Positions 1 to 64,000 of a stretch of 64,000 bases of DNA are shown here, one piece after another. The position numbers and the translations under genes are program-made. The notes beneath the pieces were generated by a model. It had not been told where the DNA came from. It did no database searches and worked only from the letters and a program-made list of their open reading frames with translations. The DNA is taken from sequence record NC_048046.1. The stretch is one strand, 5' to 3'. The first letter of the stretch is position 1; every line of letters starts with the position of its first letter.

Positions 1-552
1 GGGGACCCTTCGAAATTAGGGTAGAAATAGGCTAAAAAATAACTAAGAATTTCAGAGCCCGGCCCCGACCCCGAGCGCTCATCTACATTTGGTGCCAATT
101 TCGACATCACCCCATAGATGTGGGGCAAATCTTGGGCTCTAGACACCTGGGATTCTGCGGGGCGCGTTAACCATGTTTGTTTACGTTAATGCACCCTCGG
201 CCGGTAACCCTAATTCGTAGCCTTAAAATCCCCCGACTTTACCTGGAGTATGGCCCAGGCACTACCCGGTCAGACCGCTCCGGTATGGCCGCGAGATCGG
301 CGCGTCGACAGCCTCAGCGGCCTGTCTGCGCCCTGACAGCCGCCGGCGCCTGCCGACAAACCTACGGACCTCAGCCACCAAACCTACGGAGTCCGGCGAT
401 CGAGGTCCGCAGGTTGGGGGACCCTTAGAAATTGACCGGGGGACCCTTCAAAATTCACCCACCAGGGACCCTGGAAATTTCACCGGGGGACCCTTCGAAA
501 TTCTGCCTCCGGGGACCCTAGGAAATTCTGGAGCCAGGGACCCTGGAAAATT
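1..552 (+). repeat. Terminal GGGACCCT-N2-3-AAATT direct repeats (7 copies); probable genome-end/packaging signal
   Basis: Copies start at about 2, 418, 440, 465, 487, 512 and 537. The last six are spaced about 22-26 bp apart and the window begins exactly on a copy. The function is inferred. Confidence 0.8.
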
Positions 553-800
553 CACCCAGAATTTGGCCGGATCACCGGCCTATTTAAGCCCAACCCTCAG
601 ATCGGCATAAATATCGGCGATTTTACCCCATTTTCGGCCCAAAAACCCTTAAAAATCAGCTTTTTAGTCCCATTTCAGCATCGGCAACGCCCGCTCCGCG
701 CCCTGACTGACCGCAGTCATCCTTCAGCGCAAATGTGACTCACCAACCTGTCGTCACAATTCCTCCCACGTTTTCAACACGTTACAGAGTCACGTCTCAA

Positions 801-940
801 ATCCGGCCACGCCCAGCCCGATCCGGTCATCCGGCCAAACCTTAATCCGGCCATATCCGGACATCGCCTCGTCCCAGAAACTTCAATGAAATCAATAAAC
901 CCTCCACACCAAACGTGACTATCCGGACATATCCGGCCAC
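801..940 (+). repeat. Cluster of 7 ATCCGG(C/A/T)CA direct repeats
   Basis: Copies at 801, 821, 829, 845, 855, 921 and 931 in non-coding DNA. Confidence 0.75.
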
Positions 941-990
941 GCAAACGTGACTCTCGACATATTGCTGCACCGCAGCATAGCCCCAGCCCG

Positions 991-1039
991 TACAACCCAT
1001 TTCGGTTGTATTTCCGCTTTACAACCAATAACGGTTGTA
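991..1039. promoter_or_regulatory. Tandem pair of 20-bp palindromes TACAACC-N6-GGTTGTA (operator-like)
   Basis: 991-1010 and 1020-1039 have identical 7-bp arms and different 6-bp spacers. Confidence 0.7.
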
Positions 1040-1426
1040 TCTGCCCAGGCACATCCCCTCATCCCTGTCAACCCCACCTACCTGCGACCACCTCGCAGTC
1101 CTGATTTGGCAGAAACGAGACTGTGTCGCCGGCGCCGCGCCCCTGCGTTATCGTGCCGCGCTTGCCAGAGCGCCAGGATCGTGCCCTACTGTCGATCGGG
1201 AGCCGGCCTCCCTGGCTCAAGTGCTTCGGCGTAGCGGGAAGATCGAACCCAGCCCCGTGACTCGCTGCAATGCCGCCTTGAGCGACCTCGATCGTCTCTC
1301 CCAAGCGATATCGAGGTCAGGCCGGCTCCTATCCCACCTCCAGGTCACCCAAAACAGGGCTAGTGGCGCGGATTCACCCGTTTTTGGGCTAGTCTGGGCT
1401 CAAAACAGCCTAAATCGGGCGAAAAA

Positions 1427-1575
1427 CTCGACAAAACGCCATTTTATTCGCAAAACTTGACGCGATTCCATTAATTTGACGCGACGTCATTCCATTTCGC
1501 CAACTTGACACGACGCCATTTCATTTCGCCGACTCGACATGACGCCATTTCATTCTCTTGACGCGACGCCATCCC
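1427..1575 (+). repeat. About 6 degenerate tandem repeats of 21-30 bp, consensus TTGACGCGACGCCATTTCATTTCGCC (iteron-like)
   Basis: Units start near 1428, 1457, 1476, 1505, 1534 and 1558. Confidence 0.75.
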
Positions 1576-1607
1576 GTTCTGCCCGGCGCTCGACCACCGC
1601 CCAGGTC

Positions 1608-1840
1608 GGTTAAGGTAAACGTCAGGCCCGTTAACCATGATCGTTAGGGTTAACGCCCAGGTAGGGTTACGAATTAAGGTAAACGCGGAGTTAGGGTTAA
1701 CGTTCGTTAAGGTTAACACCACGTCGCTCGGCTAACAGTAGTAGTGTTAACGTGCAACGCACTGTTAGGGTTACGAATTAAGGTTAACGCGCCCGGCGGT
1801 CATACCGGGTAATACTTAACGGGCGTTAGGGTTAACGCCC
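1608..1840. repeat. Dense cluster of TTAAC / TTAGGGTTAACG half-site repeats
   Basis: More than 10 TTAA/TTAG(GG) motifs, including TTAACCAT at 1631-1638, in an AT-richer non-coding stretch. Confidence 0.65.
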
Positions 1841-1847
1841 TAAGAGC

Positions 1848-1913
1848 GCGCAGCCTCGCCGTTGCGCCCCTACGGTTCGAAGAGCCCGGCCCTGCCGGGT
1901 CCTGCCCGGCTAC
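1848..1913 (-). ncRNA. Conserved non-coding element, copy 1 of 4 (candidate sRNA)
   Basis: Core GCCCCTACGGTTCGAAGAGCCCGGCCC at 1866-1892, downstream of the minus-strand box at 1931. Confidence 0.5.
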
Positions 1914-1980
1914 CTCTACACCCTAGCGGCTATTTCTTAACAAAACGTAAACGCCCGACACTTTCGCGCCGGGCGTCTCG

Positions 1981-2244
1981 TTATGCGTCGTCCGCTTGCG
2001 CGGCGGCGCCGTAGTCGTGTTGATCCCATAGGACGCCCAGCGTTTGGTCAGGGCTGAAATGGGGGCAAACCGTTTCGATTGTGTCGTAAGTCTCCCGGAA
2101 GGCGAGCGCGTCGTCATCCTGGAGCCAAACCGACGTTTTGGCGGCCTTGTTGCGCAGCGTGTACGCCGCGCCGTTGCCGTAGCTGTCAAGGGCGAAGCGT
2201 TCGCCCTCCGATATGCGAATCGGGCCTGAGTACATGGTCAGCAC
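1981..2244 (-). CDS. Hypothetical early protein (87 aa)
   Basis: Protein-like composition; overlaps the next minus-strand ORF in an operon-like way. Confidence 0.75.
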   Translation of the reverse strand: MLTMYSGPIRISEGERFALDSYGNGAAYTLRNKAAKTSVWLQDDDALAFRETYDTIETVCPHFSPDQTLGVLWDQHDYGAAAQADDA

Positions 2245-2498
2245 CCCGTCGGGTCGGCCTTGGCGTAGCGCCAGCGCTCGCCGTCATGCCAAAGCCCGGT
2301 TGAGTGAACCGTTCCGTACTCGCGAATCTCGCGACGGGCGGTTTCGGGGTCGATTCGGTCGTATCGCCACCCCTTGCCGGCCGAGTCTTCGGAGGCTTGC
2401 GCCTCGCGTAGCTCTTTGGCCGTCATTTCGAAGATGTGGCGGGAGTAGCCGACGATTTCACCGGCCTCTTTCATGGGAATTCGGCGCATGACGTACAT
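2238..2498 (-). CDS. Hypothetical early protein (86 aa)
   Basis: Protein-like ORF with a GGAG RBS upstream. Confidence 0.75.
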   Translation of the reverse strand: MYVMRRIPMKEAGEIVGYSRHIFEMTAKELREAQASEDSAGKGWRYDRIDPETARREIREYGTVHSTGLWHDGERWRYAKADPTGC

Positions 2499-2600
2499 GT
2501 CGCGTTCTCCGAAGGCGCCGGGCGTTTCCGCCCGGCGCTAGGTTACCAGAGCGCCCAGAGAATGAGCGCGGCGAGTAGCAGGGGCGTAAGCTTGATCAAG

Positions 2601-2894
2601 CTACAGCCCCAAGGCATGGGGGACGCCCCAAACGGCCGCCGCGTTGCGCGGGCGGGCGTCAAGGGCCAATCGCCACCGGTAGAGGTATTCTCGCGCCGCC
2701 GCTTGTTCGGGCGTCCGGCCGTGTCCGATACGCTCCGCCATGCGGGTTGCGACGTCGGAGCCGGGAACCTTGCGCACCGGGTCGGAGCACATGTCCGCGA
2801 AGAGCGCGCACGCCTCTTTGATTGCCGGCGCGTTGTCCGCGAAGGACTGGCGCAAGAAATCGACGAGAGGGACGCGTTTAGGCGTTTCGTTCAT
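2601..2894 (-). CDS. Hypothetical early protein (97 aa)
   Basis: First ORF downstream of the minus-strand box at 2955. Confidence 0.75.
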   Translation of the reverse strand: MNETPKRVPLVDFLRQSFADNAPAIKEACALFADMCSDPVRKVPGSDVATRMAERIGHGRTPEQAAAREYLYRWRLALDARPRNAAAVWGVPHALGL

Positions 2895-3065
2895 AGGGCC
2901 TCACGATGTCAAAGAGCGCGGCGGGGTTGTCCGCCGACCCCTGCAATCTCGCACCTATTTCTTAACAAGACGTTAACGGCCGAATCTTTTTTGCGTTTAC
3001 GTTTTGTTAAGGAATGGGCGTTAGGTTGCTCTCGACGGCGCAACCCGCGCCCCTGGAGCAAGGCC

Positions 3066-3473
3066 ATGTTTTCGAACCTCCCGCCGCACCTCTTCGTTTC
3101 GTCCGCTGGCGGCGACCTCTTCGACACCCGCGACCCGGATTGGAATTTCAAGCCGCCGCTTCGCCGCGCCTATTCGACGGCCGCCGACCCTATCGAGACG
3201 CTTTCTCAGGTCAAGGCGGCCTTGCGGGCGGGTCCTTACGCTTGGCCGGGCGGGTATCCCCTGTATTTCGTCACCCGCGACGGCGCCGCCCTGAGTTTCG
3301 ACGCCGTGCGCTCGCAATTCGCCAGCGTGGCGGATGACTTCATGTCGGACTCCTCGACGGGCTGGCGCGTCTGCCGTGTTGAAATCAACTATGAGGATTC
3401 CGACCTGCGATGCGACCACACGGGGAAAGCTATCCCCGCCGCGCACGGTGACGACGAAGACGAACCGGCTTAA
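3066..3473 (+). CDS. Hypothetical protein (135 aa; AWPGGYPLY motif, C-terminal CDHTG)
   Basis: ATG at 3066 after a CCTGGAG RBS and the box at 2996. This is the plausible 3' part of the 345-aa track ORF. Confidence 0.8.
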   Translation: MFSNLPPHLFVSSAGGDLFDTRDPDWNFKPPLRRAYSTAADPIETLSQVKAALRAGPYAWPGGYPLYFVTRDGAALSFDAVRSQFASVADDFMSDSSTGWRVCRVEINYEDSDLRCDHTGKAIPAAHGDDEDEPA

Positions 3474-3539
3474 CCTTTTGTTAAGAAATAGCCGGTAGGG
3501 TGAAACCTGCCGGCGCATCCCGCGCCCTGGAGCCTGCTT

Positions 3540-3833
3540 ATGTCGCACGTCTATGACATCGAATATACCGACACGTTCGCCGGGGAGGCGAATTACTCAT
3601 GGGTTCGCCGGGCGACCGTGACCATGCCAGAGCTAACCCATTACGGGTATGACGGCGGTTCGAACTACTCCAAGGCGAACAAGGTTTTTAACCGCGAACT
3701 CATGAAGCGCGCCAAGGCCGCCATGGGCCTGACGGGCGTCAAGGGCGTCTCGACCACGCACGGGGACACCCTGGAGTTTCGCCCCTACGGCTCCGCGACG
3801 GTCCTTTTCGCCAACTATCGCGAAATAGACTGA
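3540..3833 (+). CDS. Hypothetical protein (97 aa)
   Basis: Box at 3470, leader hairpin and CCTGGAG RBS; followed by a hairpin at about 3840-3867. Confidence 0.8.
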   Translation: MSHVYDIEYTDTFAGEANYSWVRRATVTMPELTHYGYDGGSNYSKANKVFNRELMKRAKAAMGLTGVKGVSTTHGDTLEFRPYGSATVLFANYREID

Positions 3834-3902
3834 CCACGACGCCCGGCGCCTGGACGGCCGCCGGGCGTTCGCTTGCCCAGCCCGTTAACCATGTTTTTGA
3901 AA

Positions 3903-3969
3903 AGCGCCCAGCCTCGCCGTAGCGCCCCTACGGTTCGAAGAGCCCGGCCCCGCCGGTCCCGCCGGCTAC
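3903..3969 (-). ncRNA. Conserved non-coding element, copy 2 of 4
   Basis: Core at 3924-3950, downstream of the minus-strand box at 3987. Confidence 0.5.
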
Positions 3970-4096
3970 AGGTCCAATCTAGCGCTCATTCCTTAACAAA
4001 CCGTAAACGCGAGAATCTTTTTCGTGTTTACCTTTTGTTAAGAAATAGGGTCTAGTGTTCTCGTGTCGGGCGGATCGGCCGCCCTGGAGAACCTGA

Positions 4097-4681
4097 ATGC
4101 AAAACATGCCCAAGCATGACCGCGAAGTCATCTGCGCCATCGTTACGCACGCCCTGGCGCTCGGCTATGAAGTCGCCTGCGCTGATACCGAACTCGACTG
4201 GACGACTGACCCGGCCGCGATCTTCGCCGACCTCGGCGAGTGCGACGAAGAGCGAATCAGCTTCCGCAAGCCCGGCGACCCGACGCGCAAGCATTGGGTT
4301 TATCTGGTCTACGGGAACGGGGAAGGCGAAACCGTCTGCGACTACCGCGCCGACGCTGAAACCCGCGAAATCCTCGCCGTCGCCGACGCCCTGGCCAGCG
4401 TGCAAGACATGGAAGCGCTCGCGCTCCAGCACCGCAAGCCCTTCACGGAAGACGTGGGCGGCGACCTGCAACTGTCCATCGCCTGGACCGGGACTGGTTT
4501 CATGTACGGGCTCGCCCGTGGCCCGGACGCGCCTTCGCTGGACCTTCGGCGCCTGCAAGCGGTGTCTTGGCTCGCCACGCGCCCCGCCGACGACTACCGG
4601 AGCGCCGCCACCGTTGACCAAGTCGTCGCGGTCATGGCGGAAGTCGACAAGGTCCCGCACCTGATCGAACGCGCCGCCTAA
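4097..4681 (+). CDS. Hypothetical protein (194 aa)
   Basis: Box at 4027 and CCTGGAG RBS; terminator-like hairpin at 4688-4712. Confidence 0.8.
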   Translation: MQNMPKHDREVICAIVTHALALGYEVACADTELDWTTDPAAIFADLGECDEERISFRKPGDPTRKHWVYLVYGNGEGETVCDYRADAETREILAVADALASVQDMEALALQHRKPFTEDVGGDLQLSIAWTGTGFMYGLARGPDAPSLDLRRLQAVSWLATRPADDYRSAATVDQVVAVMAEVDKVPHLIERAA

Positions 4682-4783
4682 ATCGAACGCCCCGGAATCT
4701 TTTTCCGGGGCGTTTACCTCTTGTTAAGAAATAGCCGTTAGGTTGCTCTTGTGGCGGGACGGTCCCGCCCTGGAGAAGACCCG

Positions 4784-5182
4784 ATGAACGAAGCCCAAAC
4801 CAACGCCGCCGCCGCGATCAAGACCACGGGTGAAACGATCCTGGCGAAGATCGAAGCGGCCCGCGCGGAAGTCGCGGCGAACCCGCACCTCGCCGGCCAA
4901 TTCTACCTTGTCGCCGACACGGGCGGCGGTCTGGTCGTGAACTCGGACGGCGCGCACGGCTACCGCCTGAGCGGCATGTTTAGCCCCCTGACTCTGGCCT
5001 TCGACGCCACCGCCAAGGAAGAGGCCTATAAATTCGCCGGTCACTGGAATCGCCGCATAACGCCGGCTCAACGGGCCTCGCGCTGCACCGTCACCGTGAC
5101 GACCCGTGAGGAGGCCTGGAGCGCCCTCGAAAAGTCCTGGCGCGAAACCTTCGCCATGATCGAAGCCGCCAAGAAAGACTAA
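4784..5182 (+). CDS. Hypothetical protein (132 aa)
   Basis: Box at 4713, hairpin, RBS, ATG at 4784; hairpin at 5189-5212. Confidence 0.8.
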   Translation: MNEAQTNAAAAIKTTGETILAKIEAARAEVAANPHLAGQFYLVADTGGGLVVNSDGAHGYRLSGMFSPLTLAFDATAKEEAYKFAGHWNRRITPAQRASRCTVTVTTREEAWSALEKSWRETFAMIEAAKKD

Positions 5183-5283
5183 GGCGAGCGCCCCGGCCGA
5201 AAAGCCGGGGCGTTTACCTCTTGTTAAGAAATACCCTCTACAGTCCAACTTGTCGGCGCATCCCGCGCCCTGGAGCAAGTCCC

Positions 5284-5430
5284 ATGCGTAAGCCTCGCCT
5301 GTATTTCGAATATTACGGCGTCACCGTCTGGCGCAACACGTCGCCCGGCTTCGCCCTGCGCTGGAGTGGCGGCGGGTACGCGGCCGACACCCAAGAGGGA
5401 ATCCGCCGCCTGATCCGTGAGGGTCGATGA
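5284..5430 (+). CDS. Small hypothetical protein (48 aa)
   Basis: Box at 5213, CCTGGAG RBS, ATG at 5284. Confidence 0.7.
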   Translation: MRKPRLYFEYYGVTVWRNTSPGFALRWSGGGYAADTQEGIRRLIREGR

Positions 5431-5714
5431 GCAACGCCGCCCGCGCCGAAAAATGGATCGGCCGCGTTGAGCAAGGAGTCGGCCGCGCCCTCGAAAGAGC
5501 GGCGCGGTCCCGGCCCTTCGCTATCGAGGCGGAGGCCGCCCCGTTCCTGGCGACCTTCAAGCGTCAGGCCGCCGGACATGCCGCGCGCGCCCAGACCCTG
5601 GCCAGCCAAGGCGACCGCGTCGGCGCCTTGGTCGAGGCGGGACACGCGCAACGGTGCGCCGCGAACCACGCGAGAATTTTGGAGGCCGTCGACTCCGTCT
5701 TAACCTCTTGTTAA
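5427..5714 (+). CDS. Hypothetical protein (95 aa)
   Basis: ATGA overlap with the upstream gene. Confidence 0.7.
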   Translation: MSNAARAEKWIGRVEQGVGRALERAARSRPFAIEAEAAPFLATFKRQAAGHAARAQTLASQGDRVGALVEAGHAQRCAANHARILEAVDSVLTSC

Positions 5715-5770
5715 GAAATAGGGGCTAGGTTGCTCTTGTGGCGGGACGGTCCCGCCCTGGAGAACCTGAG

Positions 5771-6037
5771 ATGAGCACCCTTCCCGTTCGGACCCTGGCG
5801 CAAATCGGTCACCTGACTTGGGTGGCCACGCGCAAAGGCGCCGGCTTCGATGCGGCGTTCGCCGATAGTGACGACGCTATCCGCCACGCCATGAACACGG
5901 GCGGCAACGTCGGCCACACCCTCCTAGGCTGGATTGACATGTTCAGCCCTTCGGCGACGTTCGAAGAGAACCAACGGCAGGTCGCGGCCTTCCTCGAACG
6001 CGGCGACGAATTCGACCGCGTCATGGGCCAAGGCTAA
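5771..6037 (+). CDS. Hypothetical protein (88 aa)
   Basis: Box at 5700, hairpin and RBS; hairpin at 6043-6067. Confidence 0.8.
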   Translation: MSTLPVRTLAQIGHLTWVATRKGAGFDAAFADSDDAIRHAMNTGGNVGHTLLGWIDMFSPSATFEENQRQVAAFLERGDEFDRVMGQG

Positions 6038-6105
6038 GCCAAGCGCCCCGGCAGAAAAGCCGGGGCGTTTACCTTTTGTTAAGAAATACCCTCTAAGGTG
6101 ATCAC

Positions 6106-6170
6106 GTACCCGGCAGGACCGGGCGGGCCGGGCTCTTCGAACCGTAGGGGCACAACGGCGGGGCTGCGCG
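6106..6170 (+). ncRNA. Conserved non-coding element, copy 3 of 4 (inverted relative to the others)
   Basis: Reverse-complement core at 6125-6151, downstream of the plus-strand box at 6068; ends GCGCGTTTTTC. Confidence 0.5.
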
Positions 6171-6269
6171 TTTTTCAGCGCCTCGAAAAAGTTCACCGCG
6201 TTAACGTCTTGTTAAGAAATAGCGCCTAGGGTGGCTGTGTGGCGGGACGGTCCCGCCGGAGAAAACGAC

Positions 6270-6716
6270 ATGACCACGCAAGCCGCCCTCGCCGCCCGCC
6301 TGGACCGCGCCGCCCGGATCATCCGGGGCGAAGTCGCCGCCTCCAAGCGGAAAGAACGCAAGGCCCGCCGCGCGTTTTCCCGCGCCCTCGCCGGCATGGA
6401 CATTCCGACCTATGTCGCTTGGCTGAACGATCCGGCCGACTCCTTCGCCCTTACCGACGACGTCGCCCATTGGGCGCAAATCGGAATCACGAACGCCGCG
6501 CAACTCGGCGACTACCTGAACGGGTGCGTTCGTCGGGAAATGGAAAAGGACGCTCGCAACGGTTATTGCGATGACGCCTTTGACGACTACGCCGAACGCG
6601 GCGGCTACGGCGGCGGCGATGACGGGGAGGGCTACACCTTCGACCGCGACCGCGCCGAAGGGATCGCCGCCGACAAGGCCAAGCGCGACGCCATGCACGA
6701 AGACATGCCGTTTTAA
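6270..6716 (+). CDS. Hypothetical protein (148 aa), basic N-terminus and acidic C-terminus
   Basis: Box at 6201, hairpin and GGAG RBS. Confidence 0.8.
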   Translation: MTTQAALAARLDRAARIIRGEVAASKRKERKARRAFSRALAGMDIPTYVAWLNDPADSFALTDDVAHWAQIGITNAAQLGDYLNGCVRREMEKDARNGYCDDAFDDYAERGGYGGGDDGEGYTFDRDRAEGIAADKAKRDAMHEDMPF

Positions 6717-6795
6717 CGGTTTGTTAAGAAATAGCGTCTAGAACGAAACCACGGGCGGCGGATCGGCCGCCGCCCGGACCTTCGGAGCCCCGAAA

Positions 6796-6948
6796 ATGTT
6801 CCTCTGGATTTGGACCGTCGCCACCGACGAACTGACCCCCGCCTATAAGAACCCGCCGGCCGTCGCGCCGGAAGGTTGCCTTTTCCTCATGGCGGCAAAC
6901 CAACGCCAAGCGGAACGCGCCCGCGACCTCGCCAAGGCCGCCGGCTAA
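6796..6948 (+). CDS. Small hypothetical protein (50 aa; MFLWIWTVATDEL...)
   Basis: Read manually and absent from the ORF track; box at 6713, hairpin and GGAG RBS. Confidence 0.65.
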   Translation: MFLWIWTVATDELTPAYKNPPAVAPEGCLFLMAANQRQAERARDLAKAAG

Positions 6949-6973
6949 ACCCCTCAATCTGGAGCGCAAGCCC

Positions 6974-7543
6974 ATGACGCAACGCTACCGCCTCGCCGAT
7001 CAAATCAAGGTCGCGAACGAGGTTTCGAATCTACTCTATTCGGCCTCCGACGTCGTCGCCGTCGCTGCGCAGTACGAAACGACGCCCGCCGGTCAAGCCA
7101 AGCTCGCCAAGCTGCGAAGCGACCTCATCGGCATGAGCGCCGGCGCCCTGACGCACAAGCCGCCGGCCGCCGTGCTCGAAACCCTCGTTTGGGTTGTCGA
7201 GTTGGCGCAAGATCGCGCTACCGGCGCGGACTTCAACACGCCGCAAGAGGCCCTGGACGAACACGACGCCTTAGCCTTCGTTTGCGACTGGCTGAAGGCT
7301 CAAGGTCAGGACGTGTCGCCGATCATCGGCGCGCAACCGTCTTCCGAAGCGCTCGCTAAGTTGGTAGCGGCTCGCGACGCCGCACAAGCTGAACTCGACG
7401 CGCTGGAGGTTCCGGCCCTGCCTGAAGCGGTTGACGTCGTCGCCGACGTTCTCCGCTACAAGGACGCCCAAGGCGACGCGGACGACGTCCTTTCCGCCCT
7501 GGCGCGCGCCGGCTTCAAGGTCGTTCGGGAAGGGGAGGCCTAG
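6974..7543 (+). CDS. Hypothetical protein (189 aa)
   Basis: CTGGAG RBS and typical codon usage. Confidence 0.8.
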   Translation: MTQRYRLADQIKVANEVSNLLYSASDVVAVAAQYETTPAGQAKLAKLRSDLIGMSAGALTHKPPAAVLETLVWVVELAQDRATGADFNTPQEALDEHDALAFVCDWLKAQGQDVSPIIGAQPSSEALAKLVAARDAAQAELDALEVPALPEAVDVVADVLRYKDAQGDADDVLSALARAGFKVVREGEA

Positions 7544-7546
7544 CCT

Positions 7547-7786
7547 ATGGCGCAAACCTTCCCCCACGTGCTGGCGTCGCAGCACTTCCCCGGCCGGGGC
7601 GCTACGGCGCCCGGATCGGTCGTCCTTCGCGACCTAGGCCCGACCGCGCCGCATCGCTACGTCACCCACTTCCGCAACGAAGAGGACCCGGCGAAGCCGT
7701 ATCACGTCATGGGCCACTATTTCGCCGAAGACGAGGAAGCGGACGCACAAGCCGATTTCCGTAAACGCTGCGCTCGCGGCTACTGA
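7547..7786 (+). CDS. Hypothetical protein (79 aa)
   Basis: GGAGG RBS; operonic. Confidence 0.75.
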   Translation: MAQTFPHVLASQHFPGRGATAPGSVVLRDLGPTAPHRYVTHFRNEEDPAKPYHVMGHYFAEDEEADAQADFRKRCARGY

Positions 7787-7814
7787 TCAACCCTCAGGAC
7801 AAGGAGTCCAGACC

Positions 7815-8006
7815 ATGACCGACAAGACCCCCGCCAAGCCGAAGAAAGCGCCCGCCAAGGCCAAGGCCGCCCCGGCTCCGAAGGAAGCCGCCGCCGCGCC
7901 CAAGACGCCCCGCAAGGCCAAGGCCGCCCCGGCTCCGGCCGCTCCGCGTCCGAAGGTGCGCGGCCTGAAAGCCGCCCTTTTCGGGGGCGCGTTCAACCGC
8001 CTGTAA
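7815..8006 (+). CDS. Lys/Ala/Pro-rich histone-H1-like peptide (63 aa)
   Basis: AAGGAG RBS; repeated KAKAAPAP motif. Confidence 0.65.
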   Translation: MTDKTPAKPKKAPAKAKAAPAPKEAAAAPKTPRKAKAAPAPAAPRPKVRGLKAALFGGAFNRL

Positions 8007-8099
8007 AACTTCCCGGCGTTTACCTCTTGTTAAGAAATAGGAGGTAGAACATAAACACGGGCGGCGGATCGGCCGCCGCCCGAACTCCCTGGAGGCCCC

Positions 8100-8408
8100 A
8101 TGGCCCGTAAGCTGACTCTCTCGCTGCTCGCGAACCCCGATTTGAGCATGGCGAACGTCACGACCACGTCGCAGCGTATCGAGGACTGGACCGACACCCT
8201 TTATCCCGAAGACGGGAGCGAAGGCGCTGAAATCGTCCTGCCGCCGGTCACGTTCGGCGCCGTGTATGAGCGCGCCGAAGACCTGCTGACCAAGTCGCAG
8301 CAACGCACCGCCGAACGGTCCCCGAATCGCGAAGTCTCGCCCGACCTCGCCGAACGTTTCGAGGGAGCGACGGCCACGACGAATGGCGGGCGTCGTTTGA
8401 CCCCATGA
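8100..8408 (+). CDS. Hypothetical protein (102 aa)
   Basis: Box at 8019, hairpin and CCTGGAG RBS. Confidence 0.75.
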   Translation: MARKLTLSLLANPDLSMANVTTTSQRIEDWTDTLYPEDGSEGAEIVLPPVTFGAVYERAEDLLTKSQQRTAERSPNREVSPDLAERFEGATATTNGGRRLTP

Positions 8409-8782
8409 TGAACTATGTTTGGCCGGTCGCGCTTCCCTACCGCGCCGAAGCCTCGCAAGTCGCCGCGCTGCTGCAAGAATTCTGCCCGGTCATGACTCTG
8501 GTCAACTTCGGCGACGACTCGCCGTTCTGCTCCGAGTCCCACGCCTTCGCGCTCTCGGGCGGCGGAATGAACCTCGCCGACCAAATCGCGACGGCCTATC
8601 TCTGCGCCGGCGTCGTTCCGCCCTCGTCTCTGCTGGAATCGCTCCCCGGCGTGATCAGCGATTATCAACGCGACAAGGTCGCCCCGGTCCTGCGCAAGGC
8701 CTATCGGAAAGCCGCCGATTACCACGCGTACCGGGCTAAGGCGATCCGCCGGGAAGCCGGCCGCGTCTTCACCAAGTCCTAA
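8405..8782 (+). CDS. Hypothetical protein (125 aa)
   Basis: Operonic; hairpin at 8789-8813. Confidence 0.75.
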   Translation: MMNYVWPVALPYRAEASQVAALLQEFCPVMTLVNFGDDSPFCSESHAFALSGGGMNLADQIATAYLCAGVVPPSSLLESLPGVISDYQRDKVAPVLRKAYRKAADYHAYRAKAIRREAGRVFTKS

Positions 8783-8860
8783 GCCTGGAGGCCCGGCGCA
8801 CCCCGCCGGGCCTTTAGCGTGTCTGGCGCGTTAACCATGTTCTAGAATTGCGGGCAGGTT

Positions 8861-8915
8861 CGCCGTAGCGCCCCTACGGTTCGAAGAGCCCGGCCCCGCC
8901 GGTCCCGCCGGCTAC
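8861..8915 (-). ncRNA. Conserved non-coding element, copy 4 of 4
   Basis: Core at 8870-8896, downstream of the minus-strand box at 8933. Confidence 0.5.
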
Positions 8916-9041
8916 AGGACTCACCCTAGACCCTATTCCTTAACAAACCGTAAACGTGAAAAAGAATCTCGCGTTAACCTCTTGTTAAGAAATACCCCCT
9001 ATGGTCCTCTCGACGGCGCACCCCGCGCCCTGGAGTCTGAC

Positions 9042-9647
9042 ATGACCCTTCCGACCCTTTACCTTCGCCGCGAACCGACGTCGCAAGGCGTCCCGAACGT
9101 CGATGACTCGCCGGAGCGTTTCGACATCGTGGCCTATCGCGACAAGGCGATGACTGACGCCGCCGGCCGCTGGCCTTGGTTCTATCAGTCCAAGCCCCGC
9201 AAGGGCGCGAAAACCGTCATGCTCAATTGCATGCGTCACCGCGCCGCGTGGCGCCCCGATCATCACGGCGAAACCCCGTTCATGCTGGAAACGCGCCGCG
9301 CCATGACGGCCGCGACGATGCAAATGGACGCCCTGATTTCCCGCCTGCACGCCGAAGGCCGTAAGCTGGCGCTCGCCGGGACCGTGGCCTATTCCAAGGC
9401 GCACCCGCGCCGAACGGTGACGTTCGTTAGCGCCATGGGCTCCAATTGCCTGCACGTCACGCCGGGCGGGACGTCCTATCGCGGCGAATACCAACTGACC
9501 ACGGGCGACCATGGCGACTACCCGCCGCCGGCCTGGATGGAAGAGCTAGACCGCCTTTGCGACGACTACCGACTCGGGACGTTCCCGGATAACCTCAAGG
9601 TCGTGTGCAAGGGTGGAAAGATCATCGAGCAAGTTTCCAACTGGTAA
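9042..9647 (+). CDS. Hypothetical protein (201 aa)
   Basis: Box at 8974, CCTGGAG RBS, ATG at 9042. Confidence 0.8.
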   Translation: MTLPTLYLRREPTSQGVPNVDDSPERFDIVAYRDKAMTDAAGRWPWFYQSKPRKGAKTVMLNCMRHRAAWRPDHHGETPFMLETRRAMTAATMQMDALISRLHAEGRKLALAGTVAYSKAHPRRTVTFVSAMGSNCLHVTPGGTSYRGEYQLTTGDHGDYPPPAWMEELDRLCDDYRLGTFPDNLKVVCKGGKIIEQVSNW

Positions 9648-9713
9648 CCTTTTGTTAAGAAATAGCCGGTAGGTTCATCCCTGCCGGCGCATCCCGCGCC
9701 CCTGGAGTCGAAC

Positions 9714-10364
9714 ATGCCCCGCACCGTCACTAAGGAAGTTTTCCAGTACGACGAACTGACGCCGAAGGCCCAAGAAAAGGCCCGCGACTGGTTCCGCGAC
9801 ATGCTGGACCGCACCGCCGATAACGAATTCGCCGAACCCGTCATGGAAGAGGCCGAACGCGTCGCCGGCATGCTCGGAATCACCTTCAAGCCGACGCGCG
9901 GCGGTGATCCGGTATCGTGGTCGGGCTTCTACAGCCAAGGCGACGGCGCCAGCTTCGAGGGCCGTTACGCGGCCCCGGAAAAGCCGGCTTTCGAGACGAT
10001 CAAGGCCGAATTCCCTACGGAATTGAAGTTGCAAGCCATAGCGGCCGAACTGGACGCCTTCCAAGATCGCCACGGCCGCCGACTGGTCGCGGACATCACC
10101 CGCAACGGCCGGAGCAACTACGTTCACGCCTATACCGTCGATATCGACGTTTGCGAGCAAGACGAGGCCGCCGACGACGGACTCGTTAACGTTTCGCCGA
10201 CGACCGAAAAGGCCATCGCCGACGAACTGCGCAATTTCATGGGCTGGATTTGGGATCAACTCCGCGAAGCCTATGAAGGCGACCGCGAGGACGAAACCGT
10301 CGCCGACAATATCCGCGCCAACGAATACGAATTTGAGGCGGACGGAACCCGGACCCGCGACTAA
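9714..10364 (+). CDS. Conserved phage/plasmid hypothetical protein (216 aa; DEL..KAQEKARDW and FYSQGDGASF motifs)
   Basis: Box at 9644 and RBS. The motifs resemble a widespread mobile-element family from memory; not verified. Confidence 0.8.
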   Translation: MPRTVTKEVFQYDELTPKAQEKARDWFRDMLDRTADNEFAEPVMEEAERVAGMLGITFKPTRGGDPVSWSGFYSQGDGASFEGRYAAPEKPAFETIKAEFPTELKLQAIAAELDAFQDRHGRRLVADITRNGRSNYVHAYTVDIDVCEQDEAADDGLVNVSPTTEKAIADELRNFMGWIWDQLREAYEGDREDETVADNIRANEYEFEADGTRTRD

Positions 10365-10414
10365 CGCAACCCGGCCGGCGCTTCGGCGCCGGCCTAGCCT
10401 GGAAAGGCCCCGCA

Positions 10415-10615
10415 ATGAACATGGCTCGCAAAGAACACGCCGGAAGCTACCAAATCGGGATTTGGGGCGTTGAGCGCATCCGACGCGGCGTCTGGGAAGC
10501 CCGCGCCAACGGGCCGGGTACGCTTGGCGACGGCTCGCCGCATACGTATCCGACGCTCGACGCGGCGCACCTCGCCTTGACCGGCGAGCCCCGGCGAGAA
10601 ATTCGCGGCTCTTAA
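10415..10615 (+). CDS. Hypothetical protein (66 aa)
   Basis: Protein-like ORF whose stop lies inside the next box. Confidence 0.65.
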   Translation: MNMARKEHAGSYQIGIWGVERIRRGVWEARANGPGTLGDGSPHTYPTLDAAHLALTGEPRREIRGS

Positions 10616-10672
10616 CCTGTTGTTAAGAAATAGCCGCTAACCTCTAATCATCGAACAACGGGAGACACCCCC

Positions 10673-11245
10673 ATGATGACCAACCCTCACGCCCTGGCGA
10701 TCCTCGCCGCCGCAAACAAGATTCTTCCCCTGACGCACCTGCACCCGTGCGACCAACGCGCGCCGGCCGTCGATATCATCGGCGACCTGTTCAAGATCGC
10801 CGACGACATCGACGCCGCCGCCCCGGCTTCGGCCGTGACCCTGCCGGCCGGTAACGAGACGCTGGCGAAGCTGGGCGCCGCCGTCGCCCTGGCGCGCCTG
10901 GAACTCGAAAGCGCCTATCAGCGGACCGAAAGCATTAGCGAGCGCCACCGCCTCGCGCCGCTCATCGCCACCATGTCGGACGCCCTCAAGGCGTACCGCG
11001 CCGACCCGGCGACGCCCAAGGCTCCGGCCGCGCCCCTGCCGCACGCCTTCGCCACCATTCCGGACGGTTCGGCCCTGCAACGCGCCACCGCCGCCGGTAT
11101 CGCGATCTTTCAGGCCGAAGGCTCGACGTTCTACACGCCCGGCCCGTCCGCCAACTTCACCCGCGACGACTGGCGCGGCCCGTACTACGGCGCGGCCGAA
11201 GCCGCCCGCGCCGCCCTGGCCGAACGCAACGGGAAGGCGGCCTAA
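10673..11245 (+). CDS. Hypothetical protein (190 aa)
   Basis: Box at 10612 and GGAG RBS. Confidence 0.8.
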   Translation: MMTNPHALAILAAANKILPLTHLHPCDQRAPAVDIIGDLFKIADDIDAAAPASAVTLPAGNETLAKLGAAVALARLELESAYQRTESISERHRLAPLIATMSDALKAYRADPATPKAPAAPLPHAFATIPDGSALQRATAAGIAIFQAEGSTFYTPGPSANFTRDDWRGPYYGAAEAARAALAERNGKAA

Positions 11246-11248
11246 GCC

Positions 11249-11773
11249 ATGCTGAATCCGATCCTTCGCGAACGGCGCGAGCCGGTCGATATCGTCCTAG
11301 ACGCCCTCAAGGGCCGTATGGGCGAAGCCGACGCTTCGGAGGCCTGCGACTCCGTGTTCCTGGCCCTGCAAAACGAGGGTTACGCCGTCGCCCCCTTCAC
11401 GATTGAAGGCCGCCGCCTCACGCAAACGGATACGGGCGTCAAGCTGGGCGACGCGCTCCGGACGCTCTTCGAAGCGGTCCCGAACTACGCCGTTCGGTCG
11501 CAACGTCTCGCCGACGCCGTGAGCGTCGCTAGCGGGTACGTCTATCAACCCCGGTATCGCTTCCTCGCCGACGACGGCACGGGCGCGGCGATCCTGACCA
11601 ACTGCGACGACGGCCGGAGCGTTTATTTCCAGCCCGGCCCGGACGCCGACGAGGCCCGCGCCGAATTCGAGCGTTCGCAGTACACCGACGAGACGGCCGA
11701 AGGCTTCGGCGTCGCCGGCCTCTGGCGCGCCAAGGCCGCCGCCTATTTCAATGACGATCCGGAAGGGCTCTAG
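11249..11773 (+). CDS. Hypothetical protein (174 aa)
   Basis: Operonic spacing. Confidence 0.8.
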   Translation: MLNPILRERREPVDIVLDALKGRMGEADASEACDSVFLALQNEGYAVAPFTIEGRRLTQTDTGVKLGDALRTLFEAVPNYAVRSQRLADAVSVASGYVYQPRYRFLADDGTGAAILTNCDDGRSVYFQPGPDADEARAEFERSQYTDETAEGFGVAGLWRAKAAAYFNDDPEGL

Positions 11774-11776
11774 CCG

Positions 11777-12256
11777 ATGAGCTACGACACGAAGACTCTC
11801 GCCGCGCAAACGATCATCGACGCGCACACCGCCGGCCGTGGCCTGGAGGAAGGCCAAAGTCGGGCAACCGACCTCTACCACGTTCTCGACTCGCTGCTGA
11901 CGTGGAGCGACTTCCACGGCGTGGACTTTGACGCCACGCTTTCGGAGCTACGCGCCGACCTCGCCGAAGAGCCGCCTTGCGCCGGCAATGTCGGCCGGGT
12001 CGTCATCACGCTGGAAACCGGCGAAGGCGCCCGCGAGGAATTCGTGTCGCGTCACTACACGATTGCCGAAGCCGTCGCCGCCCTGGATGGCCCCGGTATC
12101 GACGCCAAGGCCCGGCATGAGGGCCGTTACACAATCGCCGCGCCGCACGGGCTGGGCTCGGACCTTGAAGCCGTCCCCCTGGCGCGCAAGCTGGGCTATC
12201 AGGGCAAGGATTGCCCCGCCGCCGCCTTCGCCTTCCTCTCTACCCGGATTCCCTGA
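11777..12256 (+). CDS. Hypothetical protein (159 aa)
   Basis: Operonic spacing. Confidence 0.8.
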   Translation: MSYDTKTLAAQTIIDAHTAGRGLEEGQSRATDLYHVLDSLLTWSDFHGVDFDATLSELRADLAEEPPCAGNVGRVVITLETGEGAREEFVSRHYTIAEAVAALDGPGIDAKARHEGRYTIAAPHGLGSDLEAVPLARKLGYQGKDCPAAAFAFLSTRIP

Positions 12257-12258
12257 TC

Positions 12259-12699
12259 ATGGCCAAGCGCAAGCCCTACACCCCGAACCCGTTCGCCCGC
12301 TACAGCGTCGGCGGCCTCTCCGCCGAAGCCAAGGCCGCCCGCCGGCCTTCCCTGGCCTGCCTTCGCGCCATCGTCCGGGAAGCCGCCGCGCTAAAGGCCG
12401 AAGCCGTGGCGCGCCTCGCTGATCAACGGTGGATGCGCGGCGCCTCGCTCATGGCGCAAAGCTGGACCCGTGACAACGCGGCGATGAGCGTTCACGCCCT
12501 AGCCCGGAAGAACCTCGAATATCTCCGGATGCGAGCGCACCTCACGGTTTCGCCAGAGCGGGCCGGCTCCTACGCGCCCGCCGGCTGGCCTATCGACCGC
12601 CCGGCCCTGGAAAAGTGGCAAGCCCTCAACCCGCCGCCCCCGGCCCGTGACTATGACTCGCTCATCGGCCGCGCCGCCCGCGCCTCCGGCTGGGCTTAA
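12259..12699 (+). CDS. Hypothetical basic protein (146 aa)
   Basis: ATG 2 nt after the previous stop. Confidence 0.75.
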   Translation: MAKRKPYTPNPFARYSVGGLSAEAKAARRPSLACLRAIVREAAALKAEAVARLADQRWMRGASLMAQSWTRDNAAMSVHALARKNLEYLRMRAHLTVSPERAGSYAPAGWPIDRPALEKWQALNPPPPARDYDSLIGRAARASGWA

Positions 12700-12712
12700 G
12701 GAAAGGATTCCC

Positions 12713-13000
12713 ATGTCGGACCTGATCAAGCTCAACCCCGAACCCGCCAACATGACCGCCGTCAAGCTGGGCGCCGTCATCCTGTATTTCAGCTATCAGA
12801 CCCTTGTCGGGTTCCGTTGCCCGCATCTGGGCACGGTGTCCAATCCGGACGGCAAGGGCTACGGCCGAACGACCGCCGGCCACATGACGAAATTCGGCCT
12901 CGCCAGCGCTCGGACCACGGCGACGGAATCGGATTTCCAGACGCTCGCGCTTCGGGCCGTTCAAGGCCACGTCCGCGACATCGGCGAATTGCTGATCTAG
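12713..13000 (+). CDS. Hypothetical protein (95 aa)
   Basis: AAGGA RBS; ATG at 12713. Confidence 0.75.
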   Translation: MSDLIKLNPEPANMTAVKLGAVILYFSYQTLVGFRCPHLGTVSNPDGKGYGRTTAGHMTKFGLASARTTATESDFQTLALRAVQGHVRDIGELLI

Positions 13001-13014
13001 TCGCGCCCGTTCAA

Positions 13015-13115
13015 GAGTCACGTTTCAGGCCTAACCTGACTCCAACAGAGTCACATTTTCCCGAAACCGTGACTCCGCCTCGATTTCCCGTCACGTTCTG
13101 GTCTAAACGTGACTC
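13015..13115. repeat. Three tandem 28-bp palindromes, consensus GAGTCACGTTT-N6-AAACGTGACTC
   Basis: Copies at 13015-13042, 13048-13075 and 13088-13115. Confidence 0.85.
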
Positions 13116-13306
13116 GTCCTAGTTCCTCAGTAAAAACAAGGAGTTATCTTGCGCTTCATCGAACACATGCTTGAAGGTTCCGGCGTCCTTTTCGCAATCG
13201 TCATCCTTTTCCTGCTGCATTAACCTCTTGTTAAGAAATAGCGGGTAGAGGTAGAGGGGTCAGGCGCACACCGCGCCGGCCCCTCTTTCTGTTGGAGCGC
13301 AGACCA

Positions 13307-13798
13307 ATGCCCGACTACAAGACGAACGACCCCAAGGGCTACATGGGCGACCCCCGCCGGGGCGCCGCCATGGGCCGTCCGACCTACGCGCCGGACGCCG
13401 CCGGCTGGACCGTGGAAGGCCTGAAGACGGCCGCCGCCCTCGAAGAGGACCGCGCCCGGATCGCCGAAGAGCAACGCGAGAACCGCCCCGGCGACGGCTA
13501 TAAGCGCCAGTGCTGGGAAGCCGCCGCCGCGTCGTTCCGCAAGGAAGCCGAACGCCTCCGCTCGCTCATCCCGGCCGCCCGCGCCATGCTCGCCGCCTCG
13601 CCGAAGATCACCCTTCAACGCGTCCGCCTGGACTCGGGCGGCTACGACCGCAACGGGACCTATTTCGGGCATGACCTCCCCCTGTATTGGGCGGCGGACG
13701 AATCCGGCGACTATGACGCGACGTTCCGCGCCGCCGACCGCAACGCGGCGAAGGCCATCGTTCGCGAGACGTACCCCGCCGCCCGCTTCTACAACTAG
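13307..13798 (+). CDS. Hypothetical protein (163 aa; GGYDRNGTYFG motif)
   Basis: Box at 13220 and GGAG RBS. Confidence 0.8.
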   Translation: MPDYKTNDPKGYMGDPRRGAAMGRPTYAPDAAGWTVEGLKTAAALEEDRARIAEEQRENRPGDGYKRQCWEAAAASFRKEAERLRSLIPAARAMLAASPKITLQRVRLDSGGYDRNGTYFGHDLPLYWAADESGDYDATFRAADRNAAKAIVRETYPAARFYN

Positions 13799-13875
13799 CC
13801 GGCGTTAAGGGGTTGTTAAGAAATAGCCGGTAGGGTCACACCTACCGGCGCACCCCGCGCCCTGGAGAAAATCGG

Positions 13876-14724
13876 ATGACCTCGCAACTCTGCATCGCCG
13901 ACGAAAACGCCGCCCTGGATTTCCTGGCGCGCGCCGTCCCCGCCCTCTGTGACGCCGGCATTATGCCGCCGACGCTGGATATTCTGGATTCGCTCGCCGC
14001 CAACCCGAACGCGTACGGTCTTAGCCGCGTCCCGGCCCTGGCGCCGCTCGCCGCCGAATGGGCCGGACCGTATCAGACGCAAGCGAATGACGGCGAAGGT
14101 CCGACCACGGTCCGGGCGCTGATCGTCGCCGCGCTGGGCGCCGATGAGTCCGGCAACTTCGATATCGGGTTCCGCACCTACGCCGTGAACGACTCGGAAC
14201 ACTGGAATCTTGCCGGGACTCCTCTGGAGGGCGTGCCGGCCTATAGCCTGTATCTGATCCGCGAAGGCGAGCAAACTTACATGTGCTCGCTCACGCCATC
14301 GAGCTACGCCTATGGGATTCAGAACGTGTTCCTCTATCCCGATCAAGACGGCTTGCCGGCTGTCAATGAATACGGGCAAACGGCGGTTGAAGCGTATATG
14401 GACGCCGAAAACCCCGAATATGAGGGCGTCGAAGATACCTATTTCGGGTATATGGGCGACCGCGCCGCATTCGACCGCCGCGAAGCCGAAGAGGGCGACG
14501 TTTCAGAGCGCCTTAGCTTCGATAAGTCGGTTTTCCGTGTGGACCTCTCCACGCTGGACGGGTTCGCCGCGTCGCCGGCCAATCCCCGCGAAACGACCGC
14601 GTTCGCCGACTTCGAAACCCTCGCCGCCGCCTTCTACAAGGCCGCGTGCGACTCGGCTTGGGAGGACGCGAAGGAATACGTTAGCGGCAACGCTACCGAA
14701 CCGCGCATTTTAACGGGTTGTTAA
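13876..14724 (+). CDS. Hypothetical acidic protein (282 aa)
   Basis: Box at 13805 and CCTGGAG RBS. Confidence 0.85.
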   Translation: MTSQLCIADENAALDFLARAVPALCDAGIMPPTLDILDSLAANPNAYGLSRVPALAPLAAEWAGPYQTQANDGEGPTTVRALIVAALGADESGNFDIGFRTYAVNDSEHWNLAGTPLEGVPAYSLYLIREGEQTYMCSLTPSSYAYGIQNVFLYPDQDGLPAVNEYGQTAVEAYMDAENPEYEGVEDTYFGYMGDRAAFDRREAEEGDVSERLSFDKSVFRVDLSTLDGFAASPANPRETTAFADFETLAAAFYKAACDSAWEDAKEYVSGNATEPRILTGC

Positions 14725-14788
14725 GAAATAGCCTGTAGGTTCTCCCCATGGGCGGCGGATCGGCCGCCGCCCGACCGGAGCGCCAGAC

Positions 14789-15001
14789 ATGGCTATCTCG
14801 ACCGCCGCCCTTAACGCTCACGTCGCCGAAGTGGCGGAATGTGAGTCCGACCTGAACGAAGCCTTTGAGGCTTTCGACCGGGGCGAAGCGCCCGACCGTG
14901 GCGACTGCGATTATGCGTTTCTGAAGCTGGAAACGGCGGAAATGCACCTCGCGCAATTCCTGGCGCCGGTCTTGGCGTCGCCGATCTTTGTTCACGCCTA
15001 G
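14789..15001 (+). CDS. Hypothetical acidic protein (70 aa)
   Basis: Box at 14710, hairpin and RBS. Confidence 0.75.
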   Translation: MAISTAALNAHVAEVAECESDLNEAFEAFDRGEAPDRGDCDYAFLKLETAEMHLAQFLAPVLASPIFVHA

Positions 15002-15012
15002 GAGGGCCTGAC

Positions 15013-15228
15013 ATGTCCAAGCGTCCTGACTTCACCGGCCGGCTTCCCGTCCGCGACGACGTGCAAACGGTGACGTGTCACCGCCCGCCGACGCGCTCGG
15101 AAATCAACTTCGGCCACGGCGCGACGCATTACCGGGATTTCCCGGTTGCGGCCGTGTGCTGGGCGGGAACCCGGTTCAAGAAAACGTGGTTCGTCGCTGA
15201 CGACGGGCTTCGCTACTACACGTCTTAA
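15013..15228 (+). CDS. Hypothetical protein (71 aa)
   Basis: GGAGG RBS. Confidence 0.75.
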   Translation: MSKRPDFTGRLPVRDDVQTVTCHRPPTRSEINFGHGATHYRDFPVAAVCWAGTRFKKTWFVADDGLRYYTS

Positions 15229-15305
15229 CCTCTTGTTAAGAAATAGGCCCTATGGTCTATTTCGAGGGCGGCGGATCGGCCGCCGCCCGAACCGGAGTAG
15301 ACGCG

Positions 15306-15737
15306 ATGTCCGCCCGCTTTCAAACCGCCGCCGCCGCCCGTCAATTCATGCTCGGCGGTAACGCCGTGGTCACGCTGCAAAGCGAAAAGACCGGCGCGCG
15401 CTTCACCTACAAAATCAAGGCCGCCCCTGACGGTGCGGTGTCGTTCGTTAAGCTCCTGACGGGTCAGGACAACGAATCGGATTACGCCTATATCGGGTTG
15501 ATCCGGGGCGCTCAATTCGCCCGGACGGCTAAGGCTCGCGTCACCGCCGACGCCCCTAGCGTCAAGGCCCTGGAATGGGCCTGGAAGGCGCTAAGCGCGG
15601 ATCGCTTGCCCGATACCCTGGCGATCTTCCATGAGGGCCGTTGCGGGCGCTGCAATCGCCTCCTGACGGTCCCCGAGTCCATCGAGTCGGGCTTCGGCCC
15701 GGAATGCGCCGGCCGCGTCCTGCGCCAAGCCGCCTAA
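15306..15737 (+). CDS. DUF6011-like zinc-finger protein (143 aa)
   Basis: C-terminal GRCGRCNRLLTVPESIESGFGPEC motif. Confidence 0.75.
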   Translation: MSARFQTAAAARQFMLGGNAVVTLQSEKTGARFTYKIKAAPDGAVSFVKLLTGQDNESDYAYIGLIRGAQFARTAKARVTADAPSVKALEWAWKALSADRLPDTLAIFHEGRCGRCNRLLTVPESIESGFGPECAGRVLRQAA

Positions 15738-15783
15738 CCTCAACGGGCGGGCCTCGCGCCCGCCCAAGCCCTGGAGTCCTGCC

Positions 15784-16014
15784 GTGGCCTATTATCCGCC
15801 CGTCAAAGGTCAAGTTCACCGTTTCCGCGACTCGGTCGCCCTGTACGTCGGGACCGGCGAGACGGTTTACGTTTCCGCCGCCGACGCTCGCAAGATCGCC
15901 CGCGCCCTGAACAAGGCCGCCAAGTCCTGCACCTCGGAGCCGTTCGCCCAAAGCTCCGGCCTGACGTTCTCGTTTTCGTTCGCGGACGGTCGGGAAAAAG
16001 ACCTTCCGCGTTAA
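15784..16014 (+). CDS. Hypothetical protein (76 aa)
   Basis: CCTGGAG RBS; GTG start. Confidence 0.75.
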   Translation: MAYYPPVKGQVHRFRDSVALYVGTGETVYVSAADARKIARALNKAAKSCTSEPFAQSSGLTFSFSFADGREKDLPR

Positions 16015-16093
16015 CTTGTTGTTAAGAAATGCCGTCTAGGGTGACGGCATGGGGCGGTGGATCGGCCGTCGCCCTAGCCTGGAGCGAAAGCCC

Positions 16094-16393
16094 ATGACCA
16101 AGACCAAGCGCCCCGCCGGCTACTACTCGAAAGCCGCCCGCGAAGCCCGCGCCCTGGCTCGCCAGCGCCGCGCCGCCGCCCGCCTCAACTGGTCGGACGA
16201 AAAGCGCCACAAGATGGCGACCAAGTCCGCCAAGTTCTTCGCCAAACACGCGGCCCGCGCCGCCCTGGCGGGGAACGAGAAAGAAACCCGCCGCCTATCG
16301 GTTCACATGACCCGATTCGACAACGTGCGCCGCATGGTCGGCGCCGTGTTGGCGGTCCGCGCCGCTCGCTTCCGCATCGAGGCCGCCGCGTAA
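16094..16393 (+). CDS. Hypothetical Arg/Ala-rich basic protein (99 aa)
   Basis: Box at 16011 and CCTGGAG RBS. Confidence 0.7.
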   Translation: MTKTKRPAGYYSKAAREARALARQRRAAARLNWSDEKRHKMATKSAKFFAKHAARAALAGNEKETRRLSVHMTRFDNVRRMVGAVLAVRAARFRIEAAA

Positions 16394-16425
16394 GGCGGCC
16401 TCACAACCCCTAGAAAGGACACCTC

Positions 16426-16623
16426 TTGAAACACGCCTCCGAAGCGCTCGCCGTCGTCGCCGTGTGCGGACTCCTGGCCTTTTGGCTCTGGAATGACTCG
16501 CATCCGGTCATGGTCGCCGTGGGCCTGGACTGTCAGGGCGAAACCGTCCGCGTCTACGGCGCCGACGACGCCCCGGAAGCCTCCAAGGTCTGCCGGACCG
16601 TGGAAATCCACAAGGTCCCCTAG
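16426..16623 (+). CDS. Small membrane/exported protein (65 aa)
   Basis: AAGGA RBS; N-terminal hydrophobic helix. Confidence 0.65.
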   Translation: MKHASEALAVVAVCGLLAFWLWNDSHPVMVAVGLDCQGETVRVYGADDAPEASKVCRTVEIHKVP

Positions 16624-16716
16624 AAAGTTCGGCCTCTTAACCTCTTGTTAAGAAATGGCCTCTAGGGTGACTACATGGGCGGCGGATCGGCCGCCGCCCG
16701 AACCGGGAAAATCAAG

Positions 16717-17097
16717 ATGACCCGTCAAGCTAAGCCCTTCGCTCACCTGAAGCCCAAGACCGGCGAAACCAAGGCGCAAGCCTTGATCCGACTCGGTGAT
16801 TTCTCGCGCTTCGGCATTATGGCCCAACTGCTGATCATGGAAGCTCTCGGCCGCAAGTTCGGCGCTATCGAGTACGGCCCCCGTGATACGAACATGGGCA
16901 AGCTCAAGCAATTCCTGAAGGCCGCCCCGAACGACACCGTTGCGGCCGTGGAAGAGTACGCCGGCGCCGTCGCCGCTATGGGCCTGGAAAAGGTCCGCGA
17001 ACAATTCAAGGGCGGCGCGGGCGCGCTGATCCACCCCGACTCCTGGCATGGCGTGGCGGTGGAAATCAAAACCGCCCTCGACGCCGCCAAGGCCTAA
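16717..17097 (+). CDS. Hypothetical protein (126 aa)
   Basis: Box at 16637 and leader hairpin. Confidence 0.75.
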   Translation: MTRQAKPFAHLKPKTGETKAQALIRLGDFSRFGIMAQLLIMEALGRKFGAIEYGPRDTNMGKLKQFLKAAPNDTVAAVEEYAGAVAAMGLEKVREQFKGGAGALIHPDSWHGVAVEIKTALDAAKA

Positions 17098-17169
17098 CCC
17101 TTCCCCTGTAGAGCGTACCGGGGCGGCGGATCGGCCGCCGCCCAAACCCCTAGGACTGGAGTCCTTCAC

Positions 17170-17364
17170 ATGTCCCGTTCGTTCCGTCACTCCGCCGCCT
17201 TCGAAGATACCCGCGCCGAATTCGCCGCCCGGAAGAACGCCCGCGAAAGCCGCCGCCGCGAATTCGAATCCATGGGATTCGATAACGCCGACGCCCTGGC
17301 CGTGCGCCGCTTCCATCGCCCCTACAAGGGCCGGAATCGGTCGGTCCTGGACATCGAAGCCTAG
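17170..17364 (+). CDS. Hypothetical protein (64 aa)
   Basis: Leader hairpin and CTGGAG RBS. Confidence 0.7.
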   Translation: MSRSFRHSAAFEDTRAEFAARKNARESRRREFESMGFDNADALAVRRFHRPYKGRNRSVLDIEA

Positions 17365-17459
17365 GCCCGGAAACGGCCCTTCTAGAGCCCCTACAGAAGG
17401 CCCGCCCTAATCGGCGGGCCTTTACTGTTTGGTAAGACCTTCCCCGCTAGAGTGTGTGC

Positions 17460-17672
17460 ATGGACAAGCCCGCTCTCTTCGAAGTCACCACGCGCCACGC
17501 CGACGGATCGGCTACCCGTGGGATCGTCCCCGCCGCTCTGGTCAAGACGGCCTATGCGCAAGCGCTGCGCAAGGCCTGGAAGGCTAAGGCGGGCGACCTC
17601 GTGACCGTGCTCCCCTACGGGGTGGCCCTGCCGAATACCCCTGCCCAAAGCGAAAGGCTTTTCTCGCTTTAA
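17460..17672 (+). CDS. Hypothetical protein (70 aa)
   Basis: Protein-like ORF; stop lies inside the next box. Confidence 0.65.
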   Translation: MDKPALFEVTTRHADGSATRGIVPAALVKTAYAQALRKAWKAKAGDLVTVLPYGVALPNTPAQSERLFSL

Positions 17673-17731
17673 CCTTTTGTTAAGAAATGGCCTGTAGGGT
17701 ACACCCATAGGCAACCCCTGGAGCTACCCCG

Positions 17732-17935
17732 ATGACCCTGCATCACACCCTCATGGAAGCCCTGGACACGGCCCAGATGAACGGCGCTACGGTCGACCCC
17801 CTGCATGCGGACATCCGCCGCGCCCTGCGCCTTGCCCAGATGGCGGGCGCTACGCTGGACACCCCGGAAGAGGTGGCCGCCGCTGTGCTGCGCATGAAGG
17901 TTGCGCAGTCGATGAACCGCCGTCGCAAGGCCTAG
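17732..17935 (+). CDS. Hypothetical protein (67 aa)
   Basis: Box at 17669 and CCTGGAG RBS. Confidence 0.75.
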   Translation: MTLHHTLMEALDTAQMNGATVDPLHADIRRALRLAQMAGATLDTPEEVAAAVLRMKVAQSMNRRRKA

Positions 17936-18035
17936 GAAGAAAGGCGTTCGCGTTTACCTCTTGTTAAGAAATAGGGGGTAATGTCTCTACATGGGCGGCG
18001 GACATCCCCGCCGCCCGAACCTCGGAGCCCCTGCC

Positions 18036-18248
18036 ATGTTCCCCCGTAACGTCGCCATCGCCGAAGCTGCTCAGTTCTCGCAAGTGTCCATGGCGGACTA
18101 TCGCGAGCATGTCGCCGAAGAGCGTCACGCCATGCGCGCGAAGCTGGCGAAGCGAGCCAAGCTCAAGGCGGACATCAAGGCGGGCGCGTTCGCCTTCGCC
18201 CTGGCCTTCGTGGCTGCTGGCGTGGTTCTCGCTCTGGGCGTGTTCTAG
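18036..18248 (+). CDS. Small protein with C-terminal transmembrane helix (70 aa)
   Basis: Box at 17953, hairpin and GGAG RBS. Confidence 0.75.
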   Translation: MFPRNVAIAEAAQFSQVSMADYREHVAEERHAMRAKLAKRAKLKADIKAGAFAFALAFVAAGVVLALGVF

Positions 18249-18568
18249 GGGGAGGGGTCGCCCTCGGCGCGAGTCGAGGGTACCTAAAAGAATCCATCTC
18301 GACCCCTTGACAAAATCGACGGGCCGGGGGAGGGTCTTGTTTCAAAATGGGACGGCCAGGGACCCAAGGCCACCCTCCCTCGTTAACCATTTTTCCGGGG
18401 CGCCTAGTGTAGTGACCGCGTTTTGATGTCGGGGTCAATGGCGTCAGAGATTTCGAAAAATTTATCAGAGGGATAGGGGACCCAGGCCAGCGGCTTTTGG
18501 ATTCGAAAACACGAATCTGGCTGACCGAAATTTTATTTCTGTAAAATAGGGGTCAATAAGCTCAAACG

Positions 18569-18604
18569 AAAAAGCCCGGCGGTGATCGGCACCGCCGGGC
18601 TTTC
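18569..18604 (-). terminator. Rho-independent terminator (possibly bidirectional)
   Basis: AAAAGCCCGGCGGTG-atcgg-CACCGCCGGGCTTT. Confidence 0.75.
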
Positions 18605-18668
18605 GTGAACGGGAGTTAGAGTTCCGCTCAGCCTAAACAAGACCATCAACCACAGACGGGGTCCGGCG

Positions 18669-19310
18669 TCAAGGTCCGCGATAGATCGCGGTCTTTTCGG
18701 GATCAACGCGATAACCCGGCATCGGGCCGATCTTGCGCTTCCCATCCATGCGGATACCGCCAAAACGGTCACCTCGCGTGCTGTCGTACGGCGCCGGCGT
18801 CTCCGCCGCACCCACACCCACCTCGTACCAGCCCTGATCGGCCGTCTCGACCAGCAGGGTTGCGTGGGCCAGCCCGATACCGGGGCTCCACATCATCAGG
18901 ATCATGCGATCGCCACCCTGCCCGGCCTTGTGGAGCCGCTCGGCCAGGGTGAGCGCGTAATCCTCGCAATCGCCGCACAGGGTGTCGTTGTCCCAGAAGT
19001 CCGCGTTGCCGGTGCGCAGCTTGTCATCGCGATACTCGAACTGCTTGCGCATCTCCAGGTCGATCGAGATCACATCGGCCGATGCGAGCGCCTTGCCCGG
19101 CCCGCCTGCACAGATCAACGCCTTCGGCGCGCGTCGACAGAAGAACGCCAACTCGTAAACGTTGATCGCTGCAACCCGAGAGGGCGAAATGGTCGAATTG
19201 ACCGCGCCGCCGCGTACCGCGCCGATTAAAGGGATTTCCGGGCACTGCGACGCAGCGGGCGAGCAGGACAGCAGAGCGAGGCAGGCGAGGAGCCCGGCGA
19301 GAATACGCAT
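18669..19310 (-). CDS. Exported transglutaminase-like cysteine proteinase (BTLCP/LapG family), probable lipoprotein
   Basis: Lipobox-like LLSC signal; GDCEDYA catalytic Cys motif; downstream HATLLV His motif. Confidence 0.75.
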   Translation of the reverse strand: MRILAGLLACLALLSCSPAASQCPEIPLIGAVRGGAVNSTISPSRVAAINVYELAFFCRRAPKALICAGGPGKALASADVISIDLEMRKQFEYRDDKLRTGNADFWDNDTLCGDCEDYALTLAERLHKAGQGGDRMILMMWSPGIGLAHATLLVETADQGWYEVGVGAAETPAPYDSTRGDRFGGIRMDGKRKIGPMPGYRVDPEKTAIYRGP

Positions 19311-19624
19311 GACAGGAAATCCGGCAGGAGAATGCCAGGAATCCTGTCACCATCAAACGTGACTCGCAAGTAATGAAAAACCCCGCCGAGACGCGGACGC
19401 CATCCCAGCGGGGTTCCTCGACGACCGTGCTCGGAAAGAGGCACGATCAGTATCTTCCTAGACAGCGTCCGGCGAAACGTCAAGCGGGATAAGGAAAAGC
19501 CCGCCAGCGCGGCTTGGGGGGAGCGCTGACGGGCTAGGCGGTCCAGCATGGTGGGGCCGATGCCGGAGACCTCTATAGAGCAGGCACGGAATGGGGTGTC
19601 AACCTGCGACATGACGCCGCGCAT

Positions 19625-19797
19625 AGAAAAAGCCCGGCGCTCTGGGTTTGCGCGCCGGGCTTCAACACTTGCTGCACAGGGAAGGCCCCTAGGTCTTAGG
19701 CCACCCTGAAGTCCTCTGGTGAAATCAAGAGCTAAGCGCGCATGACAGCCTCCTGTGAACGAGTATCTGGGAAATCCCTCAGGCTTCCTGTGTGAAG
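19625..19797 (-). ncRNA. Candidate ~170-nt small RNA
   Basis: Minus-strand TTGACA at 19826-19831, a 5'/3' closing stem, and an intrinsic terminator at about 19625-19662. No sizeable ORF. Confidence 0.4.
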
Positions 19798-19849
19798 TCT
19801 TCACGCTAGAGATGCTGTTTCAGAGTGTCAAGCAGGAAAGCACACATGG

Positions 19850-19890
19850 GTCAAAAATCTTGACATTTTTCAACCTCAGCGGCACTATAC
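19850..19890 (+). promoter_or_regulatory. Sigma70/73-type promoter (TTGACA ... ACTATAC)
   Basis: TTGACA at 19860-19865 and a -10-like motif at 19884-19890, upstream of the 19951 operon. Confidence 0.6.
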
Positions 19891-19950
19891 GCGCCACAAA
19901 TCGGCAAGCTGCGGGGCCGAGATCACTCAATAAGCTGGGGAACTAAAACA

Positions 19951-20235
19951 GTGATTTCGCTGGGAAATTTCGGCAACACGTCCAAGCTGGCCGTCACCTC
20001 TGACGCTGCAACCTTCGAGGGTGTACAACCCTGGTCTTTTTTCGTCGTTCACTCTAATCGCGCCGTTCACCTGAAGCGCGTTGACGTCGAGACGGGCGAC
20101 GACGCTGACACGACCGACTTCCATTTGATGGCGGACGAATATGCCCGCGTCGAAATCCCGCCGGGCGGCTTCCTCTCCTTCGTGCTCGCGACGGCCGAGA
20201 CCGACGGTGACATCTACATCACGCCGGCGACCTAA
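19951..20235 (+). CDS. Hypothetical virion-associated protein (94 aa)
   Basis: First gene after the promoter; beta-rich, acidic sequence. Confidence 0.7.
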   Translation: MISLGNFGNTSKLAVTSDAATFEGVQPWSFFVVHSNRAVHLKRVDVETGDDADTTDFHLMADEYARVEIPPGGFLSFVLATAETDGDIYITPAT

Positions 20236-20237
20236 TC

Positions 20238-20633
20238 ATGCCGACGCTCTCCTATTTCACCCACCGCATGGTGGTGCAGTGGCTGCGCGGCATTCCGACC
20301 ACGCCGCCCACGGGCCTTTTCGTTGGCGCGCTCACCCAGGCTCCTAACGCGGACGGGTCCGGCGTCATTGAGCCTTCGGGTAACGGCTACGCCCGTCGCC
20401 CAATCACGCTGACCGAGGCAGTCGTATCGGCCGGCGTCACCACGACGCAGAACGTCGCCGACACCATCTTCCCGACGGCCCAAGGTAATGCGTGGCCTCA
20501 AGTCACGTACCTGGGCGTCTTTAACCAAACTGGCGACTTGCTCGCTTACGGTCCGCTGGCGGCGCCTCGCGCTGTAGGTGTGGGCGACTCTCTCGCATTC
20601 GGGGCAGGCACGATTCAACTTCGCCTGAAGTAG
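20238..20633 (+). CDS. Small fibre-associated structural protein (131 aa), paralogue of 48575-48973
   Basis: Shared NADGSGVIEPS.GYAR...FP.A...W..V..(L/F)GVF pattern. Confidence 0.75.
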   Translation: MPTLSYFTHRMVVQWLRGIPTTPPTGLFVGALTQAPNADGSGVIEPSGNGYARRPITLTEAVVSAGVTTTQNVADTIFPTAQGNAWPQVTYLGVFNQTGDLLAYGPLAAPRAVGVGDSLAFGAGTIQLRLK

Positions 20634-20637
20634 CGTC

Positions 20638-21063
20638 ATGCCGGAACTCATCCAGGCACGCTGCGGGATGATCGCGCACACGTCGGTGGTGAATACCGCC
20701 GCGTCACTGCTCTGGTCGGCCTCTGCCACTCTCACTGTCGAAAACGACGCAGACACTACGACCCGCAGCCGGTACGCCAAGCCGGCTGCGGCTGTTTTGC
20801 AATCCGAACCCTATCCTGGCTACCTGGGGTTTCCACGAGAGTCGGCCCAACCCGTTCTCCTGGGCGGAGCGCTCACCGACCCCTCGGAGCCGTTGGTCTG
20901 GAATTTGGCCTCCGCTCCAGAAGAGGGCTGCTGCGATCTTATCCCCGGCATCCAAAGCGATATCCTGTCGCTCCAGGAAGCGGTCGCAAATCTACAGGAC
21001 CCCGACGTGTCCTACCTCGCTGATCCCGGCAATTTCGTGCCGGCCTTCATGAACAATCTCTAG
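20638..21063 (+). CDS. Hypothetical protein (141 aa)
   Basis: Operonic. Confidence 0.7.
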   Translation: MPELIQARCGMIAHTSVVNTAASLLWSASATLTVENDADTTTRSRYAKPAAAVLQSEPYPGYLGFPRESAQPVLLGGALTDPSEPLVWNLASAPEEGCCDLIPGIQSDILSLQEAVANLQDPDVSYLADPGNFVPAFMNNL

Positions 21064-21075
21064 GGGATCGCCCAG

Positions 21076-21603
21076 ATGGCTACTCTCGCTTCTCGTATTA
21101 CCGATCTGGCTCAGGCGATCGCCGCCCAGGTCAAGGCTCAAAAGCTCCTGATCAACAACAACGCGGCCGACCTGTCCGCGCTGACCACCACCGCCAAGGG
21201 CAACCTTGTCGCGGCCCTGAATGAACTGCGCACGCTGGTGCTGTCGGTTCAGACGACCGCCAACAACGCGGCCGTCATTAATGACGCCGGCACGACCAAC
21301 CACGATGCGTGGTCGGCGCAGAAGATCGCGCTGGAAATTCAGGCCGCCAAGGACTCGCTGGTCAACGGCGCGGCGACCGCGCTGGACACCCTGGCCGAAC
21401 TGGCTGCGGCGATCGGCAATGACGCCAACTTCGCCGCGACCGTGACGACCGCGCTGGGCAACCGGGTCCGCTACGACGCCGCCCAGACTCTGACGGCACC
21501 GCAGAAGGCGCAGGCCAAGGCGAACATCGACGCCTACGGAAACCTGGAAATTGGGAACCCCGATACGGACTTCGTCACGGTCTTCACGACCGGGCTGACC
21601 TAA
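21076..21603 (+). CDS. Fibre-like coiled-coil structural protein (175 aa)
   Basis: LDTLAELAAAIGNDANFA motif typical of phage fibre proteins; N-terminus similar to 43525-43962. Confidence 0.8.
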   Translation: MATLASRITDLAQAIAAQVKAQKLLINNNAADLSALTTTAKGNLVAALNELRTLVLSVQTTANNAAVINDAGTTNHDAWSAQKIALEIQAAKDSLVNGAATALDTLAELAAAIGNDANFAATVTTALGNRVRYDAAQTLTAPQKAQAKANIDAYGNLEIGNPDTDFVTVFTTGLT

Positions 21604-21790
21604 AGGGGAGGCGGGAGGGTGTATCGCCAAACAAGCACACCCTCCGAGGCTTGTAGATAAACCGCGATTTCTCGCAGCCCTGGCTACGCAACGCCCGTCG
21701 GCGTCCCGTACGCAATACCTACGGCGGAAAATCCTCCCGGTCAACCACTTTTTAGCTTGACAGCGTGACTGGCACGTCCCGGACCAACGT

Positions 21791-21821
21791 GCCAGTTTTC
21801 TTGACACGCCCTGTTAACCAT
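21791..21821 (+). promoter_or_regulatory. GCCAG-N5-TTGACA promoter with overlapping TTAACCAT CtrA half-site (portal operon)
   Basis: TTGACA at 21801-21806; TTAACCAT at 21814-21821. Confidence 0.65.
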
Positions 21822-21932
21822 GTCATCCGTGGCGTCGATCAGGGCCGCGTGCCCTGGTTCCCTCCTTCGTCATAAGCCTTGGGCGGGGTCCGCGAGTAGA
21901 GTTTTGGACCCCGCCCACTTTTTCAAAAGAAC

Positions 21933-23927
21933 ATGGCTGGTCTTTCACCCAACTCCGCGAACATTCGACGCACGAAGCGTGGCGCTCAACAGTTCACGCA
22001 TCTCGTGGTCCATCCGGAGTACGAGTATTATCGTCCGGATTGGGCGAAGATTCGCGACGCCATTGCCGGCGAACGCGAGATCAAGGCTCAGGGCGTCAAG
22101 TACCTGAAGGCCCCGAAGGGCTTCGACGACGAGGACTACGCGAACTACCTCGATCGCGCCGCCTTCTACAACATGACGTCGCAGACGCAGGCCGGCATGG
22201 TCGGTCAGATTTTCCGTCGTCCGCCCGTCATCCGTAATCTCCCCAACACCGGTGCGATCACTGGCCGCGATGCCGAAGGTGGCGTCCAGGTCGTGGCGCC
22301 GGCCTCGATCGGCAAGCTGCTTACCCAGCTTCAACGTTTCGCCAAGGACGGCACGTCCCACCAAGGCTTCGCCAAGACGGTCGCGCTGGAGCAAGTGGCG
22401 ATGGGCCGCTTCGGCGCCCTGGTCGATGTGGCCCCGAGCAGTGACCCCACCGCGCCGGCGAAGTCGTACACGGTCGGTTACGCCGCCGAGAATATCGTCG
22501 ACTGGACCGTCGAAGACGTCGACGGCTTCTACGTCCCTACCCGCATCTTGCTGCGCGAATTCGAGCGCGTTGATGAGCACGCCACGCCGTCGCAGCAAAA
22601 TCCCTGGATCGGCCGTGAAGGCAGTGAGACTGCCCAGCGCACGAGCGGCGGACGCCGCGCCGGCCTAGCTGATCGTCAGGGCACGGCTCGTGCCGATGCA
22701 CTGGCCCGCCCGTCGCGCTTCACCAGCAGCTACACCTTCCGCACCATCTATCGCGAACTGATCCTGGAACTCCAGAAGGACGGTAGCCGGGTCTACAAGC
22801 AGTTCGTCTACGTCGAGGACCCGCTGGGCCAAGCCCGCGACGTCTTCACGCCCATGGTGCGCGGGCGCACCCTGCCCTTCATTCCCTTCGTGTTCTTCGG
22901 CTCTATGTCGAACGCGGCCGACTGCGAAAAGCCGCCGCTGCTCGACATCGTCGAACTGAACCTGAAGCACTATCGCACCTACGCCGAACTGGAGCACGGT
23001 CGCTTCTTCACGGCACTCCCCACCTACTACGCCCCTGAACTCGACGACTCCGACGCCTCGGACTACCACATCGGTCCGGGTCGGGTCTGGGTCGTCGACA
23101 AGGAAAGCGGCATCCCCGGCATCATCGAGTTCAAGGGCGAGGGTCTGAAGACCCTGGAACGCGCCCTGAACGAGAAGGAACAGCAGATCGCCGCGATCGG
23201 CGGGCGCCTGATGCCCGGCATGTCCAAGTCGGTCTCCGAATCGGACAACCAGTCGGCGCTGCGCGAAGCCAACGAGCAGTCGCTGCTCCTGAACGTCATC
23301 ATGGCGCTCGAAGACGGCATGACCTCGGTCGTCCGCTACTGGCTGATGTTCCGCGACATCCCGCTGACCGACACCGCGACGCTGCGCTACGAGATCGACG
23401 CGACCTTCCTGACGACGGCCCTGGACGCCCGCGCTCTGCGCGCGATTCAGCAACTCTACGAAGGCGGCCTGCTGCCGGTCGACGCCCTGTACGAGAACTT
23501 CGTCAAGAACGGCATCATCCCGTCGACCCAGACGCTGGAAGAATTCACGATCAAGATGAACGACCCGAAGTCGTTCGTTGGTCAGCCGGACGCGATCGCG
23601 ATGCGCCGTGGCTACGTCAGCCGCCAGCAGGAACTGGATCAGCAACGCGCGGCCCGCGACGCCGACTTCCAGCAGCAGGAATTGGAGCAGGCCGAGCGCC
23701 ACCTGGAGATCGACGAGGAGAAGCTGCGCATCTCCGCCAAGGTCGGTTCGACCAGCGTCGCCGCCAGCCGCAAGCTGGGCGATCCCGAGCAAGCCAAGCC
23801 GTCCAAGGCCGAGCAGGCTCAGATCAGCGCCCAGCAGAAGCAGGCCGCCGCTGCTGCCGCAAAGCCCGTCACGCCCACCCCCGGCACCGTCCAACGCGGC
23901 CGTCCGCCGCAAAACGGGAGCGGCTAA
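21933..23927 (+). CDS. Portal protein (DUF4055/SPP1-like), 664 aa
   Basis: HPEY...W..IRD...GE..IK...YL, Y..RA.FYN.T and PPLLDIVELNLKHYR..A motifs typical of this portal family. Confidence 0.85.
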   Translation: MAGLSPNSANIRRTKRGAQQFTHLVVHPEYEYYRPDWAKIRDAIAGEREIKAQGVKYLKAPKGFDDEDYANYLDRAAFYNMTSQTQAGMVGQIFRRPPVIRNLPNTGAITGRDAEGGVQVVAPASIGKLLTQLQRFAKDGTSHQGFAKTVALEQVAMGRFGALVDVAPSSDPTAPAKSYTVGYAAENIVDWTVEDVDGFYVPTRILLREFERVDEHATPSQQNPWIGREGSETAQRTSGGRRAGLADRQGTARADALARPSRFTSSYTFRTIYRELILELQKDGSRVYKQFVYVEDPLGQARDVFTPMVRGRTLPFIPFVFFGSMSNAADCEKPPLLDIVELNLKHYRTYAELEHGRFFTALPTYYAPELDDSDASDYHIGPGRVWVVDKESGIPGIIEFKGEGLKTLERALNEKEQQIAAIGGRLMPGMSKSVSESDNQSALREANEQSLLLNVIMALEDGMTSVVRYWLMFRDIPLTDTATLRYEIDATFLTTALDARALRAIQQLYEGGLLPVDALYENFVKNGIIPSTQTLEEFTIKMNDPKSFVGQPDAIAMRRGYVSRQQELDQQRAARDADFQQQELEQAERHLEIDEEKLRISAKVGSTSVAASRKLGDPEQAKPSKAEQAQISAQQKQAAAAAAKPVTPTPGTVQRGRPPQNGSG

Positions 23928-24052
23928 TGGCCCTCACCCTCAACGACGCAGCGTCCATGTCGCCCGGCGGTAAGCCGGGCAGCAAGACCTGCAAGCCCAT
24001 GCCCGGCGGCAAGCCGCCGACGAAGCGCTCCAAGCCTGGAAAGAAGAAGTGA
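23927..24052 (+). CDS. Small basic Lys/Pro/Gly-rich peptide (41 aa)
   Basis: TAATG coupling to the portal gene; read manually. Confidence 0.55.
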   Translation: MALTLNDAASMSPGGKPGSKTCKPMPGGKPPTKRSKPGKKK

Positions 24053-24345
24053 CCAACAAGACCGAAACCGCCGAGACGACTGAAGTCGTCCTCACGCCGC
24101 CCGAACTGCTCGCCCTGGAGTGGCTGAAGACGTTCCACAAGGATACCGGCGCCGAATGGTCGACCGAGGCGCAATGGCGCGCCTACGCCGATCGCCCGAC
24201 CATCACGCCGGACGCCAACCGCGCGCGCGGCTTCCGCATCCCGCCGATGCTGGCGAAGGGCGTCATCGAGATGACCACCGCCAACATCCACATCGCCCGC
24301 TACGGCGTGCAGCCCGACCCGGTCGCGCTGTACCGTCCGGTCTAA
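24049..24345 (+). CDS. Hypothetical protein (98 aa)
   Basis: GTGA overlap. Confidence 0.75.
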   Translation: MTNKTETAETTEVVLTPPELLALEWLKTFHKDTGAEWSTEAQWRAYADRPTITPDANRARGFRIPPMLAKGVIEMTTANIHIARYGVQPDPVALYRPV

Positions 24346-24368
24346 GCTCCAGTACCCAGCGTATCGCC

Positions 24369-24569
24369 ATGTCACGTCGTTACTCCGATCTCGATGACCT
24401 GATCCAAGACCTGGATTCGAACGGGTCACTATCCGACGACCCGTTCGGCATCGCCGGCTTTGACGACGATGATCTCGCCCTGCTCGGCCACACGTCTCCC
24501 GACGAACCGCGCCGTGCTCCCGCCAAGAAGCCCGCTGCTCCCAAGCGCGGGCGCCCGAAGAAGGCCTGA
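24369..24569 (+). CDS. Small protein with acidic N-terminus and AT-hook-like KRGRPKK (66 aa)
   Basis: ATG at 24369. Confidence 0.65.
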   Translation: MSRRYSDLDDLIQDLDSNGSLSDDPFGIAGFDDDDLALLGHTSPDEPRRAPAKKPAAPKRGRPKKA

Positions 24570-24574
24570 CCCCG

Positions 24575-24895
24575 ATGTCCTTCAGTACCGAAGAGAACGA
24601 CCGAGCTTTTGTCCGAGGCGGCGCCGGAGGTGTCGCGTACTCGGGCGGCGGTTCCGCTTACGCCCAAGGCGGAGCCGGGGGCACTGCCTATGTGGGTGGT
24701 GGCCCGTCGATCGACGCCCAACTCGCTCAGCAACGCATCGACAATCTGCGCGCCATCGCGCTGCGTCAGGCCGTCGACGCCCAGGCCAGTAAGTTCGAGC
24801 GCGATGGCGAATCGCTCGATGCCGACCTCATCATCCGATCCGCCCGACAGTTCTACGCCTTCCTGTCCGGCGATACCCCGACCTCTGAAGGCTAA
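24575..24895 (+). CDS. Hypothetical protein with Gly-rich segment (106 aa)
   Basis: Operonic. Confidence 0.7.
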   Translation: MSFSTEENDRAFVRGGAGGVAYSGGGSAYAQGGAGGTAYVGGGPSIDAQLAQQRIDNLRAIALRQAVDAQASKFERDGESLDADLIIRSARQFYAFLSGDTPTSEG

Positions 24896-24906
24896 AGGAG
24901 CTTCCC

Positions 24907-25023
24907 GTGGAAGAGTTCTTCAATAACGCTGTGACCCAGGTCAAGACCGTCGTCAACCAGACCAAGACGGCCGCGATCATCATCTTCGTCGCCGGCCTGC
25001 TGACCGGCTGCGTCTTCGGCTAA
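24907..25023 (+). CDS. Small membrane peptide (38 aa)
   Basis: AAGGAG RBS; GTG start; hydrophobic C-terminus; read manually. Confidence 0.6.
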   Translation: MEEFFNNAVTQVKTVVNQTKTAAIIIFVAGLLTGCVFG

Positions 25024-25027
25024 GCCC

Positions 25028-25198
25028 ATGACGCGTTTTCATGCCGCTCTGGCTAGCTTCCTGTTGACTGTCTCCGCCGGCGCTCTGTTCGCGACGGCGT
25101 GGGCCACGAAGCAGGAAGTGTATGCCGTCGCCGGCGGCGTCGCGCTGACGGTGTCGATGGGGCTCGACCTCATCTTCCTGCGGCCGAAGAAGGCCTAA
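25028..25198 (+). CDS. Small two-helix membrane protein (56 aa)
   Basis: Read manually; two hydrophobic stretches. Confidence 0.6.
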   Translation: MTRFHAALASFLLTVSAGALFATAWATKQEVYAVAGGVALTVSMGLDLIFLRPKKA

Positions 25199-25200
25199 GC

Positions 25201-25317
25201 ATGAATCGCACCGACCAGCGCCGTCGAGATTTCGGAGCCGGGGCCATCTTCATGGCCGCGATCGAGTTCATCTGCGACGTGGTCGGTGCGATTTTCGAAT
25301 CCTGCTGGGGAGACTGA
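25201..25317 (+). CDS. Small hypothetical protein (38 aa)
   Basis: Operonic. Confidence 0.5.
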   Translation: MNRTDQRRRDFGAGAIFMAAIEFICDVVGAIFESCWGD

Positions 25318-25463
25318 TGGACCTTGAGTACCGGGGCCGCCGGCCCGAAGACGCGTTCATGTCGTGGGTCTGGCATCATCCTCGTGTGGCGTTGGCTGTG
25401 GCCTTCGGCATCATGAGCGGTATCCCGGCGCTCGTTGGGCTCCTGATTGGGCTCACGCTATGA
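25317..25463 (+). CDS. Small membrane protein (48 aa)
   Basis: TGATG coupling; GGAG RBS; read manually. Confidence 0.55.
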   Translation: MDLEYRGRRPEDAFMSWVWHHPRVALAVAFGIMSGIPALVGLLIGLTL

Positions 25464-25741
25464 CCGGCTTTCCCTTTCCCCTGCCAACCCTCCTCGTGAG
25501 GGTCAACATGTATGAGACCGACTTCGCCGAAGTGCTGGAGGGCACCCTGGTCGAGACGGTCGAAGCGTTCGACACGGAAGCACTCCGCGAGTCTTACGAG
25601 GCGGTGATGATCGCCTGGACCCATTACGCCGCGCACGACGACAGCGTGATGAAGGAGGACACCCGGCGCCGCCTTGTCGACTGGATCAACCTGACTGTCT
25701 GTCCGCGCATCAAGCGGGGGCGACTGCCCATTTGGCTGTGA
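25460..25741 (+). CDS. Hypothetical protein (93 aa)
   Basis: ATGA overlap. Confidence 0.65.
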   Translation: MTGFPFPLPTLLVRVNMYETDFAEVLEGTLVETVEAFDTEALRESYEAVMIAWTHYAAHDDSVMKEDTRRRLVDWINLTVCPRIKRGRLPIWL

Positions 25742-25744
25742 CGA

Positions 25745-26719
25745 ATGCCCGATTTTACCAACGACACCTACGTCTCGACGCCCAACGCAGATGAATTCCG
25801 CGAGGCGACCGCGACGCTCGTGGTGACCGACACGCCGTCCGACGCCTGGACGGCGGCCCACTCCATCATCGACAGCTTCGCGCCGGACGTGACGACGACC
25901 ACGCTCGAAGATGTGCCTGCCGTGCTGCGAGCAGAAGAGGCGGTCATCCCGCTGTCGCGAGGACATACTATCCTCATGGAGTCCACCTATGATCTCATGA
26001 AGGCCCGTGACGCGCTGCGCGTGGCCTTGGACGAATCTTCGGCCCGTATCAAGGTGCTCGAAGAGCAGCACAACGACCTCGTAGACAAGAATGCCCGTTA
26101 CAGTCATTCGCTACGCGCCACCTCGAAGGAGTTGAGCGAAGCGAAGGCTACGCTGGCGGAGCGGGACGCGGCCTACAATGCCGCAGTATTCGATGCCCGC
26201 GATGCCCGTTTCACCTTGGGTGCGCTGCGCCGTACGCTCACTCCCAAGGAAGTCGAGCAGTTCGAAGAAGGTCTGCGCCATCTCTACGTTGCGGAATCCA
26301 ACGAGCGTGACATCGAAGACGCCGAGAGCAACAACGCGGTCCTGCAAGCCGAGATGGCCAAGCAGCGTGCCGAGTTCACCGCCCGGTATAAGGTGACCAC
26401 CCAGCAGATCGACGCGCTCCTGACCACGATCGCCAATGCGGGCGTTTCGACGCCGTCTCTAATCACCGACGTTCACGCCCAGATCGGCATCATGCTGGAG
26501 GCCGGTAAGATCGAGGCCGACTTCCACCGCAACCGTAACGCGGTGGAGCGTAACAAGCAGACGATTTTCCGCTCCAAGCAGATCGCCGCCGAACATGCCC
26601 TCTCCGGCCGCGCCTTGATCTGCGCCGCCTTTGCTCGCTCGCCCGAGCTTCCCGCCGTGCCGAAGATGACGGTCGATGAGAAGCTGGCTCTCGCCAATCT
26701 CCAATCCATGGCCGACTAA
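25745..26719 (+). CDS. Coiled-coil protein (324 aa)
   Basis: Long heptad-rich helical region. Confidence 0.8.
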   Translation: MPDFTNDTYVSTPNADEFREATATLVVTDTPSDAWTAAHSIIDSFAPDVTTTTLEDVPAVLRAEEAVIPLSRGHTILMESTYDLMKARDALRVALDESSARIKVLEEQHNDLVDKNARYSHSLRATSKELSEAKATLAERDAAYNAAVFDARDARFTLGALRRTLTPKEVEQFEEGLRHLYVAESNERDIEDAESNNAVLQAEMAKQRAEFTARYKVTTQQIDALLTTIANAGVSTPSLITDVHAQIGIMLEAGKIEADFHRNRNAVERNKQTIFRSKQIAAEHALSGRALICAAFARSPELPAVPKMTVDEKLALANLQSMAD

Positions 26720-26720
26720 T

Positions 26721-27275
26721 ATGACCGACGTCCCCACCAAGCGCCCCATCACCGTCACCGTGTCGAGCGCCGAGCCCGGCGCCGGCAAGACCACGCTGAT
26801 CGCCCTGATCGGGCACGCGCTCCACAACACCGGCCACAGCGTGAAGGTGCCGCCGCAGAGCGCCGGCCCATTCCATGCCCACGCTCTCCAAGAACTGTTC
26901 GACGTGACGTTCTACGAGCAGGAAGCTCCCGTCATCACCAGCGCGCAATTCGAAACGGAACTCAGTCGGCGCGTGGAGGACATGCGCAAGACGTATGAAG
27001 CCAAGCTCGCCGAATTCCGCGCTGCCAATATCGAACTGCTCAAGCGTCAGCATGAGCAGAACCATGCCTTCGAAGCCGGCATCGTCAAGCGCACCGAAGA
27101 GATGCGACTGGCGTACGAGCAACGCTTCGAGGCGATGTCGGCCGAGATGCATGAACTGCGCCGCGCCACCTCGGCCGCGAACATCGATTCCCAGCAAGCG
27201 CGCAACGCCCTGGCCGAAGCGGCGATCATCATCACCGGGCTGCACCAAGACCTGCGCACCAAGAAGGAGGCCTGA
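26721..27275 (+). CDS. Protein with N-terminal P-loop-like motif and coiled coil (184 aa)
   Basis: AEPGAGKTT near the N-terminus. Confidence 0.75.
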   Translation: MTDVPTKRPITVTVSSAEPGAGKTTLIALIGHALHNTGHSVKVPPQSAGPFHAHALQELFDVTFYEQEAPVITSAQFETELSRRVEDMRKTYEAKLAEFRAANIELLKRQHEQNHAFEAGIVKRTEEMRLAYEQRFEAMSAEMHELRRATSAANIDSQQARNALAEAAIIITGLHQDLRTKKEA

Positions 27276-27278
27276 ACC

Positions 27279-27968
27279 ATGACCACCCCGGTCCCTACCG
27301 AATCCTTCGAGTCCGTCAAGGCGCTCATCAAGGATGTCACGAAGGAACTCGAAGAAGCCAACGCGCTTCTGCTGAAGAAGGCCAAGGCGATCGGCAAGGC
27401 CTCGATCGGCATCGAGACTGCCAAGAGCGAAGCCGCTCAACTGATCCATGCGGCCGAAGAAGCGGAGGTCGAAGCGCGGCAACAATTCCGCGCTCAGAAG
27501 GCTTATGCCGAGAAGATCGCGGCGCGCGTCGAGACTCTGCACGGCCTGATCAAGGGCAACCTGATCGACTCGCATCCCAGCAAGGTCGAAGCGATGCTAT
27601 GGCGTCAAGAACGCGGTGCCGGCATCAACCTGGGCCTGGATGGCTCGCGTGATTCGATCCAGGTCTTCCGCGAAGAGCGCTACATCGGCGAGGTCGTCCG
27701 CATCCGTCCTGATCGGCACAGCACGACCTACACCTTCGCGCCCTATCGCTGCATCGAAATGAAGGCGATCGGCCCGTTCGACACCGTGGCGGAAGCGCTG
27801 GACGCTGCCGTCAGCGTCACGCCCTATGAGCCTGATATGCACGACAATGCGGCCCTGGGCTCGGACGTCGGCTACGGCGCCGAAGGCGACAGCGTGCCCT
27901 TCGGCACCATCACCGAGGTGGCCGCGCGCCTGAACGCGCTGGACGCCGCGCGCACTCCGGAGGCCTAG
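27279..27968 (+). CDS. Hypothetical coiled-coil protein (229 aa)
   Basis: AAGGAGG RBS. Confidence 0.8.
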   Translation: MTTPVPTESFESVKALIKDVTKELEEANALLLKKAKAIGKASIGIETAKSEAAQLIHAAEEAEVEARQQFRAQKAYAEKIAARVETLHGLIKGNLIDSHPSKVEAMLWRQERGAGINLGLDGSRDSIQVFREERYIGEVVRIRPDRHSTTYTFAPYRCIEMKAIGPFDTVAEALDAAVSVTPYEPDMHDNAALGSDVGYGAEGDSVPFGTITEVAARLNALDAARTPEA

Positions 27969-27973
27969 ATTAC

Positions 27974-28417
27974 GTGGGGCGGCCGGCGCTGAATCGCTGT
28001 ACGCATTGTGAGCAGCCGCTGATCACGGGTAGTAATCGATCAGCGGCGCAAGAACGGCATCAAAGTAATTTGTGCATTTCTTGCGCCAACACGGCTCAGA
28101 AGCAGTGGCGAGCACGGCAGCCTCCTGAATGGCGATTGCTACGAGGAGCACAACGGCGTGCTAGGGAGAAGGGCATTCCCTTCAACTTGACGCTAGAAGA
28201 TTTGGAAATTCCGGAGGTTTGTCCAGCATTGGGTATTTCTCTGACCCCAGGCCAAGAGGCAAGTAGCGATACCTCGCCAAGTCTTGATCGTCTGAAGCCA
28301 GAATTGGGCTACGTACGCGGCAATGTTGCGATTATTTCGCATAAGGCCAATCGCATGAAGAACAACGCTACGCTGCCGGAGCTAGAAGCTCTTCTGGCTT
28401 GGTGGCGTGAGCAGTAG
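27974..28417 (+). CDS. HNH/His-Me-finger homing endonuclease-like protein (147 aa)
   Basis: CP.LG..L...SPSLDR..P..GYV.GNV.IIS.KAN.MK.N motif; N-terminal CxxC pairs; AT-richer codons than the neighbouring genes. Confidence 0.75.
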   Translation: MGRPALNRCTHCEQPLITGSNRSAAQERHQSNLCISCANTAQKQWRARQPPEWRLLRGAQRRAREKGIPFNLTLEDLEIPEVCPALGISLTPGQEASSDTSPSLDRLKPELGYVRGNVAIISHKANRMKNNATLPELEALLAWWREQ

Positions 28418-28428
28418 GAGCTAAGACC

Positions 28429-28956
28429 TTGTGTATTGTCAGCGCCGTCATGGACTACGGCGATCAACTCTGGCCGAAGCAGCACCCCTGGATGACTCCG
28501 ATCGTCCCGGACATTCCGCCTATCGAAGTCGCGCCGTCGAAGCCGATCACCCTGAAGGACTTCGCCAAGAAGGAGCAGGGTCGCCTGCCGACGGCTGAGG
28601 AAATCAAGGCGTTCAAGAAGCTGGTCGAGGCCGCTGAACGCTTCGACCAGATCGCCAACCAGCCGCACTGCGAGGACCCGGAGAAGATCAAGCTGCTCCA
28701 GCGCCTCGAAGAGCGCCTCGCTCGTATCGAAGGTGCGGTCGGTGTCGTCGATGAGCCCGCGCCGGCCGAAGTCAGTGCCGACACGCTCGCTTTCGCACGC
28801 GCGCTGTACGGCTACTTCACCAGCAGCGTGTCCGAGTACGTCGATCGCGATCACCTACAAACGCGCCTGGAGCAGAAGTATCCGACCGCCGACGTGGGTG
28901 AAGCCATCCGCCGCGCCGAAGCGGCGAAGGCCCTGCTGCATGGAGAAGCTCAATGA
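28429..28956 (+). CDS. Hypothetical protein (175 aa)
   Basis: AGGAG RBS; TTG start. Confidence 0.75.
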   Translation: MCIVSAVMDYGDQLWPKQHPWMTPIVPDIPPIEVAPSKPITLKDFAKKEQGRLPTAEEIKAFKKLVEAAERFDQIANQPHCEDPEKIKLLQRLEERLARIEGAVGVVDEPAPAEVSADTLAFARALYGYFTSSVSEYVDRDHLQTRLEQKYPTADVGEAIRRAEAAKALLHGEAQ

Positions 28957-29768
28957 CCTCGCGCGATATGATCAGCTACGCCTATCAGCCTGCGATGATC
29001 AAGCCGTATCTACTGGACGCCGTCTTCCGCCGAGTCCAATCGGGCGAGTCCTTTTCGCCTCTGGACCTGAGCAAGGCCTACCGTGACGCCGATACGGCCG
29101 CGATGCGCGAAGCCATTAAGGCGACGTGGGGCGAAGAAGCTACGCTCAAGGCGTACGAGAACGGCGCCTCACTCGCCGACATCAGCCGCATCATGCTGGC
29201 CCTGCGCCAATCGGGTGCGATCGTGCAGGACTTCACGGCCGCCAAGGGCCGCGTGCTCTGGAAGTTGGATATCTATCACGCGAATGTCCTGACGATCCAA
29301 AATCGTCTCGCACACGCGCGCGTGATGCTGGAAGCCACGCCGGCTGACGCGAAGATTCCGGCGCAGGACTTCAACGCCCTGGAGCCGCACGTCATCGCCC
29401 ATGCCGAGAAGTACGGCGTGATGGAGCCCTTCTCCTACGACACCGCGCGCACGCCGCAGGAGTCCTATTTCCGCGAGATCAACGCGACCCTGGCTCAGGT
29501 CGACGCGCCGCGCCGCCCGCGCGGGTTCTTCGGCCGCATCGCTTCCACGGTGAAGGACTACGTCGGCGAGACGATCGAGACGCTTACCTTCCGGCTGACC
29601 GGCAAGGCCGACCTGCCTGTCACCGAGATCATGAAGGCGTCGCCTGAAGACAAGCTGCGTTGGGCCAATCTGCATGCGCCGGGCGAGGACGTGCCGATCG
29701 AGAACCGCAAGAACTACTATCGCCCCAACCTGCGCCCGTCGATCATCCTACGCATCCCGGTCGGCTGA
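28953..29768 (+). CDS. Hypothetical protein (271 aa)
   Basis: ATGA overlap; typical codon usage. Confidence 0.8.
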   Translation: MTSRDMISYAYQPAMIKPYLLDAVFRRVQSGESFSPLDLSKAYRDADTAAMREAIKATWGEEATLKAYENGASLADISRIMLALRQSGAIVQDFTAAKGRVLWKLDIYHANVLTIQNRLAHARVMLEATPADAKIPAQDFNALEPHVIAHAEKYGVMEPFSYDTARTPQESYFREINATLAQVDAPRRPRGFFGRIASTVKDYVGETIETLTFRLTGKADLPVTEIMKASPEDKLRWANLHAPGEDVPIENRKNYYRPNLRPSIILRIPVG

Positions 29769-29992
29769 TGCGCCGGCCCACCCGAAGTGAGCAGGAGTGC
29801 GATGCATTCCGCGACCTGCTCACAAAGGGCTTCTACGTCGTCAACGCCGACGGCGAGGTCAACGCACCGGGCGAACTTGAAGCCGCCCTGGCCGCGACCA
29901 AGCTCTGGCGAGCCGAACTGTGGAAGGCCTTCCGCTCGCTGGATGATCAACTCAATCCGGTCAGGAAATTCGAAAGAACTGGTCAGCCATGA
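29768..29992 (+). CDS. Hypothetical protein (74 aa)
   Basis: TGATG coupling. Confidence 0.65.
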   Translation: MRRPTRSEQECDAFRDLLTKGFYVVNADGEVNAPGELEAALAATKLWRAELWKAFRSLDDQLNPVRKFERTGQP

Positions 29993-30285
29993 AGGTTCTA
30001 ACGGTATTCGTCGCCACGTACAACGAGCGAGCCCTTGAGAAGTTCAGGGCAGCCGGCGTACGTCCGCAGGGTAAGACCCTGGCGTTCTTTGAGGAGAGCG
30101 AGAAGACCGCGTCGATGTTCTTCCGCCTCTACACGCGTAACCTTTACGCGATCGAACTTAGCAAGAGCGAGTTCAGCCTGTACTCGCCCAACCCTACGCC
30201 GCCGTCTTCGCTGGGCTTCCTGGGCGACTTGGATGAGACCCAGAACCTCACCCTCAACATCGGCCGCGCCGACGGGAGCATCTGA
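29989..30285 (+). CDS. Hypothetical protein (98 aa)
   Basis: ATGA overlap. Confidence 0.7.
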   Translation: MKVLTVFVATYNERALEKFRAAGVRPQGKTLAFFEESEKTASMFFRLYTRNLYAIELSKSEFSLYSPNPTPPSSLGFLGDLDETQNLTLNIGRADGSI

Positions 30286-30482
30286 TGAACACGAACGGTC
30301 TCCAGCGCTTCACCCTGAGCCAGATGCTCAACCGTTCGCACGTGCTGGACAAGGCGCGGCTCGACCCGGTGCTGATCCAGGGCCACTACACCGACTTCGT
30401 CCTGATGTCGAAGGAGGAGTACGCGACCCTCGTCAAGAAGCCGTCGGTTCACGTGATCCCGGCGCTCGCCGGTAGCAAGTAG
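30285..30482 (+). CDS. Phd/YefM-like antitoxin (65 aa)
   Basis: A...PV.I......VLMS.EEY..L pattern characteristic of the Phd/YefM family. Confidence 0.6.
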   Translation: MNTNGLQRFTLSQMLNRSHVLDKARLDPVLIQGHYTDFVLMSKEEYATLVKKPSVHVIPALAGSK

Positions 30483-30490
30483 GAGGAGTC

Positions 30491-30793
30491 ATGTTTGCCG
30501 AAGACCACGACGACGTTCACGTCTCCGAGCACGCCGACTTCCGGGTCCGCAAGCGGATGGGCATCCCGCGCAAGGCCGTAGACCGCATGGTCACCAAGGC
30601 CCTCGCCGACGGCGCCAGTCACTCCGCCTTCAGCGGCTCGATGAAGCGCTACCTGGACCACGTCTACCTGAAGGAAGGCCGGGCCAACAACATGAAGGTC
30701 CACGCCGGCTACCTCTTCCTGTTCGCCGGCTCGACCCTGATCACCTGCTGGCCGCTGCCGCCCAAGTACCGAAATACGAAGCCCCGCGCATGA
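30491..30793 (+). CDS. Basic hypothetical protein, possible BECR/RelE-like nuclease fold (100 aa)
   Basis: S.HA..R..KR.GI motif and C-terminal TLITCW strand; AGGAGG RBS. Confidence 0.6.
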   Translation: MFAEDHDDVHVSEHADFRVRKRMGIPRKAVDRMVTKALADGASHSAFSGSMKRYLDHVYLKEGRANNMKVHAGYLFLFAGSTLITCWPLPPKYRNTKPRA

Positions 30794-31218
30794 CGACGAT
30801 CGCTTATCGAGATGGCATCCTGGCTGCTGACAGTCTGGTGACGAATGGCGGCGCCCGCGCCTCGCTGACCGCACGGAAGATTCGCCGCATCGGCAAGGCG
30901 CTGGTCGCCGGCTGTGGCTACATCGGCGAACTGGAAGCGTTCGTCGATTGGGTCGCCGGCGGCATGAAGGAGAAGGACCCGCTGCGCGGCGGCGAGACCT
31001 CCTGCATGCTGATCGTCAAGGGCCAGCCGCCCGTGATGTTCGGCTCGACCGGCCCCTGGCCCTTCACGTCCGATTACATGGCGATGGGCTCGGGCGAGGA
31101 CTTCGCCTTCGGCGCCATGCACGCAGGCGCGACCGCCGAGCAGGCCGTCGCCGCCGCGATCGCTCACGACGTCTATTCCGGCGGCCCGATCATCACCCTG
31201 AAGCTGCGAGATTCCTAA
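30790..31218 (+). CDS. HslV/proteasome-beta-like Ntn hydrolase (142 aa)
   Basis: N-terminal MTTIAYRDGILAADS nucleophile motif, AMGSG, and D.YSGG motifs. Confidence 0.75.
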   Translation: MTTIAYRDGILAADSLVTNGGARASLTARKIRRIGKALVAGCGYIGELEAFVDWVAGGMKEKDPLRGGETSCMLIVKGQPPVMFGSTGPWPFTSDYMAMGSGEDFAFGAMHAGATAEQAVAAAIAHDVYSGGPIITLKLRDS

Positions 31219-31463
31219 TGACCGTTCCGTGGGACCCCCGCGCCAAGCCGAAGGGCGTTGGCGATGAGCGAGAGTACGTCTCGTCGCGCGACTACATCTC
31301 CAAGTTCGAGCGCATGGACAAGAACCCTGAACCCGAGGGTACACCTGAGCGCGAGGATCAGATCGTCCGCATGGCCAAGCGGCTGCTGCCGGGCGCCCTG
31401 CGTAAGGCGTCGCGCGACCAAATCCTGACGCAGCACCGTCTGTTCATGTCGGGGGTCATGTGA
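31218..31463 (+). CDS. Hypothetical protein (81 aa)
   Basis: TAATG coupling. Confidence 0.65.
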   Translation: MTVPWDPRAKPKGVGDEREYVSSRDYISKFERMDKNPEPEGTPEREDQIVRMAKRLLPGALRKASRDQILTQHRLFMSGVM

Positions 31464-31921
31464 AGGTCCAATTTCTGACCGAGCAGGAACACCGGCTACG
31501 CCTGCGCGCGGCCCATCCTCGCTGGAAGACCCAGACCAAGACGCACGATCCCGAGAACGGCATCGAAGGCAACTGCACGCAGGCGGCATTCGCCTCGCTG
31601 CTGGGCTTGGAACTCGACGAGGTTCCGGACTTCAACACCCTGCACCAGGGAGACGAGAACGCCGGCGCCTTCTGGCATCACCTTCACACGTGGTGCCGTG
31701 AGCAGGGCTGGCATCTCCAGATGCGCCCGGCCAATCAAGTGCCGAATGTCCTTTACCTCGCGGACGGCCCGTCACCGCGCGGTGTCGGTCATTTCGTCAT
31801 CATGAAGGAAGGTGAAATCTACCACGATCCGCATCCTTCCCGCGCCGGCATCCTGGAGGTCAAGCACACCTGGATGCTGCTGCCGGTCGACCCGGCCGAA
31901 ATGAAGAAGGTCACCCGATGA
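31460..31921 (+). CDS. Papain-like (C39-type) peptidase-fold protein (153 aa)
   Basis: GNCTQAAFASLLG (Cys), GHFVI (His) and HDP (Asp) in the expected order. Confidence 0.6.
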   Translation: MKVQFLTEQEHRLRLRAAHPRWKTQTKTHDPENGIEGNCTQAAFASLLGLELDEVPDFNTLHQGDENAGAFWHHLHTWCREQGWHLQMRPANQVPNVLYLADGPSPRGVGHFVIMKEGEIYHDPHPSRAGILEVKHTWMLLPVDPAEMKKVTR

Positions 31922-32067
31922 ACGAAGACCTGCTGTTCTACAGCCTGTACGGCGCGACGATCGTTTTCATCGCGGTTCTACGGTTCGAGGCCTGGAAGTG
32001 GTGGAACCGCCCTAGGCGTGGTGCCCGCCTGACCGAAGATCAAGTCGATTCAGTCTTGGCGCGCTAG
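31918..32067 (+). CDS. Small membrane protein (49 aa)
   Basis: Read manually; one TM helix followed by a basic tail. Confidence 0.6.
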   Translation: MNEDLLFYSLYGATIVFIAVLRFEAWKWWNRPRRGARLTEDQVDSVLAR

Positions 32068-32069
32068 CG

Positions 32070-32405
32070 AGCGGGAAGATCGAGTCAATCGCGCATTGAC
32101 CAATCTTCCCGCCGCCGTCGGAGCCCGAAGGCTCCGAGATCGATGGGGTCAGGCTTCTCACCATTCCTGACCCTTCGCGTGTGCGCGAGGCTGCGCTGGG
32201 CACCATCGACAATGCCCACCCGTCATTCTTTCTACGTCGGGCGACCCCGACGGAGGCTTGTGCGAGTCCTCAATCCGCCCGTGTCCCGTGGGCTGACGTC
32301 GCATTTCATCTTCTAACGCCCCGGCTTGCGAGAGGGCGGGTGAAGTAGACGACGTGATCACCCCGTGCCCCGTTAGAAACGGGGGCGGAAGTGCGACGTC
32401 CACGG
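32070..32405. ncRNA. Candidate ~335-nt highly structured RNA
   Basis: At least 8 hairpins, a long-range helix and a possible pseudoknot; minus-strand TTGACA-N17-CTATAG promoter at 32411-32439; no credible ORF. Confidence 0.55.
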
Positions 32406-32471
32406 ACCGTCTATAGCCAAGCCCGCAGACGCCTGTCAACTCCTGGGTTCAAAATTTAATGACCACGCGGC

Positions 32472-32507
32472 GCCAGGATTATTGACACCCGGCGCCAGCA
32501 TGGTTAA
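32472..32507 (+). promoter_or_regulatory. GCCAG-N5-TTGACA promoter with CtrA half-site (ATGGTTAA)
   Basis: TTGACA at 32482-32487; reverse-strand TTAACCAT at 32500-32507. Confidence 0.6.
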
Positions 32508-32563
32508 CAGTTCCGTCGTTCCAGGCGCCAGCCATATTGGCGCCGCCCCGACGGAGCGAAGGC

Positions 32564-33754
32564 GTGACCGCCAACATCGACGATTATATCGAACAGCAGG
32601 AAGCGGCGATCGAGGCGCAGTTCGCCGGCCGCGACTTGCAGTTCGAGCACAACCGCGTCTGGATGACTTCCGGACAACTGGAGCGCGCCGCGCACCGCCT
32701 GACCATGAAGACCCGCGTTGGCGGCGCCACCCGCGACGAGAAGGCGCGCGGCATCTCCGATTACGGCACGGACGCCGCATGCGTCGCCGATGCGTACCTG
32801 AAGATCACGCGCGATGACCGCGACGCGATGAACCTGATCCGCCGCGCGGCGGGCAATATTGATGCACTCGAAAAGCGTCTGGAAGATCAGCTTGGACAGC
32901 TTGAAACCCGCCCGCGCGTCGACCTGACCAAGCTGAAGATGCTGCCGACGATCCAACTCGCGTCCGGCCGCTACTTCGACTTCGTCAACCCGGACAGCAC
33001 GCCGCTGGAGATCGACGATCTCGCCGCCGGCCTGTCGCGCATCTGCCGCTATACCGGTCAACTCGCGATCGACGAGGACGAGGTCTACACCGTCGCCCAG
33101 CACAGCGTCCTGGCGAGCGAGAACTGCGGCCCTGACTGCGACCCGTACGAAGCCCTGCTTCACGATCGGGCCGAGAGCGTGATGAACGACATGGCCTCGC
33201 CGCTGAAGCAGCTTCTCCCCGACTACAAGGAGATCGAGGATCGCGTCGAGACGTCGACCGGCCAATACTACGGCGTCGAGCATCCGATGTCCGCCGGCTG
33301 CAAGGCGATCGACATCCGCATGCTCGCCACCGAGAAGCGCGATCTGATGCCGCACGTCGAGGGCGACACGGCCTGGGCCGGCATCGAGAACATCGAGCCG
33401 TTGCCGTTCAAGATCACGCCGTGGTCGCCGTCGGAAGCGCGTCATCGTTTCCTGCACCGCTTCTACTGGCTGACTGAGGGTCGCCTGCCCAAGCCTGAAG
33501 ACCGCTACGCTCGCCCGCACGAGAACGCGCCGAAGGACTATATCGAGGCACTGGAAAAGGCGTGGGGCTTCTATCCTTTCCGTGCGCCGCATGAGCGTCG
33601 TGGTTCTTTCACCATCACGCCTGATCGCTGGCCCTGGCAGAGCTATCAGGGCCTACCGACTTTGCCTCCGGATTACGGACTGAAGGAACAGGTCCGCCCG
33701 ATCGGCGACACTCAGGATGTCGGCTCTGTCCTTCGTCCGGATGCTGCCGCATGA
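32564..33754 (+). CDS. HD-domain (YfbR-like) nucleotide phosphohydrolase with N-terminal extension (about 396 aa)
   Basis: L....LSRICRY.G, TVAQHSVL, ALLHD.AE...NDM.SPLK and D..ML.TEKRDL motifs. Confidence 0.8.
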   Translation: MTANIDDYIEQQEAAIEAQFAGRDLQFEHNRVWMTSGQLERAAHRLTMKTRVGGATRDEKARGISDYGTDAACVADAYLKITRDDRDAMNLIRRAAGNIDALEKRLEDQLGQLETRPRVDLTKLKMLPTIQLASGRYFDFVNPDSTPLEIDDLAAGLSRICRYTGQLAIDEDEVYTVAQHSVLASENCGPDCDPYEALLHDRAESVMNDMASPLKQLLPDYKEIEDRVETSTGQYYGVEHPMSAGCKAIDIRMLATEKRDLMPHVEGDTAWAGIENIEPLPFKITPWSPSEARHRFLHRFYWLTEGRLPKPEDRYARPHENAPKDYIEALEKAWGFYPFRAPHERRGSFTITPDRWPWQSYQGLPTLPPDYGLKEQVRPIGDTQDVGSVLRPDAAA

Positions 33755-34107
33755 CCGCGCCCTACACCAGTGGCCGTCTGAGCATGAGCTTCACGGCGGA
33801 AGACGGCCGCGTCATCAATTTGAGTGACGTCCATTTGGAAACGACTGGCTACGTCTCGCAAACCCAGCGCCCGGCATTCGGCGACGTCGCCAAGACGATC
33901 GACATGACCTTCACGGCTCACATGGTCGTCGATCCGGCCTGGAAGCGCGAATTCCTCTGGGCGTCTCACAACCTGATCGCCCACCCCATCTCCGAGATCA
34001 CGCATTGGCTGGCCTACATCCCCGGCCTCCGTTTCCTGCGTGCTCTCGGCCTGAAGCTTCACGACATCACGGTTCCGCGCCACGCGCCCGGCACCGGCCG
34101 AGGATAA
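33751..34107 (+). CDS. Hypothetical protein (118 aa)
   Basis: ATGA overlap. Confidence 0.75.
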   Translation: MTAPYTSGRLSMSFTAEDGRVINLSDVHLETTGYVSQTQRPAFGDVAKTIDMTFTAHMVVDPAWKREFLWASHNLIAHPISEITHWLAYIPGLRFLRALGLKLHDITVPRHAPGTGRG

Positions 34108-34110
34108 GAA

Positions 34111-34407
34111 ATGCTGAGTGCCAAGGAAGCCATGACGCTGATGCCGAGCAGCGATCCCAATCCCTATCTGGATGCGATCGAGCAGCGCATTCGTGAAGCC
34201 GCCGCCGCCGGCCACGGCAAGGTGATGATCCACAGCGTGCTGCCGGTGGCCCTGGCGGGTGCGTGGTGCTGCGGTCGTCCCGGCCCGCTCGCCAAGAAGA
34301 TCGAAGATGCGCTGAAGAAGGTCGGCTACCAGCTTGCCTACGACAGCGGCGGTCATCACGGCCCTGGCTTCGTCGGCATCATGTGGGCCGCCGAAGAGGA
34401 GAAGTAG
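34111..34407 (+). CDS. Hypothetical protein (98 aa)
   Basis: Operonic. Confidence 0.75.
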   Translation: MLSAKEAMTLMPSSDPNPYLDAIEQRIREAAAAGHGKVMIHSVLPVALAGAWCCGRPGPLAKKIEDALKKVGYQLAYDSGGHHGPGFVGIMWAAEEEK

Positions 34408-34408
34408 G

Positions 34409-34885
34409 ATGGCCTACGGCTACTGCCCTAACTGTGGCGGCATGGTGGTCAGCCGCACGCGTGGCGGCCCGAACGCCAAGGACACGTGCATCAACGGGCA
34501 CGTCAATCCTTCACGCATGTCGCTGGCGTCGCCACCGAAGGCGAGTGCCGAAACGCTGTCGCCGGCGCAGTGGACGCAAGGTCTGCAAGCCCTGGTTCCG
34601 GACATGTTCCTCGGCCCGCTCGCCATCGCCGTCTCCTCGCAACACGAGGCCGACGCTCTGCGCGACATGCTGAACGGCGCCAAGGGTCCGAACGACCAGG
34701 GTATCATGGTGATCCCGTTCGGCGGCTCGGTCCTCTCGTTCTCGCCCGGCGGCACCGCGCTGCTGCGCGGCTACGTCTCCATCCCGCCGAACGGCGGCCC
34801 GATCACTCGCCAAGCCTTCGAGGCCTGGATCGAGAAGGCGATCGCGCCGTACCTCGCGCCCAACGCTTCCCGGCTGGTCCTGTGA
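34409..34885 (+). CDS. Zinc-ribbon protein (158 aa)
   Basis: CPNCGG...C.NGH at the N-terminus. Confidence 0.75.
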   Translation: MAYGYCPNCGGMVVSRTRGGPNAKDTCINGHVNPSRMSLASPPKASAETLSPAQWTQGLQALVPDMFLGPLAIAVSSQHEADALRDMLNGAKGPNDQGIMVIPFGGSVLSFSPGGTALLRGYVSIPPNGGPITRQAFEAWIEKAIAPYLAPNASRLVL

Positions 34886-35190
34886 TCGCGCTTCACCAAA
34901 AGTACAACGGGCGGCTCGTCTATCTCCAGCCGGACCAGATCAAGGCCGTGGAGCATCGGGCCAGCGGGGATACGGCCGTAATTGTCGAAGGCATCGACGA
35001 CACTTCGCCGTGGATCGTGGTCGAGACGCCCGAGGAGATCGCGAAGCTGCTGGCTGGCTGGAAGTGGCGTCCGCACTTCCTCAACGAAACGATCCGTGAC
35101 GGCGCGGTGATCACCGCTCTTCGTCTCGACCTTAAGACCAAGGGGCTGGTCCCGACCTACGCCCATCTGCACCTGGAGCAAGTCCATTGA
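34882..35190 (+). CDS. SwrD/FlbD(PF06289)-like protein, paralogue 1 (102 aa)
   Basis: MI.L...NG..VYL.PD.I..VE....DT.VI......WIV.ETPEEI..LL pattern. Confidence 0.6.
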   Translation: MIALHQKYNGRLVYLQPDQIKAVEHRASGDTAVIVEGIDDTSPWIVVETPEEIAKLLAGWKWRPHFLNETIRDGAVITALRLDLKTKGLVPTYAHLHLEQVH

Positions 35191-35483
35191 TCCGCCTGAC
35201 CTCGCCTCATGAGAAGACGTCGGTCCTGATCGCCCCGGATCGTATCGCCGTGGCTTACGCGGACAAGACGGCTGATGGCGTAGCCGTTTCTTCCCTCGAA
35301 ATCGCGGGCTGCGACGGCACCGTACGCGCCTACGAAACGCTCAAGCAAATCGCCGATCTCAAGGTGGCCTGGGAAGAGCGCTACGAGAAGCTCGAAGCCG
35401 CCCACGACGGCGTCGTGTCCTACGTCTTCATCAACTCCGCCGGCGTCGTGGACGTGGCGTTTATGGAAGGGCATGGCGCATGA
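35187..35483 (+). CDS. SwrD/FlbD-like protein, paralogue 2 (98 aa)
   Basis: MIRLT......VLIAPDRI.......V..YETL.QI..L..AWE. Confidence 0.55.
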   Translation: MIRLTSPHEKTSVLIAPDRIAVAYADKTADGVAVSSLEIAGCDGTVRAYETLKQIADLKVAWEERYEKLEAAHDGVVSYVFINSAGVVDVAFMEGHGA

Positions 35484-35887
35484 TCCGCCTCACCATCACC
35501 GACGGCCGCTTCATCTACCTCGCGCCCGAACACATCACTCAGGTCGGCTCGTACGGCGACAAGACCTACGTCACGACTGTCGAACATCCCGACGGTCCGA
35601 CCGGCATCGTCGAGGACCCCTTCGACATCGCTCGCCTGAAGGCCGCCTGGGAACTGCGCTATCACGCGCCCGAGATCGCCGGCGATCTGCCCGTGGCGGT
35701 CTACATGGACCGCAGCGATCCGGAGAACCCGTCGATCCAGTTCCTGTGTTGCGCCATCACGCGCAAGCTCCGCGATCAGCGCGCCGGCACTCGTCCCCAA
35801 AACGGAACGATGGCGCCCGTCAACTTCGCTGGGCTCTTCGACGAAATCTTCGGCGCTGCGTTCCCGAACGATCCGGACAAGCGCTGA
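35480..35887 (+). CDS. SwrD/FlbD-like protein, paralogue 3 (135 aa)
   Basis: MIRLT..DG..IYLAPEHI..V....D.T.V........IVEDP.DI..L..AWE. Confidence 0.55.
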   Translation: MIRLTITDGRFIYLAPEHITQVGSYGDKTYVTTVEHPDGPTGIVEDPFDIARLKAAWELRYHAPEIAGDLPVAVYMDRSDPENPSIQFLCCAITRKLRDQRAGTRPQNGTMAPVNFAGLFDEIFGAAFPNDPDKR

Positions 35888-36102
35888 TGCCTGACCTGGA
35901 AGAGCATCTGCGGATTCTTCGACGCGCGTTCGCGAACTACCACGAACGCAACACCATCTGCCGCGCGGAGGGCTGTGACGGGGGCTACGTGGTGCTCGAT
36001 CAGGAAGACATCGACTGGTTCACCCAAGAGCCGCGACGCACGCCGTGCCCGAAATGCAAGGGCTCGGGTTTCGTACCGCGCCAGATGGAGTTGCCGCTGT
36101 GA
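35887..36102 (+). CDS. DnaJ-type zinc-finger peptide (71 aa)
   Basis: C...GCDGG ... CPKCKGSG. Confidence 0.7.
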   Translation: MPDLEEHLRILRRAFANYHERNTICRAEGCDGGYVVLDQEDIDWFTQEPRRTPCPKCKGSGFVPRQMELPL

Positions 36103-36260
36103 TCCAGGAACCTCGTCCGCTGCTGGGGATGGTGCTCGCCGCCACTTTTCTCTCGCTGTTCGCCATCCTCACCTACCCGCTGCGCCTCATGAACGTGCTG
36201 CCCAGCGAGACCGCTTGGGGCGCCCGCGCCTCCGATATCTTCGACGAAGAAGGCCTCTGA
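36099..36260 (+). CDS. Small membrane protein (53 aa)
   Basis: GTGA overlap; hydrophobic helix. Confidence 0.6.
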   Translation: MIQEPRPLLGMVLAATFLSLFAILTYPLRLMNVLPSETAWGARASDIFDEEGL

Positions 36261-37189
36261 TGCCCAATAAGCCCGACATCTGCCTCTACCATCATCCGTG
36301 CTCGGATGGCATGACCGCCGCCTGGGCGATCTGGACGCGCTGGCCTGACATCGAATTCCTCGGCGTCAACTACAACCAGCCGGTACCGGACCTCGCTGGC
36401 AAGCATGTCCTTCTGGTCGACTTCAGCTACAAGCACGACGTCCTGGTGCAGATCGCGGCGGTCGCCGCCTCGGTCACGATCCTGGATCACCACAAGTCGG
36501 CCCGCGAAGACCTCCAGCCGCTGCTGGATTCCGGCGTGGTCCAGGGCGAGTTTGATATGACCCGCTCCGGCGCCAAGATGGCGTGGGATTACGTCTGGCC
36601 GGCGGATGTCGAGAATCCGTTCGATCGCGAGCACTTCCAGTACCGCAACTACGTGGTCGAGGACGGCGAGTATCGTCGCGGCGTCGGCTATGTGCCGTAT
36701 CTCGTCAAGTACGTGCAGGATCGCGACCTCTGGACCTGGGACCTGCCGGACTCCAAGGAGATCAGCGCCTACATCCAGACCAAGCCGCTGACCCTCCAGG
36801 CCTGGGACAAGCTCGCACACGAACTCGAAGACAGCACGATCTACGACCGCGCGGTTGAGATCGGCGCGATCCTGCTGCGCAAGCAGGAATCCGAGATCGC
36901 CGGCGCCCTGAAGTCGACGAAGCGCCGCATGCGGATCGCCGACTACGACGTCCCGGTCGCCAACGTGCCCTACATCTGGGCGTCCGAGGCCGGCAACATC
37001 CTGTGCAAGGGCGAGCCCTTCGCCGCGACCTACATCGACACGGCGGACGGCCGCTCGTTCTCGCTGCGTTCGGACAAGGAAGACCCGAACGCCGTCGATG
37101 TCAGCGAGATCGCGGCCTACTATGGCGGCGGCGGCCATGCGAACGCTTCGGGCTTCCGCGCGCCGATTGGCTGGGAGGGTCGCTCGTGA
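36260..37189 (+). CDS. DHH/DHHA1-family phosphoesterase (309 aa)
   Basis: YHHPCSDG, VDFSY, ILDHH, QDRDLW and GGGGHANASGF motifs. Confidence 0.85.
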   Translation: MPNKPDICLYHHPCSDGMTAAWAIWTRWPDIEFLGVNYNQPVPDLAGKHVLLVDFSYKHDVLVQIAAVAASVTILDHHKSAREDLQPLLDSGVVQGEFDMTRSGAKMAWDYVWPADVENPFDREHFQYRNYVVEDGEYRRGVGYVPYLVKYVQDRDLWTWDLPDSKEISAYIQTKPLTLQAWDKLAHELEDSTIYDRAVEIGAILLRKQESEIAGALKSTKRRMRIADYDVPVANVPYIWASEAGNILCKGEPFAATYIDTADGRSFSLRSDKEDPNAVDVSEIAAYYGGGGHANASGFRAPIGWEGRS

Positions 37190-37524
37190 GTCGCGCACTC
37201 TATTACGTCACCTACGAGGCGAGGGACGATCTGATTTTCCTCCTCGGGACCGAGGATGAAAACGAAGCCGAAGCGTGGCGAGAGTGGATCGTCTCTAGCG
37301 AGGATACCGAGGTGATCGCAGATGTTCGGAGCACCCGCATCGATCCGGATATCGGAGACAGTTTCTACGACGCCTTCGCCCTCATCTGCGACGATGACGA
37401 CGAACTCTACCTGTTCGGTTCGATGGAGTCCGCACGCACCTTCGTCGACAAGGAAGGGCTGAACGGCGCCCTCTTCCAGGGCATTAAGTTCGGCGTCCGC
37501 ACTTTCATGGCGCGACCACTATGA
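37186..37524 (+). CDS. Highly acidic hypothetical protein (112 aa)
   Basis: GTGA overlap; about 25 D/E versus about 10 K/R by hand count. Confidence 0.7.
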   Translation: MSRALYYVTYEARDDLIFLLGTEDENEAEAWREWIVSSEDTEVIADVRSTRIDPDIGDSFYDAFALICDDDDELYLFGSMESARTFVDKEGLNGALFQGIKFGVRTFMARPL

Positions 37525-37772
37525 GCTACTACGGCAACTCCGGCCGCAATGTCCTGAAGGGCCTCTTCGCCTTTGCCGTCTTCGGCATGTTCGTCGGCCT
37601 CTCGCTCGTCGGCGTCCTGGCCGGCATCGTCGTCTCGACGCCGTGGGCACTCTGGTATCACGATCCAAAGGTCGTGATCTGGCCCGCCACGATCGGCATG
37701 GTCCTGATCTGGATGTGGGCGGCATGGGTCCTGTTCACGCCGCGTATCCCCAATCCCTTTCGAAAGCGCTGA
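37521..37772 (+). CDS. Two-TM membrane protein (83 aa)
   Basis: Two hydrophobic segments and a basic tail. Confidence 0.75.
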   Translation: MSYYGNSGRNVLKGLFAFAVFGMFVGLSLVGVLAGIVVSTPWALWYHDPKVVIWPATIGMVLIWMWAAWVLFTPRIPNPFRKR

Positions 37773-37783
37773 AGGAGATCAGC

Positions 37784-38032
37784 ATGACTCTGCAATTTCT
37801 GACCCCTGAGATCATCGATCAACTCGACGATGAGCAACTGCGTGCGATCGCCAACGGCACCCTGGAAGTCGAACTTCTGGAGTACAAGGGCGAAGGCCTG
37901 AACACCCTGCGTGCGCGTCGCGATGAACTGCGCGCCGCCGGCGAAAACACCGTGCGCCTGGACGCCGAGATCGCATGGGGCGAGCGTAATACGCAGCCGG
38001 TTCTGTTCTTCACGCAGAAGATGGCCGCGTGA
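37784..38032 (+). CDS. Hypothetical protein (82 aa)
   Basis: AAGGAG RBS. Confidence 0.7.
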   Translation: MTLQFLTPEIIDQLDDEQLRAIANGTLEVELLEYKGEGLNTLRARRDELRAAGENTVRLDAEIAWGERNTQPVLFFTQKMAA

Positions 38033-38247
38033 AGATCGCCTACGAACTCCGCCAGCAGCATGACGAGATGGGCAACGCCGCCCATCTCCTCTCGCCGGGC
38101 GATGCCGAGCGCATCAACCAGGGCGGCTATCGTCGCGTCGCAGGTGGCTGCACCTGCGACTGCGGCAAACTCTATTACGACCACCCGCCCGTCCTGGGCG
38201 CGCTGTGGCTGACCCGCCTCTGTGGTGGCGAGATCGTGAAGCTGTGA
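38029..38247 (+). CDS. Small Cys-rich protein (72 aa)
   Basis: C.C..CGK..Y.HP...L..LC.G motif. Confidence 0.7.
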   Translation: MKIAYELRQQHDEMGNAAHLLSPGDAERINQGGYRRVAGGCTCDCGKLYYDHPPVLGALWLTRLCGGEIVKL

Positions 38248-38609
38248 TGGAACTTTCGTATCTCTATTCTGTGACGCTCCATAAGTTTCGGGCTCATGGG
38301 CTCGATGCCTTGGGCATGGTGCAAGAACGCGAGCGCTCCGCTGCGGATCGCGAAGCTCTGCACCTCGTCGAGCGACTAAGTGCCTTGCACATCCCGTGTC
38401 ACTTCGCCGATGGGGGTGACGCAGAGGATGATTTCTATGTCGTCCGCTATTCATCACGGGGCTCAGGGTTGCAGTGGCATGCCTCCATCCAGCTTCGCGG
38501 CGATCAGTTGTTGCTGTTACTGATGGGCATGCGCATGGAGTCGCATCCTGCGCTGGTTCGTCAAGCGAAGCTCACCGACGAGAAGTTTCGAGACCTCACC
38601 ATTGCCTAA
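38247..38609 (+). CDS. Hypothetical protein (120 aa)
   Basis: TGATG coupling; AT-richer codons. Confidence 0.6.
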   Translation: MELSYLYSVTLHKFRAHGLDALGMVQERERSAADREALHLVERLSALHIPCHFADGGDAEDDFYVVRYSSRGSGLQWHASIQLRGDQLLLLLMGMRMESHPALVRQAKLTDEKFRDLTIA

Positions 38610-39054
38610 GCAGATCACCTGCGGAGCCTGTGGCGGCAGCGGCCTCGAAGAACTCTTCGGCGAGATGCCCGTCGCGTTCGGAACTTGCACCAACTGCGCC
38701 GGCACCGGCAAGACGGAGTCACGTTACGTGGAACCCTTGACCTACGAAACCTACATCACCACCGCCAAGTCCCGCGCCGGCGCGGCCAAGCAGCCCGGCG
38801 GTCTGATTTTCCCCAAGGACATGCCGCCGGTCCACAAGCTGGCCGACAACGGCATCGACGTCATCATCGACGAGGCCGCGACCCGCGCCCTCTATTGGGG
38901 CGAGGACACCAAGACGATCGCGGACTGCCAATTGAAGTTCCCCAACGTCGGGAACTTCCGAGGCATCCCTGATCAGGACGCCGATTTCTCGACAGGCTTC
39001 GACGACAAGGGTAAGGTGTCCTCCCCTGAAGAAGATCAGGACACCCGCATCTAG
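38602..39054 (+). CDS. DnaJ-type zinc-finger protein (150 aa)
   Basis: CGACGGSG ... CTNCAGTG. Confidence 0.75.
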   Translation: MPKQITCGACGGSGLEELFGEMPVAFGTCTNCAGTGKTESRYVEPLTYETYITTAKSRAGAAKQPGGLIFPKDMPPVHKLADNGIDVIIDEAATRALYWGEDTKTIADCQLKFPNVGNFRGIPDQDADFSTGFDDKGKVSSPEEDQDTRI

Positions 39055-39100
39055 GCAAAGACCTGGAGCGATATGACGAAGGACTCACCAGTGGAGTCCT

Positions 39101-39373
39101 ATGAGCCCTTCCCGTCGAAAGGCGCTGCGCGAAGCAGTCGAGCACTGCGGCGTCTCGAAGATCGAGGTCGAAGCTTGCCAGCGCGAGTACGTGCTGGCGC
39201 ACGACGCCTATAACGCTCTCGTCACCGAGAATCCGCCGAAGAAGCGCTCAGGTACGACCATCGAGAACATGCGTCGACACGCCCTCGCGGCGTACGAAGC
39301 ACTGCTCGATGCGATGCGGGTCCACTCCGACAATTTGGCCCATATCGCGGCCCTGCGAGGGACTTCGTACTGA
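39101..39373 (+). CDS. Hypothetical helical protein (90 aa)
   Basis: GGAG RBS. Confidence 0.7.
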   Translation: MSPSRRKALREAVEHCGVSKIEVEACQREYVLAHDAYNALVTENPPKKRSGTTIENMRRHALAAYEALLDAMRVHSDNLAHIAALRGTSY

Positions 39374-39669
39374 TGTTCGTCATGAAGCGCAACGACGCCG
39401 CGCCCGCCCTGGAGCGCTGGACGATCGAGAACTCCACGGAGTTCCGTCGCGGCCTGCTGCAACTCCCCAGCGAAGATTACCTAAACCCGTCGGCGATCGA
39501 CATGATCCGCGTGGTTCGGGACAAGCCCGACCGTAGCACCGGCGAAGTCCTGACCAAGGTCCACATCGAGTGCAAGGGCTCCTGGTTCTCGACGATCTTC
39601 GATGAGGTCGACGAGGCGCGCGGTTTCGCCCGCACGGTATGCAATTTCCGAGACGAGTACCACCGCTGA
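39373..39669 (+). CDS. Hypothetical protein (98 aa)
   Basis: TGATG coupling. Confidence 0.75.
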   Translation: MFVMKRNDAAPALERWTIENSTEFRRGLLQLPSEDYLNPSAIDMIRVVRDKPDRSTGEVLTKVHIECKGSWFSTIFDEVDEARGFARTVCNFRDEYHR

Positions 39670-40139
39670 TGCGCTACTTCCTGGACACCGAATTCAACGG
39701 CTTCGGCGGCTGTATCCTCAGCCTCGCCCTGGTCGCGCAGAACGGCGCATCGCTCTATCTCGTCTGGCCGACGAACGACATGCCCGAGGACCCCGATCCG
39801 TGGGTCCTCCAGAACGTCATCCCGCTCATGGACAAGGTGCCAGACAACGTCCGTACGATCGAAGTCCGTTACGGGACCGACGACGCCGCGCGCCACATCG
39901 CCGAGTTCCTGCGTGGTGACCCGGCGCCTGAGATCGTCACCGACTGGCCCGACGACATCCGCTACTTCTGCCAAGAGGTCATCACCGGCCCCGGCCAGAT
40001 GATCGCGATCCCGCGCCTCGCCTTCCAGATGCTCCGCGTCGACGCGTACCCGACCACGCTCGCTGGCGCCGTCCAGCATAACGCGTGGTGGGATGCCTGG
40101 GCGCTCCACACGCTGTTGACCCCCATTGGCGCGCGCTAA
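39669..40139 (+). CDS. DEDDh 3'-5' exo(ribo)nuclease, Rv2179c-like (156 aa)
   Basis: YFLDTEF, LSLALV, D..YF and HNA.WDA motifs. Confidence 0.8.
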   Translation: MRYFLDTEFNGFGGCILSLALVAQNGASLYLVWPTNDMPEDPDPWVLQNVIPLMDKVPDNVRTIEVRYGTDDAARHIAEFLRGDPAPEIVTDWPDDIRYFCQEVITGPGQMIAIPRLAFQMLRVDAYPTTLAGAVQHNAWWDAWALHTLLTPIGAR

Positions 40140-40665
40140 GCGCCGGTCCGCCCCGAGGACCACCGCCAACACCATCTCTCGCCGCCGGCCGCGACGCCGA
40201 AAGGCCTCGTCGTCCAAGAAGACCCCTGTGTCCTACAACCACCGCACCCATCCGGCGAAGATTCATCGACCGGCTCCCGGACACTGCCGTTGGTGCCATC
40301 AGCCGATCTATCGGGTGGACGGCACGATCAACCGCCGGCGCTCTTGGTGCAGTAAGACCTGCGTGGGTCATTACTTGCTGCGCACGGATTCCAAGATGAT
40401 GCGACAGCACATCTTCTTCCGGGACCAAGGTGTTTGTGCGAAGTGCGGTAAGGAGCATAAGTACAACAACGCTGATTGGGAAGCCGATCACGCACAGCCC
40501 TTGTTCCTTGCATTTGGCGATCCTTCATTCTGGGAACCAGAGAACGTTCAACTTCTCTGCACTTCACCTTGTCATAAGGAGAAGTCTGCTGAAGATCGAC
40601 GCAAGTACGGGTTTGTTCTCAAGATGGCCAAGGGGCCTAAGTCTGCGCAAAACCGGCTCGGTTAG
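40126..40665 (+). CDS. HNH endonuclease with N-terminal zinc finger (179 aa)
   Basis: CRWC...WCS..C; RDQGVCAKCG; EADH..PL; ENVQLLC..CH..K. Confidence 0.8.
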   Translation: MARAKRRSAPRTTANTISRRRPRRRKASSSKKTPVSYNHRTHPAKIHRPAPGHCRWCHQPIYRVDGTINRRRSWCSKTCVGHYLLRTDSKMMRQHIFFRDQGVCAKCGKEHKYNNADWEADHAQPLFLAFGDPSFWEPENVQLLCTSPCHKEKSAEDRRKYGFVLKMAKGPKSAQNRLG

Positions 40666-40697
40666 CACAGCCTTACTGGCAAGTAAACTACCAAACT

Positions 40698-40736
40698 GCC
40701 AGAATTCTTGACATTAACCATGGATTTTGCTAGAAC
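40698..40736 (+). promoter_or_regulatory. Sigma73-type promoter for the head operon with embedded CtrA half-site
   Basis: GCCAG at 40698, TTGACA at 40708-40713, TTAACCAT at 40714-40721, GCTAGAAC at 40729-40736. Confidence 0.7.
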
Positions 40737-40859
40737 CTGCGACATCCCGACTAGGTAGCCGGCTCTCCCCAGGGCTTGTTGCCGCACCATCCATTCTCGC
40801 GACGCGACGGGTCGTCACGCCTAGTCCCAGGGTCTGGGACAACAGAGAGACAAGTTTCT

Positions 40860-41645
40860 ATGCCGATTTTCCAGTTCGATACGCTCGAACAGATTCCTGA
40901 GGCGCTCCGCAGCTACGCGAAGTCCGAGGGCGAGAAGGTTCAGATCAATCTCGTTCCCGAAGACAAGCTGGCTGAGTTCCGCCAGAACAACACCGACCTT
41001 CTGAAGGAGCGCGACGCTCTGAAGAAGGAAGTCGAGCTGTACAAGCCGGTCGTGGGCGATGACCCGAACGCGCTGGCAGCGGAACTGGTGGAACTGCGAG
41101 CGACGGCCCAGCGCGTCAAGGACGGCACGCTGACCGACAGCAAGGCCATCGAGCAAGAGGTCGTGCGCCGTACCGAGGACATGAAGAAGTCCCTGGAAGA
41201 ACAGATTCGAACGGCCCAGAAGGAAGGCGCCAACTGGCGCGCCAAGGCCACCGACATCGAAGCTGTTCACAAGCGCACCCTGGTCAATTCGGCGATCAAG
41301 GACGCCCTGATCGACCCGGAACTCGGCGTGCAGCCGTACGCCTATCCGGACATCCTGGCCCGCGCGACCAACGTCTGGCGCGCCCAGGACAACGGTCAAG
41401 TCCTGGCCTTCCAGGGCGACCTGCAACTGTACGGTTCGGACGGCGGCTCGCCGCTGACTCCGAAGGAATGGATCGTGAAGCTTCGCGACGAGGCCCCGCA
41501 CTACTTCAAGGGCACTCAGGGCGGCGGCGCCGGCGGCGACAGCACGCAGCGCGGTCAGTTCGGCAAGACCCAGCAGGAACTGCGCAGCATGCGCGGCGCC
41601 GACAAGCTGGCTCTGGCCAACGGAGCTAAGCCGGCCTCGCTGTAG
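40860..41645 (+). CDS. Capsid scaffolding protein (261 aa)
   Basis: Coiled-coil protein directly upstream of the capsid gene, with P..F....GGGAGG near the C-terminus. Confidence 0.75.
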   Translation: MPIFQFDTLEQIPEALRSYAKSEGEKVQINLVPEDKLAEFRQNNTDLLKERDALKKEVELYKPVVGDDPNALAAELVELRATAQRVKDGTLTDSKAIEQEVVRRTEDMKKSLEEQIRTAQKEGANWRAKATDIEAVHKRTLVNSAIKDALIDPELGVQPYAYPDILARATNVWRAQDNGQVLAFQGDLQLYGSDGGSPLTPKEWIVKLRDEAPHYFKGTQGGGAGGDSTQRGQFGKTQQELRSMRGADKLALANGAKPASL

Positions 41646-41813
41646 GCCGGATGGGGGCAGCCCCTCTCGCCTGAGGGGTGCTGGGCCGGGCGGGCCTAAC
41701 TTAAGCGCCTGGGTTTCTTGGGACGGTTCCCGCCAAAAACCGTCCTACCAGTTTCGCCCGAATGGGCATCGCGTCGAGGAAGCGCCACGGGCGCTGATCC
41801 GCATCAAGAATTG

Positions 41814-41841
41814 GAGTCACGTTTCCTCCGAAACGAGACTC
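41814..41841. promoter_or_regulatory. 28-bp palindrome GAGTCACGTTT-cctccg-AAACGAGACTC in the capsid gene leader
   Basis: Same family as 13015-13115. Confidence 0.75.
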
Positions 41842-41946
41842 TCAAGAAATTCCCTCGGGTGTCGTCGGACGATCCGAGGGGGAGCCCGAGGCGGGGGCCG
41901 CCTCCTCAAACCTGTCCGGCATGAAACCAATAAAGGGAAAGCTCTA

Positions 41947-42879
41947 ATGGCTGCCTTGACTCTGCTCGAAGCCTCTGATCTGGCGATGGGCAACGATGAG
42001 GTGAAGCGTTCGGCAATCATCGAACTCTTCGCCTACCCGGACCTGCTGAAGGTGCTGCCGTTCATGGACGTGCCCGGCGGTTCGTACACCTACACGCAAG
42101 AAGGCGCCCTGCCCGGCGTGGCCTTCCGTGGCTTCAACGAAGCCTACACCAACGGCGTCGGCGTCGTGAACTCGCAAGTCGAAGTTCTGAAGATCGTCGG
42201 TGGCGACCTGGACGTCGACAAGGCCCTCATCAAGACCCACGGCGCGGACATCCGCACCCGTCAGGAAAAGATGAAGGTCAAGGCTCTGTCGCTGTTCCTG
42301 GCCGGCAAGATCATCAACGGTGACTCCGAGCAGGACCCGCGCGAATTCGACGGTCTGCGCAAGCGCATCGTCGGCTCGCAGCGCATCCCGGCCGGCGGCA
42401 CCAACGGCGGTGATCCGCTGTCGCTGCAAATCCTGGACGAAGCGATCGACGCCGTCGAAGGTGCGACCCACCTCGTCATGTCGAAGCGCATGCGCAACCT
42501 GCTGTCGGCCGCCAGCCGTCAGACCTCGGTCGCGGGCTTCATCACCTGGGACAAGACCGAGTTCGGCGAGCGCATCGCCTACTACAATGACCTGCCCATC
42601 CTGGTCACCGACTACGACGACAAGAACGTCCAAGTCATCGACTTCAACGAAGCCTGCCCCGGCGGCGGTACCACCGGTACCTCGATCTACGTCCTGAACA
42701 TCGGCGACAGCGGCGTGATCGGCCTCCAGAACGGCGTCATGGAAGTTGACGACCTCGGTCAGGTCAACGACAAGCCGGTGTACCGCACCCGCATCGAATG
42801 GCTGATCAGCCTCGCCGTCATGAGCGGTCGTGCTGCGGCCCGCGTGTGGGGCATCAAGAAGGCTCCGGTCGTCGCCTAA
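41947..42879 (+). CDS. Major capsid protein (HK97-like fold, 310 aa)
   Basis: Size, position after the scaffold gene, strong codon bias, and LP...FR..NE.Y and EFDGL.KR motifs seen in this capsid family. Confidence 0.85.
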   Translation: MAALTLLEASDLAMGNDEVKRSAIIELFAYPDLLKVLPFMDVPGGSYTYTQEGALPGVAFRGFNEAYTNGVGVVNSQVEVLKIVGGDLDVDKALIKTHGADIRTRQEKMKVKALSLFLAGKIINGDSEQDPREFDGLRKRIVGSQRIPAGGTNGGDPLSLQILDEAIDAVEGATHLVMSKRMRNLLSAASRQTSVAGFITWDKTEFGERIAYYNDLPILVTDYDDKNVQVIDFNEACPGGGTTGTSIYVLNIGDSGVIGLQNGVMEVDDLGQVNDKPVYRTRIEWLISLAVMSGRAAARVWGIKKAPVVA

Positions 42880-42889
42880 GGCGATGGCC

Positions 42890-42916
42890 TAAGGGCTGGC
42901 CCTTCGGGGCCAGCCT
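42890..42916 (+). terminator. Hairpin after the capsid gene (attenuator/stabiliser)
   Basis: GGCTGGCCC-TTCG-GGGCCAGCC. Confidence 0.5.
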
Positions 42917-42962
42917 GCGCCTCCTCCCCACCTCACACCACCTCCTCTAAGGGCATCTGAAG

Positions 42963-43442
42963 ATGAACTCCAAGATCAAGCACATGTACGATGCGCTGCT
43001 GGCGCTTCGTTCGCTCACCGACCGCGCTACGCCGGTCACGGCCGATGGCGCCGGTGGCGGCTACGTCGACCTGCACCACCTGCTGCCCGAAGGCACCCCC
43101 GGCGAGCCGGGCGCCCTGGGCGATGTCGCTGGCCTGTTCGGTCAGCGTCCGTTCGACGTCGTGATCCAAGTCGACGCGATCGACACCACGTCGGGTTCGG
43201 AAACCTACACCCTGAAGCTCCAGACGGTCGACGCGAACAAGGCCAACCCGGTCGACGTTCCGTTCGGCGGCGCGGTCATCACGTCGGCCCTGGTCGGCGA
43301 ACCGCTGGTCGTCAAGATCGACCCGGCCGTCCTGAAGCTGGCCGACGCGGATGCCGCGTACCTGCGCATCTTCGCCGACGTCGGCGGCGCCACGCCGTCG
43401 ATCTCCTACTACGCGTTCGCTGCGCCGAACAGCCGCGCCTAA
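42963..43442 (+). CDS. Minor capsid/decoration protein (159 aa)
   Basis: Directly after the MCP with strong codon bias; beta-rich. Confidence 0.7.
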   Translation: MNSKIKHMYDALLALRSLTDRATPVTADGAGGGYVDLHHLLPEGTPGEPGALGDVAGLFGQRPFDVVIQVDAIDTTSGSETYTLKLQTVDANKANPVDVPFGGAVITSALVGEPLVVKIDPAVLKLADADAAYLRIFADVGGATPSISYYAFAAPNSRA

Positions 43443-43469
43443 GTAGGCAGGTCGGGCTCAGGCTCAACC

Positions 43470-43505
43470 GAGGCCCGGATCGAAAGGTCCGGGCCTTTTC
43501 TTTTA
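43470..43505 (+). terminator. Rho-independent terminator
   Basis: AGGCCCGGATC-GAAA-GGTCCGGGCCT followed by TTTCTTTT. Confidence 0.85.
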
Positions 43506-43524
43506 CGTATGAGGGTTCGGGTTT

Positions 43525-43962
43525 ATGGCTACCCTGGCAGCACGTATCGGGCTCTTGGCGCAGGCGATCCGCGACAAGATCAACCTGATCATGCCGCGCC
43601 TCCTGCCTTCCGGCGCGATCGCCGGGCAGGTGCTGATGAAGAACTCCAGCACCAATTACGATGTCGTGTGGGGCAACCGCACCGTCACCTTTTCGGGCAC
43701 GACCGACTCCAACGGCCTCGCTACCCTCACCTTCTCACCGGCCTTCTCGGCGGTCCCCTTCGTGACCGGCGAGTGCTATCAGGCATCAACCGCCAATCCT
43801 CTACGCTATACCGCAGTGCAGGCACTGGATGTGACCGTCTCGGGCTGCAAGATTCGCACGATGCGCCACGCCAGCACCGGCGTTTTGCTGCTCAACACCA
43901 CCGTGCCGGGCATGGAAGTGTTTCCCTCCGCTCCTTACATGGTCCGCGTGACGGGCCTCTAG
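43525..43962 (+). CDS. Short fibre/appendage protein (145 aa)
   Basis: N-terminus MATLA.RI..LAQAI shared with 21076; G..GQVL.K.S.TNYD..W fibre motif. Confidence 0.75.
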   Translation: MATLAARIGLLAQAIRDKINLIMPRLLPSGAIAGQVLMKNSSTNYDVVWGNRTVTFSGTTDSNGLATLTFSPAFSAVPFVTGECYQASTANPLRYTAVQALDVTVSGCKIRTMRHASTGVLLLNTTVPGMEVFPSAPYMVRVTGL

Positions 43963-43998
43963 TCGACCTTCGCAACCCTCCAGTTCAGAGCGTACATC

Positions 43999-46407
43999 AT
44001 GGCCGTGAAGACCACCAAGGTAGACCTGAGTCGCAAGATGCGCGCGATGCCCCTGGTGGGCCTGAAGATTTACGGTAGCGGTGCCGGCGAGGCGCCTCCG
44101 ATCTTCACGACGTTCACGCTGGACAACAATACCGTCCTGGAGAACTCGCCCGAGGACACGCTGATCGGCAACTTCACGATCGTGCCGGACACCTCGGTCC
44201 TTTCGCTGTTCAACGACGCTGACGGTCGCCTCAAGATCGACGGCACGTCGCTCCTGGTCGGCCCGACGCCGATCTCGTACGAGCAGACGCCGGTGCTGGA
44301 CTCGATCGTCCGCGCGACCTACGGGCCGAACTACCTGGACAAGCCGTTCCCGATCATCGTCGTCGACGTCGACGAGATCACCAACATCACGATCACCAAC
44401 AACACGATCCTGGAGAACTCGGTCCAGGGCACGGTGGTGGGTACGCTGGCGACGGTCCCTGGCGGCGGGGCGCTGACGCTGATCGACAACGCCGGCGGCC
44501 GGTTCCAACTTGCCGGCAACGTCATCCAGGCGGGAGCCGTCTCGACTGACTATGAGACCGCGACGTCGCACGATATCGTGGTGCGTGGAACCATCGGCGG
44601 CGAGACGCTGGATAAGACCATCACGATCACCGTCGTGAACGTCAACGAGGGCGGCGGCGACATCGTCCTGACCGGCAACACGATCGCCGAGAATTCGGCC
44701 CAGGGTACGGTTGTGGGTACGGTCAGCACGGTTCCTACCGCCAACTCGATCGCCCTGACCGACAATGCCGGAGGCCGTTTCCAACTCGTGAGCGGTGTCA
44801 TCCAGGCCGGCGCGACCGCGACCAATTACGAGACCGCGACCAGCCACCAAATCACCATCCAGGCGACCTACGGCTCGGACACGGTGAGCGAGAACTTCAC
44901 GATCAACGTCACCAACGTGGTCGAACTGACCGACTTCACCTTGACCGGCACGTCGGTGAACGAGAACACCGCCCAGGGCGGCGCGGTCGGCACGCTGGCC
45001 TCCACGCCCTCGGGCGCGACCTTCTCCTTCGTCTCGCCGAACAATGACGCCGGCGGCCGGTTCCAGATCGCCACCAACGCGCTCCAGGCCGGCGCAACCG
45101 CGACCAATTACGAGACCGCGCCCAGCCATCTGATCACGATCCGCGCCACGCGCGGCGGCGAGACGATGGACAAGAACTTCACGATCACCGTCAACGACAT
45201 CGACGAGATCAGCGACATCGCCCTGTCTGGCAATTCGGTCACCGAGAATACCGGCTCGGGCGTGACCATCGGCGCTCTGACGTCTACGCCGGCCGGCGCG
45301 ACCTTCTCGATCGTTAGCCAGACGCCAGCAGGCACCTACCTCGCGATCTCCGGCACTAACCTCGTGACTGGCGCGACGCCGACCAACTACGAGGCCAACA
45401 CCAGCCACAGCGTCACCATCCGGGGCACTCGCCTGGGTGAGACCTTCGACAAGACGTTCACGATCAACGTGACCGATGTCGACGAGATCAGCGACATCAC
45501 GCTCAGCAACAACTCGATCTACGAGAATTCTGGATCGGGAACGCAGGTCGGCACGCTGTCGTCGACGCCGGCGGGCGCGACCTTCTCGCTGGTCAGCCAG
45601 AACCCCGCAGGGTCGTACTTCAACGTGGTGAGCGGAGCGATCGTCGCGGGCAGCACGTCAACTGACTACGAAACCCGTACCAGCCACCAAGTCACCGTGC
45701 GAGGGACTCGTCTGAGCGAGACCTTCGACAAGACGTTCACGATCAACATCCTGGATGTGGATGAATCGCCGCCGGCGCCTGATCTGGACAGCTTCGGTCT
45801 GTCGGGTAGCTCGATTGCCGAGAACTCGGGCGCGGGTACTTACGTGGGTACCTTCTCGTCGAGCCCCTCGGGAGCCAGCTATGTCCTGAACAGTAACGCT
45901 GGAGGCCGTTTTGCGATGTCGGGTAATGACCTTGTCGCAGGCTCCACGCCGACCGATTACGAGACCGCGACCAGCCACTCGATTTCAGTCACCGCGACGC
46001 GTGGAAATACGTCGATTCCTCAGGGCTTCACGATCAATGTGACCGACGTTAATGAAGGTGGCGGCGGAAGCCAGACGCTGTCTCCCGGAGTGAGCAATGG
46101 CAGCTTGACGGTATTCGCGTCCAATCCTGGTGAGCAGGCCGTTTCGGGCTACGTCACTGTTTCGATCAGCCAAGGTACCGGGCCTTGGTCGTTTGCGTGG
46201 GAGCAGGTCAGCGGTTACAGTGGAATGTCAGTGGCCTATGGAACCGTGAACGGGAAGCCTAACGATTCTGGCTACTTCTATTTGGCCTCGAATGATCGGC
46301 CGTCAGACCGAACCACCATCTGGCGGTGTAAGGTTACCGACTCCATCGGGAACTACGGTTACACCAACAACGTCACGATCCGCCTCGTGCAGTCTAGTCC
46401 CACCTAA
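43999..46407 (+). CDS. Cadherin-repeat virion surface protein (802 aa; 7 repeats plus a distinct C-terminal domain)
   Basis: Seven repeats of about 90 aa, each with EN, (D/N)YE and D(V/I)(D/N)E Ca-binding-type motifs. Confidence 0.85.
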   Translation: MAVKTTKVDLSRKMRAMPLVGLKIYGSGAGEAPPIFTTFTLDNNTVLENSPEDTLIGNFTIVPDTSVLSLFNDADGRLKIDGTSLLVGPTPISYEQTPVLDSIVRATYGPNYLDKPFPIIVVDVDEITNITITNNTILENSVQGTVVGTLATVPGGGALTLIDNAGGRFQLAGNVIQAGAVSTDYETATSHDIVVRGTIGGETLDKTITITVVNVNEGGGDIVLTGNTIAENSAQGTVVGTVSTVPTANSIALTDNAGGRFQLVSGVIQAGATATNYETATSHQITIQATYGSDTVSENFTINVTNVVELTDFTLTGTSVNENTAQGGAVGTLASTPSGATFSFVSPNNDAGGRFQIATNALQAGATATNYETAPSHLITIRATRGGETMDKNFTITVNDIDEISDIALSGNSVTENTGSGVTIGALTSTPAGATFSIVSQTPAGTYLAISGTNLVTGATPTNYEANTSHSVTIRGTRLGETFDKTFTINVTDVDEISDITLSNNSIYENSGSGTQVGTLSSTPAGATFSLVSQNPAGSYFNVVSGAIVAGSTSTDYETRTSHQVTVRGTRLSETFDKTFTINILDVDESPPAPDLDSFGLSGSSIAENSGAGTYVGTFSSSPSGASYVLNSNAGGRFAMSGNDLVAGSTPTDYETATSHSISVTATRGNTSIPQGFTINVTDVNEGGGGSQTLSPGVSNGSLTVFASNPGEQAVSGYVTVSISQGTGPWSFAWEQVSGYSGMSVAYGTVNGKPNDSGYFYLASNDRPSDRTTIWRCKVTDSIGNYGYTNNVTIRLVQSSPT

Positions 46408-46442
46408 AAAGGTGAGCCGCCCAGGTGACCTGGGCGGCTCTT
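46408..46442. terminator. Bidirectional terminator between convergent genes
   Basis: GAGCCGCCCAGGT-G-ACCTGGGCGGCTC flanked by A and T runs. Confidence 0.7.
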
Positions 46443-46446
46443 TAGC

Positions 46447-46845
46447 TTAGGTCAATGGGACGACGCCTGCCGTCTTGCTCAGGATCAGCCAATCCGCTCC
46501 TAGGAATTGGAGTGCTACCGCCGGAGTACGGTCGAGTGCCAGAGGTTGGAACTCAGCCTGAAGTCCGGAGACGTTGAGCCCGTCTCCACGGAAGAAGGTC
46601 GGACCAGACGCTGCCTCGTAAAGGCCGGTGACGCGAGTGATCTGCCCCGCCGGCACGTTGTTGCTGTACTTGAAACGAATCAGAACGATATCGCCGACTT
46701 CTTTAGCCGGCGCAAGTACACCGTGGAAATGACCAGCCTCACCGGTCGTCGAAATTTCGATGACCTTCTCCCCGTTAGGATTGAGGATGAGACCCTCATA
46801 TAGGGGCAGGTCTGCCTGGGTGAGTTGAACGAAATGGCGGGACAT
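46447..46845 (-). CDS. Hypothetical beta-rich protein (132 aa), moron-like
   Basis: Reverse-strand ORF with AGGAG RBS. Confidence 0.7.
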   Translation of the reverse strand: MSRHFVQLTQADLPLYEGLILNPNGEKVIEISTTGEAGHFHGVLAPAKEVGDIVLIRFKYSNNVPAGQITRVTGLYEAASGPTFFRGDGLNVSGLQAEFQPLALDRTPAVALQFLGADWLILSKTAGVVPLT

Positions 46846-46913
46846 TAATCACTCCTAACCGGCCCAGCGCCGGCGAAGCTTGCTACCCGATCTCGGTTTT
46901 CAGATCAATCGGC

Positions 46914-47342
46914 CTAGTCGTCGTATTCCGTCTTGTCCGCCATCGCTTCGACCAGCGGGATCAGCTTGCCCCGATGTTGGGTGTGCCAGACATAGGAGCC
47001 GTCTGCTGTCTTCAGGAGGACGTACAGATAGCTTTCACCGAAGGCGCGACGCACCGCATCCACATCAGCCAGTGATCGCGGCTCGACCCCGGTTTCACCC
47101 CGATCGCGTCCGTACGCGCGGGTCCAGCCCTTCGTGGGATTGTTGAAGTCGTGCTTCTCGCCGATCTCAGCTTCGATGACGCTGAGATCGCCCAGGGCAG
47201 CCAGTTTGCGCGCCTTCTCGATATCCGAGTAGTGGTCCAGCAACGTCTGGCCGTTGCCCTCGTAGTAGCCGTCCCAATGGACGTAGATGAAGAGGAAGGA
47301 GCCGTCTTCCTGCTGGACGGCGACGTTGCTGCGAGTGGCCAT
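46914..47342 (-). CDS. Conserved phage hypothetical protein (142 aa; MATRS...IYVHWDGY motif)
   Basis: Motif is recognisable in diverse phages from memory; ATG at 47342. Confidence 0.8.
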   Translation of the reverse strand: MATRSNVAVQQEDGSFLFIYVHWDGYYEGNGQTLLDHYSDIEKARKLAALGDLSVIEAEIGEKHDFNNPTKGWTRAYGRDRGETGVEPRSLADVDAVRRAFGESYLYVLLKTADGSYVWHTQHRGKLIPLVEAMADKTEYDD

Positions 47343-47428
47343 GAGGGAACCCCGGTTAACTATGCCTTCAGCCATAATCGGTTTGTCCCCCGATGCAAGC
47401 GAAATGTCTGCCCTGCTTGCGCCAGAGT

Positions 47429-47459
47429 GCCAGGAATCTTGACACTTCGGGTTAACCAT
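47429..47459 (+). promoter_or_regulatory. GCCAGGAATCTTGACA promoter with TTAACCAT half-site
   Basis: TTGACA at 47439-47444; TTAACCAT at 47452-47459. Confidence 0.65.
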
Positions 47460-47527
47460 GCCACAAGAAACGGGCTTGCGGCGCATGGTTGCCGCCTTTT
47501 CTGAATTTCCTCCGCCGCAGGAACCAC

Positions 47528-48025
47528 ATGAGCGAATCCGTCATCATCTACGGGCCGAAGGGTCCCGAACGCCACACGCCGGCCAATGCCCGTGACCTCG
47601 TCTACACCGGCCTCTATAGCTGGGCCGAATTCTTCAAGACTACGCCGACTGCCATCGCGCCGTTCGCGCGTCTTGATGTCCCCTCGGGCAGCCTGTCCCA
47701 GGACGTGCTGGACAAGGCGATCGTCAAGGAAGAAGGCGGCGCCTCGGGAGCGGCGTCGAGCGCTGCTGCTGCTCTGGCGGCTCAGCAAGCCCAGATGCAG
47801 GCTGCCCTGATTCAGCAGCAAGCCCTGGCCCAGGCCGCTGCCCAGGCTCAAGCGGCTGCTGCCGCCGCGCCGGCCGTGGAAATCCCGGACTTCAGCCAAC
47901 CTGTCGCCGTGGACGCCTCGGACCTGGACGATGAGGGCGAAGCTGATGCTGAAGAAGTCGTCGGCGACGAGCCGATCGCCACGCCGACCCCGCGTGGTCG
48001 TGGCCGTCCGCGCAAGAACGCCTAA
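47528..48025 (+). CDS. Ala/Gln-rich protein with acidic tail and AT-hook-like RGRGRPRK (165 aa)
   Basis: ATG at 47528. Confidence 0.75.
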   Translation: MSESVIIYGPKGPERHTPANARDLVYTGLYSWAEFFKTTPTAIAPFARLDVPSGSLSQDVLDKAIVKEEGGASGAASSAAAALAAQQAQMQAALIQQQALAQAAAQAQAAAAAAPAVEIPDFSQPVAVDASDLDDEGEADAEEVVGDEPIATPTPRGRGRPRKNA

Positions 48026-48166
48026 GTCGGCGTCGACCCTGTATCAACCTCAGGGTCGCTAAACATGAGGCAGGGCCAATCCCTGTAGGTCTGCGCTAGC
48101 GCCGTATTCCGAGGCCGCACCTGTAAGAGGGTTGTATCGGAAGGTCTCGGAGCGGGAGATATTGAA

Positions 48167-48195
48167 AGGCCCCGAACTCGCGTTCGGGGCCTTCT
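48167..48195. terminator. Bidirectional terminator
   Basis: AGGCCCCGAAC-tcgc-GTTCGGGGCCT. Confidence 0.7.
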
Positions 48196-48200
48196 GATTC

Positions 48201-48494
48201 TCAGTCCCAGCGGCTGAACATGCCGGGACGGAAGGCACGATGGTTGATCCGCTTCTCGCGGTGGAGGGTGGCGAAGATGCGCCCTCGCCCTCGGTACCGG
48301 CGCTTCCACTTGTAGCGGTGGACGAAGCGCTTGGACCCCGGACCCACGCCAAGATGAGCTGTCCCGGTGCGAATGCCCCAGAGCGGCGACTTATTCACGG
48401 TGCTTCGATAGATGTGAATTTGGCGATCGGTCTGGAAGAGCAGATCGCCGTTCATGCCTCGGTAAAGGCGCGATTTAGCGGGAAATCGACGCAT
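48201..48494 (-). CDS. Basic hypothetical protein (97 aa)
   Basis: Reverse-strand ORF ending at the terminator. Confidence 0.55.
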   Translation of the reverse strand: MRRFPAKSRLYRGMNGDLLFQTDRQIHIYRSTVNKSPLWGIRTGTAHLGVGPGSKRFVHRYKWKRRYRGRGRIFATLHREKRINHRAFRPGMFSRWD

Positions 48495-48512
48495 GCGTAA
48501 GCCTTGCGAACT

Positions 48513-48528
48513 GCCAGGAATCTTGACA
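48513..48528 (+). promoter_or_regulatory. GCCAGGAATCTTGACA promoter -35 region for the fibre operon
   Basis: Identical 16-mer to 47429-47444. Confidence 0.6.
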
Positions 48529-48574
48529 TCTGAGCCAATCCGTGACAGAAGTCAAGGGCTAATTTTAGCCCCTC

Positions 48575-48973
48575 TTGGCGGAATTTTCGGTGCCCAACCT
48601 CTCCTATTTTTCGCACGACAACATGATCGCGCAGTTTGGTCCGAACCAGACTTTCGCGGTGCTCGTTGACGCGCCGAACCCGGACGGCACCGGGCTGGTT
48701 GAGCCCAGCGACGCCTGGGGCTACGCACGTCAAGCGATCGACTTTGAAGCCACGCGATCGACCTCGGAGTCGGGCGTGACCGTGCTGCGCAACACGAACA
48801 ACGTGGTCTTCGGCCCGGCGGTCACCGCCGACTGGCCGATGGTCCAGTGGTTCGCCGTCTTCGACGAAAACGACAACATGATCTACTACGGTCGTTTGCG
48901 AACTGCACGTACGACTAAGCTGGGCGAAGTCACGGCGTTCCCGATCGAAGACATCGAAATTCGCCTTCGGTAA
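48575..48973 (+). CDS. Small fibre-associated structural protein (132 aa), paralogue of 20238-20633
   Basis: Shared motif pattern. Confidence 0.8.
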   Translation: MAEFSVPNLSYFSHDNMIAQFGPNQTFAVLVDAPNPDGTGLVEPSDAWGYARQAIDFEATRSTSESGVTVLRNTNNVVFGPAVTADWPMVQWFAVFDENDNMIYYGRLRTARTTKLGEVTAFPIEDIEIRLR

Positions 48974-48979
48974 CCGCTG

Positions 48980-50863
48980 ATGGCGAAGCGAGTCAGCATC
49001 ACGCTCGACGTGGCGACGGATGTAGATTCGCGTCACGGCCTGGGCATGACCGCAGGTCTTCCGCCGGAGATCGAAGGCGGCACCATGGGTATCATGGATG
49101 CTGTCGTCGGCGCGGCTGTCGATGGCGGTGGGATCGTCGTCGTCCCTGGGACGATCGAAGACCTCACGGATGTCGAGATCAATCCGTCCACTCTGGCGGA
49201 AGGCGATGTTCTGGTCTGGCGCGAAGCGCGCTGGGTCAACGAGCCTCAGTCGGGCGGCGGTGGTGGAGGCGGTAACGGCTTCCAGATCGTGCTCGGCCCG
49301 GTCGAAACGGAAGGCGATGGGTCCTGGCTGCCGGGCGCGGTCCCCCTGGCGGACGACATGGCGGTCAGCGAAGGCATCGACCGCATCAACGAAGTCCTGG
49401 GCAAGCTGGTCCCCGCGCAGCCTCCCGAGTTCCCGAACGGCGTCCTGTCGCTGTCGAATACCGGGGGTTCCTCGCCGCGACTGGCGACCGGGGTCACCGA
49501 TAATACGGGCGACGCACCCTACGCGCCGGGTGGCAGCGTTACGCGTGTCCCGGCGGCAGGTGTCTCTAGTTTCGCCTTCAACGATGTGGGTCCGGGCGAC
49601 AGCGGTACGGTGTCGGTCTGGGTCAACGATGTCGAAGTCTCCAGCCGCATCCTAACGGGGTCGGGCGACAACGGCATCTACAACGGTCTCCAGATCGCCG
49701 ACCAGAAGGACTACCCGACTTCGCAGCCGGGCTTCTGGAAGTCGATTGACGTTTCGCTCAACGGCGTCCCGGCGGATGTCGGCGTGAATAAGGTTCAGGT
49801 CGTCCATTCGGCCGCAGGCCAGACCGCCGAGGTCTACTTCGTGCGCGACGGCATGACCGCTTCGCCGGCAGTTTCTGGCGGAAGCGTGGCTGAAGCTGCT
49901 CAGGGTACGCTCGCCTATTCGTCGGGTGTGCCGCACTACGGTTCGGGCGCGTCGCTCACGGTGGGCGGATCGTTCACGAACCTCTCGGGCGAGACCTACT
50001 ACGGCGGCTCGGACATCTTCACGGCGTCGGGCGAGAACGGCGTCATCAGCGGCCAGTCGTACGACTATAGCACGCTGGGGATCACGGTCCCGCCCGTGCG
50101 TCAGAAGACCAGCGCGACCGCGATCACTCCGGTGACCGTGAGCGTGAACGGAAACGTTCATGCGGTGGGTCGCGTCCAGGGCGCCGCGCGTAACGTGAAC
50201 GGCACGGGCTCGGCGGTCCTGGCCTCGACGATGATCCTGGTCAAGCGCGGCGCGGCGCCTGCTGGCAAGGTGGACGAGATGTCGGTGCCCGTGACGGGCA
50301 TGGGCAGCATCCCCAACGGCGACAATGCCGTGTCGGTGACGCTGGGAGATGGCGACACGCCGGCGGGAACTGCTACGGTCTGGGACCCGACGGCGACTCT
50401 GCCGACCTATTCTGCCTCTGTCGTGGCGGGCGTGCTCAAGCATGACCAGATCGACTACACCACCGGCTACCTGCCGCAGGGACCCAACTATTCGGTGGGT
50501 CGCTCGGGGCCGCAGTACCGCACTTGGTCGTTCAAGCGCGCCTCGCGCTCGACGTTCCGTATCGCGGTCACCGGCTCCTATGCAGGCTGCTGGATCAAGC
50601 TGCCGGGCGTCTCGGACTCACAGCCGAACGCCCCGAACGGTTGGTGGAATGCCTTCGCCGCCTATGACGGTGCAGGTATCCCCGGCGAAGCTGGCGACCC
50701 CGCCGCCGGCTGCGCGCTCGGCTCCGTGATGAACGGTGGCTCGGGCACGTTCACGATCACCTTCGGCACGCAGTCCTCGACCAACGCGACCGGTAATGAA
50801 GTCCTCATTCGCTTCCGGCTGAACGCCGGTCAACAAATCACCGCGCTGGCGTACAGCAACTAG
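48980..50863 (+). CDS. Virion structural protein (627 aa), paralogue of the C-terminal part of 50872-53187
   Basis: Gly/Thr/Ser-rich beta protein with long shared blocks. Confidence 0.85.
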   Translation: MAKRVSITLDVATDVDSRHGLGMTAGLPPEIEGGTMGIMDAVVGAAVDGGGIVVVPGTIEDLTDVEINPSTLAEGDVLVWREARWVNEPQSGGGGGGGNGFQIVLGPVETEGDGSWLPGAVPLADDMAVSEGIDRINEVLGKLVPAQPPEFPNGVLSLSNTGGSSPRLATGVTDNTGDAPYAPGGSVTRVPAAGVSSFAFNDVGPGDSGTVSVWVNDVEVSSRILTGSGDNGIYNGLQIADQKDYPTSQPGFWKSIDVSLNGVPADVGVNKVQVVHSAAGQTAEVYFVRDGMTASPAVSGGSVAEAAQGTLAYSSGVPHYGSGASLTVGGSFTNLSGETYYGGSDIFTASGENGVISGQSYDYSTLGITVPPVRQKTSATAITPVTVSVNGNVHAVGRVQGAARNVNGTGSAVLASTMILVKRGAAPAGKVDEMSVPVTGMGSIPNGDNAVSVTLGDGDTPAGTATVWDPTATLPTYSASVVAGVLKHDQIDYTTGYLPQGPNYSVGRSGPQYRTWSFKRASRSTFRIAVTGSYAGCWIKLPGVSDSQPNAPNGWWNAFAAYDGAGIPGEAGDPAAGCALGSVMNGGSGTFTITFGTQSSTNATGNEVLIRFRLNAGQQITALAYSN

Positions 50864-50871
50864 GTCCAACG

Positions 50872-53187
50872 ATGCCCATCACCACTGACGAAAAGGTCGA
50901 CTTCCTGTTCAAGCAGGCTGGCTTCGGTGTCGCCAAGACCGAAACGGCCGCGAACAAGACTGGTTCGAACGAAACCATCCCGTTCCCGCAGGTGGTCTAT
51001 CCGGATTCGGTCTGGAAGGAATCGAACCTGATTCCGCCGTCGGCGCCTGTGTCGTCAGGCGGCGTGATCGAGGCCTGGACCGGCGCGAACCGCATCCGTG
51101 CGACCACGGACCCGACCTCGACTCCCAATCTGGCGTGGCTGGCGACGGAAATCTTTGGCACGCCGGGCTCGCGTCTGTCTGGCTTCGTGCCGCCGACCTT
51201 CGGTTCCAGCTACGCCGCCAAGGTCTATATCGGCGACCCGAATGTGGGTCCGGCCGCCCGTATCTTCCCGGATACCACGAACGAAGAGTGGGTGTTCAAC
51301 TACACCTCGGGCGTGCTCATGTTCATGGGCAGCAGCATTCCGGCCGCGAAGACCGCCACGATCGGCTCGGGTACGGTCACGGTTGCCGCCAACGGCATCT
51401 ACCTCGAACTCTACCAGTACGTCGGCGCGGTCGGCGTGGGCGATGAAGGCGTCGCCAACGGTTATGAACTGCCCCTGGGTGGCACCAGCGCCTGGACCGG
51501 CGCCGTGCCGCTCGACGACAACACGAGCATCTCCGAGGCCATCGACTTGATCAACAACAAGCTGGGCGACGTGGCCTCGGACACGCCGGCCGACGGCTTC
51601 CACCTCGTCCTGGGCGACGTCACTGTCGACGGAGACGGTTCGTGGGCGCCGGGCGCCGTACCATTCACCAACAACATGCCGGTCTCCGAAGGCATGGACC
51701 GCTTGAACGAAGTGCTTGCCAAGCTGATCCCGACGGCTCCGTCGGACTTCCCGGCTGGGACGACGTTGACGATTTCGAACACCGCCGGTAACTCGCCGCG
51801 TCTGGCGACCGGCGTCACCGACAATTCGGGTGGTGGCTCGGGCTACACGGACGGCGGCGCGGTCACCCGCGTCACCGCTGCCGGCATCAACAGCAACACC
51901 TTCAACGACGTGGGTCCTGGCGATACCGGAACCGTCGCGGCCTTCCTGAATGGCGTGGCCACGGCTACGCACGCCCTCTCGGGTACGGGCGACAACGGCG
52001 CCTACTCGGGCCTCGTGATCGCGGACCAGAAGGACTTTCCCGTCTCGACGCCGGGCTTCTGGAAGTCGATCGACGTCTCGCTCAACGGTTTCGCCGCGCC
52101 GACCGGGATCAACAAGGCCCGCATCTCGCACGGCGGCGCGGGCCAGACCAACGACGTCTACTTCGTGCGCGACGCCTTGACGGCGGTGCCTGCCATCACC
52201 TCTCCCACGGTCACCCAGGCCGGTGCGGGCACCCTGGCCTATTCCTCGGGCGTACCACACTTCGGTACGGGCGCCACGCTGACGGTCAACCTGTCGTACT
52301 CCAACCTGTCGGGCGAGACCTATTACGGCGGCGCCGATCCCGTGACCATCACGGGTACGAACGGCATCATCGGCTCGCAGGCGTTTGACTATCCCGCGCT
52401 CGGCATCACCACGCCGATCCCGCGCCAAACGACCACCGCGACGGCGATCACCCCGATCACCGTCAACGTGAACCCGACGAACACCCATAACGTCGGCGTC
52501 ATCCAGGGCGTCGCCAAGAACGTCAACGGCTCCAGCACGACTACCACCCTGTCGACCACGAACGTGCTGGTCAAGGCGGGTTCGGCCGGTTCGCGCATCG
52601 ACGAGATGAGCATTCCGGTCTCGGGCCTGGGCTCGTCGCCGAACACCAACAACGCCGTCTCGGTGGTCCTGGGTGGCGGGGATACGCCGGCCGGCGCGCC
52701 GGCCGCGTGGACGACGTCGACGCAGGTCCAGACCTACGATGCAACGGTGGTCGCGGGTGTGCTCAAGCACGACCAGATCGACTACACCGCCTACATGCCG
52801 CCCGGCCCGAACTATTCGGCGGGCCGGACGGGTTCGCAATACCGCACCTTCTCTTTCAACCGCGCGGCGCGATCGACTTTCAAGATCACGATCGCAGGTT
52901 CTTATGCTGGTTGCTGGATCAAGCTGCCGGGAGTCTCGGATACGCAGCCCAACGCCCCGAACGGCTGGTGGAATGCCTTCCAGGCCTACGACGGCGCCGG
53001 CGTCCCCGGTGAAGCCGGCGACACCGCCAACGGTTGCGCCCTGGGCGCGGTCATGACTGGCGGCTCGGGCACCTTCACGATCACGTTCGGCACGGAATCG
53101 TCGACGAACGCGACCGGCAACCAAATCCTGGTCCGCCTCAAGCTGAACGCGGGCCAGCAAGTTACGGCACTCTCCTTCTCGAACTAA
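50872..53187 (+). CDS. Virion structural protein (771 aa), mosaic of its two neighbours
   Basis: N-terminus resembles 53189-53884; C-terminus resembles 48980-50863. Confidence 0.85.
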   Translation: MPITTDEKVDFLFKQAGFGVAKTETAANKTGSNETIPFPQVVYPDSVWKESNLIPPSAPVSSGGVIEAWTGANRIRATTDPTSTPNLAWLATEIFGTPGSRLSGFVPPTFGSSYAAKVYIGDPNVGPAARIFPDTTNEEWVFNYTSGVLMFMGSSIPAAKTATIGSGTVTVAANGIYLELYQYVGAVGVGDEGVANGYELPLGGTSAWTGAVPLDDNTSISEAIDLINNKLGDVASDTPADGFHLVLGDVTVDGDGSWAPGAVPFTNNMPVSEGMDRLNEVLAKLIPTAPSDFPAGTTLTISNTAGNSPRLATGVTDNSGGGSGYTDGGAVTRVTAAGINSNTFNDVGPGDTGTVAAFLNGVATATHALSGTGDNGAYSGLVIADQKDFPVSTPGFWKSIDVSLNGFAAPTGINKARISHGGAGQTNDVYFVRDALTAVPAITSPTVTQAGAGTLAYSSGVPHFGTGATLTVNLSYSNLSGETYYGGADPVTITGTNGIIGSQAFDYPALGITTPIPRQTTTATAITPITVNVNPTNTHNVGVIQGVAKNVNGSSTTTTLSTTNVLVKAGSAGSRIDEMSIPVSGLGSSPNTNNAVSVVLGGGDTPAGAPAAWTTSTQVQTYDATVVAGVLKHDQIDYTAYMPPGPNYSAGRTGSQYRTFSFNRAARSTFKITIAGSYAGCWIKLPGVSDTQPNAPNGWWNAFQAYDGAGVPGEAGDTANGCALGAVMTGGSGTFTITFGTESSTNATGNQILVRLKLNAGQQVTALSFSN

Positions 53188-53188
53188 G

Positions 53189-53884
53189 ATGGCAATCTCG
53201 ATCAACGAAATCGTCGACGCCCTCCAGAAGAAGATTCTGAGCGGCAAGACCAAGACCGGCAAGTCGACCGACAAGTTCCCCTCGAACGAGTCGATCTCCT
53301 CGCCGCTCGTGGTCTTTCCGGACAACATCTGGAAGGACGCCGGCAGCGTCCCGGCCTCGCCGCCGGCATCGACGACTTCGCTAGTCACGGTCTACGCGGG
53401 AGCCTCGCGCATCCGCATGACGGCCGACCCGACTTCGGCGCCGAATGAAACGTGGCTGGCGACGTCGACCTACAATACCCCGGCCTCGCGGCTGACGGAC
53501 TTCTTGGACACGAACTTCGGCACTGGCTACGCCGTTCGCGTCTTCATCGGCGACCCCAACGGGGGACCCGCCGCGCGTATTTTCCCCGACACTTCCGGGG
53601 AAGAATGGACCTTCGATTACGTGGCGGGCGTGCTGAACTTCCCGACCGCCGTACCGGGATCGAAGACTGCAACTGTAGGCTCCGGGACCGTCTCTGTGGC
53701 GGGCAACGGAATCTACATCGAAGTCTACCGCTACACCGGCGAAAAGGGCGTGGGTGGCGGTGGCGTTCAACCTGGGGACCTGGGGACCATGGCCACTCAG
53801 GACTCCGATGCGGTCGACATCACCGGGGGTGACATCGCCAACGTAACCTTCACCAACGTCACCATCGACGGTGGCACTTTCTAA
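53189..53884 (+). CDS. Virion structural protein (231 aa)
   Basis: Paralogue of the N-terminal domain of 50872; ends ...IDGGTF. Confidence 0.85.
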   Translation: MAISINEIVDALQKKILSGKTKTGKSTDKFPSNESISSPLVVFPDNIWKDAGSVPASPPASTTSLVTVYAGASRIRMTADPTSAPNETWLATSTYNTPASRLTDFLDTNFGTGYAVRVFIGDPNGGPAARIFPDTSGEEWTFDYVAGVLNFPTAVPGSKTATVGSGTVSVAGNGIYIEVYRYTGEKGVGGGGVQPGDLGTMATQDSDAVDITGGDIANVTFTNVTIDGGTF

Positions 53885-53896
53885 AGGGCAAAGCCG

Positions 53897-54319
53897 ATGG
53901 CTTCTATCGTCTACAACTCCATGCTCGACGATCTCGTCAAGGGCAACATCAACTTCGGGTCGGACGCGTTCAAGGTCATGCTGGTCACCTCCAGCTACAC
54001 CGCGAACAAGGACACCCACATGAAGCGGTCGGACACCACGGCCGGCGAAGTCACGGGCACCGGCTACACCGCCGGCGGCCAGACCACGACCGTGACCTGC
54101 ACCAAGGACACCGCGTTCGACCGTGAAGACCTCACGTTCTCGACCGTGACCTGGACGTCCGCAACGATCACCGCCAACGCGGCGATCATCTACAAGTCGC
54201 GCAACGGCGCGGCCTCGGCTGACGAACTCGTGGCCTACGTCGACTTCGGTCAGAACGTCTCGTCCACGAACGCAAACTTCGCGGTCAGCTTCTCCAGCCC
54301 GCTGCGCTTCCAGAACTAA
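53897..54319 (+). CDS. Small virion structural protein (140 aa)
   Basis: D.FKVML......EV.GTGYTAGG motif common in phage fibre/appendage modules. Confidence 0.8.
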   Translation: MASIVYNSMLDDLVKGNINFGSDAFKVMLVTSSYTANKDTHMKRSDTTAGEVTGTGYTAGGQTTTVTCTKDTAFDREDLTFSTVTWTSATITANAAIIYKSRNGAASADELVAYVDFGQNVSSTNANFAVSFSSPLRFQN

Positions 54320-54324
54320 TCGAG

Positions 54325-54353
54325 GAGTCACGTTTCCTTGTGAAACGTGACTC
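54325..54353. promoter_or_regulatory. Perfect palindrome GAGTCACGTTT-ccttgtg-AAACGTGACTC (7-bp spacer)
   Basis: Same family as 13015 and 41814; lies upstream of the giant fibre gene. Confidence 0.8.
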
Positions 54354-54406
54354 TTTCGTTTACTATGCCGGCTTTCCCGTAACGCTGATTAAAGCGCCCC
54401 TGACTC

Positions 54407-57400
54407 GTGTCTGATCTCCTCCTGAACACGCCTGTCTCCGTCGGTTACACCGGCGCGGCCGAGACGTATATCGTCAAGGCGGCAGGCATTGTGCAGGTTC
54501 ACATGTGGGGCGGCGCCGGCGCGGGCGGCTACTACTCGGGCGGCTCGGGCAACGCCAATCGTTATGGTGGGTCAGGAGGCTACGCCACGGTCCGCTTTAT
54601 GGCGGAAGAGGATGACATCCTCACGCTCGAAGTTGGTCAGGGCGGGCAGGTTGCTACGGGTTCTGGCTCGACCGCGACGAACGGCGGCAACGGCGGTTGG
54701 CCTGATGGTGGATACGGCGGTAAGTCTTCCGCGAATCCGGGCATCGGGTTTGGCGGCGGCGGCGGTTCGTCGCGCCTTTACAAGAACGGCGAACTGGTCG
54801 CGGTTGCCGGCGCCGGCGGCGGCGCCACGGGGTTCTACTACGGCGGTAACGGTGGCGGTGTTAATGGTCTCTCGACGCTCGAAGCGTCCGCAGGGGCCGG
54901 CGGCACGCAGACGGCAGGTGGCGCGACTGGTACTGGCGTTGCCGCCATGGCTGGCGGCTATTTCTCGGGCGGCAAGGGCAGTGCGGCACAAGGCACGGCC
55001 GCCGGCACGGCGGGTTCCGGTGCCGGAGGAGGTTACTACGGCGGCGGCTCTAACAGCGTAGCAACTAACGGCGCGCACGGATCGGGGGGCGGCGGCTCCG
55101 GCTATATCAATGCCACCGCTCTAGTCTACCACGGTTACCTGCGAAATGGCCCGCTCAATACGGGCCAGCCCTTCGATGTGCCTGGCATTCGTGCTGCGGG
55201 CGTCGCCGAAGGCGGTAACGGCCCGACGGCTGCTAGTAGCTGGGGATCGATCACGCCCGGCGGCAACGGTCAGATTTACATGACCTTGACGGACCCGGTC
55301 GATTTGGCTGGAGCCTTCCCGCTCACGGGCACGACGACCTACAGCTATACGGGTTCGCGTCAAGCCCTCATCGTCGACCAGCTTTCCTCGGTTGATTTCG
55401 AGATGTGGGGCGGCGGTGGCGGCGGTGGCTTTTATTCTCCGTCGGGCGGCGTTGCCGGCACCAAGGGAGGTGCTGGAGGCTACACCAAGTTCACGCGCAT
55501 TCTCTATCCGGGCGACTTCGTAGAGATTGAAGTCGCTCAAGGCGGCCAAAATCCGTCGGGCGTGAGCCAGACTGGTGGCGCGGGCGGCTGGCCGAATGGT
55601 GGTGATGGTGGGCGCTGTACCAATGGCACGCCGAACTTCGGCGGCGGCGGCGGCTCGTCCAACATCTATATCAACGGGCGCTTGGTGGCTGTTGCCTCGG
55701 GCGGCGGCGGCGGAACGGGTTTCTACCACGGGGGCAACGGTGGCGGACGTTATGGCCTGACCGACGCTGGTGCTGCTGCATCGGGATCGGGCGGCACCTG
55801 GGGCGGCGTCGCCGCAGGTCTAAATCGCGGCTATTACCTGATGGGCGGCCATGGTTCGCCCATCGAGTCTACCACGATCGCGAATGCTTCGTCGGGTGCA
55901 GGCGGAGGTGGTGGGTACTACGGCGGCGGCGGCGCACGCGGCGGCGCGAACACGCACGGCGCAGGCGGCGGCGGCTGCGGCTACATCAATGGCGACAACA
56001 CCTACAACCGCGACATGCAAGCTGGCGTGGCGCAGTCGGGTAATCCGTATAACACCGCTAATCGTCCGGCCGGTGTGGGTGTTGGTGGCAATAACGGTAG
56101 CTCGAACGCGACGTCTACGCCCGGCGGCGACGGCGCAGTCGTGGTCACGGTTTCGGCCATCACGCCCGATCCTCTTCCGGAAGACAAGACCGCGCTGAGC
56201 TTCACGGGCGCGCCGGTCCACTACATCGCCAGCAACTACGGCGCGATGCTCGTCAAGGCCTGGGCAGGCGGCGGCGCGGGCAGTGTGCGTGCGTCGGGTA
56301 CGCCCCCTCGCGGCGGCGGCGGCGGCTTTGCGCGCATTGACACGGTCAAGATCAAGCCCGGCGACATCATCACGTTTGTCGTGGCCGAGGGCGGCAAGTG
56401 CATGCCCGGCGGCACCCTGGGCGGGCGCGGCGGCTTCCCGAACGGTGAAGGCGGTAATGCGGCCGACGCGACGGGCGGCAGCGGCGGTGGCGGTGGCTCG
56501 TCGCACGTCTACATTAACGGCAAGCTCATCCTGGTCGCGGGCGGCGGCGGCGGCGGCTCGATTTCGTTCACCGGTGTCTCCGGCGGCCAGCCCTCGTACC
56601 CCGGCAGTGGCAACAACTTCGAAACGCACGGCTCCAGCCTCAATCAAGGCGGCTGGGCGCCTCAGCGTGGCGCCGAGGGCAACAACCGCCCAACCTACAT
56701 GCTAGGCGGCATGGGTCAGATCGACGGCAATCCAACGATCGACACGCCCAACAATCTGTGCGGCGGCGGCGGTGGCGGCGGCTACTTTGGTGGCGCTGGC
56801 TCGGTTCCGTTGAACTCACGCTACTACGGCGGGAACGCCGGCACCACGTACATTCATCCCGACTACATCGGTGCGATGATCGTCGCGACCGCGACGGGCT
56901 CGAACACGTCTGATCCTGATTGGGTCACGGGCGTCAGCGTTAGCGGCGTGGGCTCCTCGACGTCGGGTGGCACGACCAATAACGGTGGTCACGGCCGTAT
57001 CGTCTTCGATTTCGATATCCTGCCGACCCTGGATGAAAGCGCGATCACGGCCGTGCCCGTGCTAAGCACTGTCCAGACCTATGTCGCAGGTAACGACGGC
57101 GACCTCGTCCTAGATGCCTGGGGTGGAGGTGGCGGCGGCTCGGTCGTGCCGACGGGTGGAGGCGAGCGCGGCGGTGGCGGCGGCTATGCGACTGGCACCG
57201 TGACGGTCAAGAAGGGTCAAATCGTCAAGTTCTATAACGGACGAGGCGGCGGCGGCGGCAACTACACGAGCGGCGCATCGGGTGCGATGGTCGGCTCTGG
57301 CGGCCTGGGCGGCTGGCCCGATGGGGGGAACGGCGGTTTTGCGAACGTCTGCATCAGTGGTGCGGGCGGTGGTTCGTCTCGGATTTATGTTGACGACGTC

Positions 57401-60400
57401 CTGATGATGGTCGCGGGCGGCGGTGGCGGGGTCAGTTTTGGGTCGACTACGACCACGCCGGGCGGTGGCGGCGGCACTCTCGGGGGTAATTCCGACACGG
57501 GAGGCGGTCTGAACAACGGCGGCTCGCAGTCCCTCGGTGGGCGCAACTCGAACCGTACGACGGACACGGTAACGTCTGGGAATCTCTTCAAGGGCGGTCA
57601 CGGTTATATTTCGGGCGGCGCGATCAACACGCATAGCATTTCGTCCGGCGGCGGCGGCGGCGGCGGCTTCTTTGGTGGTGCCGGTTCAGGTGGCCCTAAT
57701 AATTCGGCCTATCTTGGCGGTGCAGGTGGCTCGGGCTTCATCGCCGACGGCTACGGCGTCACGCCTGACGATCCGTATCGCATGCAGGTCGGTCTCCAGG
57801 TAAGCTTCGACACGGGCTCGTTCATTGATGATGGACGGACGGGTGAACCGACTCTGCTAGACACTGCGCCCACTCTGACCGCCACCGGTGTGAAGTACGG
57901 CACGGCCTGCGGGAACTTCCCCGGCACGGGCCACGTGACCTACAACGTCCCTGCGATCGGCACGCAGGACTTCACCCTTGAGGGTTGGTTCAATCCGACT
58001 TCGCTGGCGACCGGGGTCATGATGATCCTGGGGAACAACAGCATCGGCGGGCTGTCGCTGCACTACTATCCCTCGGCTACGGTCCTGGGCCTGCGTTACA
58101 ACAACACCGCCGGCGATGGCTCGGCCGACTACAAGTACACCGACACCACGCGTGCCGCCGGCGTTTGGGCGCACTATGCGATCTGCCGCGATGTCAATGG
58201 TACGCGCGTCTATAAGGATGGACAACTCGTCACGAATGTGACTGGCGTCGCCATCACGAACATGACGGCGACGACTCTTACGCTCGCCAACTACAACGCG
58301 GGCACGGGCGCATCCACGCGCTTCAACGGTAAGATCGATGAAGTCCGCCTTACGGTGGGCGTGGCGCGCTATAAGCAGAATTTCAAGCCTGCTCAGTTCC
58401 TTAACAAGTATTCGCAAATCCCCACGCTAGCGTCCCTGACCCAGGGCACGAATGGCGTCACCGGTCAACCTGCGGGCACCGGCGTCACGGGTTATCAGTC
58501 CGGCCGAGGCGTGGGTGGTCAGGCGAAGCAAGCACTGTCCTCCGGTAACAACGGCGGCGACGGTCAGATCAATTACTTCATGCAGACGTCCACGGTCGCG
58601 GCGTCTGGACCTATCGGCACGATTACTGTGTCGCCTATCACGGACGTCGTGGCGGGCGCGACTTATGACTTGCCGATCCCTGGTCAGAAGATTATCGAAA
58701 GCTACAACGGCGCGCGCACGAATTACCTTGCAAACGCACCGGGTGTGACGCGTCTGCTCGTCGAAATGTGGGGCGCGGGTGGCGGTGGCTGCTCGGCTAA
58801 CAATAGTCTGACGACGAACGGCGGCGGGGGCGCCGGCTACACCTCGTACGAATTCGATCTCAATCAAGGTGATCGCATCACCGTTCAGACGCCGTCCGGC
58901 GGCGGTGGCGCGGTTGACGCCAACGGCTCTAACCCAGGCGGCGCCGGTGGCTATCCCAACGGCGGTAAGGGTTACCGGCCTGCGACGACCACCTTCAACG
59001 GCGGTGGCGGCGGCTCGGCGCAACTTTGGGTGCGAGGCGCACTGGCCGCTGTTGCGGGCGGCGGTGGCGGCGGCTCTTACGGCAGCGTATCGTCGGATTA
59101 TCGGGGCGGCGCGGGTGGCGGTGCCTCAGGCGAAAATGCGTTCAATGATGCGAATGGCGGCGGCACGCAGACTACGGGCGGTTTCGGTTCTGGTAACGGT
59201 CTGTCGGGCAGCTTCCTGCAAGGCGGCCGTGGCGGCACGACTGAAGGTGTCGCTGGCAACGGGTCCGGCGGCGGCGGCGGTTATTATGGTGGCGGCGGCG
59301 GCGGACCGGGCTTTGGCGGGAGCGGTGGCGGCGCCGGCTCGGGCTACGTCAATACGACCATTGTTGGCTTCCGGGTCGGCTCGACCACCAGCGGTTCGGG
59401 CAACCAACCTGCCGGCAAGTCTTCGCCCAACTATGTGTCGCCAATCGGTGTCGGCTCGAATGGTAAGGGGGGTTCGCAGCTTCACGGCGGCAACGGCCGC
59501 ATCGTCATCACGAACATCACGCCCACGCCGGCCGCCACGTCTGGTGATCTAGGCCCGGACATCACGGTCACGCCGATCACGACGCTAGGCTTCCAGATCG
59601 GTTTGCCGGTCTCAAAGCCCATTGCTACGGTGACGGTGGAGCCTCCGGTCGGATACTACGGCTTCCCCGGCTTCCCGACGATGCAGCCGTTTGATCACCC
59701 GATCACGATGCTGCCGGTCGAGTCGAACCCGACCAGCAACGCGCTGGTCATCGTGCCGATTAACGACAGCGTATCGATCCCGCTGTCGCCGCCTCTGATC
59801 GCGCCTTTCTTTGTGCCCGGCGAAGGCACGGGCGATCTGGGACCGGACATCACCATCACCGCGCCCGACGGCTCGGTGCCGAACTCGGCTACGGGTGACC
59901 TGGGCACGGCTGTCACGCTGACGGCTCCTGAAGCGACCACCGAAGTCATCCCGCCGGTCGAGACCTCGGGCGACATCGGCACGATCACGATCGAGCCGTT
60001 GCTGGGTGAAGGCTCGATCAATTACAACGGCTACGCAGGCGGTGACATCGGCACGGTGACGCTCACGTCGCCGGAAGGTTCGGCTGATCCAGGCAGCCCG
60101 CACGTCATCGTCGACATGCCGCCTGCGATGCTCGTCACGCCGCCGGCCGCGCTGCTGTCGGTGCCTTCAACTGCGTCGGGCGATCTGGGTCCAGATATCG
60201 TTCTGACTGCGCCCGACGCGTTCACGGGCATCGAAGGCAACCCGCAGGCCGTCGCGTTTTCGCCTATTCAGGTGCTGACGCCGCTCGTCTCGGTTAACGC
60301 AAGCACCGGTGATGACGTCCAGGTGTTTACGGACCCTGGACTAATCTACGTGCGCCCTCCGCTCGCGGATGGCCTGGAGATCACCGAGGACAATTACATC

Positions 60401-62704
60401 GACGGCCTGCCGTCGCCGCTGGTTCTCACGTTCAGCGCGCCGGAAGGTTCTGCGCGCGGGGATGTGGAGGCTGGCGATTTCCTGCCCACGATCACCGTGT
60501 CGGCTCCGGAACCGTTTGTTGAAGTTGCGGCTGAAGTTGTCGGCTACACTGGCGACTTCATCATCCTGACCCTGCCGCCGCAGCCGGTCTATGATTCGGC
60601 AGCGAACCTCTCGGTGGCGATGCCGCCGGCCGTCGTGATCAATGGCGCGGACGGTGATCCGTCGTTCGACATCACGCTGCCGCTGCCCGGCCCGATTACG
60701 CTGTCTAATCCGGAGGGCGCCGCGCAAGGCGGTTACGGCGCGCAACTGCCGCCGCCGATCGTCATCACGCAGCCGGAGGTCGCGATCTTCGGCAACGCGT
60801 CCGGTTCGCCCGGTACGGTCCAGGTGATCCCGCCTGTCTCGTTCGTGGAGACGCCGGCGTTTGCTACGGGCGGCCTGCTGTCCATCACGCTTTCTCCTCC
60901 TGTGGGCAATGCGCTGGGCGGTGTGGCTGCGGGTGCTTCTGGCAGCCTGCCGACGATCTCGTTGGTCTCGCCGGAAGGCGGTAACGTCGCTGAAGCGGCG
61001 GTCAATGCCAACCTGCCCTCGATCTTCCTGAACGCGCCGGTTCCGTTGCCTCAGGCGAGCGTGAATATCGCGGGACCGAGTAACACGATCAACGTCTTGG
61101 CTCCGGCTGGTACGGCTCGCGTCTCGACGTCGACGTCGGGCGATGTGGGCGTCATCACCGTTGTGGCGCCTGAGGGCATCGGCTACCTCTACGAAGAGGG
61201 CTTTGCCTCGGGCGACGTGGGCACCATCACGGTCACGCCGCCGGCGTCTGCCGTGACGGCTGCTGCGGACAAGGACGCGGCCCTGCCGACCGTCATCGTT
61301 ACGCCGCCTGACGCTCTGCCGATCGTTCCTGGCGCGCCAAGCGGTGACGTCGGCACCATCGTCGTGACTTCGCCGGAAGGTATGGGCTTCCCGGATACCG
61401 TCACCGGCACGGGCGATATCGGTACGGTCGTCGTCACGACGGTCGATGGCACGGGTATGGTCCCCGCTGCGGTCGCCGGTACGATGCCGGCGGCCTTCGT
61501 GGTCACGCCGCCCGAAATCTCTCGCGTCAACGTGTCGGGCAACATCGGTCAGATCACGCTTACGGCGCCGACCGCGTCGCTGACGGGTGAAGTCAATCTG
61601 TCGCGTCCGATCAATGTGACGATCAGCCTGACGGCTCCTGACGGGCTGGGTTATCCTGTGATCCCCGGTGACGCCGAAGGCGATCTGGGTCCGGCTATCT
61701 ACGTCACCGCCAGCGATGGTTCGGCGCACGGCGACTACAACATGATCGTTCCGCTGTCGACGATCCCGGTGAGCGCGCCGGAATCGACCGCGACGGGCGA
61801 TGCTGAAGCTGTGCAGCAGGGCGAACTGCCGATCGTGGTCAGCCCGCCTGCGGGTGAATACTACCGGGAGGCTTCGGTCATCCTGGGCCTGTCGACAATC
61901 TACATCTTTGCGCCGAACGCTACGGTCGACGCCGACGACAAGACGGCTGCCGTCACGCCGGAACTGCCGGTCATCTACGTTGAAGGCGTGGATGGCTTTG
62001 CCGAGGTGCCTGTCGTGGACGGCACGGCTCGCATTCAGTTCCGTCGCTCGATGACGCCTGGAGCCGTCCCGGCTTCGCTGGAGACGCGCGAGATCGCCTT
62101 TAACGAGGTGGACGGGATCATGTACTCGCGTGACGGTTCGGGCAGCCTGCGTCCGACGCCGTGGGGCACGCTGCGCCGTGAGAGCATCCCGGCGACGATT
62201 GGCGCGGCCGGACAGACCTATCGCGCGGACGGTGCCTGGGCTGCGCCGCAGCCGGTCTACGACCTGTTCGTCCAGGGCGTCCCCGCCTCTGGCGTCCGTG
62301 TTGCGCTGGGCGAGACTTTCGTGGGCAAGTCGACGCGGACGCCGGAATCTGGCCTGCCGTATTACAGTCCGTTCTTCGTACCGCGCACCGTCGACATCGC
62401 GAGCCTGTCGGTCGATATCCAGGCGGCTGACATGGGCGTCGCCCAGGTCGCGATCTGGACCATGGATACGGATCGCGTCTTGGGTCAAGCCTTGGTCTCG
62501 GCCTTTGTCCCGACCACCGCCTCGGGCGTGCAGACGGCGGCGTCGACCTCGGTCGTGTTGCAGCCGGGTTGGTACGCCGCCTCGCTGATCTACATCGGTC
62601 TGGGCGCACCGGTCTTCAACGTCATGGAAGGTCCAGCACAGATCGCTACCGACTTCACCACGCAACAGGGAACGCCGGCCTTCGTGTTGGCGAACCTCCA
62701 ATGA
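54407..62704 (+). CDS. Giant fibre/adhesin (2765 aa): five glycine-rich domains, a LamG/ConA-like lectin domain, a Pro/Thr-rich repeat stalk and a C-terminal fibre motif
   Basis: Five repeats begin (M/A)W(G/A)(G/A)GG.G. LamG signature DFTLEGWF...WAHYAI.R...RVY.DG...FNG.IDEVR.T.GVARY. Many SGD.GTITVT.PEG repeats. Confidence 0.85.
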   Translation: MSDLLLNTPVSVGYTGAAETYIVKAAGIVQVHMWGGAGAGGYYSGGSGNANRYGGSGGYATVRFMAEEDDILTLEVGQGGQVATGSGSTATNGGNGGWPDGGYGGKSSANPGIGFGGGGGSSRLYKNGELVAVAGAGGGATGFYYGGNGGGVNGLSTLEASAGAGGTQTAGGATGTGVAAMAGGYFSGGKGSAAQGTAAGTAGSGAGGGYYGGGSNSVATNGAHGSGGGGSGYINATALVYHGYLRNGPLNTGQPFDVPGIRAAGVAEGGNGPTAASSWGSITPGGNGQIYMTLTDPVDLAGAFPLTGTTTYSYTGSRQALIVDQLSSVDFEMWGGGGGGGFYSPSGGVAGTKGGAGGYTKFTRILYPGDFVEIEVAQGGQNPSGVSQTGGAGGWPNGGDGGRCTNGTPNFGGGGGSSNIYINGRLVAVASGGGGGTGFYHGGNGGGRYGLTDAGAAASGSGGTWGGVAAGLNRGYYLMGGHGSPIESTTIANASSGAGGGGGYYGGGGARGGANTHGAGGGGCGYINGDNTYNRDMQAGVAQSGNPYNTANRPAGVGVGGNNGSSNATSTPGGDGAVVVTVSAITPDPLPEDKTALSFTGAPVHYIASNYGAMLVKAWAGGGAGSVRASGTPPRGGGGGFARIDTVKIKPGDIITFVVAEGGKCMPGGTLGGRGGFPNGEGGNAADATGGSGGGGGSSHVYINGKLILVAGGGGGGSISFTGVSGGQPSYPGSGNNFETHGSSLNQGGWAPQRGAEGNNRPTYMLGGMGQIDGNPTIDTPNNLCGGGGGGGYFGGAGSVPLNSRYYGGNAGTTYIHPDYIGAMIVATATGSNTSDPDWVTGVSVSGVGSSTSGGTTNNGGHGRIVFDFDILPTLDESAITAVPVLSTVQTYVAGNDGDLVLDAWGGGGGGSVVPTGGGERGGGGGYATGTVTVKKGQIVKFYNGRGGGGGNYTSGASGAMVGSGGLGGWPDGGNGGFANVCISGAGGGSSRIYVDDVLMMVAGGGGGVSFGSTTTTPGGGGGTLGGNSDTGGGLNNGGSQSLGGRNSNRTTDTVTSGNLFKGGHGYISGGAINTHSISSGGGGGGGFFGGAGSGGPNNSAYLGGAGGSGFIADGYGVTPDDPYRMQVGLQVSFDTGSFIDDGRTGEPTLLDTAPTLTATGVKYGTACGNFPGTGHVTYNVPAIGTQDFTLEGWFNPTSLATGVMMILGNNSIGGLSLHYYPSATVLGLRYNNTAGDGSADYKYTDTTRAAGVWAHYAICRDVNGTRVYKDGQLVTNVTGVAITNMTATTLTLANYNAGTGASTRFNGKIDEVRLTVGVARYKQNFKPAQFLNKYSQIPTLASLTQGTNGVTGQPAGTGVTGYQSGRGVGGQAKQALSSGNNGGDGQINYFMQTSTVAASGPIGTITVSPITDVVAGATYDLPIPGQKIIESYNGARTNYLANAPGVTRLLVEMWGAGGGGCSANNSLTTNGGGGAGYTSYEFDLNQGDRITVQTPSGGGGAVDANGSNPGGAGGYPNGGKGYRPATTTFNGGGGGSAQLWVRGALAAVAGGGGGGSYGSVSSDYRGGAGGGASGENAFNDANGGGTQTTGGFGSGNGLSGSFLQGGRGGTTEGVAGNGSGGGGGYYGGGGGGPGFGGSGGGAGSGYVNTTIVGFRVGSTTSGSGNQPAGKSSPNYVSPIGVGSNGKGGSQLHGGNGRIVITNITPTPAATSGDLGPDITVTPITTLGFQIGLPVSKPIATVTVEPPVGYYGFPGFPTMQPFDHPITMLPVESNPTSNALVIVPINDSVSIPLSPPLIAPFFVPGEGTGDLGPDITITAPDGSVPNSATGDLGTAVTLTAPEATTEVIPPVETSGDIGTITIEPLLGEGSINYNGYAGGDIGTVTLTSPEGSADPGSPHVIVDMPPAMLVTPPAALLSVPSTASGDLGPDIVLTAPDAFTGIEGNPQAVAFSPIQVLTPLVSVNASTGDDVQVFTDPGLIYVRPPLADGLEITEDNYIDGLPSPLVLTFSAPEGSARGDVEAGDFLPTITVSAPEPFVEVAAEVVGYTGDFIILTLPPQPVYDSAANLSVAMPPAVVINGADGDPSFDITLPLPGPITLSNPEGAAQGGYGAQLPPPIVITQPEVAIFGNASGSPGTVQVIPPVSFVETPAFATGGLLSITLSPPVGNALGGVAAGASGSLPTISLVSPEGGNVAEAAVNANLPSIFLNAPVPLPQASVNIAGPSNTINVLAPAGTARVSTSTSGDVGVITVVAPEGIGYLYEEGFASGDVGTITVTPPASAVTAAADKDAALPTVIVTPPDALPIVPGAPSGDVGTIVVTSPEGMGFPDTVTGTGDIGTVVVTTVDGTGMVPAAVAGTMPAAFVVTPPEISRVNVSGNIGQITLTAPTASLTGEVNLSRPINVTISLTAPDGLGYPVIPGDAEGDLGPAIYVTASDGSAHGDYNMIVPLSTIPVSAPESTATGDAEAVQQGELPIVVSPPAGEYYREASVILGLSTIYIFAPNATVDADDKTAAVTPELPVIYVEGVDGFAEVPVVDGTARIQFRRSMTPGAVPASLETREIAFNEVDGIMYSRDGSGSLRPTPWGTLRRESIPATIGAAGQTYRADGAWAAPQPVYDLFVQGVPASGVRVALGETFVGKSTRTPESGLPYYSPFFVPRTVDIASLSVDIQAADMGVAQVAIWTMDTDRVLGQALVSAFVPTTASGVQTAASTSVVLQPGWYAASLIYIGLGAPVFNVMEGPAQIATDFTTQQGTPAFVLANLQ

Positions 62705-63378
62705 CCGATGTAACCACGCCCAACACCATCTTCGCCAAGGCTCTGAAGATCAATGGCGGCACGGGCGCGCCCGCGTCCCTGGACGAAGGCGAACTCTACA
62801 TCGACGAGCAGGGCCGCAAGCTGTACGTCCAGACGGATGCAGGTTTGAATGCGACGCCTCTGGATGTGATGGGTTTCCCGTCGACGATCGGCGTGGACCC
62901 CAGCTACGTGCTGGTCAAGGCGGATGCTGGTTCGGAATGGCGTGAACTGAGCGCCGGCGGCGGCGGGTTCGTGCCTGATGACGAGCCCTGGCATATCCCA
63001 GGGCTTGCGCCGGCTTCGGTAGGAAGCCTCAGCTTCCCGGCCGCGTCCGGGCAGAAGAGCCTCATGCGCCTGGGTAAGGCGGGCCTGCTCGTAGGCACGC
63101 GCGTGCGCGCCACCTTCGGGACGGGGTCGCTTGCGATGTCGATCTACGAGTACGACGGCGCCTTGGGTACGCAGGCCTACACGCACACGTACGCGATCGC
63201 GGGCGCGGGCGTCTACACGTTCGCTCCCAACTTCCCGTTCGACGCCGGCGAGTACGCGATCGTCTTCACCTGCCTGTCTTCGGTCATCGTGGAGGCGGTG
63301 GAGGGCTATACGGTCTGGAGCGACGCGCTTCAATCGCACCCGGTCTCGCTTCAGGTGAACTATGTCGATTCAGAATAA
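62701..63378 (+). CDS. Fibre-associated protein (225 aa)
   Basis: ATGA overlap; P.SL.EGELY.D....KLY motif. Confidence 0.8.
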   Translation: MTDVTTPNTIFAKALKINGGTGAPASLDEGELYIDEQGRKLYVQTDAGLNATPLDVMGFPSTIGVDPSYVLVKADAGSEWRELSAGGGGFVPDDEPWHIPGLAPASVGSLSFPAASGQKSLMRLGKAGLLVGTRVRATFGTGSLAMSIYEYDGALGTQAYTHTYAIAGAGVYTFAPNFPFDAGEYAIVFTCLSSVIVEAVEGYTVWSDALQSHPVSLQVNYVDSE

Positions 63379-64000
63379 GCACTCGGACACCGAGAACTCG
63401 CTTCCCAATCTGGTGCTGGGCGAGATTGCAGTGAACACCGCCGATGATGTGCTCTGGGTGCGCGCCGGCGGCCGGCGCACGCCTATCCATCTTCCGTCGG
63501 TTCAGCGCGCCATGCCTTATGACGGCCAGTCGGGCGCCCCGCTGGTCTCGACGGGCGGCGCATCCACCTGGGACCCCGGTCTGGCGCCGGTCGCGGTTGT
63601 CGACAACGCGATCAAGGTGGACATTCCGCCTGACGACGGCTTCATGAGCGTGCCGGGCGTGCAGATCATCGGGATCGGGAACGACCGTACGTTGCCGGTG
63701 AACTCGATCCAGATCGAGCACTTTCAGGTGCGCTCCGATCAGATCACCCTGACGTCCCTAGCTTGTGTGATCCGCTCGGCTGGCGCCGGCGCGATCCGCA
63801 TGGGCCTCTTCGACGAAAACGACAACCGTCTGCTGAACCAGCTTTTCAGCACGCCGGCGCAGGGCGTCAATTCGTTCAACTTCAATCTGGTTCTGCCGCG
63901 CGGCCATTATCGCGCGCAGATGTGGAATGCCACCGCCACCGACTTTGGGGTGGCAACCGGTATCCAGACCGATCAGGGGTGGCGCGTGGTTGGCTCGGAT
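63362..64000 (+). CDS. Fibre-associated protein, truncated by the window edge
   Basis: Read manually and open to the end; PNL.LGEIAVNTADD.LW motif. Confidence 0.75.
   Translation, partial: MSIQNKHSDTENSLPNLVLGEIAVNTADDVLWVRAGGRRTPIHLPSVQRAMPYDGQSGAPLVSTGGASTWDPGLAPVAVVDNAIKVDIPPDDGFMSVPGVQIIGIGNDRTLPVNSIQIEHFQVRSDQITLTSLACVIRSAGAGAIRMGLFDENDNRLLNQLFSTPAQGVNSFNFNLVLPRGHYRAQMWNATATDFGVATGIQTDQGWRVVGSD

Follow-up and report, generated by a model that had tools for sequence, protein, structure and literature searches.

The terminal repeat of Caulobacter phage CcrPW carries a non-coding, multicopy unit that represents a new candidate RNA family and that, as a tentative best guess from its sequence, may act as a Nus-loading signal of the kind found in bacterial rrn leaders and phage nut sites. 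The window under study comprises bases 1-64000 of the phage genome (NC_048046.1), and all four copies of the element (A to D) lie inside the 18.4-kb terminal repeat, which amounts to eight copies per packaged genome. A 27-nt core, described as invariant in the first-pass annotation, occurs in exactly four exact copies (0 expected, no match in 100 shuffles), and searches of the window with an nhmmer profile and a covariance model detected none beyond the known ones. A second GGGCTCTTCGA at position 35828 lies inside gene gp070 and was set aside as a chance match. The four copies have no reading frame in common, no start codon follows the hairpin and copy A contains a 2-nt indel, with two extra bases within its first hairpin; a coding function was rejected on these grounds. 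The earlier proposal of a non-coding, multicopy unit behind its own promoter was borne out, with the same orientation in all 14 copies from seven phages.

The promoter of copy A (1920-1951, minus strand) is composed of TTTAC, N5, TTGTTAAGAAAT, N5 and CTAGGGT, with the box part TTGTTAAGRAAT at 1932-1943 (minus strand), and directly follows the gp001 terminator (1978-1949). The element itself (1835-1916, minus strand; covariance-model match of 88.3 bits) comprises a 5' hairpin (1894-1910) and a conserved block (1857-1892) with the core (1866-1892, plus-strand match) and a BoxA-like 12-mer (1875-1886), and it points into a GTTAAC-repeat region. Copy B (3893-3974, minus strand, 100.4 bits; 5' hairpin 3952-3966, core 3924-3950 as a plus-strand match, BoxA-like 12-mer 3933-3944) is convergent with gp004 and has GCGCTTTTC as its 3' end. 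Its promoter (3976-4007, minus strand; TTGTTAAGRAAT at 3988-3999, minus strand) is divergent from that of gp005 (4021-4055), and the TTTAC half-sites of both form a 29-nt palindrome (4003-4031). Copy C (6101-6182, plus strand, 93.5 bits; 5' hairpin 6109-6123, core 6125-6151 as a minus-strand match, BoxA-like 12-mer 6131-6142) is the only one in coding direction. It is preceded by a promoter at 6068-6099 (plus strand; TTGTTAAGRAAT at 6076-6087, plus strand) directly after the gp008 terminator (6041-6070); downstream of the copy, a T5 run precedes the gp009 promoter at 6201. Copy D (8839-8920, minus strand, 92 bits; 5' hairpin 8898-8912, core 8870-8896 as a plus-strand match, BoxA-like 12-mer 8879-8890) is convergent with gp015 and lacks a T-run; its promoter (8923-8954, minus strand; TTGTTAAGRAAT at 8935-8946, minus strand) is divergent from the gp016 promoter at 8974. 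Just downstream of copies B and D lies the ungapped CtrA-type motif TTAACCAT (3885-3892 and 8831-8838, both plus strand), a type described in PMC6180460.

The terminal repeat has 25 early promoters of almost the same sequence, four of which are each followed by a copy after about 40 nt. Behind each of the other 21, a Shine-Dalgarno-like GGAG and an ATG occur within about 75 nt; the four element promoters are the only ones without a ribosome-binding site or ATG, and the absence of an ORF behind them, noted in the first-pass annotation, was confirmed. The TTAA-N7-TTAA box that had been assigned to each copy was corrected in part: a promoter-type box does face every copy, but it reads TTTA-N7-TTAA. 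The exact motif is present at 14 sites in the window, none of them at the four element boxes, whose left half-site is one base off, and the TTTA-N7-TTAA variant is common to six gene-leading promoters. According to Mascolo et al. (2022; PMC9437464), CtrA binds to predicted sites in several related phages, and by analogy with these relatives the element promoters are predicted to be CtrA-gated, hence cell-cycle-gated as had been proposed. A GTTAAC-containing CtrA-type site follows every copy at a distance of 15-39 nt.

Of the transcripts predicted for the 25 promoters, only those of the four units are rich in G (skew +0.06 to +0.19, with 4-5 runs of at least three G), and Rho acts poorly on RNA of such composition. 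Such a transcript could alternatively form an R-loop on the C-rich template, by which a replication origin would be opened or primed or the adjacent repeat and iteron region activated. This transcription-primed DNA element would be compatible with the exclusive G-skew and the G-runs, the occurrence of copies in both orientations, the lack of a conserved terminator and the position of copy type A, which always adjoins a cluster of GTTAAC-type and iteron-like repeats. It is nevertheless improbable, given that copies B, C and D have no adjoining repeat cluster, that phiCbK possesses the repeat region without the element, that this region is only a putative origin and that the fourth and fifth G-runs are not conserved. 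The variable fourth run also led to the rejection of a G-quadruplex.

The covariance model, whose construction had been suggested earlier, found no members outside the 14 copies in seven phiCbK-like phages (0-4 per repeat), and the nhmmer profile likewise recovered only these. With both tools, no element was detected in the terminal repeats of phiCbK, Karma, CcrBL9 and CcrSC, which keep the repeat region; the element is therefore dispensable. Orientation and spacing from promoter to core are identical in all 14 copies. A 37-nt core is 84-100% identical in every pair compared and its flanks 41-70%; between CcrPW and the Brevundimonas phage Bajun, the core is conserved and identity falls to 41-55% in all flanks. 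In five phages, copies of type A point into the same long non-coding repeat region; type B co-occurs with a gp004-like gene in 5/5 Caulobacter phages. An RNA-seq time course exists for phiCbK, a phage without the element.

Two further readings were considered. The unit could be a functionless, cargo-less leftover of shuffled terminator-promoter-hairpin cassettes that were homogenised by gene conversion. Twenty-one such cassettes make up the mosaic of the repeat region, the B unit and the gp004-like gene move as one block, and a weak sequence resemblance points to a possible decayed fifth copy near the left genome end (43-90, minus strand), which shares a 13-nt exact stretch (0.1 expected) and about 30 of 45 aligned bases with copies A, B and D read on the plus strand; it lacks a promoter and half of the core. 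Such an origin is very improbable, however, because the flanks of paralogous copies have diverged to 45-70% identity and the core remains at 92-100%, and because Bajun retains the core although nothing else aligns there, an island of conservation that is thus partly seen in a more distant relative. Moreover, gene conversion would neither stop at the edges of a 37-nt block nor cross phage genera. Only slightly less remote is a role of the core as a site in duplex DNA bound by a protein of phage or host, or as a DNA hairpin signal, with an incidental link to the promoter. An invariant core without covariation and the CtrA-type site downstream of each copy would fit a DNA site, but the core has no dyad or direct-repeat symmetry, and the orientation to the promoter, fixed in 14/14 copies, would be needless for a symmetric duplex site. 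The GAA mini-hairpin that the first-pass annotation had offered as a DNA signal found no support: it is absent from the minimum-energy DNA folds, the z-scores are ordinary and it is weakened in the Colossus D copy.

At the RNA level, the first of two hairpins proposed earlier was retained and the second was not. Hairpin 1, at the 5' end, is present in 13/14 copies, with C-G in place of G-C at some pairs and with a paired insertion of one base; two pairs are changed on both sides, with a covariation score within the control range, and a similar 5' hairpin is found in 20/21 mRNA leaders. Hairpin 2 (CCGTAG/CTACGG) is intact only in copies B and D, with two pairs broken in 3 and 5 of 13 sequences and no compensation. 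An alternative fold of our own, GCUCUUCG-AAC-CG(U)AGGGGC closed by GCCG/CGGC, was rejected as it also lacks compensatory changes: its compatibility with 98% of cells stems solely from the invariance of the columns, and although every core substitution falls within its loop, bulge or apical pairs, this supports the fold weakly at best. The earlier view of a structured RNA therefore did not hold for the core, for which no fold shows compensatory changes, and the core appears to be read as linear sequence.

The second most plausible reading, almost as likely as the Nus-loading signal, is a discrete, abundant and trans-acting early small RNA of about 75-80 nt, consisting of the 5' hairpin and a long imperfect hairpin. 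Its invariant core might base-pair with a conserved RNA of the host or the phage, or might draw off a host protein as a decoy, possibly NusB-S10, which would starve the host rrn operons of it. A strong promoter of its own, the eight copies per packaged genome, the missing ORF and the patchy, accessory distribution typical of host-takeover or anti-defence cargo would all suit this possibility, and copies B and D are found in intergenic gaps beside the terminator of the upstream gene, like many small-RNA genes. In copies B and C, a T4-5 run follows a possible long hairpin domain of about -24 kcal/mol. The T-run is missing from copies A and D, however, and a terminator scan detected none at the 3' end of any of the four copies, so that the terminator-like ending proposed earlier applies to two copies at most and is not conserved. 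In addition, single-sequence folds are no more stable than shuffles (z-scores -1.2 to +1.7), 37 invariant nucleotides far exceed the needs of a pairing seed, and no complementary target beyond chance was found in the 64-kb window. An 11-nt complementarity to gp004 in CcrPW has 1-3 mismatches in four relatives, and antisense regulation of this convergent neighbour was rejected.

Other identities were also rejected. Agrobacterium phage JP1 has the gp004 gene in a tight operon without such a unit, and the confident gp004 model (pLDDT 90) matches no solved fold; the association with type B is therefore linkage rather than demonstrated partnership. ARAGORN reported no tRNA or tmRNA in the window, and a tRNA-like element was dismissed since the bases beside TTCGAA are non-complementary on both strands. 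The statement that no known RNA family is present was upheld by Rfam 15, which gave no match at gathering thresholds in the whole window and none on the four units at E values up to 10. The core pattern had no match in 185,579 species genomes, which speaks against a host-derived sequence or a CRISPR-repeat mimic (RNA anti-CRISPR). A looser pattern gave 16 scattered single matches, close to a rough chance estimate and none of them in Caulobacter, and species genomes, metagenomes and IMG/VR together contained no credible match beyond CcrPW and Colossus. The loose matches (16 and 26) are scattered, and those inspected are within coding sequence of unrelated GC-rich bacteria or adjacent to it.

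In support of the Nus-loading signal, the block that is invariant in 14/14 copies begins with GGCUCUUCG, which agrees at 7/8 positions (1-7) with the BoxA nucleotides read by NusB-S10 (NusB-NusE) in Aquifex and E. coli. The printed BoxA sequences are GGCUCCUU for Aquifex and UGCUCUUU for E. coli (PMC3177189, PMC13753749). Position 8 is C instead of U, and in the NusB-NusE crystal structure U8 is read base-specifically by both proteins, through O4 and N3. The placement resembles that of the rrn leaders of E. coli and B. subtilis, in which the promoter is followed by a small 5' hairpin and then BoxA: the motif is promoter-proximal on the predicted nascent RNA, begins about 30 nt after the inferred start site and follows the hairpin after 7 nt in 12/13 hairpin-bearing copies (8 nt in Colossus A). 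This layout, the G-rich transcripts and the lack of a conserved terminator after the element count in favour, as do the constant promoter-to-core orientation and spacing, the missing RBS and ATG, the strongly conserved core without compensatory changes and the non-coding repeats faced by copy type A. Several points count against: the BoxA likeness came after several other motifs had been tried (by our own estimate, the chance of a 7/8 match somewhere in the 37-nt block is a few percent), BoxA covers only 8-12 of the 37 invariant bases, and the element can be dispensed with. Furthermore, 3/4 copies oppose the gene direction, polymerase moving processively from B and D would transcribe the early genes upstream in antisense, and the T-runs in B and C fit a discrete small RNA better.

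In the model that we infer for transcription, Nus-factor binding and any antitermination, an early promoter with a CtrA-type box would start the RNA of the gene-less unit, and this RNA would open with a hairpin of 5-7 bp whose loop contains GGA. After a further 7 nt, the invariant G-rich stretch of about 37 nt would be read as linear sequence, and its first part, GGCUCUUCG, would serve as a BoxA-type site for host NusB-S10 on the nascent RNA. Bound NusB-S10 might load Nus factors onto the same RNA polymerase, as in rRNA leaders and lambda nut sites, and permit it to cross untranslated DNA unhindered by Rho or the many terminators of the region. The clearest case would be copy A, which faces 1.8 kb of conserved non-coding repeats. 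A bolder extension, which we regard as unlikely, is a cell-cycle-gated RNA that hijacks the host Nus factors. [quoted passage not shown]

The phiCbK-like group supplies the standard phages of the Caulobacter cell-cycle model, and a wiring of its terminal repeats to the master regulator CtrA is already presumed. To our knowledge, no conserved non-coding product of this wiring has been described. Rfam found no RNA elements except tRNAs in the phages analysed by Gill et al. (2012). The element may recruit host transcription factors. If the BoxA likeness is true, it would extend the use of Nus factors to a virulent alphaproteobacterial phage, outside the lambdoid world, and provide a handle on how long untranslated phage stretches escape Rho. 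If it fails, the 14 members and their covariance model would still make up a new candidate RNA family.

The closest known systems include the phiCbK-like terminal repeats rich in CtrA sites, to whose intergenic CtrA-type class the element promoters belong; the work on them (Mascolo et al., 2022; PMC9437464) covers sites and protein-coding targets, and the passages searched make no mention of a gene-less conserved unit. With the bacterial rrn leader (boxB-boxA-boxC) and lambda nut, the element shares its position just after a promoter on the predicted nascent RNA, a small hairpin ahead of a linear motif conserved in sequence, the lack of coding capacity and GGCUCUU, which corresponds to BoxA positions 1-7 as printed (PMC3177189, PMC13753749). 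Unlike these, it has C at position 8, no boxC-like G/U-rich motif, a conserved block three times longer and copies that mostly point away from genes; the host is an alphaproteobacterium, and no N-like protein was identified. The put RNAs of HK022 are cis-acting and early and act on their own polymerase without a phage protein. If the Nus reading holds, the element would similarly be a cis-acting RNA right after early promoters; put, however, has two conserved stem-loops, of which the element has only the first hairpin supported, and heads operons, which is true here of copy C only. Lambda OOP, a phage small RNA with its own promoter, is likewise a short non-coding unit, and copies B and D are similarly convergent with the 3' end of a neighbour gene; the element differs in that its core does not overlap that gene and in being multicopy, with neither a conserved terminator nor conserved target complementarity. 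Finally, the PeSL (promoter-stem-loop) cassettes of T4-type phages are modules that flank small genes in a plastic early region. They resemble the element as repeated early promoter and stem-loop modules bracketing small genes, but PeSL flank genes and the element has conserved non-coding cargo; such promoter/stem-loop modules are likely the substrate for the shuffling that moved the B unit.

By megablast, the window corresponds to bases 1-64000 of Caulobacter phage CcrPW, a 308-kb member of the genus Colossusvirus with a direct terminal repeat at bases 1-18404. All copies of the element fall inside this repeat, so that each feature is present twice per packaged genome, and in a pattern scan of IMG/VR the CcrPW contig had eight matches to the core. 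The window contains exactly four copies of the 27-nt core, three on the plus strand and one on the minus strand, all in unannotated intergenic gaps, and zero matches were obtained in shuffled sequence. The complete units are copies A (1835..1916 (-)), B (3893..3974 (-)), C (6101..6182 (+)) and D (8839..8920 (-)).

A motif search (left half-site, N5, TTGTTAAGAAAT, N5, CTAGGGT) located 25 promoter-motif sites in the terminal repeat. Downstream of 21 of them, within ~75 nt, lie a ribosome site of the GGAG type and an ATG, and in 20 of these 21 gene-leading units a GC-rich 5' hairpin lies ahead of the ribosome site. The remaining four promoters lead to a hairpin and then to the conserved core, and neither a ribosome site nor a start codon or shared reading frame was found in these four units. 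Among the 25 promoters, predicted transcripts that are G-rich are confined to these four. The gene-less conserved unit behind its own promoter, recognized four times in the first-pass annotation, is therefore real, but the spelling of its boxes has to be corrected from TTAA-N7-TTAA to TTTA-N7-TTAA; exact TTAA-N7-TTAA sites, of which the window has 14, all lie elsewhere. The promoters driving the element belong to the published class of CtrA-type sites, which are concentrated in the terminal repeats of such phages (PMC9437464). Gene-less promoter cargo of another kind is found in the Brevundimonas phage Bajun (L007, ~10232-10350 (+)), where a member of this promoter class is followed by a long palindrome with two inverted TTAACCATGTTTG sites instead of an ORF. 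Within the CcrPW repeat, 2900-18100 is a mosaic early region of a kind favouring cassette shuffling, built from 21 terminator-promoter-5' hairpin-RBS cassettes, at several of which the terminator's T-tail also serves as the next box's left half-site.

The T-run noted earlier at the 3' end of the element is present in copies B and C only and missing from A and D, and a terminator scan detected nothing at any of the four element 3' ends. These ends and the separate promoters both bear on the idea that the element is a discrete trans-acting small RNA, which is a possible, if somewhat unlikely, explanation and nearly as likely as the Nus-loading signal considered below.

Fourteen copies in seven phages were identified concordantly by blastn, fuzzy pattern search, an nhmmer profile and a covariance model, the latter scoring them at 50-101 bits versus 14.6 bits for the next-best match. 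CcrPW and Colossus have four syntenic copies each, RBC57 two, and BL64, Ccr2, BL57 and Bajun one each, that of Bajun being diverged. The element is accessory, since the terminal repeats of phiCbK, Karma, CcrBL9 and CcrSC, all four searched, are devoid of it. Neither 185,579 species genomes nor the JGI metagenomes contained a match to a tight core pattern; loose patterns gave 16 and 26 scattered matches, none of them credible, and those inspected fell within or next to coding regions of unrelated GC-rich bacteria.

Identities by region set the 37-nt core apart from its surroundings. It is 84-100% identical in every pairwise comparison, whereas the flanks of paralogous copies share 45-70% identity and all segments outside the core are 41-55% identical between CcrPW and Bajun. 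On this alignment evidence the core appears as a conservation island under selection, because gene conversion or recent transfer cannot yield such a pattern across genera. That the element is a functionless relic is less likely than either the Nus-loading or the small-RNA reading.

What is conserved is not evidently a fold. Hairpin 1, at the 5' side of the element, forms in 13 of the 14 copies, with a stem of 5-7 bp and a GGA-containing loop, and varies by G-C to C-G swaps as well as a paired insertion; the Bajun copy lacks it. This half of the originally proposed two-hairpin structure holds, while hairpin 2 (CCGTAG/CTACGG) is intact only in CcrPW copies B and D, two of its pairs being disrupted, one in 3 and the other in 5 of 13 sequences. 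Core pairs were counted in three models, namely an extended hairpin 2, an RNAalifold hairpin and the same hairpin closed by GCCG/CGGC. None of them contains compensatory changes in the core, the 14 copies offering too little divergence for a fair test of covariation, and single-sequence folds were no better than shuffles. Compensatory changes were the mark by which the first-pass annotation proposed to judge a structured RNA, and this reading of the core is left without support. The GCCG/CGGC-closed model is consistent with the positions of the few core substitutions, and the promoter-sense strand is the only one on which its two U-G pairs are present. A duplex DNA site is a less likely reading of the core.

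The four types differ in context. Type A, carried by CcrPW, Colossus, RBC57, BL57 and Bajun, always faces one non-coding region consisting of a GTTAAC-type repeat cluster and then iteron-like repeats up to the genome end. A role of the element in R-loop formation or at an origin, on which this location and the predicted G-rich transcripts bear, is less likely. The repeat region is kept in phiCbK, with a 22-nt tandem repeat in place of promoter and element (five units at 2160-2290 of L014, where RBC57 and BL57 have theirs). Colossus, RBC57, BL57, phiCbK and Bajun likewise have the GTTAAC-type cluster and, after it, iteron-like direct repeats. In CcrPW, the left 1.85 kb (1-1850) is non-coding and comprises three repeat families, GGGACCCT..AAATT units (1-20 and 416-558), 29-nt units (1476-1554) and at least eight GTTAGGGTTAAC-type units (1610-1850); it may be an origin or packaging region. 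Near the left genome end, a promoterless stretch at 43-90 shares an exact 13-nt run and ~30 of 45 aligned bases with the element and may represent a decayed fifth copy.

Type B is convergent with the 97-residue gene gp004 (3540-3833 (+)) and, among Caulobacter phages, present in exactly the five that have a gp004-like gene. Relatives of gp004 at 70-85% identity number more than 975 and come from metagenomes and from Agrobacterium, Pseudomonas and Stenotrophomonas phages; no Pfam family covers the protein, and its confident AlphaFold model matches nothing among solved folds. The RefSeq name 'DNA ligase' of gp003 (3066-3473 (+), 135 residues) derives from a small PHROG family (98 positions), has no Pfam support and looks doubtful. 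The promoter at 2957(-) precedes an unannotated 97-residue ORF at 2601-2894 (-) with 77% identity to Colossus gp002. Only the two Colossusviruses have types C and D, and copy C, located after the gp008 terminator and before the gp009 promoter, is the sole copy in coding direction. Downstream of copies B and D lies an ungapped CtrA-type motif, TTAACCAT, which occurs only five times in the terminal repeat: near the left end (167), in the repeat cluster (1631), beside B and D (3885, 8831) and 21 nt short of the repeat's right boundary (18383). Outside the repeat it is found at 21814, 40714, 47452 and 32500(-), at three of these sites up to 7 nt downstream of TTGACA, an arrangement that looks like a second promoter class.

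The block that is invariant in 14 of 14 copies starts with GGCUCUUCG, 7 nt past the hairpin in all copies except one. It resembles BoxA, the RNA site bound by NusB-NusE, given as GGCUCCUUGGCA for Aquifex (PMC3177189), UGCUCUUUAACA for E. coli and AUGAUCUUUGAAA for B. subtilis (both PMC13753749) and GYTCTTTAANA as gamma-proteobacterial consensus. Compared with these printed sequences, which may differ from the BoxA of the host, positions 1-7 match among the eight nucleotides that NusB-NusE read; at position 8, C replaces the U common to all three individual sites, and U8 is read base-specifically. The order of promoter, small 5' hairpin and BoxA is that of the E. coli and B. subtilis rrn leaders, for which BoxA has been described as sufficient for recruiting antitermination factors. 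Because of the match at positions 1-7 and this layout, we tentatively propose an rrn-leader- or nut-like signal: the BoxA-like RNA block would load host Nus factors on the polymerase, which could then transcribe on through untranslated DNA. The Nus-loading proposal is weakened mainly by the position-8 mismatch, by the match having been made post hoc, by 25 further invariant bases left unexplained and by the direction of three of the four copies against genes. In the literature searched, no description of a gene-less unit behind four CtrA-type promoters was found, and in the phages analysed by Gill et al. Rfam detected tRNAs and no other RNA elements. The element is a candidate new family of a kind known already, the phage non-coding RNA or leader.

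Follow-up and report, generated by a model that had tools for sequence, protein, structure and literature searches.

What kind of locus places about 40 short genes between near-identical copies of one repeated box? The stretch of DNA analysed here (the window) comprises bases 1–64000 of the genome of Caulobacter phage CcrPW (Colossusvirus; 308-kb record), and an original prediction had read part of it as an array of self-contained, CtrA-controlled gene cassettes forming a recombination-driven, integron-like platform. The region is probably best explained in full as an early-gene array in the direct terminal repeat (DTR), in which promoters, leaders and recombination at the boxes come together.

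A box array in the terminal repeat

The coding part of the CcrPW DTR is filled by the box array (Table 1). Its 36 annotated genes and three unannotated ORFs, about 39 in all, are small, mostly of unknown function, and agree with the number originally estimated. Most of them are real genes under purifying selection, with dN/dS values of 0.02–0.4 between CcrPW and CcrColossus. A fuller search pattern recovered the 25 near-identical boxes reported before, together with a decayed copy at 17421 that has three mismatches. The plus strand holds 21 of the intact boxes and the decayed one, and the remaining four (1951, 2976, 4007 and 8954) are on the minus strand, an orientation that had not been given previously. 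The box consensus is TT(A/T)AC-N3-TTGTTAAGAAAT-N5-6-TAGGGT. Its invariant parts are the 3′ TTAA, the 7-bp spacing, TTG and AGAAAT(A)G; the 5′ half-site is TTTA, not TTAA, in 11 of the 26 boxes.

All boxes lie within 1918–17986 of the DTR and none elsewhere in the 308-kb genome; a scan of 18.4–64 kb of the window found none. The 46 strict matches in the 308-kb record are 2 × 23, one set per DTR copy. Exact TTAA-N7-TTAA occurs at 14 sites, all at 2962–17683, against 0.06 expected by chance. Boxes make up about 5% of the array. The identical stretch described at two of them is real, but measures 39 bp (4739–4777 and 5726–5764) and not 37 bp.

Table 1. Features of the CcrPW array, with positions in the window. 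Boxes are listed as predicted promoters.
Position	Strand	Feature	Genes and remarks
1..18404		direct terminal repeat	GenBank annotation of MH588545.1
1838..1951	-	box 1918-1951 (TTTAC type)	drives 75-nt unit copy 1
1949-1978		strong terminator hairpin	adjoins box 1918-1951
2895..2976	-	box (2943-2976), leader hairpin	leftward operon: unannotated ORF 2601-2894, gp002c, gp001c
2996..3065	+	box, type C hairpin (3037-3051), GGAG	before gp003; divergent to box 2976 (-)
3470..3539	+	box, type C hairpin (3512-3526)	before gp004; gp003 stop codon in box
3889..4007	-	box (3974-4007)	drives 75-nt unit copy 2 (core 3924-3945), ending in hairpin and T-run
4027..4096	+	box, short type A hairpin (4068-4084)	before gp005; left junction of gp005 cassette
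4685..4783	+	terminator hairpin (4685-4715) fused to box 4713, type B hairpin (4753-4769)	before gp006; right junction of gp005 cassette
5186..5283	+	terminator hairpin (5186-5215) fused to box 5213, type C hairpin (5255-5269)	before gp007 and unannotated ORF 5427-5714
5700..5770	+	box, type B hairpin (5740-5756)	before gp008; upstream stop codon in box; left junction of gp008 deletion in wastewater relative
6041..6187	+	terminator hairpin (6041-6070) fused to box 6068	drives 75-nt unit copy 3 (core 6130-6151); right junction (6105) of gp008 deletion
6201..6269	+	box, type B hairpin (6241-6257)	before gp009
6713..6795	+	box, type A hairpin (6753-6775)	before gp010-gp013; gp009 stop codon in box
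8019..8099	+	box, type A hairpin (8059-8081)	before gp014-gp015
8838..8954	-	box (8921-8954)	drives 75-nt unit copy 4 (core 8870-8891)
8974..9041	+	box, type C hairpin (9015-9029)	before gp016; left junction of gp016 cassette
9644..9713	+	box (GTAAC variant), type C hairpin (9686-9700)	before gp017-gp018; gp016 stop codon in box; right junction of gp016 cassette
10371..10394	+	hairpin and CTGGAA(A)GG, no box	between gp017 and gp018
10612..10672	+	box, no leader hairpin	before five-gene operon gp019-gp023; gp018 stop codon in box
13220..13306	+	box, extended type C hairpin (13256-13283)	before gp024; stop codon of small ORF 13150-13224 in box; divergence from CcrColossus steps down here
13805..13875	+	box (TTAAG variant), type C hairpin (13847-13861)	before gp025
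14710..14788	+	box, type A hairpin (14750-14772)	before gp026-gp027; gp025 stop codon in box
15225..15305	+	box, type A hairpin (15266-15288)	before gp028-gp029; gp027 stop codon in box
15745..15765	+	hairpin and CTGGAG, no box	between gp028 and gp029
16011..16093	+	box, type A variant hairpin (16051-16074; G-U keeps pairing)	before gp030-gp031; gp029 stop codon in box
16637..16716	+	box, type A hairpin (16677-16699)	before gp032-gp033
17121..17143	+	type A hairpin and CTGGAG, no box	between gp032 and gp033
17396..17459	+	terminator hairpin (17396-17423) fused to degenerate box 17421	before gp034
17669..17731	+	box, no leader hairpin	before gp035; gp034 stop codon in box
17953..18035	+	box, type A variant hairpin (17993-18016)	before gp036; last array unit

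The boxes as probable CtrA-type promoters

Each box places a near-consensus CtrA site, TT(A/T)AC-N6-TTAA, over the −35 position, with a conserved −10 element (TAnnnT) 11–12 bp downstream of it and no usable canonical −35 hexamer. A canonical sigma-70 scan returned one site against 2.4 expected, consistent with a promoter that relies on an activator. From the box through −10 element, hairpin and GGAG to the start codon, order and spacing are constant, and the orientation is always towards the downstream gene. The same architecture is found in phage phiCbK at positions 2594 (gp005) and 8835 (gp018), and the CtrA site of CcrPW box 6713, TTAACGGTTTGTTAA, is identical in both of these promoters. 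CtrA~P gel-shifts the two phiCbK promoters, mutation of the site abolishes binding, and the activity of their lacZ fusions is lost in a ctrA temperature-sensitive strain (PMC9437464). CcrPW itself is on the published list of phages whose CtrA sites cluster in the DTR (Mascolo et al., 2022, PMC9437464). The CtrA boxes of the original prediction are therefore well described as CtrA-type promoters, given the −35 site, the −10 element at a fixed distance and an architecture validated experimentally in phiCbK.

By analogy with these relatives, each box would act as a promoter for host RNA polymerase that needs the host response regulator CtrA, and the array would come under host cell-cycle control. 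The genes could be expressed at once in swarmer cells, which are rich in CtrA, or only later, in predivisional cells, the latter being the proposal of Mascolo et al. (PMC9437464).

Leader hairpins

Most boxes are followed by a GC hairpin in the 5′-leader and then a GGAG ribosome-binding site; the hairpin is absent at boxes 10612, 17669 and 17421. Taken together, the leaders exceed background in stability (Mann–Whitney p = 2e-9). The recurring types A and B occur exactly where they had been placed by the original prediction, and type C is found at 3037, 3512, 5255, 9015, 9686 and 13847. A conserved A(A)TCCC loop is present in 41 of 116 leaders from eight phages, on variable stems. Across the 25 distinct hairpins with this loop in the eight phages, GC↔CG swaps at three positions of the stem leave the pairing in place (84–100%, against 0–72% with a shifted partner column).

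Transcripts would start about 7 nt past the −10 element, and most would begin with the GC-rich stem-loop, leaving the GGAG ribosome-binding site free behind it. The likeliest role of the stem-loop, and this is a guess, would be to shield the 5′ end from RNase E-type decay. Stem-loops at the 5′ terminus stabilise bacterial mRNAs, as in the ompA leader. CcrPW leaders resemble the ompA type in having a GC hairpin a few nucleotides from the predicted 5′ end, followed by an accessible ribosome-binding site, but the conservation of their loop sequence goes beyond the needs of a purely physical block.

That conservation could instead mean that the stem-loops are regulatory targets, with a phage or host protein binding the A(A)TCCC loop, or the inverted repeat in the DNA immediately past the start site, and shutting off or timing the early genes. 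Such a role is possible though doubtful. Besides the loop kept on varying stems, it accounts for the few recurring leader types common to several genera, with type B identical in a Brevundimonas phage, and for the location at +3 to +30, typical of operators and translational repressor sites. Yet loops differ between types A and B, hairpins are missing at some boxes and mostly missing in an uncultivated relative, covariation in the stems points to structure and not to a fixed DNA operator sequence, and no candidate binding protein was identified. Hairpin–GGAG units also occur without a box, which, like the scarcity of hairpins in the uncultivated relative, speaks against 5′ protection.

Boundaries between units

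At 10 of the 21 plus-strand boxes the stop codon of the upstream gene lies inside the box, as the original prediction had described. TTAAC boxes serve also as that stop codon, while TTTAC boxes provide the T-run for an upstream terminator hairpin. GC hairpins do abut boxes, but strong ones are fused to only five (1951 on the minus strand, 4713, 5213, 6068 and 17421), and a terminator is thus no standard component of the unit. Terminators are found at few units and many units form small operons of 2–5 genes, so the term "self-contained" overstated the case. A conserved 75-nt non-coding unit is present in four copies, each driven by a box, and the predicted output of the array is 25 promoters for its small genes and these four units.

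Recombination within boxes

The gp005 cassette of CcrPW is absent in CcrColossus, where the single box is a left/right chimera of the CcrPW boxes flanking gp005. The gp016 cassette is likewise absent there, again with a chimeric box, and is replaced in a wastewater relative. Both crossover points fall in the longest identical box stretch, which begins TTGTTAAGAAATA. BL64 differs from Rogue by an extra 560-bp module with a duplicated box pair at its ends. In the wastewater relative, whose joints were taken from assembled contigs and not from reads, one contig runs straight from 5732 to 6105, a box-to-box joint with the loss of gp008, and homology stops at 9035, the end of a leader. Among CcrPW, CcrColossus, BL64/Rogue and the wastewater relative, cassettes were thus gained or lost in four independent cases with junctions inside boxes.

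Comparison of cassette content and order across related phages bears out the recombination-driven part of the original prediction, with the box and leader modules as breakpoints. In the uncultivated relative, a 25.7-kb contig with at least 22 boxes, the genes are mostly different, and the only eight homologues are weak and in a different order. The module of gp004 and the 75-nt unit occupies different positions in Ccr2 and BL64 and is missing in phiCbK and Rogue, the phages closest to them, and box-plus-leader sequences stand beside unrelated DNA in several wastewater contigs. CcrPW and CcrColossus also differ away from boxes, at 2230–2514, 7357–7822 and 11253–11756 and by a 234-bp indel in gp007.

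These junctions fit ordinary homologous recombination between identical patches of 13–54 bp, as in the promoter-early stem-loops (PeSLs) of T4-like phages, and we see no need for a dedicated capture mechanism. Because the 35–90 bp module is present in 25 copies and is found in other phages too, crossovers by the phage recombination machinery would be expected inside it. Whole promoter–gene units may in this way be deleted, inserted or exchanged with their regulation intact, presumably to selective advantage.

A more far-reaching version, in which promoter-plus-gene mini-circles are regularly released from box to box, packaged or exchanged between co-infecting phages, and the repetition is kept partly for such selected shuffling, seems unlikely to us. 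The junctions inside boxes in four comparisons, the shifting gp004 module and the box-plus-leader sequences beside unrelated DNA would all suit it, and PeSL mini-circles have been shown by inverse PCR in T4-like phages (PMC2839356). However, no circles or junction reads were seen in the material, which consists of assembled contigs only, most box pairs share short exact stretches (median 14 bp; at least 30 bp in 3 of 325 pairs), the CcrPW and CcrColossus arrays are mostly collinear, and promoter function fully explains the strong conservation of the boxes.

Factors that may read the boxes

CtrA is not known to require the invariant TTG and AGAAAT for binding, and a further factor may therefore recognise the box as well. 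It is very unlikely that such a factor (a phage-encoded protein, a phage GcrA homologue, SciP or MucR) is the chief reader and the CtrA-like half-sites are secondary, even though the 5′ TTAA is broken in 11 boxes, five boxes have GANTC 9–18 bp upstream with an enrichment of GANTC in the array of about 1.9-fold, and a second enriched motif, GTTAACCAT, occurs eight times against 0.13 expected. The similarly built phiCbK promoters lack AGAAAT and are still bound and activated by CtrA in a manner dependent on the site; the 3′ half-site and its spacing do not vary, and host promoters activated by CtrA as a rule have one near-consensus site at −35.

The integron-like platform, in which a site-specific recombinase would capture ORFs at boxes or hairpins and put them under CtrA control, was rejected. 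No integrase or other recombinase family was found in the 38 array proteins scanned, all except the 24-aa orfX3, where DUF6011 was the only Pfam match above cutoff; PHROGs added nothing recombinase-like among the 20 larger proteins scanned, and the array contains no attC/attI-type site. The cassette-like appearance of short gene units split by a repeated element, the imperfect palindromes beside each ORF and the gain and loss junctions at repeats can hardly rescue this idea, for every unit carries a promoter of its own, where integron cassettes are promoterless and stand behind a shared one, the palindromes are found in the leader, 5′ of the ORFs, whereas attC lies 3′, and crossovers fall in the longest identical stretch, as homology-driven exchange predicts.

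Comparison with known phage systems

Phage T5 carries many small host-takeover-type genes, its pre-early genes, in a long direct terminal repeat and has them transcribed by unmodified host polymerase. Genes so placed are present twice and therefore lie at whichever end enters first. The CcrPW array is similar in gene type, location and predicted polymerase, but shows no sign of two-step DNA transfer, and T5 promoters are independent of a cell-cycle regulator; no sequence similarity was found between the T5 pre-early genes and the array. T5 A1 is discussed elsewhere (PMC3556154).

The PeSLs of T4-like phages are likewise repeated promoter/stem-loop composites that separate small, functionally uncharacterised genes within a plastic region, with indel junctions between close relatives inside the elements and transcriptionally self-sufficient units (PMC2839356, PMC4122927). 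CcrPW belongs to an unrelated lineage (prolate siphovirus), its promoter is predicted to depend on a host response regulator where that of PeSLs is a plain strong sigma-70 promoter, and its common stem-loop is in the 5′ leader past the start site, an upstream terminator stem-loop being present in only five units.

Closest are the DTR promoters of phiCbK-like phages, which share the phage group, the DTR, the CtrA site over −35, the −10 element, a leader and small genes of unknown function (PMC9437464). The boxes number 5–8 over 10 kb in phiCbK but 25 over 16 kb in CcrPW, where their invariant core is longer. The CtrA part, including the CtrA-site enrichment in the CcrPW DTR, is already published (Mascolo et al., 2022). 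That study noted only gain or loss of CtrA sites after rearrangements and does not describe leader hairpin families, stop-codon and terminator overlaps, the 75-nt unit or crossovers within boxes (PMC9437464). Added here is that the repeated promoters are sites of gene gain, loss and swap among related phages, together with the leader hairpin and GGAG, the stop-codon overlaps, the terminator fusions and the conserved 75-nt non-coding unit.

Putative promoter boxes in the direct terminal repeat of phage CcrPW

At 99.8% identity and with agreeing coordinates, the query region corresponds to phage CcrPW of Caulobacter (MH588545.1; genus Colossusvirus; 308 kb), which is classified in the Dolichocephalovirinae. 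In its GenBank record, bases 1–18404 form a direct terminal repeat (DTR) with an identical copy at each genome end, so that the array at 1931–18248 takes in all of the coding portion of this repeat. The exact motif TTAA-N7-TTAA occurs 14 times in the 64 kb, against an expected 0.06, and all copies lie within 2962–17683. A search with the pattern TTWAC-N3-TTGTTAAGAAAT recovered 25 good boxes (repeated CtrA-type promoter elements, named here by their start coordinates) and a decayed copy at 17421 with additional mismatches, which bears out the 25 near-identical boxes originally predicted. The consensus is TT(A/T)AC-N3-TTGTTAAGAAAT-aGnnn-(C/G)TAGGGT. Among the good boxes, 21 point rightward and four leftward (1951, 2976, 4007 and 8954), three of the latter being paired back-to-back with a rightward box 20 bp apart. 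When the IMG/VR collection was scanned, the strict pattern matched the CcrPW record 46 times (23 per DTR copy), with no match in its 271-kb unique part. The 3′ TTAA and the spacing do not vary among the 25 good boxes; the 5′ half-site is an exact TTAA in 14 boxes, has TTTA as the sole change in nine, and is GTAA in one (9644). The observation of the array is sound, and the leader sequences quoted for it in the original prediction were found in their places and nowhere else in the window. The identical stretch reported as 37 bp exists but is 39 bp long, and the term “self-contained cassette” suits only part of the array, many units being operons of two to five genes.

The build of the boxes is that of an activator-dependent promoter, since a CtrA site at box positions 1–15 is combined with a TAnnnT element 11–12 bp past the 3′ TTAA (24 of the 26 boxes), while no canonical −35/−10 pair was found at the boxes and a sigma-70 scan returned one site against 2.4 expected. 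Every box is oriented toward a gene or toward a 75-nt non-coding unit. CtrA-activated promoters of the host usually carry a single near-consensus site at −35 (PMC11264516). The CcrPW boxes fit this rule: one near-consensus site lies over −35, the −10 element keeps a constant spacing from it, and a gene follows. Promoters of the same build precede gp005 (position 2594) and gp018 (position 8835) of phage phiCbK, and the 15-bp CtrA site of CcrPW box 6713 is identical to the site they share. In gel shifts, these two phiCbK promoters are shifted by CtrA~P and site mutations remove the shift, and their lacZ fusions are less active in a ctrA(ts) strain (PMC9437464). CtrA sites are also clustered in the DTRs of phiCbK-like phages, among which CcrPW was named (PMC9437464). 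Control of the CcrPW DTR genes by host CtrA is putative and drawn from relatives. Given the promoter assays and the DTR site survey of Mascolo et al. (PMC9437464), such control of DTR genes was already published; with the CtrA sites of the DTR on record, the present gain is incremental and its novelty lies in the details.

Mascolo et al. proposed that CtrA-activated phage genes are held until the predivisional stage, a “lytic deferment” (PMC9437464). The sequence does not discriminate between deferment and immediate-early firing. CtrA~P is also plentiful in swarmer cells, the cells infected by these phages, and its abundance there makes immediate-early firing equally possible.

Terminators, leader hairpins and the 75-nt unit

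The anatomy upstream of a box depends on its type. Upstream stop codons had been predicted to lie often inside the next box; boxes beginning with TTAAC or GTAAC often include the TAA of the preceding gene, as is the case for 10 of the 21 rightward boxes. A box of the TTTAC type is either joined to a terminator hairpin or a member of a divergent pair. The GC hairpins said to abut the boxes are strong at only five, where the T-run is supplied by the box’s own TTTAC...TTGTT.

On the downstream side, a GC stem-loop lies a few nucleotides or less from the predicted start at 21 boxes; CTGGAG comes next, and the start codon is 6–10 nt further on; the hairpin is absent at boxes 10612 and 17669, and three hairpin-GGAG units stand without a box (Table). 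Taken together, the leaders give much more stable folds than 34-nt windows drawn from the remaining window (p = 2e-9), and the ribosome-binding site is unpaired in the predicted folds. Of 116 leaders from eight phages, 41 have a hairpin whose loop reads A(A)TCCC; its 25 distinct versions switch between G-C and C-G at three stem positions with pairing kept. Stem pairing in these hairpins is 84–100% in register vs. 0–72% when shifted. Pairing kept through such switches indicates that the structure is conserved, beyond the sequence. The preferred reading is that the leader hairpin is a putative stabiliser of the 5′ end, or of a processed end, which would also keep the ribosome site open; a role as a control site bound by a protein is a serious competing reading.

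Behind four boxes there is, in place of a gene, a 75-nt unit with an invariant 22-nt core (GGGCTCTTCGAACCGTAGGGGC); most copies end in a hairpin and T-run. CcrColossus has four further copies, and BL64, Ccr2, RBC57 and BL57 have one each. Identity of the unit across six other Caulobacter phages is 92–96%, which exceeds that of the flanking DNA (at most 84% across genera). The tRNA scan detected no tRNA or tmRNA in it, and assignment to an Rfam family was rejected because a permissive threshold gave only chance matches below the gathering score. Outside known Caulobacter phages, searches of 185,579 species genomes, IMG/VR and JGI metagenomes with the core gave a few chance matches in GC-rich DNA, and it was not found in the Caulobacter genomes among those species genomes. 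Its confinement to known Caulobacter phages argues that the unit was not copied from host sequence. Covariation in its predicted fold does not exceed that of shuffled controls and is uninformative, the copies being too alike. No other part of the array is so poorly explained as this unit, a previously undescribed small RNA candidate. Less probably, the array would be more than a series of promoters: the leader hairpins with their conserved loop and the box-driven 75-nt RNA in its four copies would together give the phage a layer of post-transcriptional control over early genes and, with the shared boxes, render whole regulated units movable between co-infecting Caulobacter phages; this broader scheme is considered unlikely.

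Table. Coordinates of features in and around the array (window positions)
Feature	Position	Strand	Remarks
Hairpin + GGAG unit without box	10371		between genes
Hairpin + GGAG unit without box	15745		between genes
Hairpin + GGAG unit without box	17121		between genes
75-nt unit	1838–1913	−	behind box 1951−
75-nt unit	3889–3969	−	behind box 4007−
75-nt unit	8838–8916	−	behind box 8954−
75-nt unit	6106–6187	+	behind box 6068+
Unannotated ORF	2601–2894	−	77% identical counterpart in CcrColossus
Unannotated ORF	5427–5714	+	89% identical counterpart in CcrColossus
Unannotated ORF orfX3	13150–13224	+	24 codons, hydrophobic, strong ribosome site; ends in box 13220; matches CcrColossus gp022
GTTAACCAT copies	166, 1630, 3884, 8830, 18382, 21813, 32500(−), 47451
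Repeats at DTR left end	416–558, 1476–1554, also 1600–1850		22–25 bp tandem (GGGACCC..GAAATT), 29-bp tandem, scattered TTAGGGTTAAC-like units

Indel junctions at the boxes

Cassette content and order were compared across related phages, as had been suggested for the array; junctions fall inside boxes for gp005, gp016, the gp004 module and gp008. The DTRs of CcrPW and CcrColossus are collinear with several indels. At the absences of gp005 and gp016, CcrColossus carries a single box that is chimeric between the two flanking CcrPW boxes, its left part matching the box upstream of the extra gene and the remainder, which starts at the invariant core, matching the downstream box. Phage BL64 differs from Rogue by a 560-bp module (leader, gp004 homologue, 75-nt unit and box) flanked by a duplicated divergent box pair; this module has another location in Ccr2 and is absent from phiCbK. 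In a wastewater metagenome, a CcrPW relative is mostly 95–99% identical in the contig pieces compared. One assembled contig of 1124 nt joins 5732 to 6105 with the loss of gp008, the joint running from just past the −10 of box 5700 to the equivalent register in box 6068, and in a second contig homology stops at 9035, the final leader base before gp016. Many weaker joints in assembled contigs from three runs likewise lie at box or leader coordinates. Divergence between CcrPW and CcrColossus is mosaic and changes abruptly at one point, box 13220. Against the recombination idea, at least four differences between the two phages lie away from boxes, and most box pairs share only short stretches of exact identity (median 14 bp).

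A more distant case is an uncultivated 25.7-kb contig (IMGVR_UViG_3300037350_000015) whose boxes, numbering at least 22, follow the pattern TTTAC/GTAAC-N3-TTGTTAAGGAAT. Its genes are almost all different, with only eight weak CcrPW homologues, in changed order, and its leaders are mostly short and without a hairpin. Close CcrPW relatives (window 3900–9899) were also present in several wastewater metagenomes from different studies, which suggests that this phage group is common in sewage and that natural variants are at hand for comparison.

Homologous recombination among the copies of a regulatory module, a putative mechanism read from the junctions, agrees with the data and resembles that of the promoter/stem-loop cassettes (PeSLs) of T4-like phages. 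In PeSLs, junctions lie past the −10 element and ahead of the start codon, and formation of mini-circles has been shown (PMC2839356, PMC4122927). CcrPW likewise has a repeated promoter and stem-loop element between small genes of unknown function, and in its group, too, indel junctions between related phages fall inside the elements. With this direct junction evidence from sequence comparison, the PeSL parallel holds up. However, CcrPW belongs to a different lineage, the Dolichocephalovirinae, and its box has no resemblance to the sigma-70 consensus; the array is thus a PeSL analogue rather than a member. The integron-like platform of the original prediction was not borne out: the array lacks an integrase and an attC-type site and has a promoter in each unit, whereas integron cassettes are promoterless behind one common promoter, and its palindromes lie 5′ of genes, whereas attC sites lie 3′. 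Pfam searches of 38 of the 39 array proteins detected neither a tyrosine-recombinase integrase nor any other recombinase family.

Two published ideas are joined here, namely phage use of host CtrA and repeated promoter modules as linkers for gene shuffling. If the boxes act in this way, a gene placed between two of them would be expressed only during CtrA activity, and turnover of the early genes in these very large phages could be fast, with no rewiring of regulation. Shuffling may be selected for or may be a mere by-product of promoter repetition. As reagents, the array offers three leader hairpin families, the small RNA candidate, and one CtrA promoter in 25 natural versions, the TTAAC/TTTAC pair among them.

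Genes of the array

The predicted total of about 40 short genes is matched by 36 annotated genes and three unannotated ORFs. Values of dN/dS against CcrColossus are 0.02–0.4 for most array genes, which indicates that they are real coding genes. The Pfam scan covered 38 of the 39 proteins, all but the product of the 24-codon ORF; above cutoff, only DUF6011 was found, in gp028, leaving 37 of the 38 without a family. Several array proteins fall in PHROGs families of unknown function. The product of gp017 (9714–10364, +) belongs to a widespread bacterial family automatically named “antitoxin of toxin-antitoxin stability system”, and its Atlas match has a feature score of 0.97 and a TM of 0.89. It is the sole array gene with a functional lead. 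The “DNA ligase” label of gp003 is doubtful, and for the other array genes tested no usable function came from Pfam, PHROGs or the ESM Atlas. The annotated start of gp022 (12211–12699, +) overlaps gp021 by 46 nt; ATG 12259, directly past the gp021 stop, looks the more likely start.

Other repeats and motifs

At its left end the DTR has 1.9 kb of non-coding DNA dense in repeats other than boxes, which may be packaging, replication or protein-binding sites. The motif GTTAACCAT, a CtrA half-site with a CCAT extension, occurs eight times against 0.13 expected; two copies lie just beyond the ends of 75-nt units and others near the DTR ends. Motifs resembling ACGTGACTC form two clusters (733–953 and 13015–13115), each with a GANTC site, and the second cluster occupies the only long non-coding gap in the array. 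Their clustering is above chance; their total count is not. GANTC, the CcrM methylation site, has a density of 4.35 per kb in 1931–18248 vs. 2.3 per kb in 18.3–64 kb. Five boxes have a GANTC 9–18 bp upstream, three of these sites being in the 19-bp spacers of divergent box pairs; as a fixed part of the box it was rejected, its placement being too irregular. In the DTR of CcrBL9 and in Brevundimonas phage Gurke, a different kind of site is used, TTAAGGCGGCGTTAAGGTTAAC, which comprises three half-sites. A single box of the CcrPW type is also present in Gurke, with a type B leader hairpin (one of the three recurring families) identical to that of CcrPW.

Follow-up and report, generated by a model that had tools for sequence, protein, structure and literature searches.

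Few structured RNAs of phages have been characterised, and several of them are mechanistically rich: the phi29 pRNA, ToxI-type antitoxin RNAs, ROOL and GOLLD. The pRNA forms an Rfam family of its own and loop-loop complementarity is central to its working, ROOL and GOLLD are roughly 580-800 nt long, and 6S RNA consists of one long imperfect duplex interrupted by a central bubble. GOLLD, ROOL and OLE are large 'ornate' bacterial or phage RNAs that are catalogued as Rfam families and have been analysed by cryo-EM (PMC12286853). Here we describe a locus of Caulobacter phage CcrPW, 32069-32404 on the minus strand, which we judge from sequence comparison, at a probability of about 0.7, to be a real, independently transcribed structured RNA gene. 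It is uncatalogued: the predicted RNA matches no known family and hence is a new phage RNA, and our literature search found neither a paper on non-coding RNA of these phages nor an RNA-seq study of them.

The window analysed, 64,000 nt in length, is identical to positions 1-64000 of CcrPW, and the RNA locus falls within the 496 bp that separate gp063 from gp064, the HD-hydrolase gene. No CDS is annotated in CcrPW between the gp063 stop codon (32065-32067) and the gp064 GTG (32564); the gp038-gp063 operon converges on the RNA gene, and nucleotide-metabolism genes, a DHH phosphoesterase gene and an RNase H gene are found within 7 kb. The locus is laid out as follows:

32069-32404, minus strand: predicted non-coding RNA of about 335-340 nt, with orthologous ORF-free units
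32411-32439, minus strand: promoter of the RNA gene as read from the sequence, with -35 TTGACA (32439-32434), a 17-nt spacer and -10 CTATAG (32416-32411)
32469-32545, plus strand: HD-operon promoter region, a neighbour outside the RNA, with TTGACA (32482-32487), TGGTTAACA (32501-32509) and three GGCGCCAG boxes

We infer that an RNA is made from this locus, starting 6-8 nt past the -10 box and ending after the terminal hairpin, and the role proposed for it below has the same standing.

The minus-strand promoter TTGACA-N17-CTATAG lies exactly where a first-pass annotation of the window had placed it, back-to-back with the HD-operon promoter as had also been proposed, the two -35 boxes being 42 bp apart. 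The CcrPW genome contains 33 exact GTTGACAG sites compared to ~7 expected by base composition, and most copies carry CTAnnn at a fixed distance, which delineates a phage promoter class, GTTGACAG..CTAnnn. An RBS and an ATG follow most copies 57-60 nt downstream, and at 183-232 kb all copies (12/12) are located 56-83 nt before an annotated CDS of the same orientation. One of the 33 exact sites is the -35 match of the RNA promoter (GAGTTGACAGG at 32442-32432, minus strand), which has both the (G)TTGACAG -35 box and the CTAnnn -10 element of the class. Its CTATAG lies 16 nt after TTGACAG in CcrPW, one nucleotide more than the class mode of 15 nt, and the L018 and L019 orthologues read TTGACAG-N15-GCTATAG. 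Both boxes are unchanged in seven relatives (Colossus, L017, L018, L019 and the DNA contigs X1, X3 and X4 from sequencing runs), and in the three contigs the spacer has accumulated three substitutions and a +1/-1 indel pair with the box spacing preserved. Spacer and flanks thus vary among relatives and the hexamers and their spacing do not, a pattern that supports 32411-32439 being conserved as a promoter and belonging to a genuine class of phage promoters. For the neighbouring HD-operon promoter region, L018 and L019 match a 40-nt core at 100% identity, and a second copy of the feature occurs at 132067-132105 on the minus strand of the CcrPW genome. Housekeeping (sigma-73) promoters of Caulobacter have the consensus TTGACGS ... 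GCTANAWC, and the RNA promoter, in which TTGACAG is followed after 15 nt by GCTATAGA, fits both halves of it; however, its spacing is at or just past the long end of the published range and it would drive an RNA gene rather than a leader with an RBS.

Folding of 32064-32404 on the minus strand yielded -167.7 kcal/mol compared to -139.0 ± 5.1 kcal/mol for dinucleotide shuffles (z = -5.6, with 0/100 shuffles as good), and the z-scores of five lineages were -5.6 (CcrPW), -3.1, -3.9, -3.6 and -1.7 (L019), the L019 RNA folding only marginally better than its shuffles. The earlier description of the region as densely structured was borne out, as folding exceeds chance and every hairpin listed at that time was found again (He, Hd, Hc, Hb, Ha, M3 and M2 below). 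In transcript order, the helices and motifs are:

32345-32403, minus strand: 5' domain, closed by P1 and containing inner helices P2 and P3
32394-32403 with 32345-32354, minus strand: P1, the closing helix of the 5' domain
32386-32393 with 32359-32365, minus strand: P2, an inner helix of the 5' domain
32378-32384 with 32368-32374, minus strand: P3, an inner helix of the 5' domain
32334-32344, minus strand: conserved motif UUCACCCGCCC, immediately following P1; hairpin Hx opens with the 3' half of the motif
32317-32338, minus strand: hairpin Hx (CGCCC / GGGCG), paired in CcrPW and L017
32235-32293, minus strand: three middle hairpins, M1 (32277-32293), M2 (32253-32271) and M3 (32235-32252)
32197-32218, minus strand: hairpin Ha, with conserved loop UGUCGAU (loop 32204-32211)
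32175-32188, minus strand: hairpin Hb (CGCG-CACA-CGCG and one U-A pair), with its pairs kept in both CcrPW and L017
32146-32173, minus strand: hairpin Hc, with conserved loop motif GGUGA (loop 32154-32165)
32140-32145, minus strand: linker CAUCGA, which may form a pseudoknot with the Ha loop (32204-32209)
32118-32137, minus strand: hairpin Hd with a c(UUCG)g tetraloop, 4/8 pairs compensatory
32071-32112, minus strand: terminal hairpin He, with an outer stem of 10 perfect base pairs and an inner stem, abutting the gp063 stop codon

We compared five lineages from two subfamilies (CcrPW, L017, Colossus, L018 and L019), giving compensatory changes as plain counts. Measured between the -10 box and the gp063 stop, the ORF-free unit is 354, 349, 350, 346 and 345 nt long, and equivalent helices and motifs are found at matching positions in all five lineages, though half of the sequence is unalignable. 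CcrPW and Colossus are only ~50% identical over 32068-32340, and the middle third of the RNA cannot be aligned between the subfamilies. Between CcrPW and L017 (94 curated pairs, MAFFT alignment), 98.4% of cells are paired versus 32-49% in slid controls, a pairing score reached by 0/500 shuffles, and the 24 varying pairs comprise 10 compensatory changes, 11 one-sided changes that keep the pair and 3 broken pairs. The 3' domain of four sequences is 94.8% paired (slid controls 35-52%; 0/500 shuffles) with 13 of 32 pairs compensatory, and L018 versus L019 is 100% paired with 8 compensatory pairs. Covariation across related phages, proposed as a check by the first-pass annotation, therefore amounts to 8-13 two-sided pair changes per comparison (3' domain, CcrPW-L017 and L018-L019), counted on curated structures derived from the very sequences counted and, for one alignment, after fitting to the model, both of which favour structure. 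These comparisons support a fold that is kept through compensatory changes while the sequence diverges.

A covariance model built from CcrPW and L017 only (R1) found the syntenic L019 element (23 bits, E = 4e-4), and the next-round model, made after L019 had been found, detected L018 at 51 bits; the Colossus 3' domain was not detected by models R1 and R2. RNAalifold returned a consensus energy of -123 to -137 kcal/mol at 71-76% identity, and the control windows (<=80% identity) were all higher (-65 to -119 kcal/mol); the compensatory-pair count of the same program did not discriminate, since counts of 8-12 also occur in control coding windows that are similarly diverged. Projecting the CcrPW single-sequence MFE fold on L017 gave a modest enrichment, with 8 compensatory and 26 broken pairs, because this 350-nt MFE fold contains wrong long-range pairs. 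In favour of selection, X1, X3 and X4 retain 97-98% identity over 32111-32420 while the flanks drift: X1 has 5-9 changes per 310 nt in this interval, compared to 13 per 115 nt in the coding flank and ~20 per 100 nt in the promoter spacer region.

The 5' domain folds in isolation in 5/5 orthologues, and in CcrPW, L017 and Colossus it is 97% paired versus 34-46% with slid partners, with two compensatory pairs (G-C to A-U, and C-G to U-G to U-A) and four G-U/G-C switches in P1. The long-range helix that had been proposed for this part of the molecule stood in part: the complementarity of 32295-32307 to 32388-32400 exists in CcrPW and L017, but the local helix 32394-32403/32345-32354 competes with it and is better supported by the relatives, such that P1 probably takes its place. 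Directly downstream, UCACCCG is invariant at positions 71-76 of the unit in 5/5 orthologues. Hairpin Hx has, at the equivalent place in Colossus, the stem CGUCCUG / CAGGACG, in which (by eye) a C-to-U change is matched by a G-to-A change, and in X1, X3 and X4 a change at 32338 yields a U-G pair. M1-M3 are all paired in CcrPW and L017, M2 and M3 each showing one compensatory pair plus wobble switches; this stretch is unalignable with Colossus, L018 and L019, which have different hairpins there.

Within the 3' domain, the Ha loop motif UG(U/A)CGAU occurs in 5/5 lineages at positions 202-221, and among four sequences 5/5 pairs of its stem vary and remain 100% paired. Another small hairpin takes the place of Hb in Colossus, L018 and L019. 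GGUGA is invariant at unit positions 246-259, and 5/8 pairs of the Hc stem are compensatory in four sequences; X1 and X3 share one pair-breaking substitution in this hairpin (32149). The UUCG-type hairpin Hd lies at unit positions 278-289, its loop being UUCG in CcrPW, L017 and Colossus and UUAAGU in L018 and L019. Two tertiary contacts may be drawn. For the pseudoknot suggested by the first-pass annotation, TCGATG(G) at 32140-32146 is indeed complementary to loop 32203-32209 and all six pairs form in four sequences (100%), but just one of them covaries (G-C, C-G, U-G); the other, between UCACC and the GGUGA loop of Hc, is complementary with zero covarying pairs. The duplex energies of both contacts are not better than those of random windows, and the Ha loop-linker pseudoknot is tentative. 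Finally, a long hairpin adjoins the gp063 stop in every lineage, each time with a different stem sequence; He has five compensatory pairs between CcrPW and L017, is swapped for other letters in X1 and X4, and presumably forms the 3' end of the RNA or its terminator.

Either strand allows ORFs of 44-96 codons to be drawn, as might be expected for the remains of a decayed gene or a small protein gene missed by annotation. We regard this explanation as barely credible: in agreement with the earlier ORF-free designation, no reading frame is conserved among CcrPW, L017 and Colossus, the indels between CcrPW and L017 (1, 1, 2, 1 and 1 nt) include no multiple of three, and Pfam had no match for the 93-aa minus-strand ORF. 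The sole shared frame, on the minus strand at the 5' end, has 5 replacement codon changes against only 2 silent ones and spans ~80 codons in CcrPW compared to 45 in Colossus. The structure could instead act on the plus strand, as a 3' UTR that guards the gp063 operon mRNA from 3' exonucleases or as a long HD-operon leader, given that Watson-Crick hairpins form on either strand, that the plus strand also beats its shuffles (z = -3.3 for 32060-32450, and -2.9) and that the upstream operon has no terminator ahead of the region. This possibility is extremely unlikely, as ~10% of the conserved pair cells (11/116 in the 3' domain and 8/72 in the 5' domain) are minus-strand G-U pairs that would become A-C mismatches in a plus-strand RNA, the conserved promoter faces the opposite way and, because the HD promoter is downstream of the element, the element cannot be the HD-operon leader. 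Moreover, 4 of the 5 listed RNA-body substitutions in X1, X3 and X4 keep or improve minus-strand pairs. The doubt about the strand expressed in the first-pass annotation is thus resolved for the minus strand by these ~20 G-U cells and by the direction of the promoter.

The position of the element, exactly between two operons, also calls for a cis-acting explanation, in which the hairpins insulate the converging gp038-gp063 operon from the two divergent promoters, or stop transcription in both directions between them, and the minus-strand transcript would be a functionless by-product. The terminal hairpin abuts the gp063 stop in every lineage and is freely exchanged among relatives, no other terminator ends the upstream operon, and GC-rich hairpins right after a stop codon between converging units resemble intrinsic terminators and REP-like arrays. 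By contrast, the nine annotated terminators of CcrColossus all end in TTT(T), whereas a scan of 31800-32700 on both strands revealed no T-run after any hairpin and hence no intrinsic terminator (GC-rich hairpin plus T-run), and REP-like hairpin arrays are usually without conserved loop motifs, a fixed total length or a dedicated promoter. Since an operon boundary leaves unexplained the constant 345-354 nt, the invariant loop motifs at fixed positions, the conserved inward promoter and the identity of 32111-32420 in X1, X3 and X4 against drifting flanks, we hold it to be unlikely. Structured primer or R-loop RNAs are made at replication origins, ColE1 RNA II and the phage T4 origin transcripts being examples, and the predicted combination of a strong promoter and a long folded non-coding transcript, near the nucleotide-metabolism, DHH phosphoesterase and RNase H genes, would suit such an element, with DNA synthesis starting downstream. 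However, cumulative GC skew, a weak guide in phages, does not turn around 32 kb, the region is devoid of iterons, of a DnaA-box array and of any AT-rich unwinding stretch of >15 bp, the only repeat array (the GGCGCCAG boxes) is on the far side of the promoter pair, and compensatory changes that include G-U pairs indicate a free folded RNA and not an RNA-DNA hybrid, making an origin very unlikely.

Our preferred reading is an RNA that folds compactly, acts in trans and is transcribed by the RNA polymerase of the host. The polymerase would start at the sigma-70/sigma-73-type TTGACA-N17-CTATAG element (32439-32411), whose class would drive about 30 phage protein genes, and would transcribe in turn the 5' domain (P1), UCACCCG with Hx, the variable middle hairpins, the 3' domain with its four hairpins Ha (UGUCGAU), Hb, Hc (GGUGA) and Hd (UUCG), and the terminal hairpin, which would end at the stop codon of the converging gp063. 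Pairing of the Ha loop with the AUCGA linker and of UCACC with GGUGA could compact the RNA. It is possible, at odds clearly short of even, that the RNA acts in trans during early-to-middle infection, its invariant loops contacting a protein or RNA partner as a scaffold or decoy. A more ambitious and doubtful proposal is that it is the first of a new class of large pseudoknotted phage RNAs with an activity of its own, serving host take-over by giant Caulobacter phages; such an activity could be that of a ribozyme or of a ROOL/GOLLD-like self-assembling particle, or could lie in disarming host defence or in retargeting a host enzyme.

The RNA family appears to be narrow and restricted to Colossusvirus-like Caulobacter phages. 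BLAST against the CcrPW genome retrieved only short promoter pieces as other copies, and model R1 found a single copy. In the complete genomes of CcrColossus, phiCbK, CcrRogue and Brevundimonas phage Papperlapapp, R1 returned only noise below 19 bits, a negative that is weak because R1 also misses the true Colossus orthologue. In Papperlapapp and phiCbK the gaps are merely 60-92 nt, before the HD gene or a small gene overlapping it, and CcrRogue has a 232-nt gap one gene upstream. No large gap precedes the HD gene in HD relatives at 54-65% identity (L025-L032 and L043) or in the shorter relatives L033 and L034, although L034 has a gap of 426 nt one gene further upstream. When further members were sought by pattern, only Colossus came up among viral contigs, and the scans of metagenomes (two) and of genome contigs (one) came back empty.

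Should this RNA bind a protein of the host or the phage, a new route of take-over or anti-defence could come to light; should it prove to be just a boundary between operons, it would still serve to document a promoter class and an unusual gene boundary that lacks a terminator. The phage that carries it can be grown in the laboratory and infects the model bacterium C. crescentus CB15, so the proposal is directly testable, and the RNA comes with a defined promoter, a fold and natural variants. The half-replaced allele of CcrColossus maps what may vary (stems, middle third and terminal hairpin), and the natural variants map what may not (UCACCCG, UGUCGAU, GGUGA and the 5' domain).

How does the RNA compare with known families? 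The first-pass annotation had, by eye, found no match to tmRNA, RNase P, SRP or a ribozyme, and Rfam and ARAGORN searches came back empty as well. Rfam 15, which covers RNase P, tmRNA, SRP, 6S, GOLLD, ROOL, OLE, group I/II introns, riboswitches and ribozymes, gave zero matches at gathering scores in the whole 64-kb window, a single chance microRNA match (15 bits) at E up to 10 within 31900-32600, and nothing across the RNA region of the orthologous loci L002, L017, L018 and L019 at E up to 5; ARAGORN found no tRNA or tmRNA gene in the window.

Like GOLLD, ROOL and OLE, the CcrPW RNA would be a long, multi-hairpin, pseudoknot-prone and phage-carried molecule with invariant loops and freely covarying stems, and its partly palindromic UCGA loop and linker motifs could mediate RNA-RNA contacts. 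Unlike them, it has no sequence or structure match to any of the three, and compared to ROOL and GOLLD it is shorter (~340 nt), is known only from one narrow phage clade and is not adjoined by tRNA genes, the usual neighbours of those two RNAs in phages or prophages. The phi29 pRNA, too, is a structured phage RNA that is driven by a promoter and acts in trans, a mode of action proposed for the CcrPW RNA; however, the CcrPW RNA is twice as long, the phage family and the packaging system differ, no finding ties it to packaging, and no pRNA covariance match was obtained anywhere in the region at E up to 10. Compared to 6S RNA, the CcrPW RNA is a string of ~12 short helices and has no Rfam 6S match, but 6S RNA and other RNA decoys of host proteins offer the precedent of an abundant, stable RNA that is transcribed from a sigma-70-type promoter and binds a protein, and we consider such a protein-binding kind of mechanism the most likely for the CcrPW RNA.

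The window matches bases 1-64000 of Caulobacter phage CcrPW (308-kb genome, genus Colossusvirus, host C. vibrioides CB15) without a difference. Its 496-bp unannotated gap between gp063 and gp064 most likely holds, judging from sequence comparison, a separate RNA gene whose ~340-nt product (32069-32404, minus strand) would fold compactly, and the genes neighbouring this locus are all on the plus strand.

32065-32067, plus strand: stop codon of gp063 (49-aa protein), left border of the gap
32564, plus strand: start of gp064 (HD-superfamily hydrolase), right border of the gap

Just upstream lies gp060 (30790-31218), an HslV/proteasome-like peptidase by annotation and a weak Pfam match, which is kept in all relatives. 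In the deposited record, identical short matches at 1233-1246 and 290967-290980 are 289,734 bp apart, a spacing that fits a putative direct terminal repeat of ~18.4 kb.

The minus-strand TTGACA-N17-CTATAG promoter described in the first-pass annotation can be read from the sequence. GTTGACAG occurs at 33 exact sites in the CcrPW genome versus ~7 expected; most extend to (A/G)GAGTTGACAG(A/C/G)CG with CTAnnn 15 nt later, and most have an RBS and ATG 57-60 nt downstream. Between 183 and 232 kb, each of the 12 class copies is followed at 56-83 nt by an annotated gene that points the same way. The class drives some 30 phage genes, the function of most of which is not known. A common leader (GACGAU, 5-8 nt, GGAGG) is seen behind most class promoters; several of the copies lack a downstream ORF and might serve further RNAs.

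32440, minus strand: GTTGACAG match, in the window
1072, minus strand: GTTGACAG match, in the window
64313, minus strand: GTTGACAG match, just past the window

The copy at 32440 matches the class with a spacer 1 nt longer, and both its boxes are identical in CcrColossus, the sole close relative among deposited phages, and in three lineages of Logan contigs reached via the HD protein: L017 (HD 84% identical), L018 (69%) and L019-L023 (60%), the last with gap sequences identical to each other. Three further contigs (X1, X3 and X4), 90-95% like CcrPW and from three public sequencing runs, carry 3 substitutions and a +1/-1 indel pair between the boxes, leaving the spacing unchanged. Fixed boxes and spacing with a drifting spacer are the evolution pattern of a working promoter, which argues that the promoter of the predicted RNA gene is real. 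Around the neighbouring HD-operon promoter, three GGCGCCAG boxes (32469-32545), the last being part of an inverted repeat, look like operators; a 40-nt core shows 100% identity even in relatives with an HD protein at just 60-69%, and a near-identical second copy lies 100 kb away at 132067-132105 (minus strand).

G-U pairs occupy 11 of 116 cells in the 3' domain (helices Ha-Hd) and 8 of 72 in the 5' domain (P1-P3), each equivalent to an A-C mismatch on the plus strand. Among the five substitutions listed in the RNA body of X1, X3 and X4, those at 32214, 32338 and 32347 create or resolve a minus-strand G-U pair, that at 32212 turns a U-G pair into C-G, and that at 32149 breaks a pair. Together with the promoter direction, these data lead us to regard the predicted RNA strand as settled: minus.

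Base pairing was scored in five lineages of two subfamilies, a sample too small for formal covariation statistics, on structures derived from the same sequences and with one alignment (A11) fitted to a model. On a plain MAFFT alignment of CcrPW and L017, 98.4% of cells were paired across 94 curated pairs (P1-P3, Hx, M1-M3, Ha-He and the loop/linker contact); 21 of the 24 varying pairs were kept, 10 via two-sided change, and 3 were broken, compared to 0 of 500 shuffles as good and 32-49% paired with 0-1 compensatory changes when helix partners were slid. The L018/L019 comparison gave 100% of 73 pairs, 8 of them compensatory (slid controls, 33-51%). Reaching into the other subfamily, a 3'-domain covariance model built from CcrPW and L017 only located the syntenic L019 element at its exact coordinates (23 bits, E = 4e-4) and, one iteration on, L018 as well (51 bits); the Colossus 3' domain was missed by both covariance models, and its helices were matched by eye. 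In the four-sequence 3'-domain alignment 94.8% of cells were paired and 13 of 32 pairs compensatory (0 of 500 shuffles as good; slid, 35-52%). The 5' domain (CcrPW, L017, Colossus) reached 97%, with one pair going from C-G via U-G to U-A, one from G-C to A-U, and four G-C/G-U switches in P1. The raw RNAalifold compensatory count was not special, as coding windows used for control get as high as 8-12 at comparable divergence. What stands out is the consensus energy for CcrPW/L017: the control scan gave -123 kcal/mol at 71% identity, and the alignment made by the tool itself gave -137, versus -65 to -119 in control windows at ≤80% identity.

Every hairpin listed in the first-pass annotation was recovered. 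The -10 box lies 354, 349, 350, 346 and 345 nt from the gp063 stop codon in the five lineages, the first ~60 nt form a folded domain whose closing helix stops right before UCACCCG, and a long perfect hairpin ends the predicted RNA in every lineage, its stem sequence different each time. By this comparison, the architecture is conserved without conserved sequence around four recurring elements (positions in the minus-strand unit, all five lineages):

71-76: UCACCCG
202-221: UG(U/A)CGAU
246-259: GGUGA
278-289: UUCG-type hairpin

CcrPW and L017 both contain the proposed long-range helix, which is in competition with P1; P1 is backed by three sequences and an analogous closing helix in the other subfamily. 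The pseudoknot suggested between the Ha loop and a linker retains its complementarity, being paired in four sequences, but shows only one covarying pair and a duplex no stronger than random windows; its candidate core, UCGA, is self-complementary. UCACC is complementary to the GGUGA loop in 5/5 lineages, a candidate contact in which both partners are invariant and show no covariation.

CcrPW and CcrColossus share ~50% identity over 32068-32340 and 97-100% over 32360-32640, so that one half of the gap has been replaced while the other is near-identical. The shift from ~50% to ~98% falls within some 30 bp near 32340, inside the RNA gene, and this joint resembles recombination in which the 3' two-thirds of the RNA would have been exchanged and the 5' domain and both promoters kept. 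X1, X3 and X4 show the opposite pattern: 32111-32420 carries only the five substitutions listed above, or nine at most, whereas ~20 substitutions and eight indels fall in the 100 bp that follow (spacer and inter-promoter space), and the coding flank has 13 changes in 115 nt. The terminal hairpin and gp063 3' end (32004-32111) are missing from X1 and X4, which have 51 and 103 unrelated letters in their place, beside 300 nt still ~98% identical. In L019-L023, the homologues of gp062 and gp063 are separated by ~390 nt of extra DNA (about 1908-2520 there) that looks non-coding, although one gene caller places a 55-aa ORF in it in some copies. In relatives at 54-65% HD identity (metagenomic contigs, Brevundimonas phages, phiCbK, CcrRogue) the HD gene is not immediately preceded by a large gap, which indicates that the element is confined to a narrow clade; in CcrRogue and another contig (L034) a gap of 230-430 nt occurs farther upstream, at a distance of one gene.

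On the minus strand, 32064-32404 has a folding energy of -167.7 kcal/mol, whereas dinucleotide-shuffled versions give -139.0 ± 5.1 (z = -5.6; for L019, only -1.7). The plus strand also folds above chance, less strongly (z = -3.3), and a plus-strand 3' UTR is a less likely account of the locus. A decayed gene is likewise less probable; the region is not coding by this comparison, in line with the earlier ORF-free reading, as CcrPW/L017 indels (1, 1, 2, 1 and 1 nt) are not multiples of three and open frames differ between phages, the sole shared frame (5' end) having five replacement versus two silent codon differences and different end points. Neither strand has a T-run after the hairpins, compared to 9 of 9 annotated Colossus terminators with one, which argues that they are not a terminator stack; an operon-boundary insulator is also rated below the stand-alone RNA. 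A primer or origin RNA is another less favoured reading, against which GC skew has no turn near 32 kb.

For the stand-alone RNA, host RNA polymerase would transcribe ~340 nt from the class promoter. Stems vary freely, as does the entire middle third, but the 5' domain and a small number of loop and linker motifs do not, so these motifs would be expected to contact a partner. As a mechanism we tentatively prefer a scaffold or decoy acting in trans, at a probability of about 0.3.

Rfam gave no match at gathering scores (one chance match at E up to 10) and ARAGORN found nothing, bearing out the earlier failure to match known RNAs by eye and placing the predicted RNA outside every catalogued family. 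Our literature search found no paper describing it, and in the passages covered of genome papers on phiCbK-like phages tRNAs are the only non-coding RNA genes mentioned. We rate it as a putative new family of a known general kind. In mode of working it may be likened to other promoter-driven structured phage RNAs, and in style, not by family match, it is like the large ornate RNAs ROOL, GOLLD and OLE (PMC12286853).
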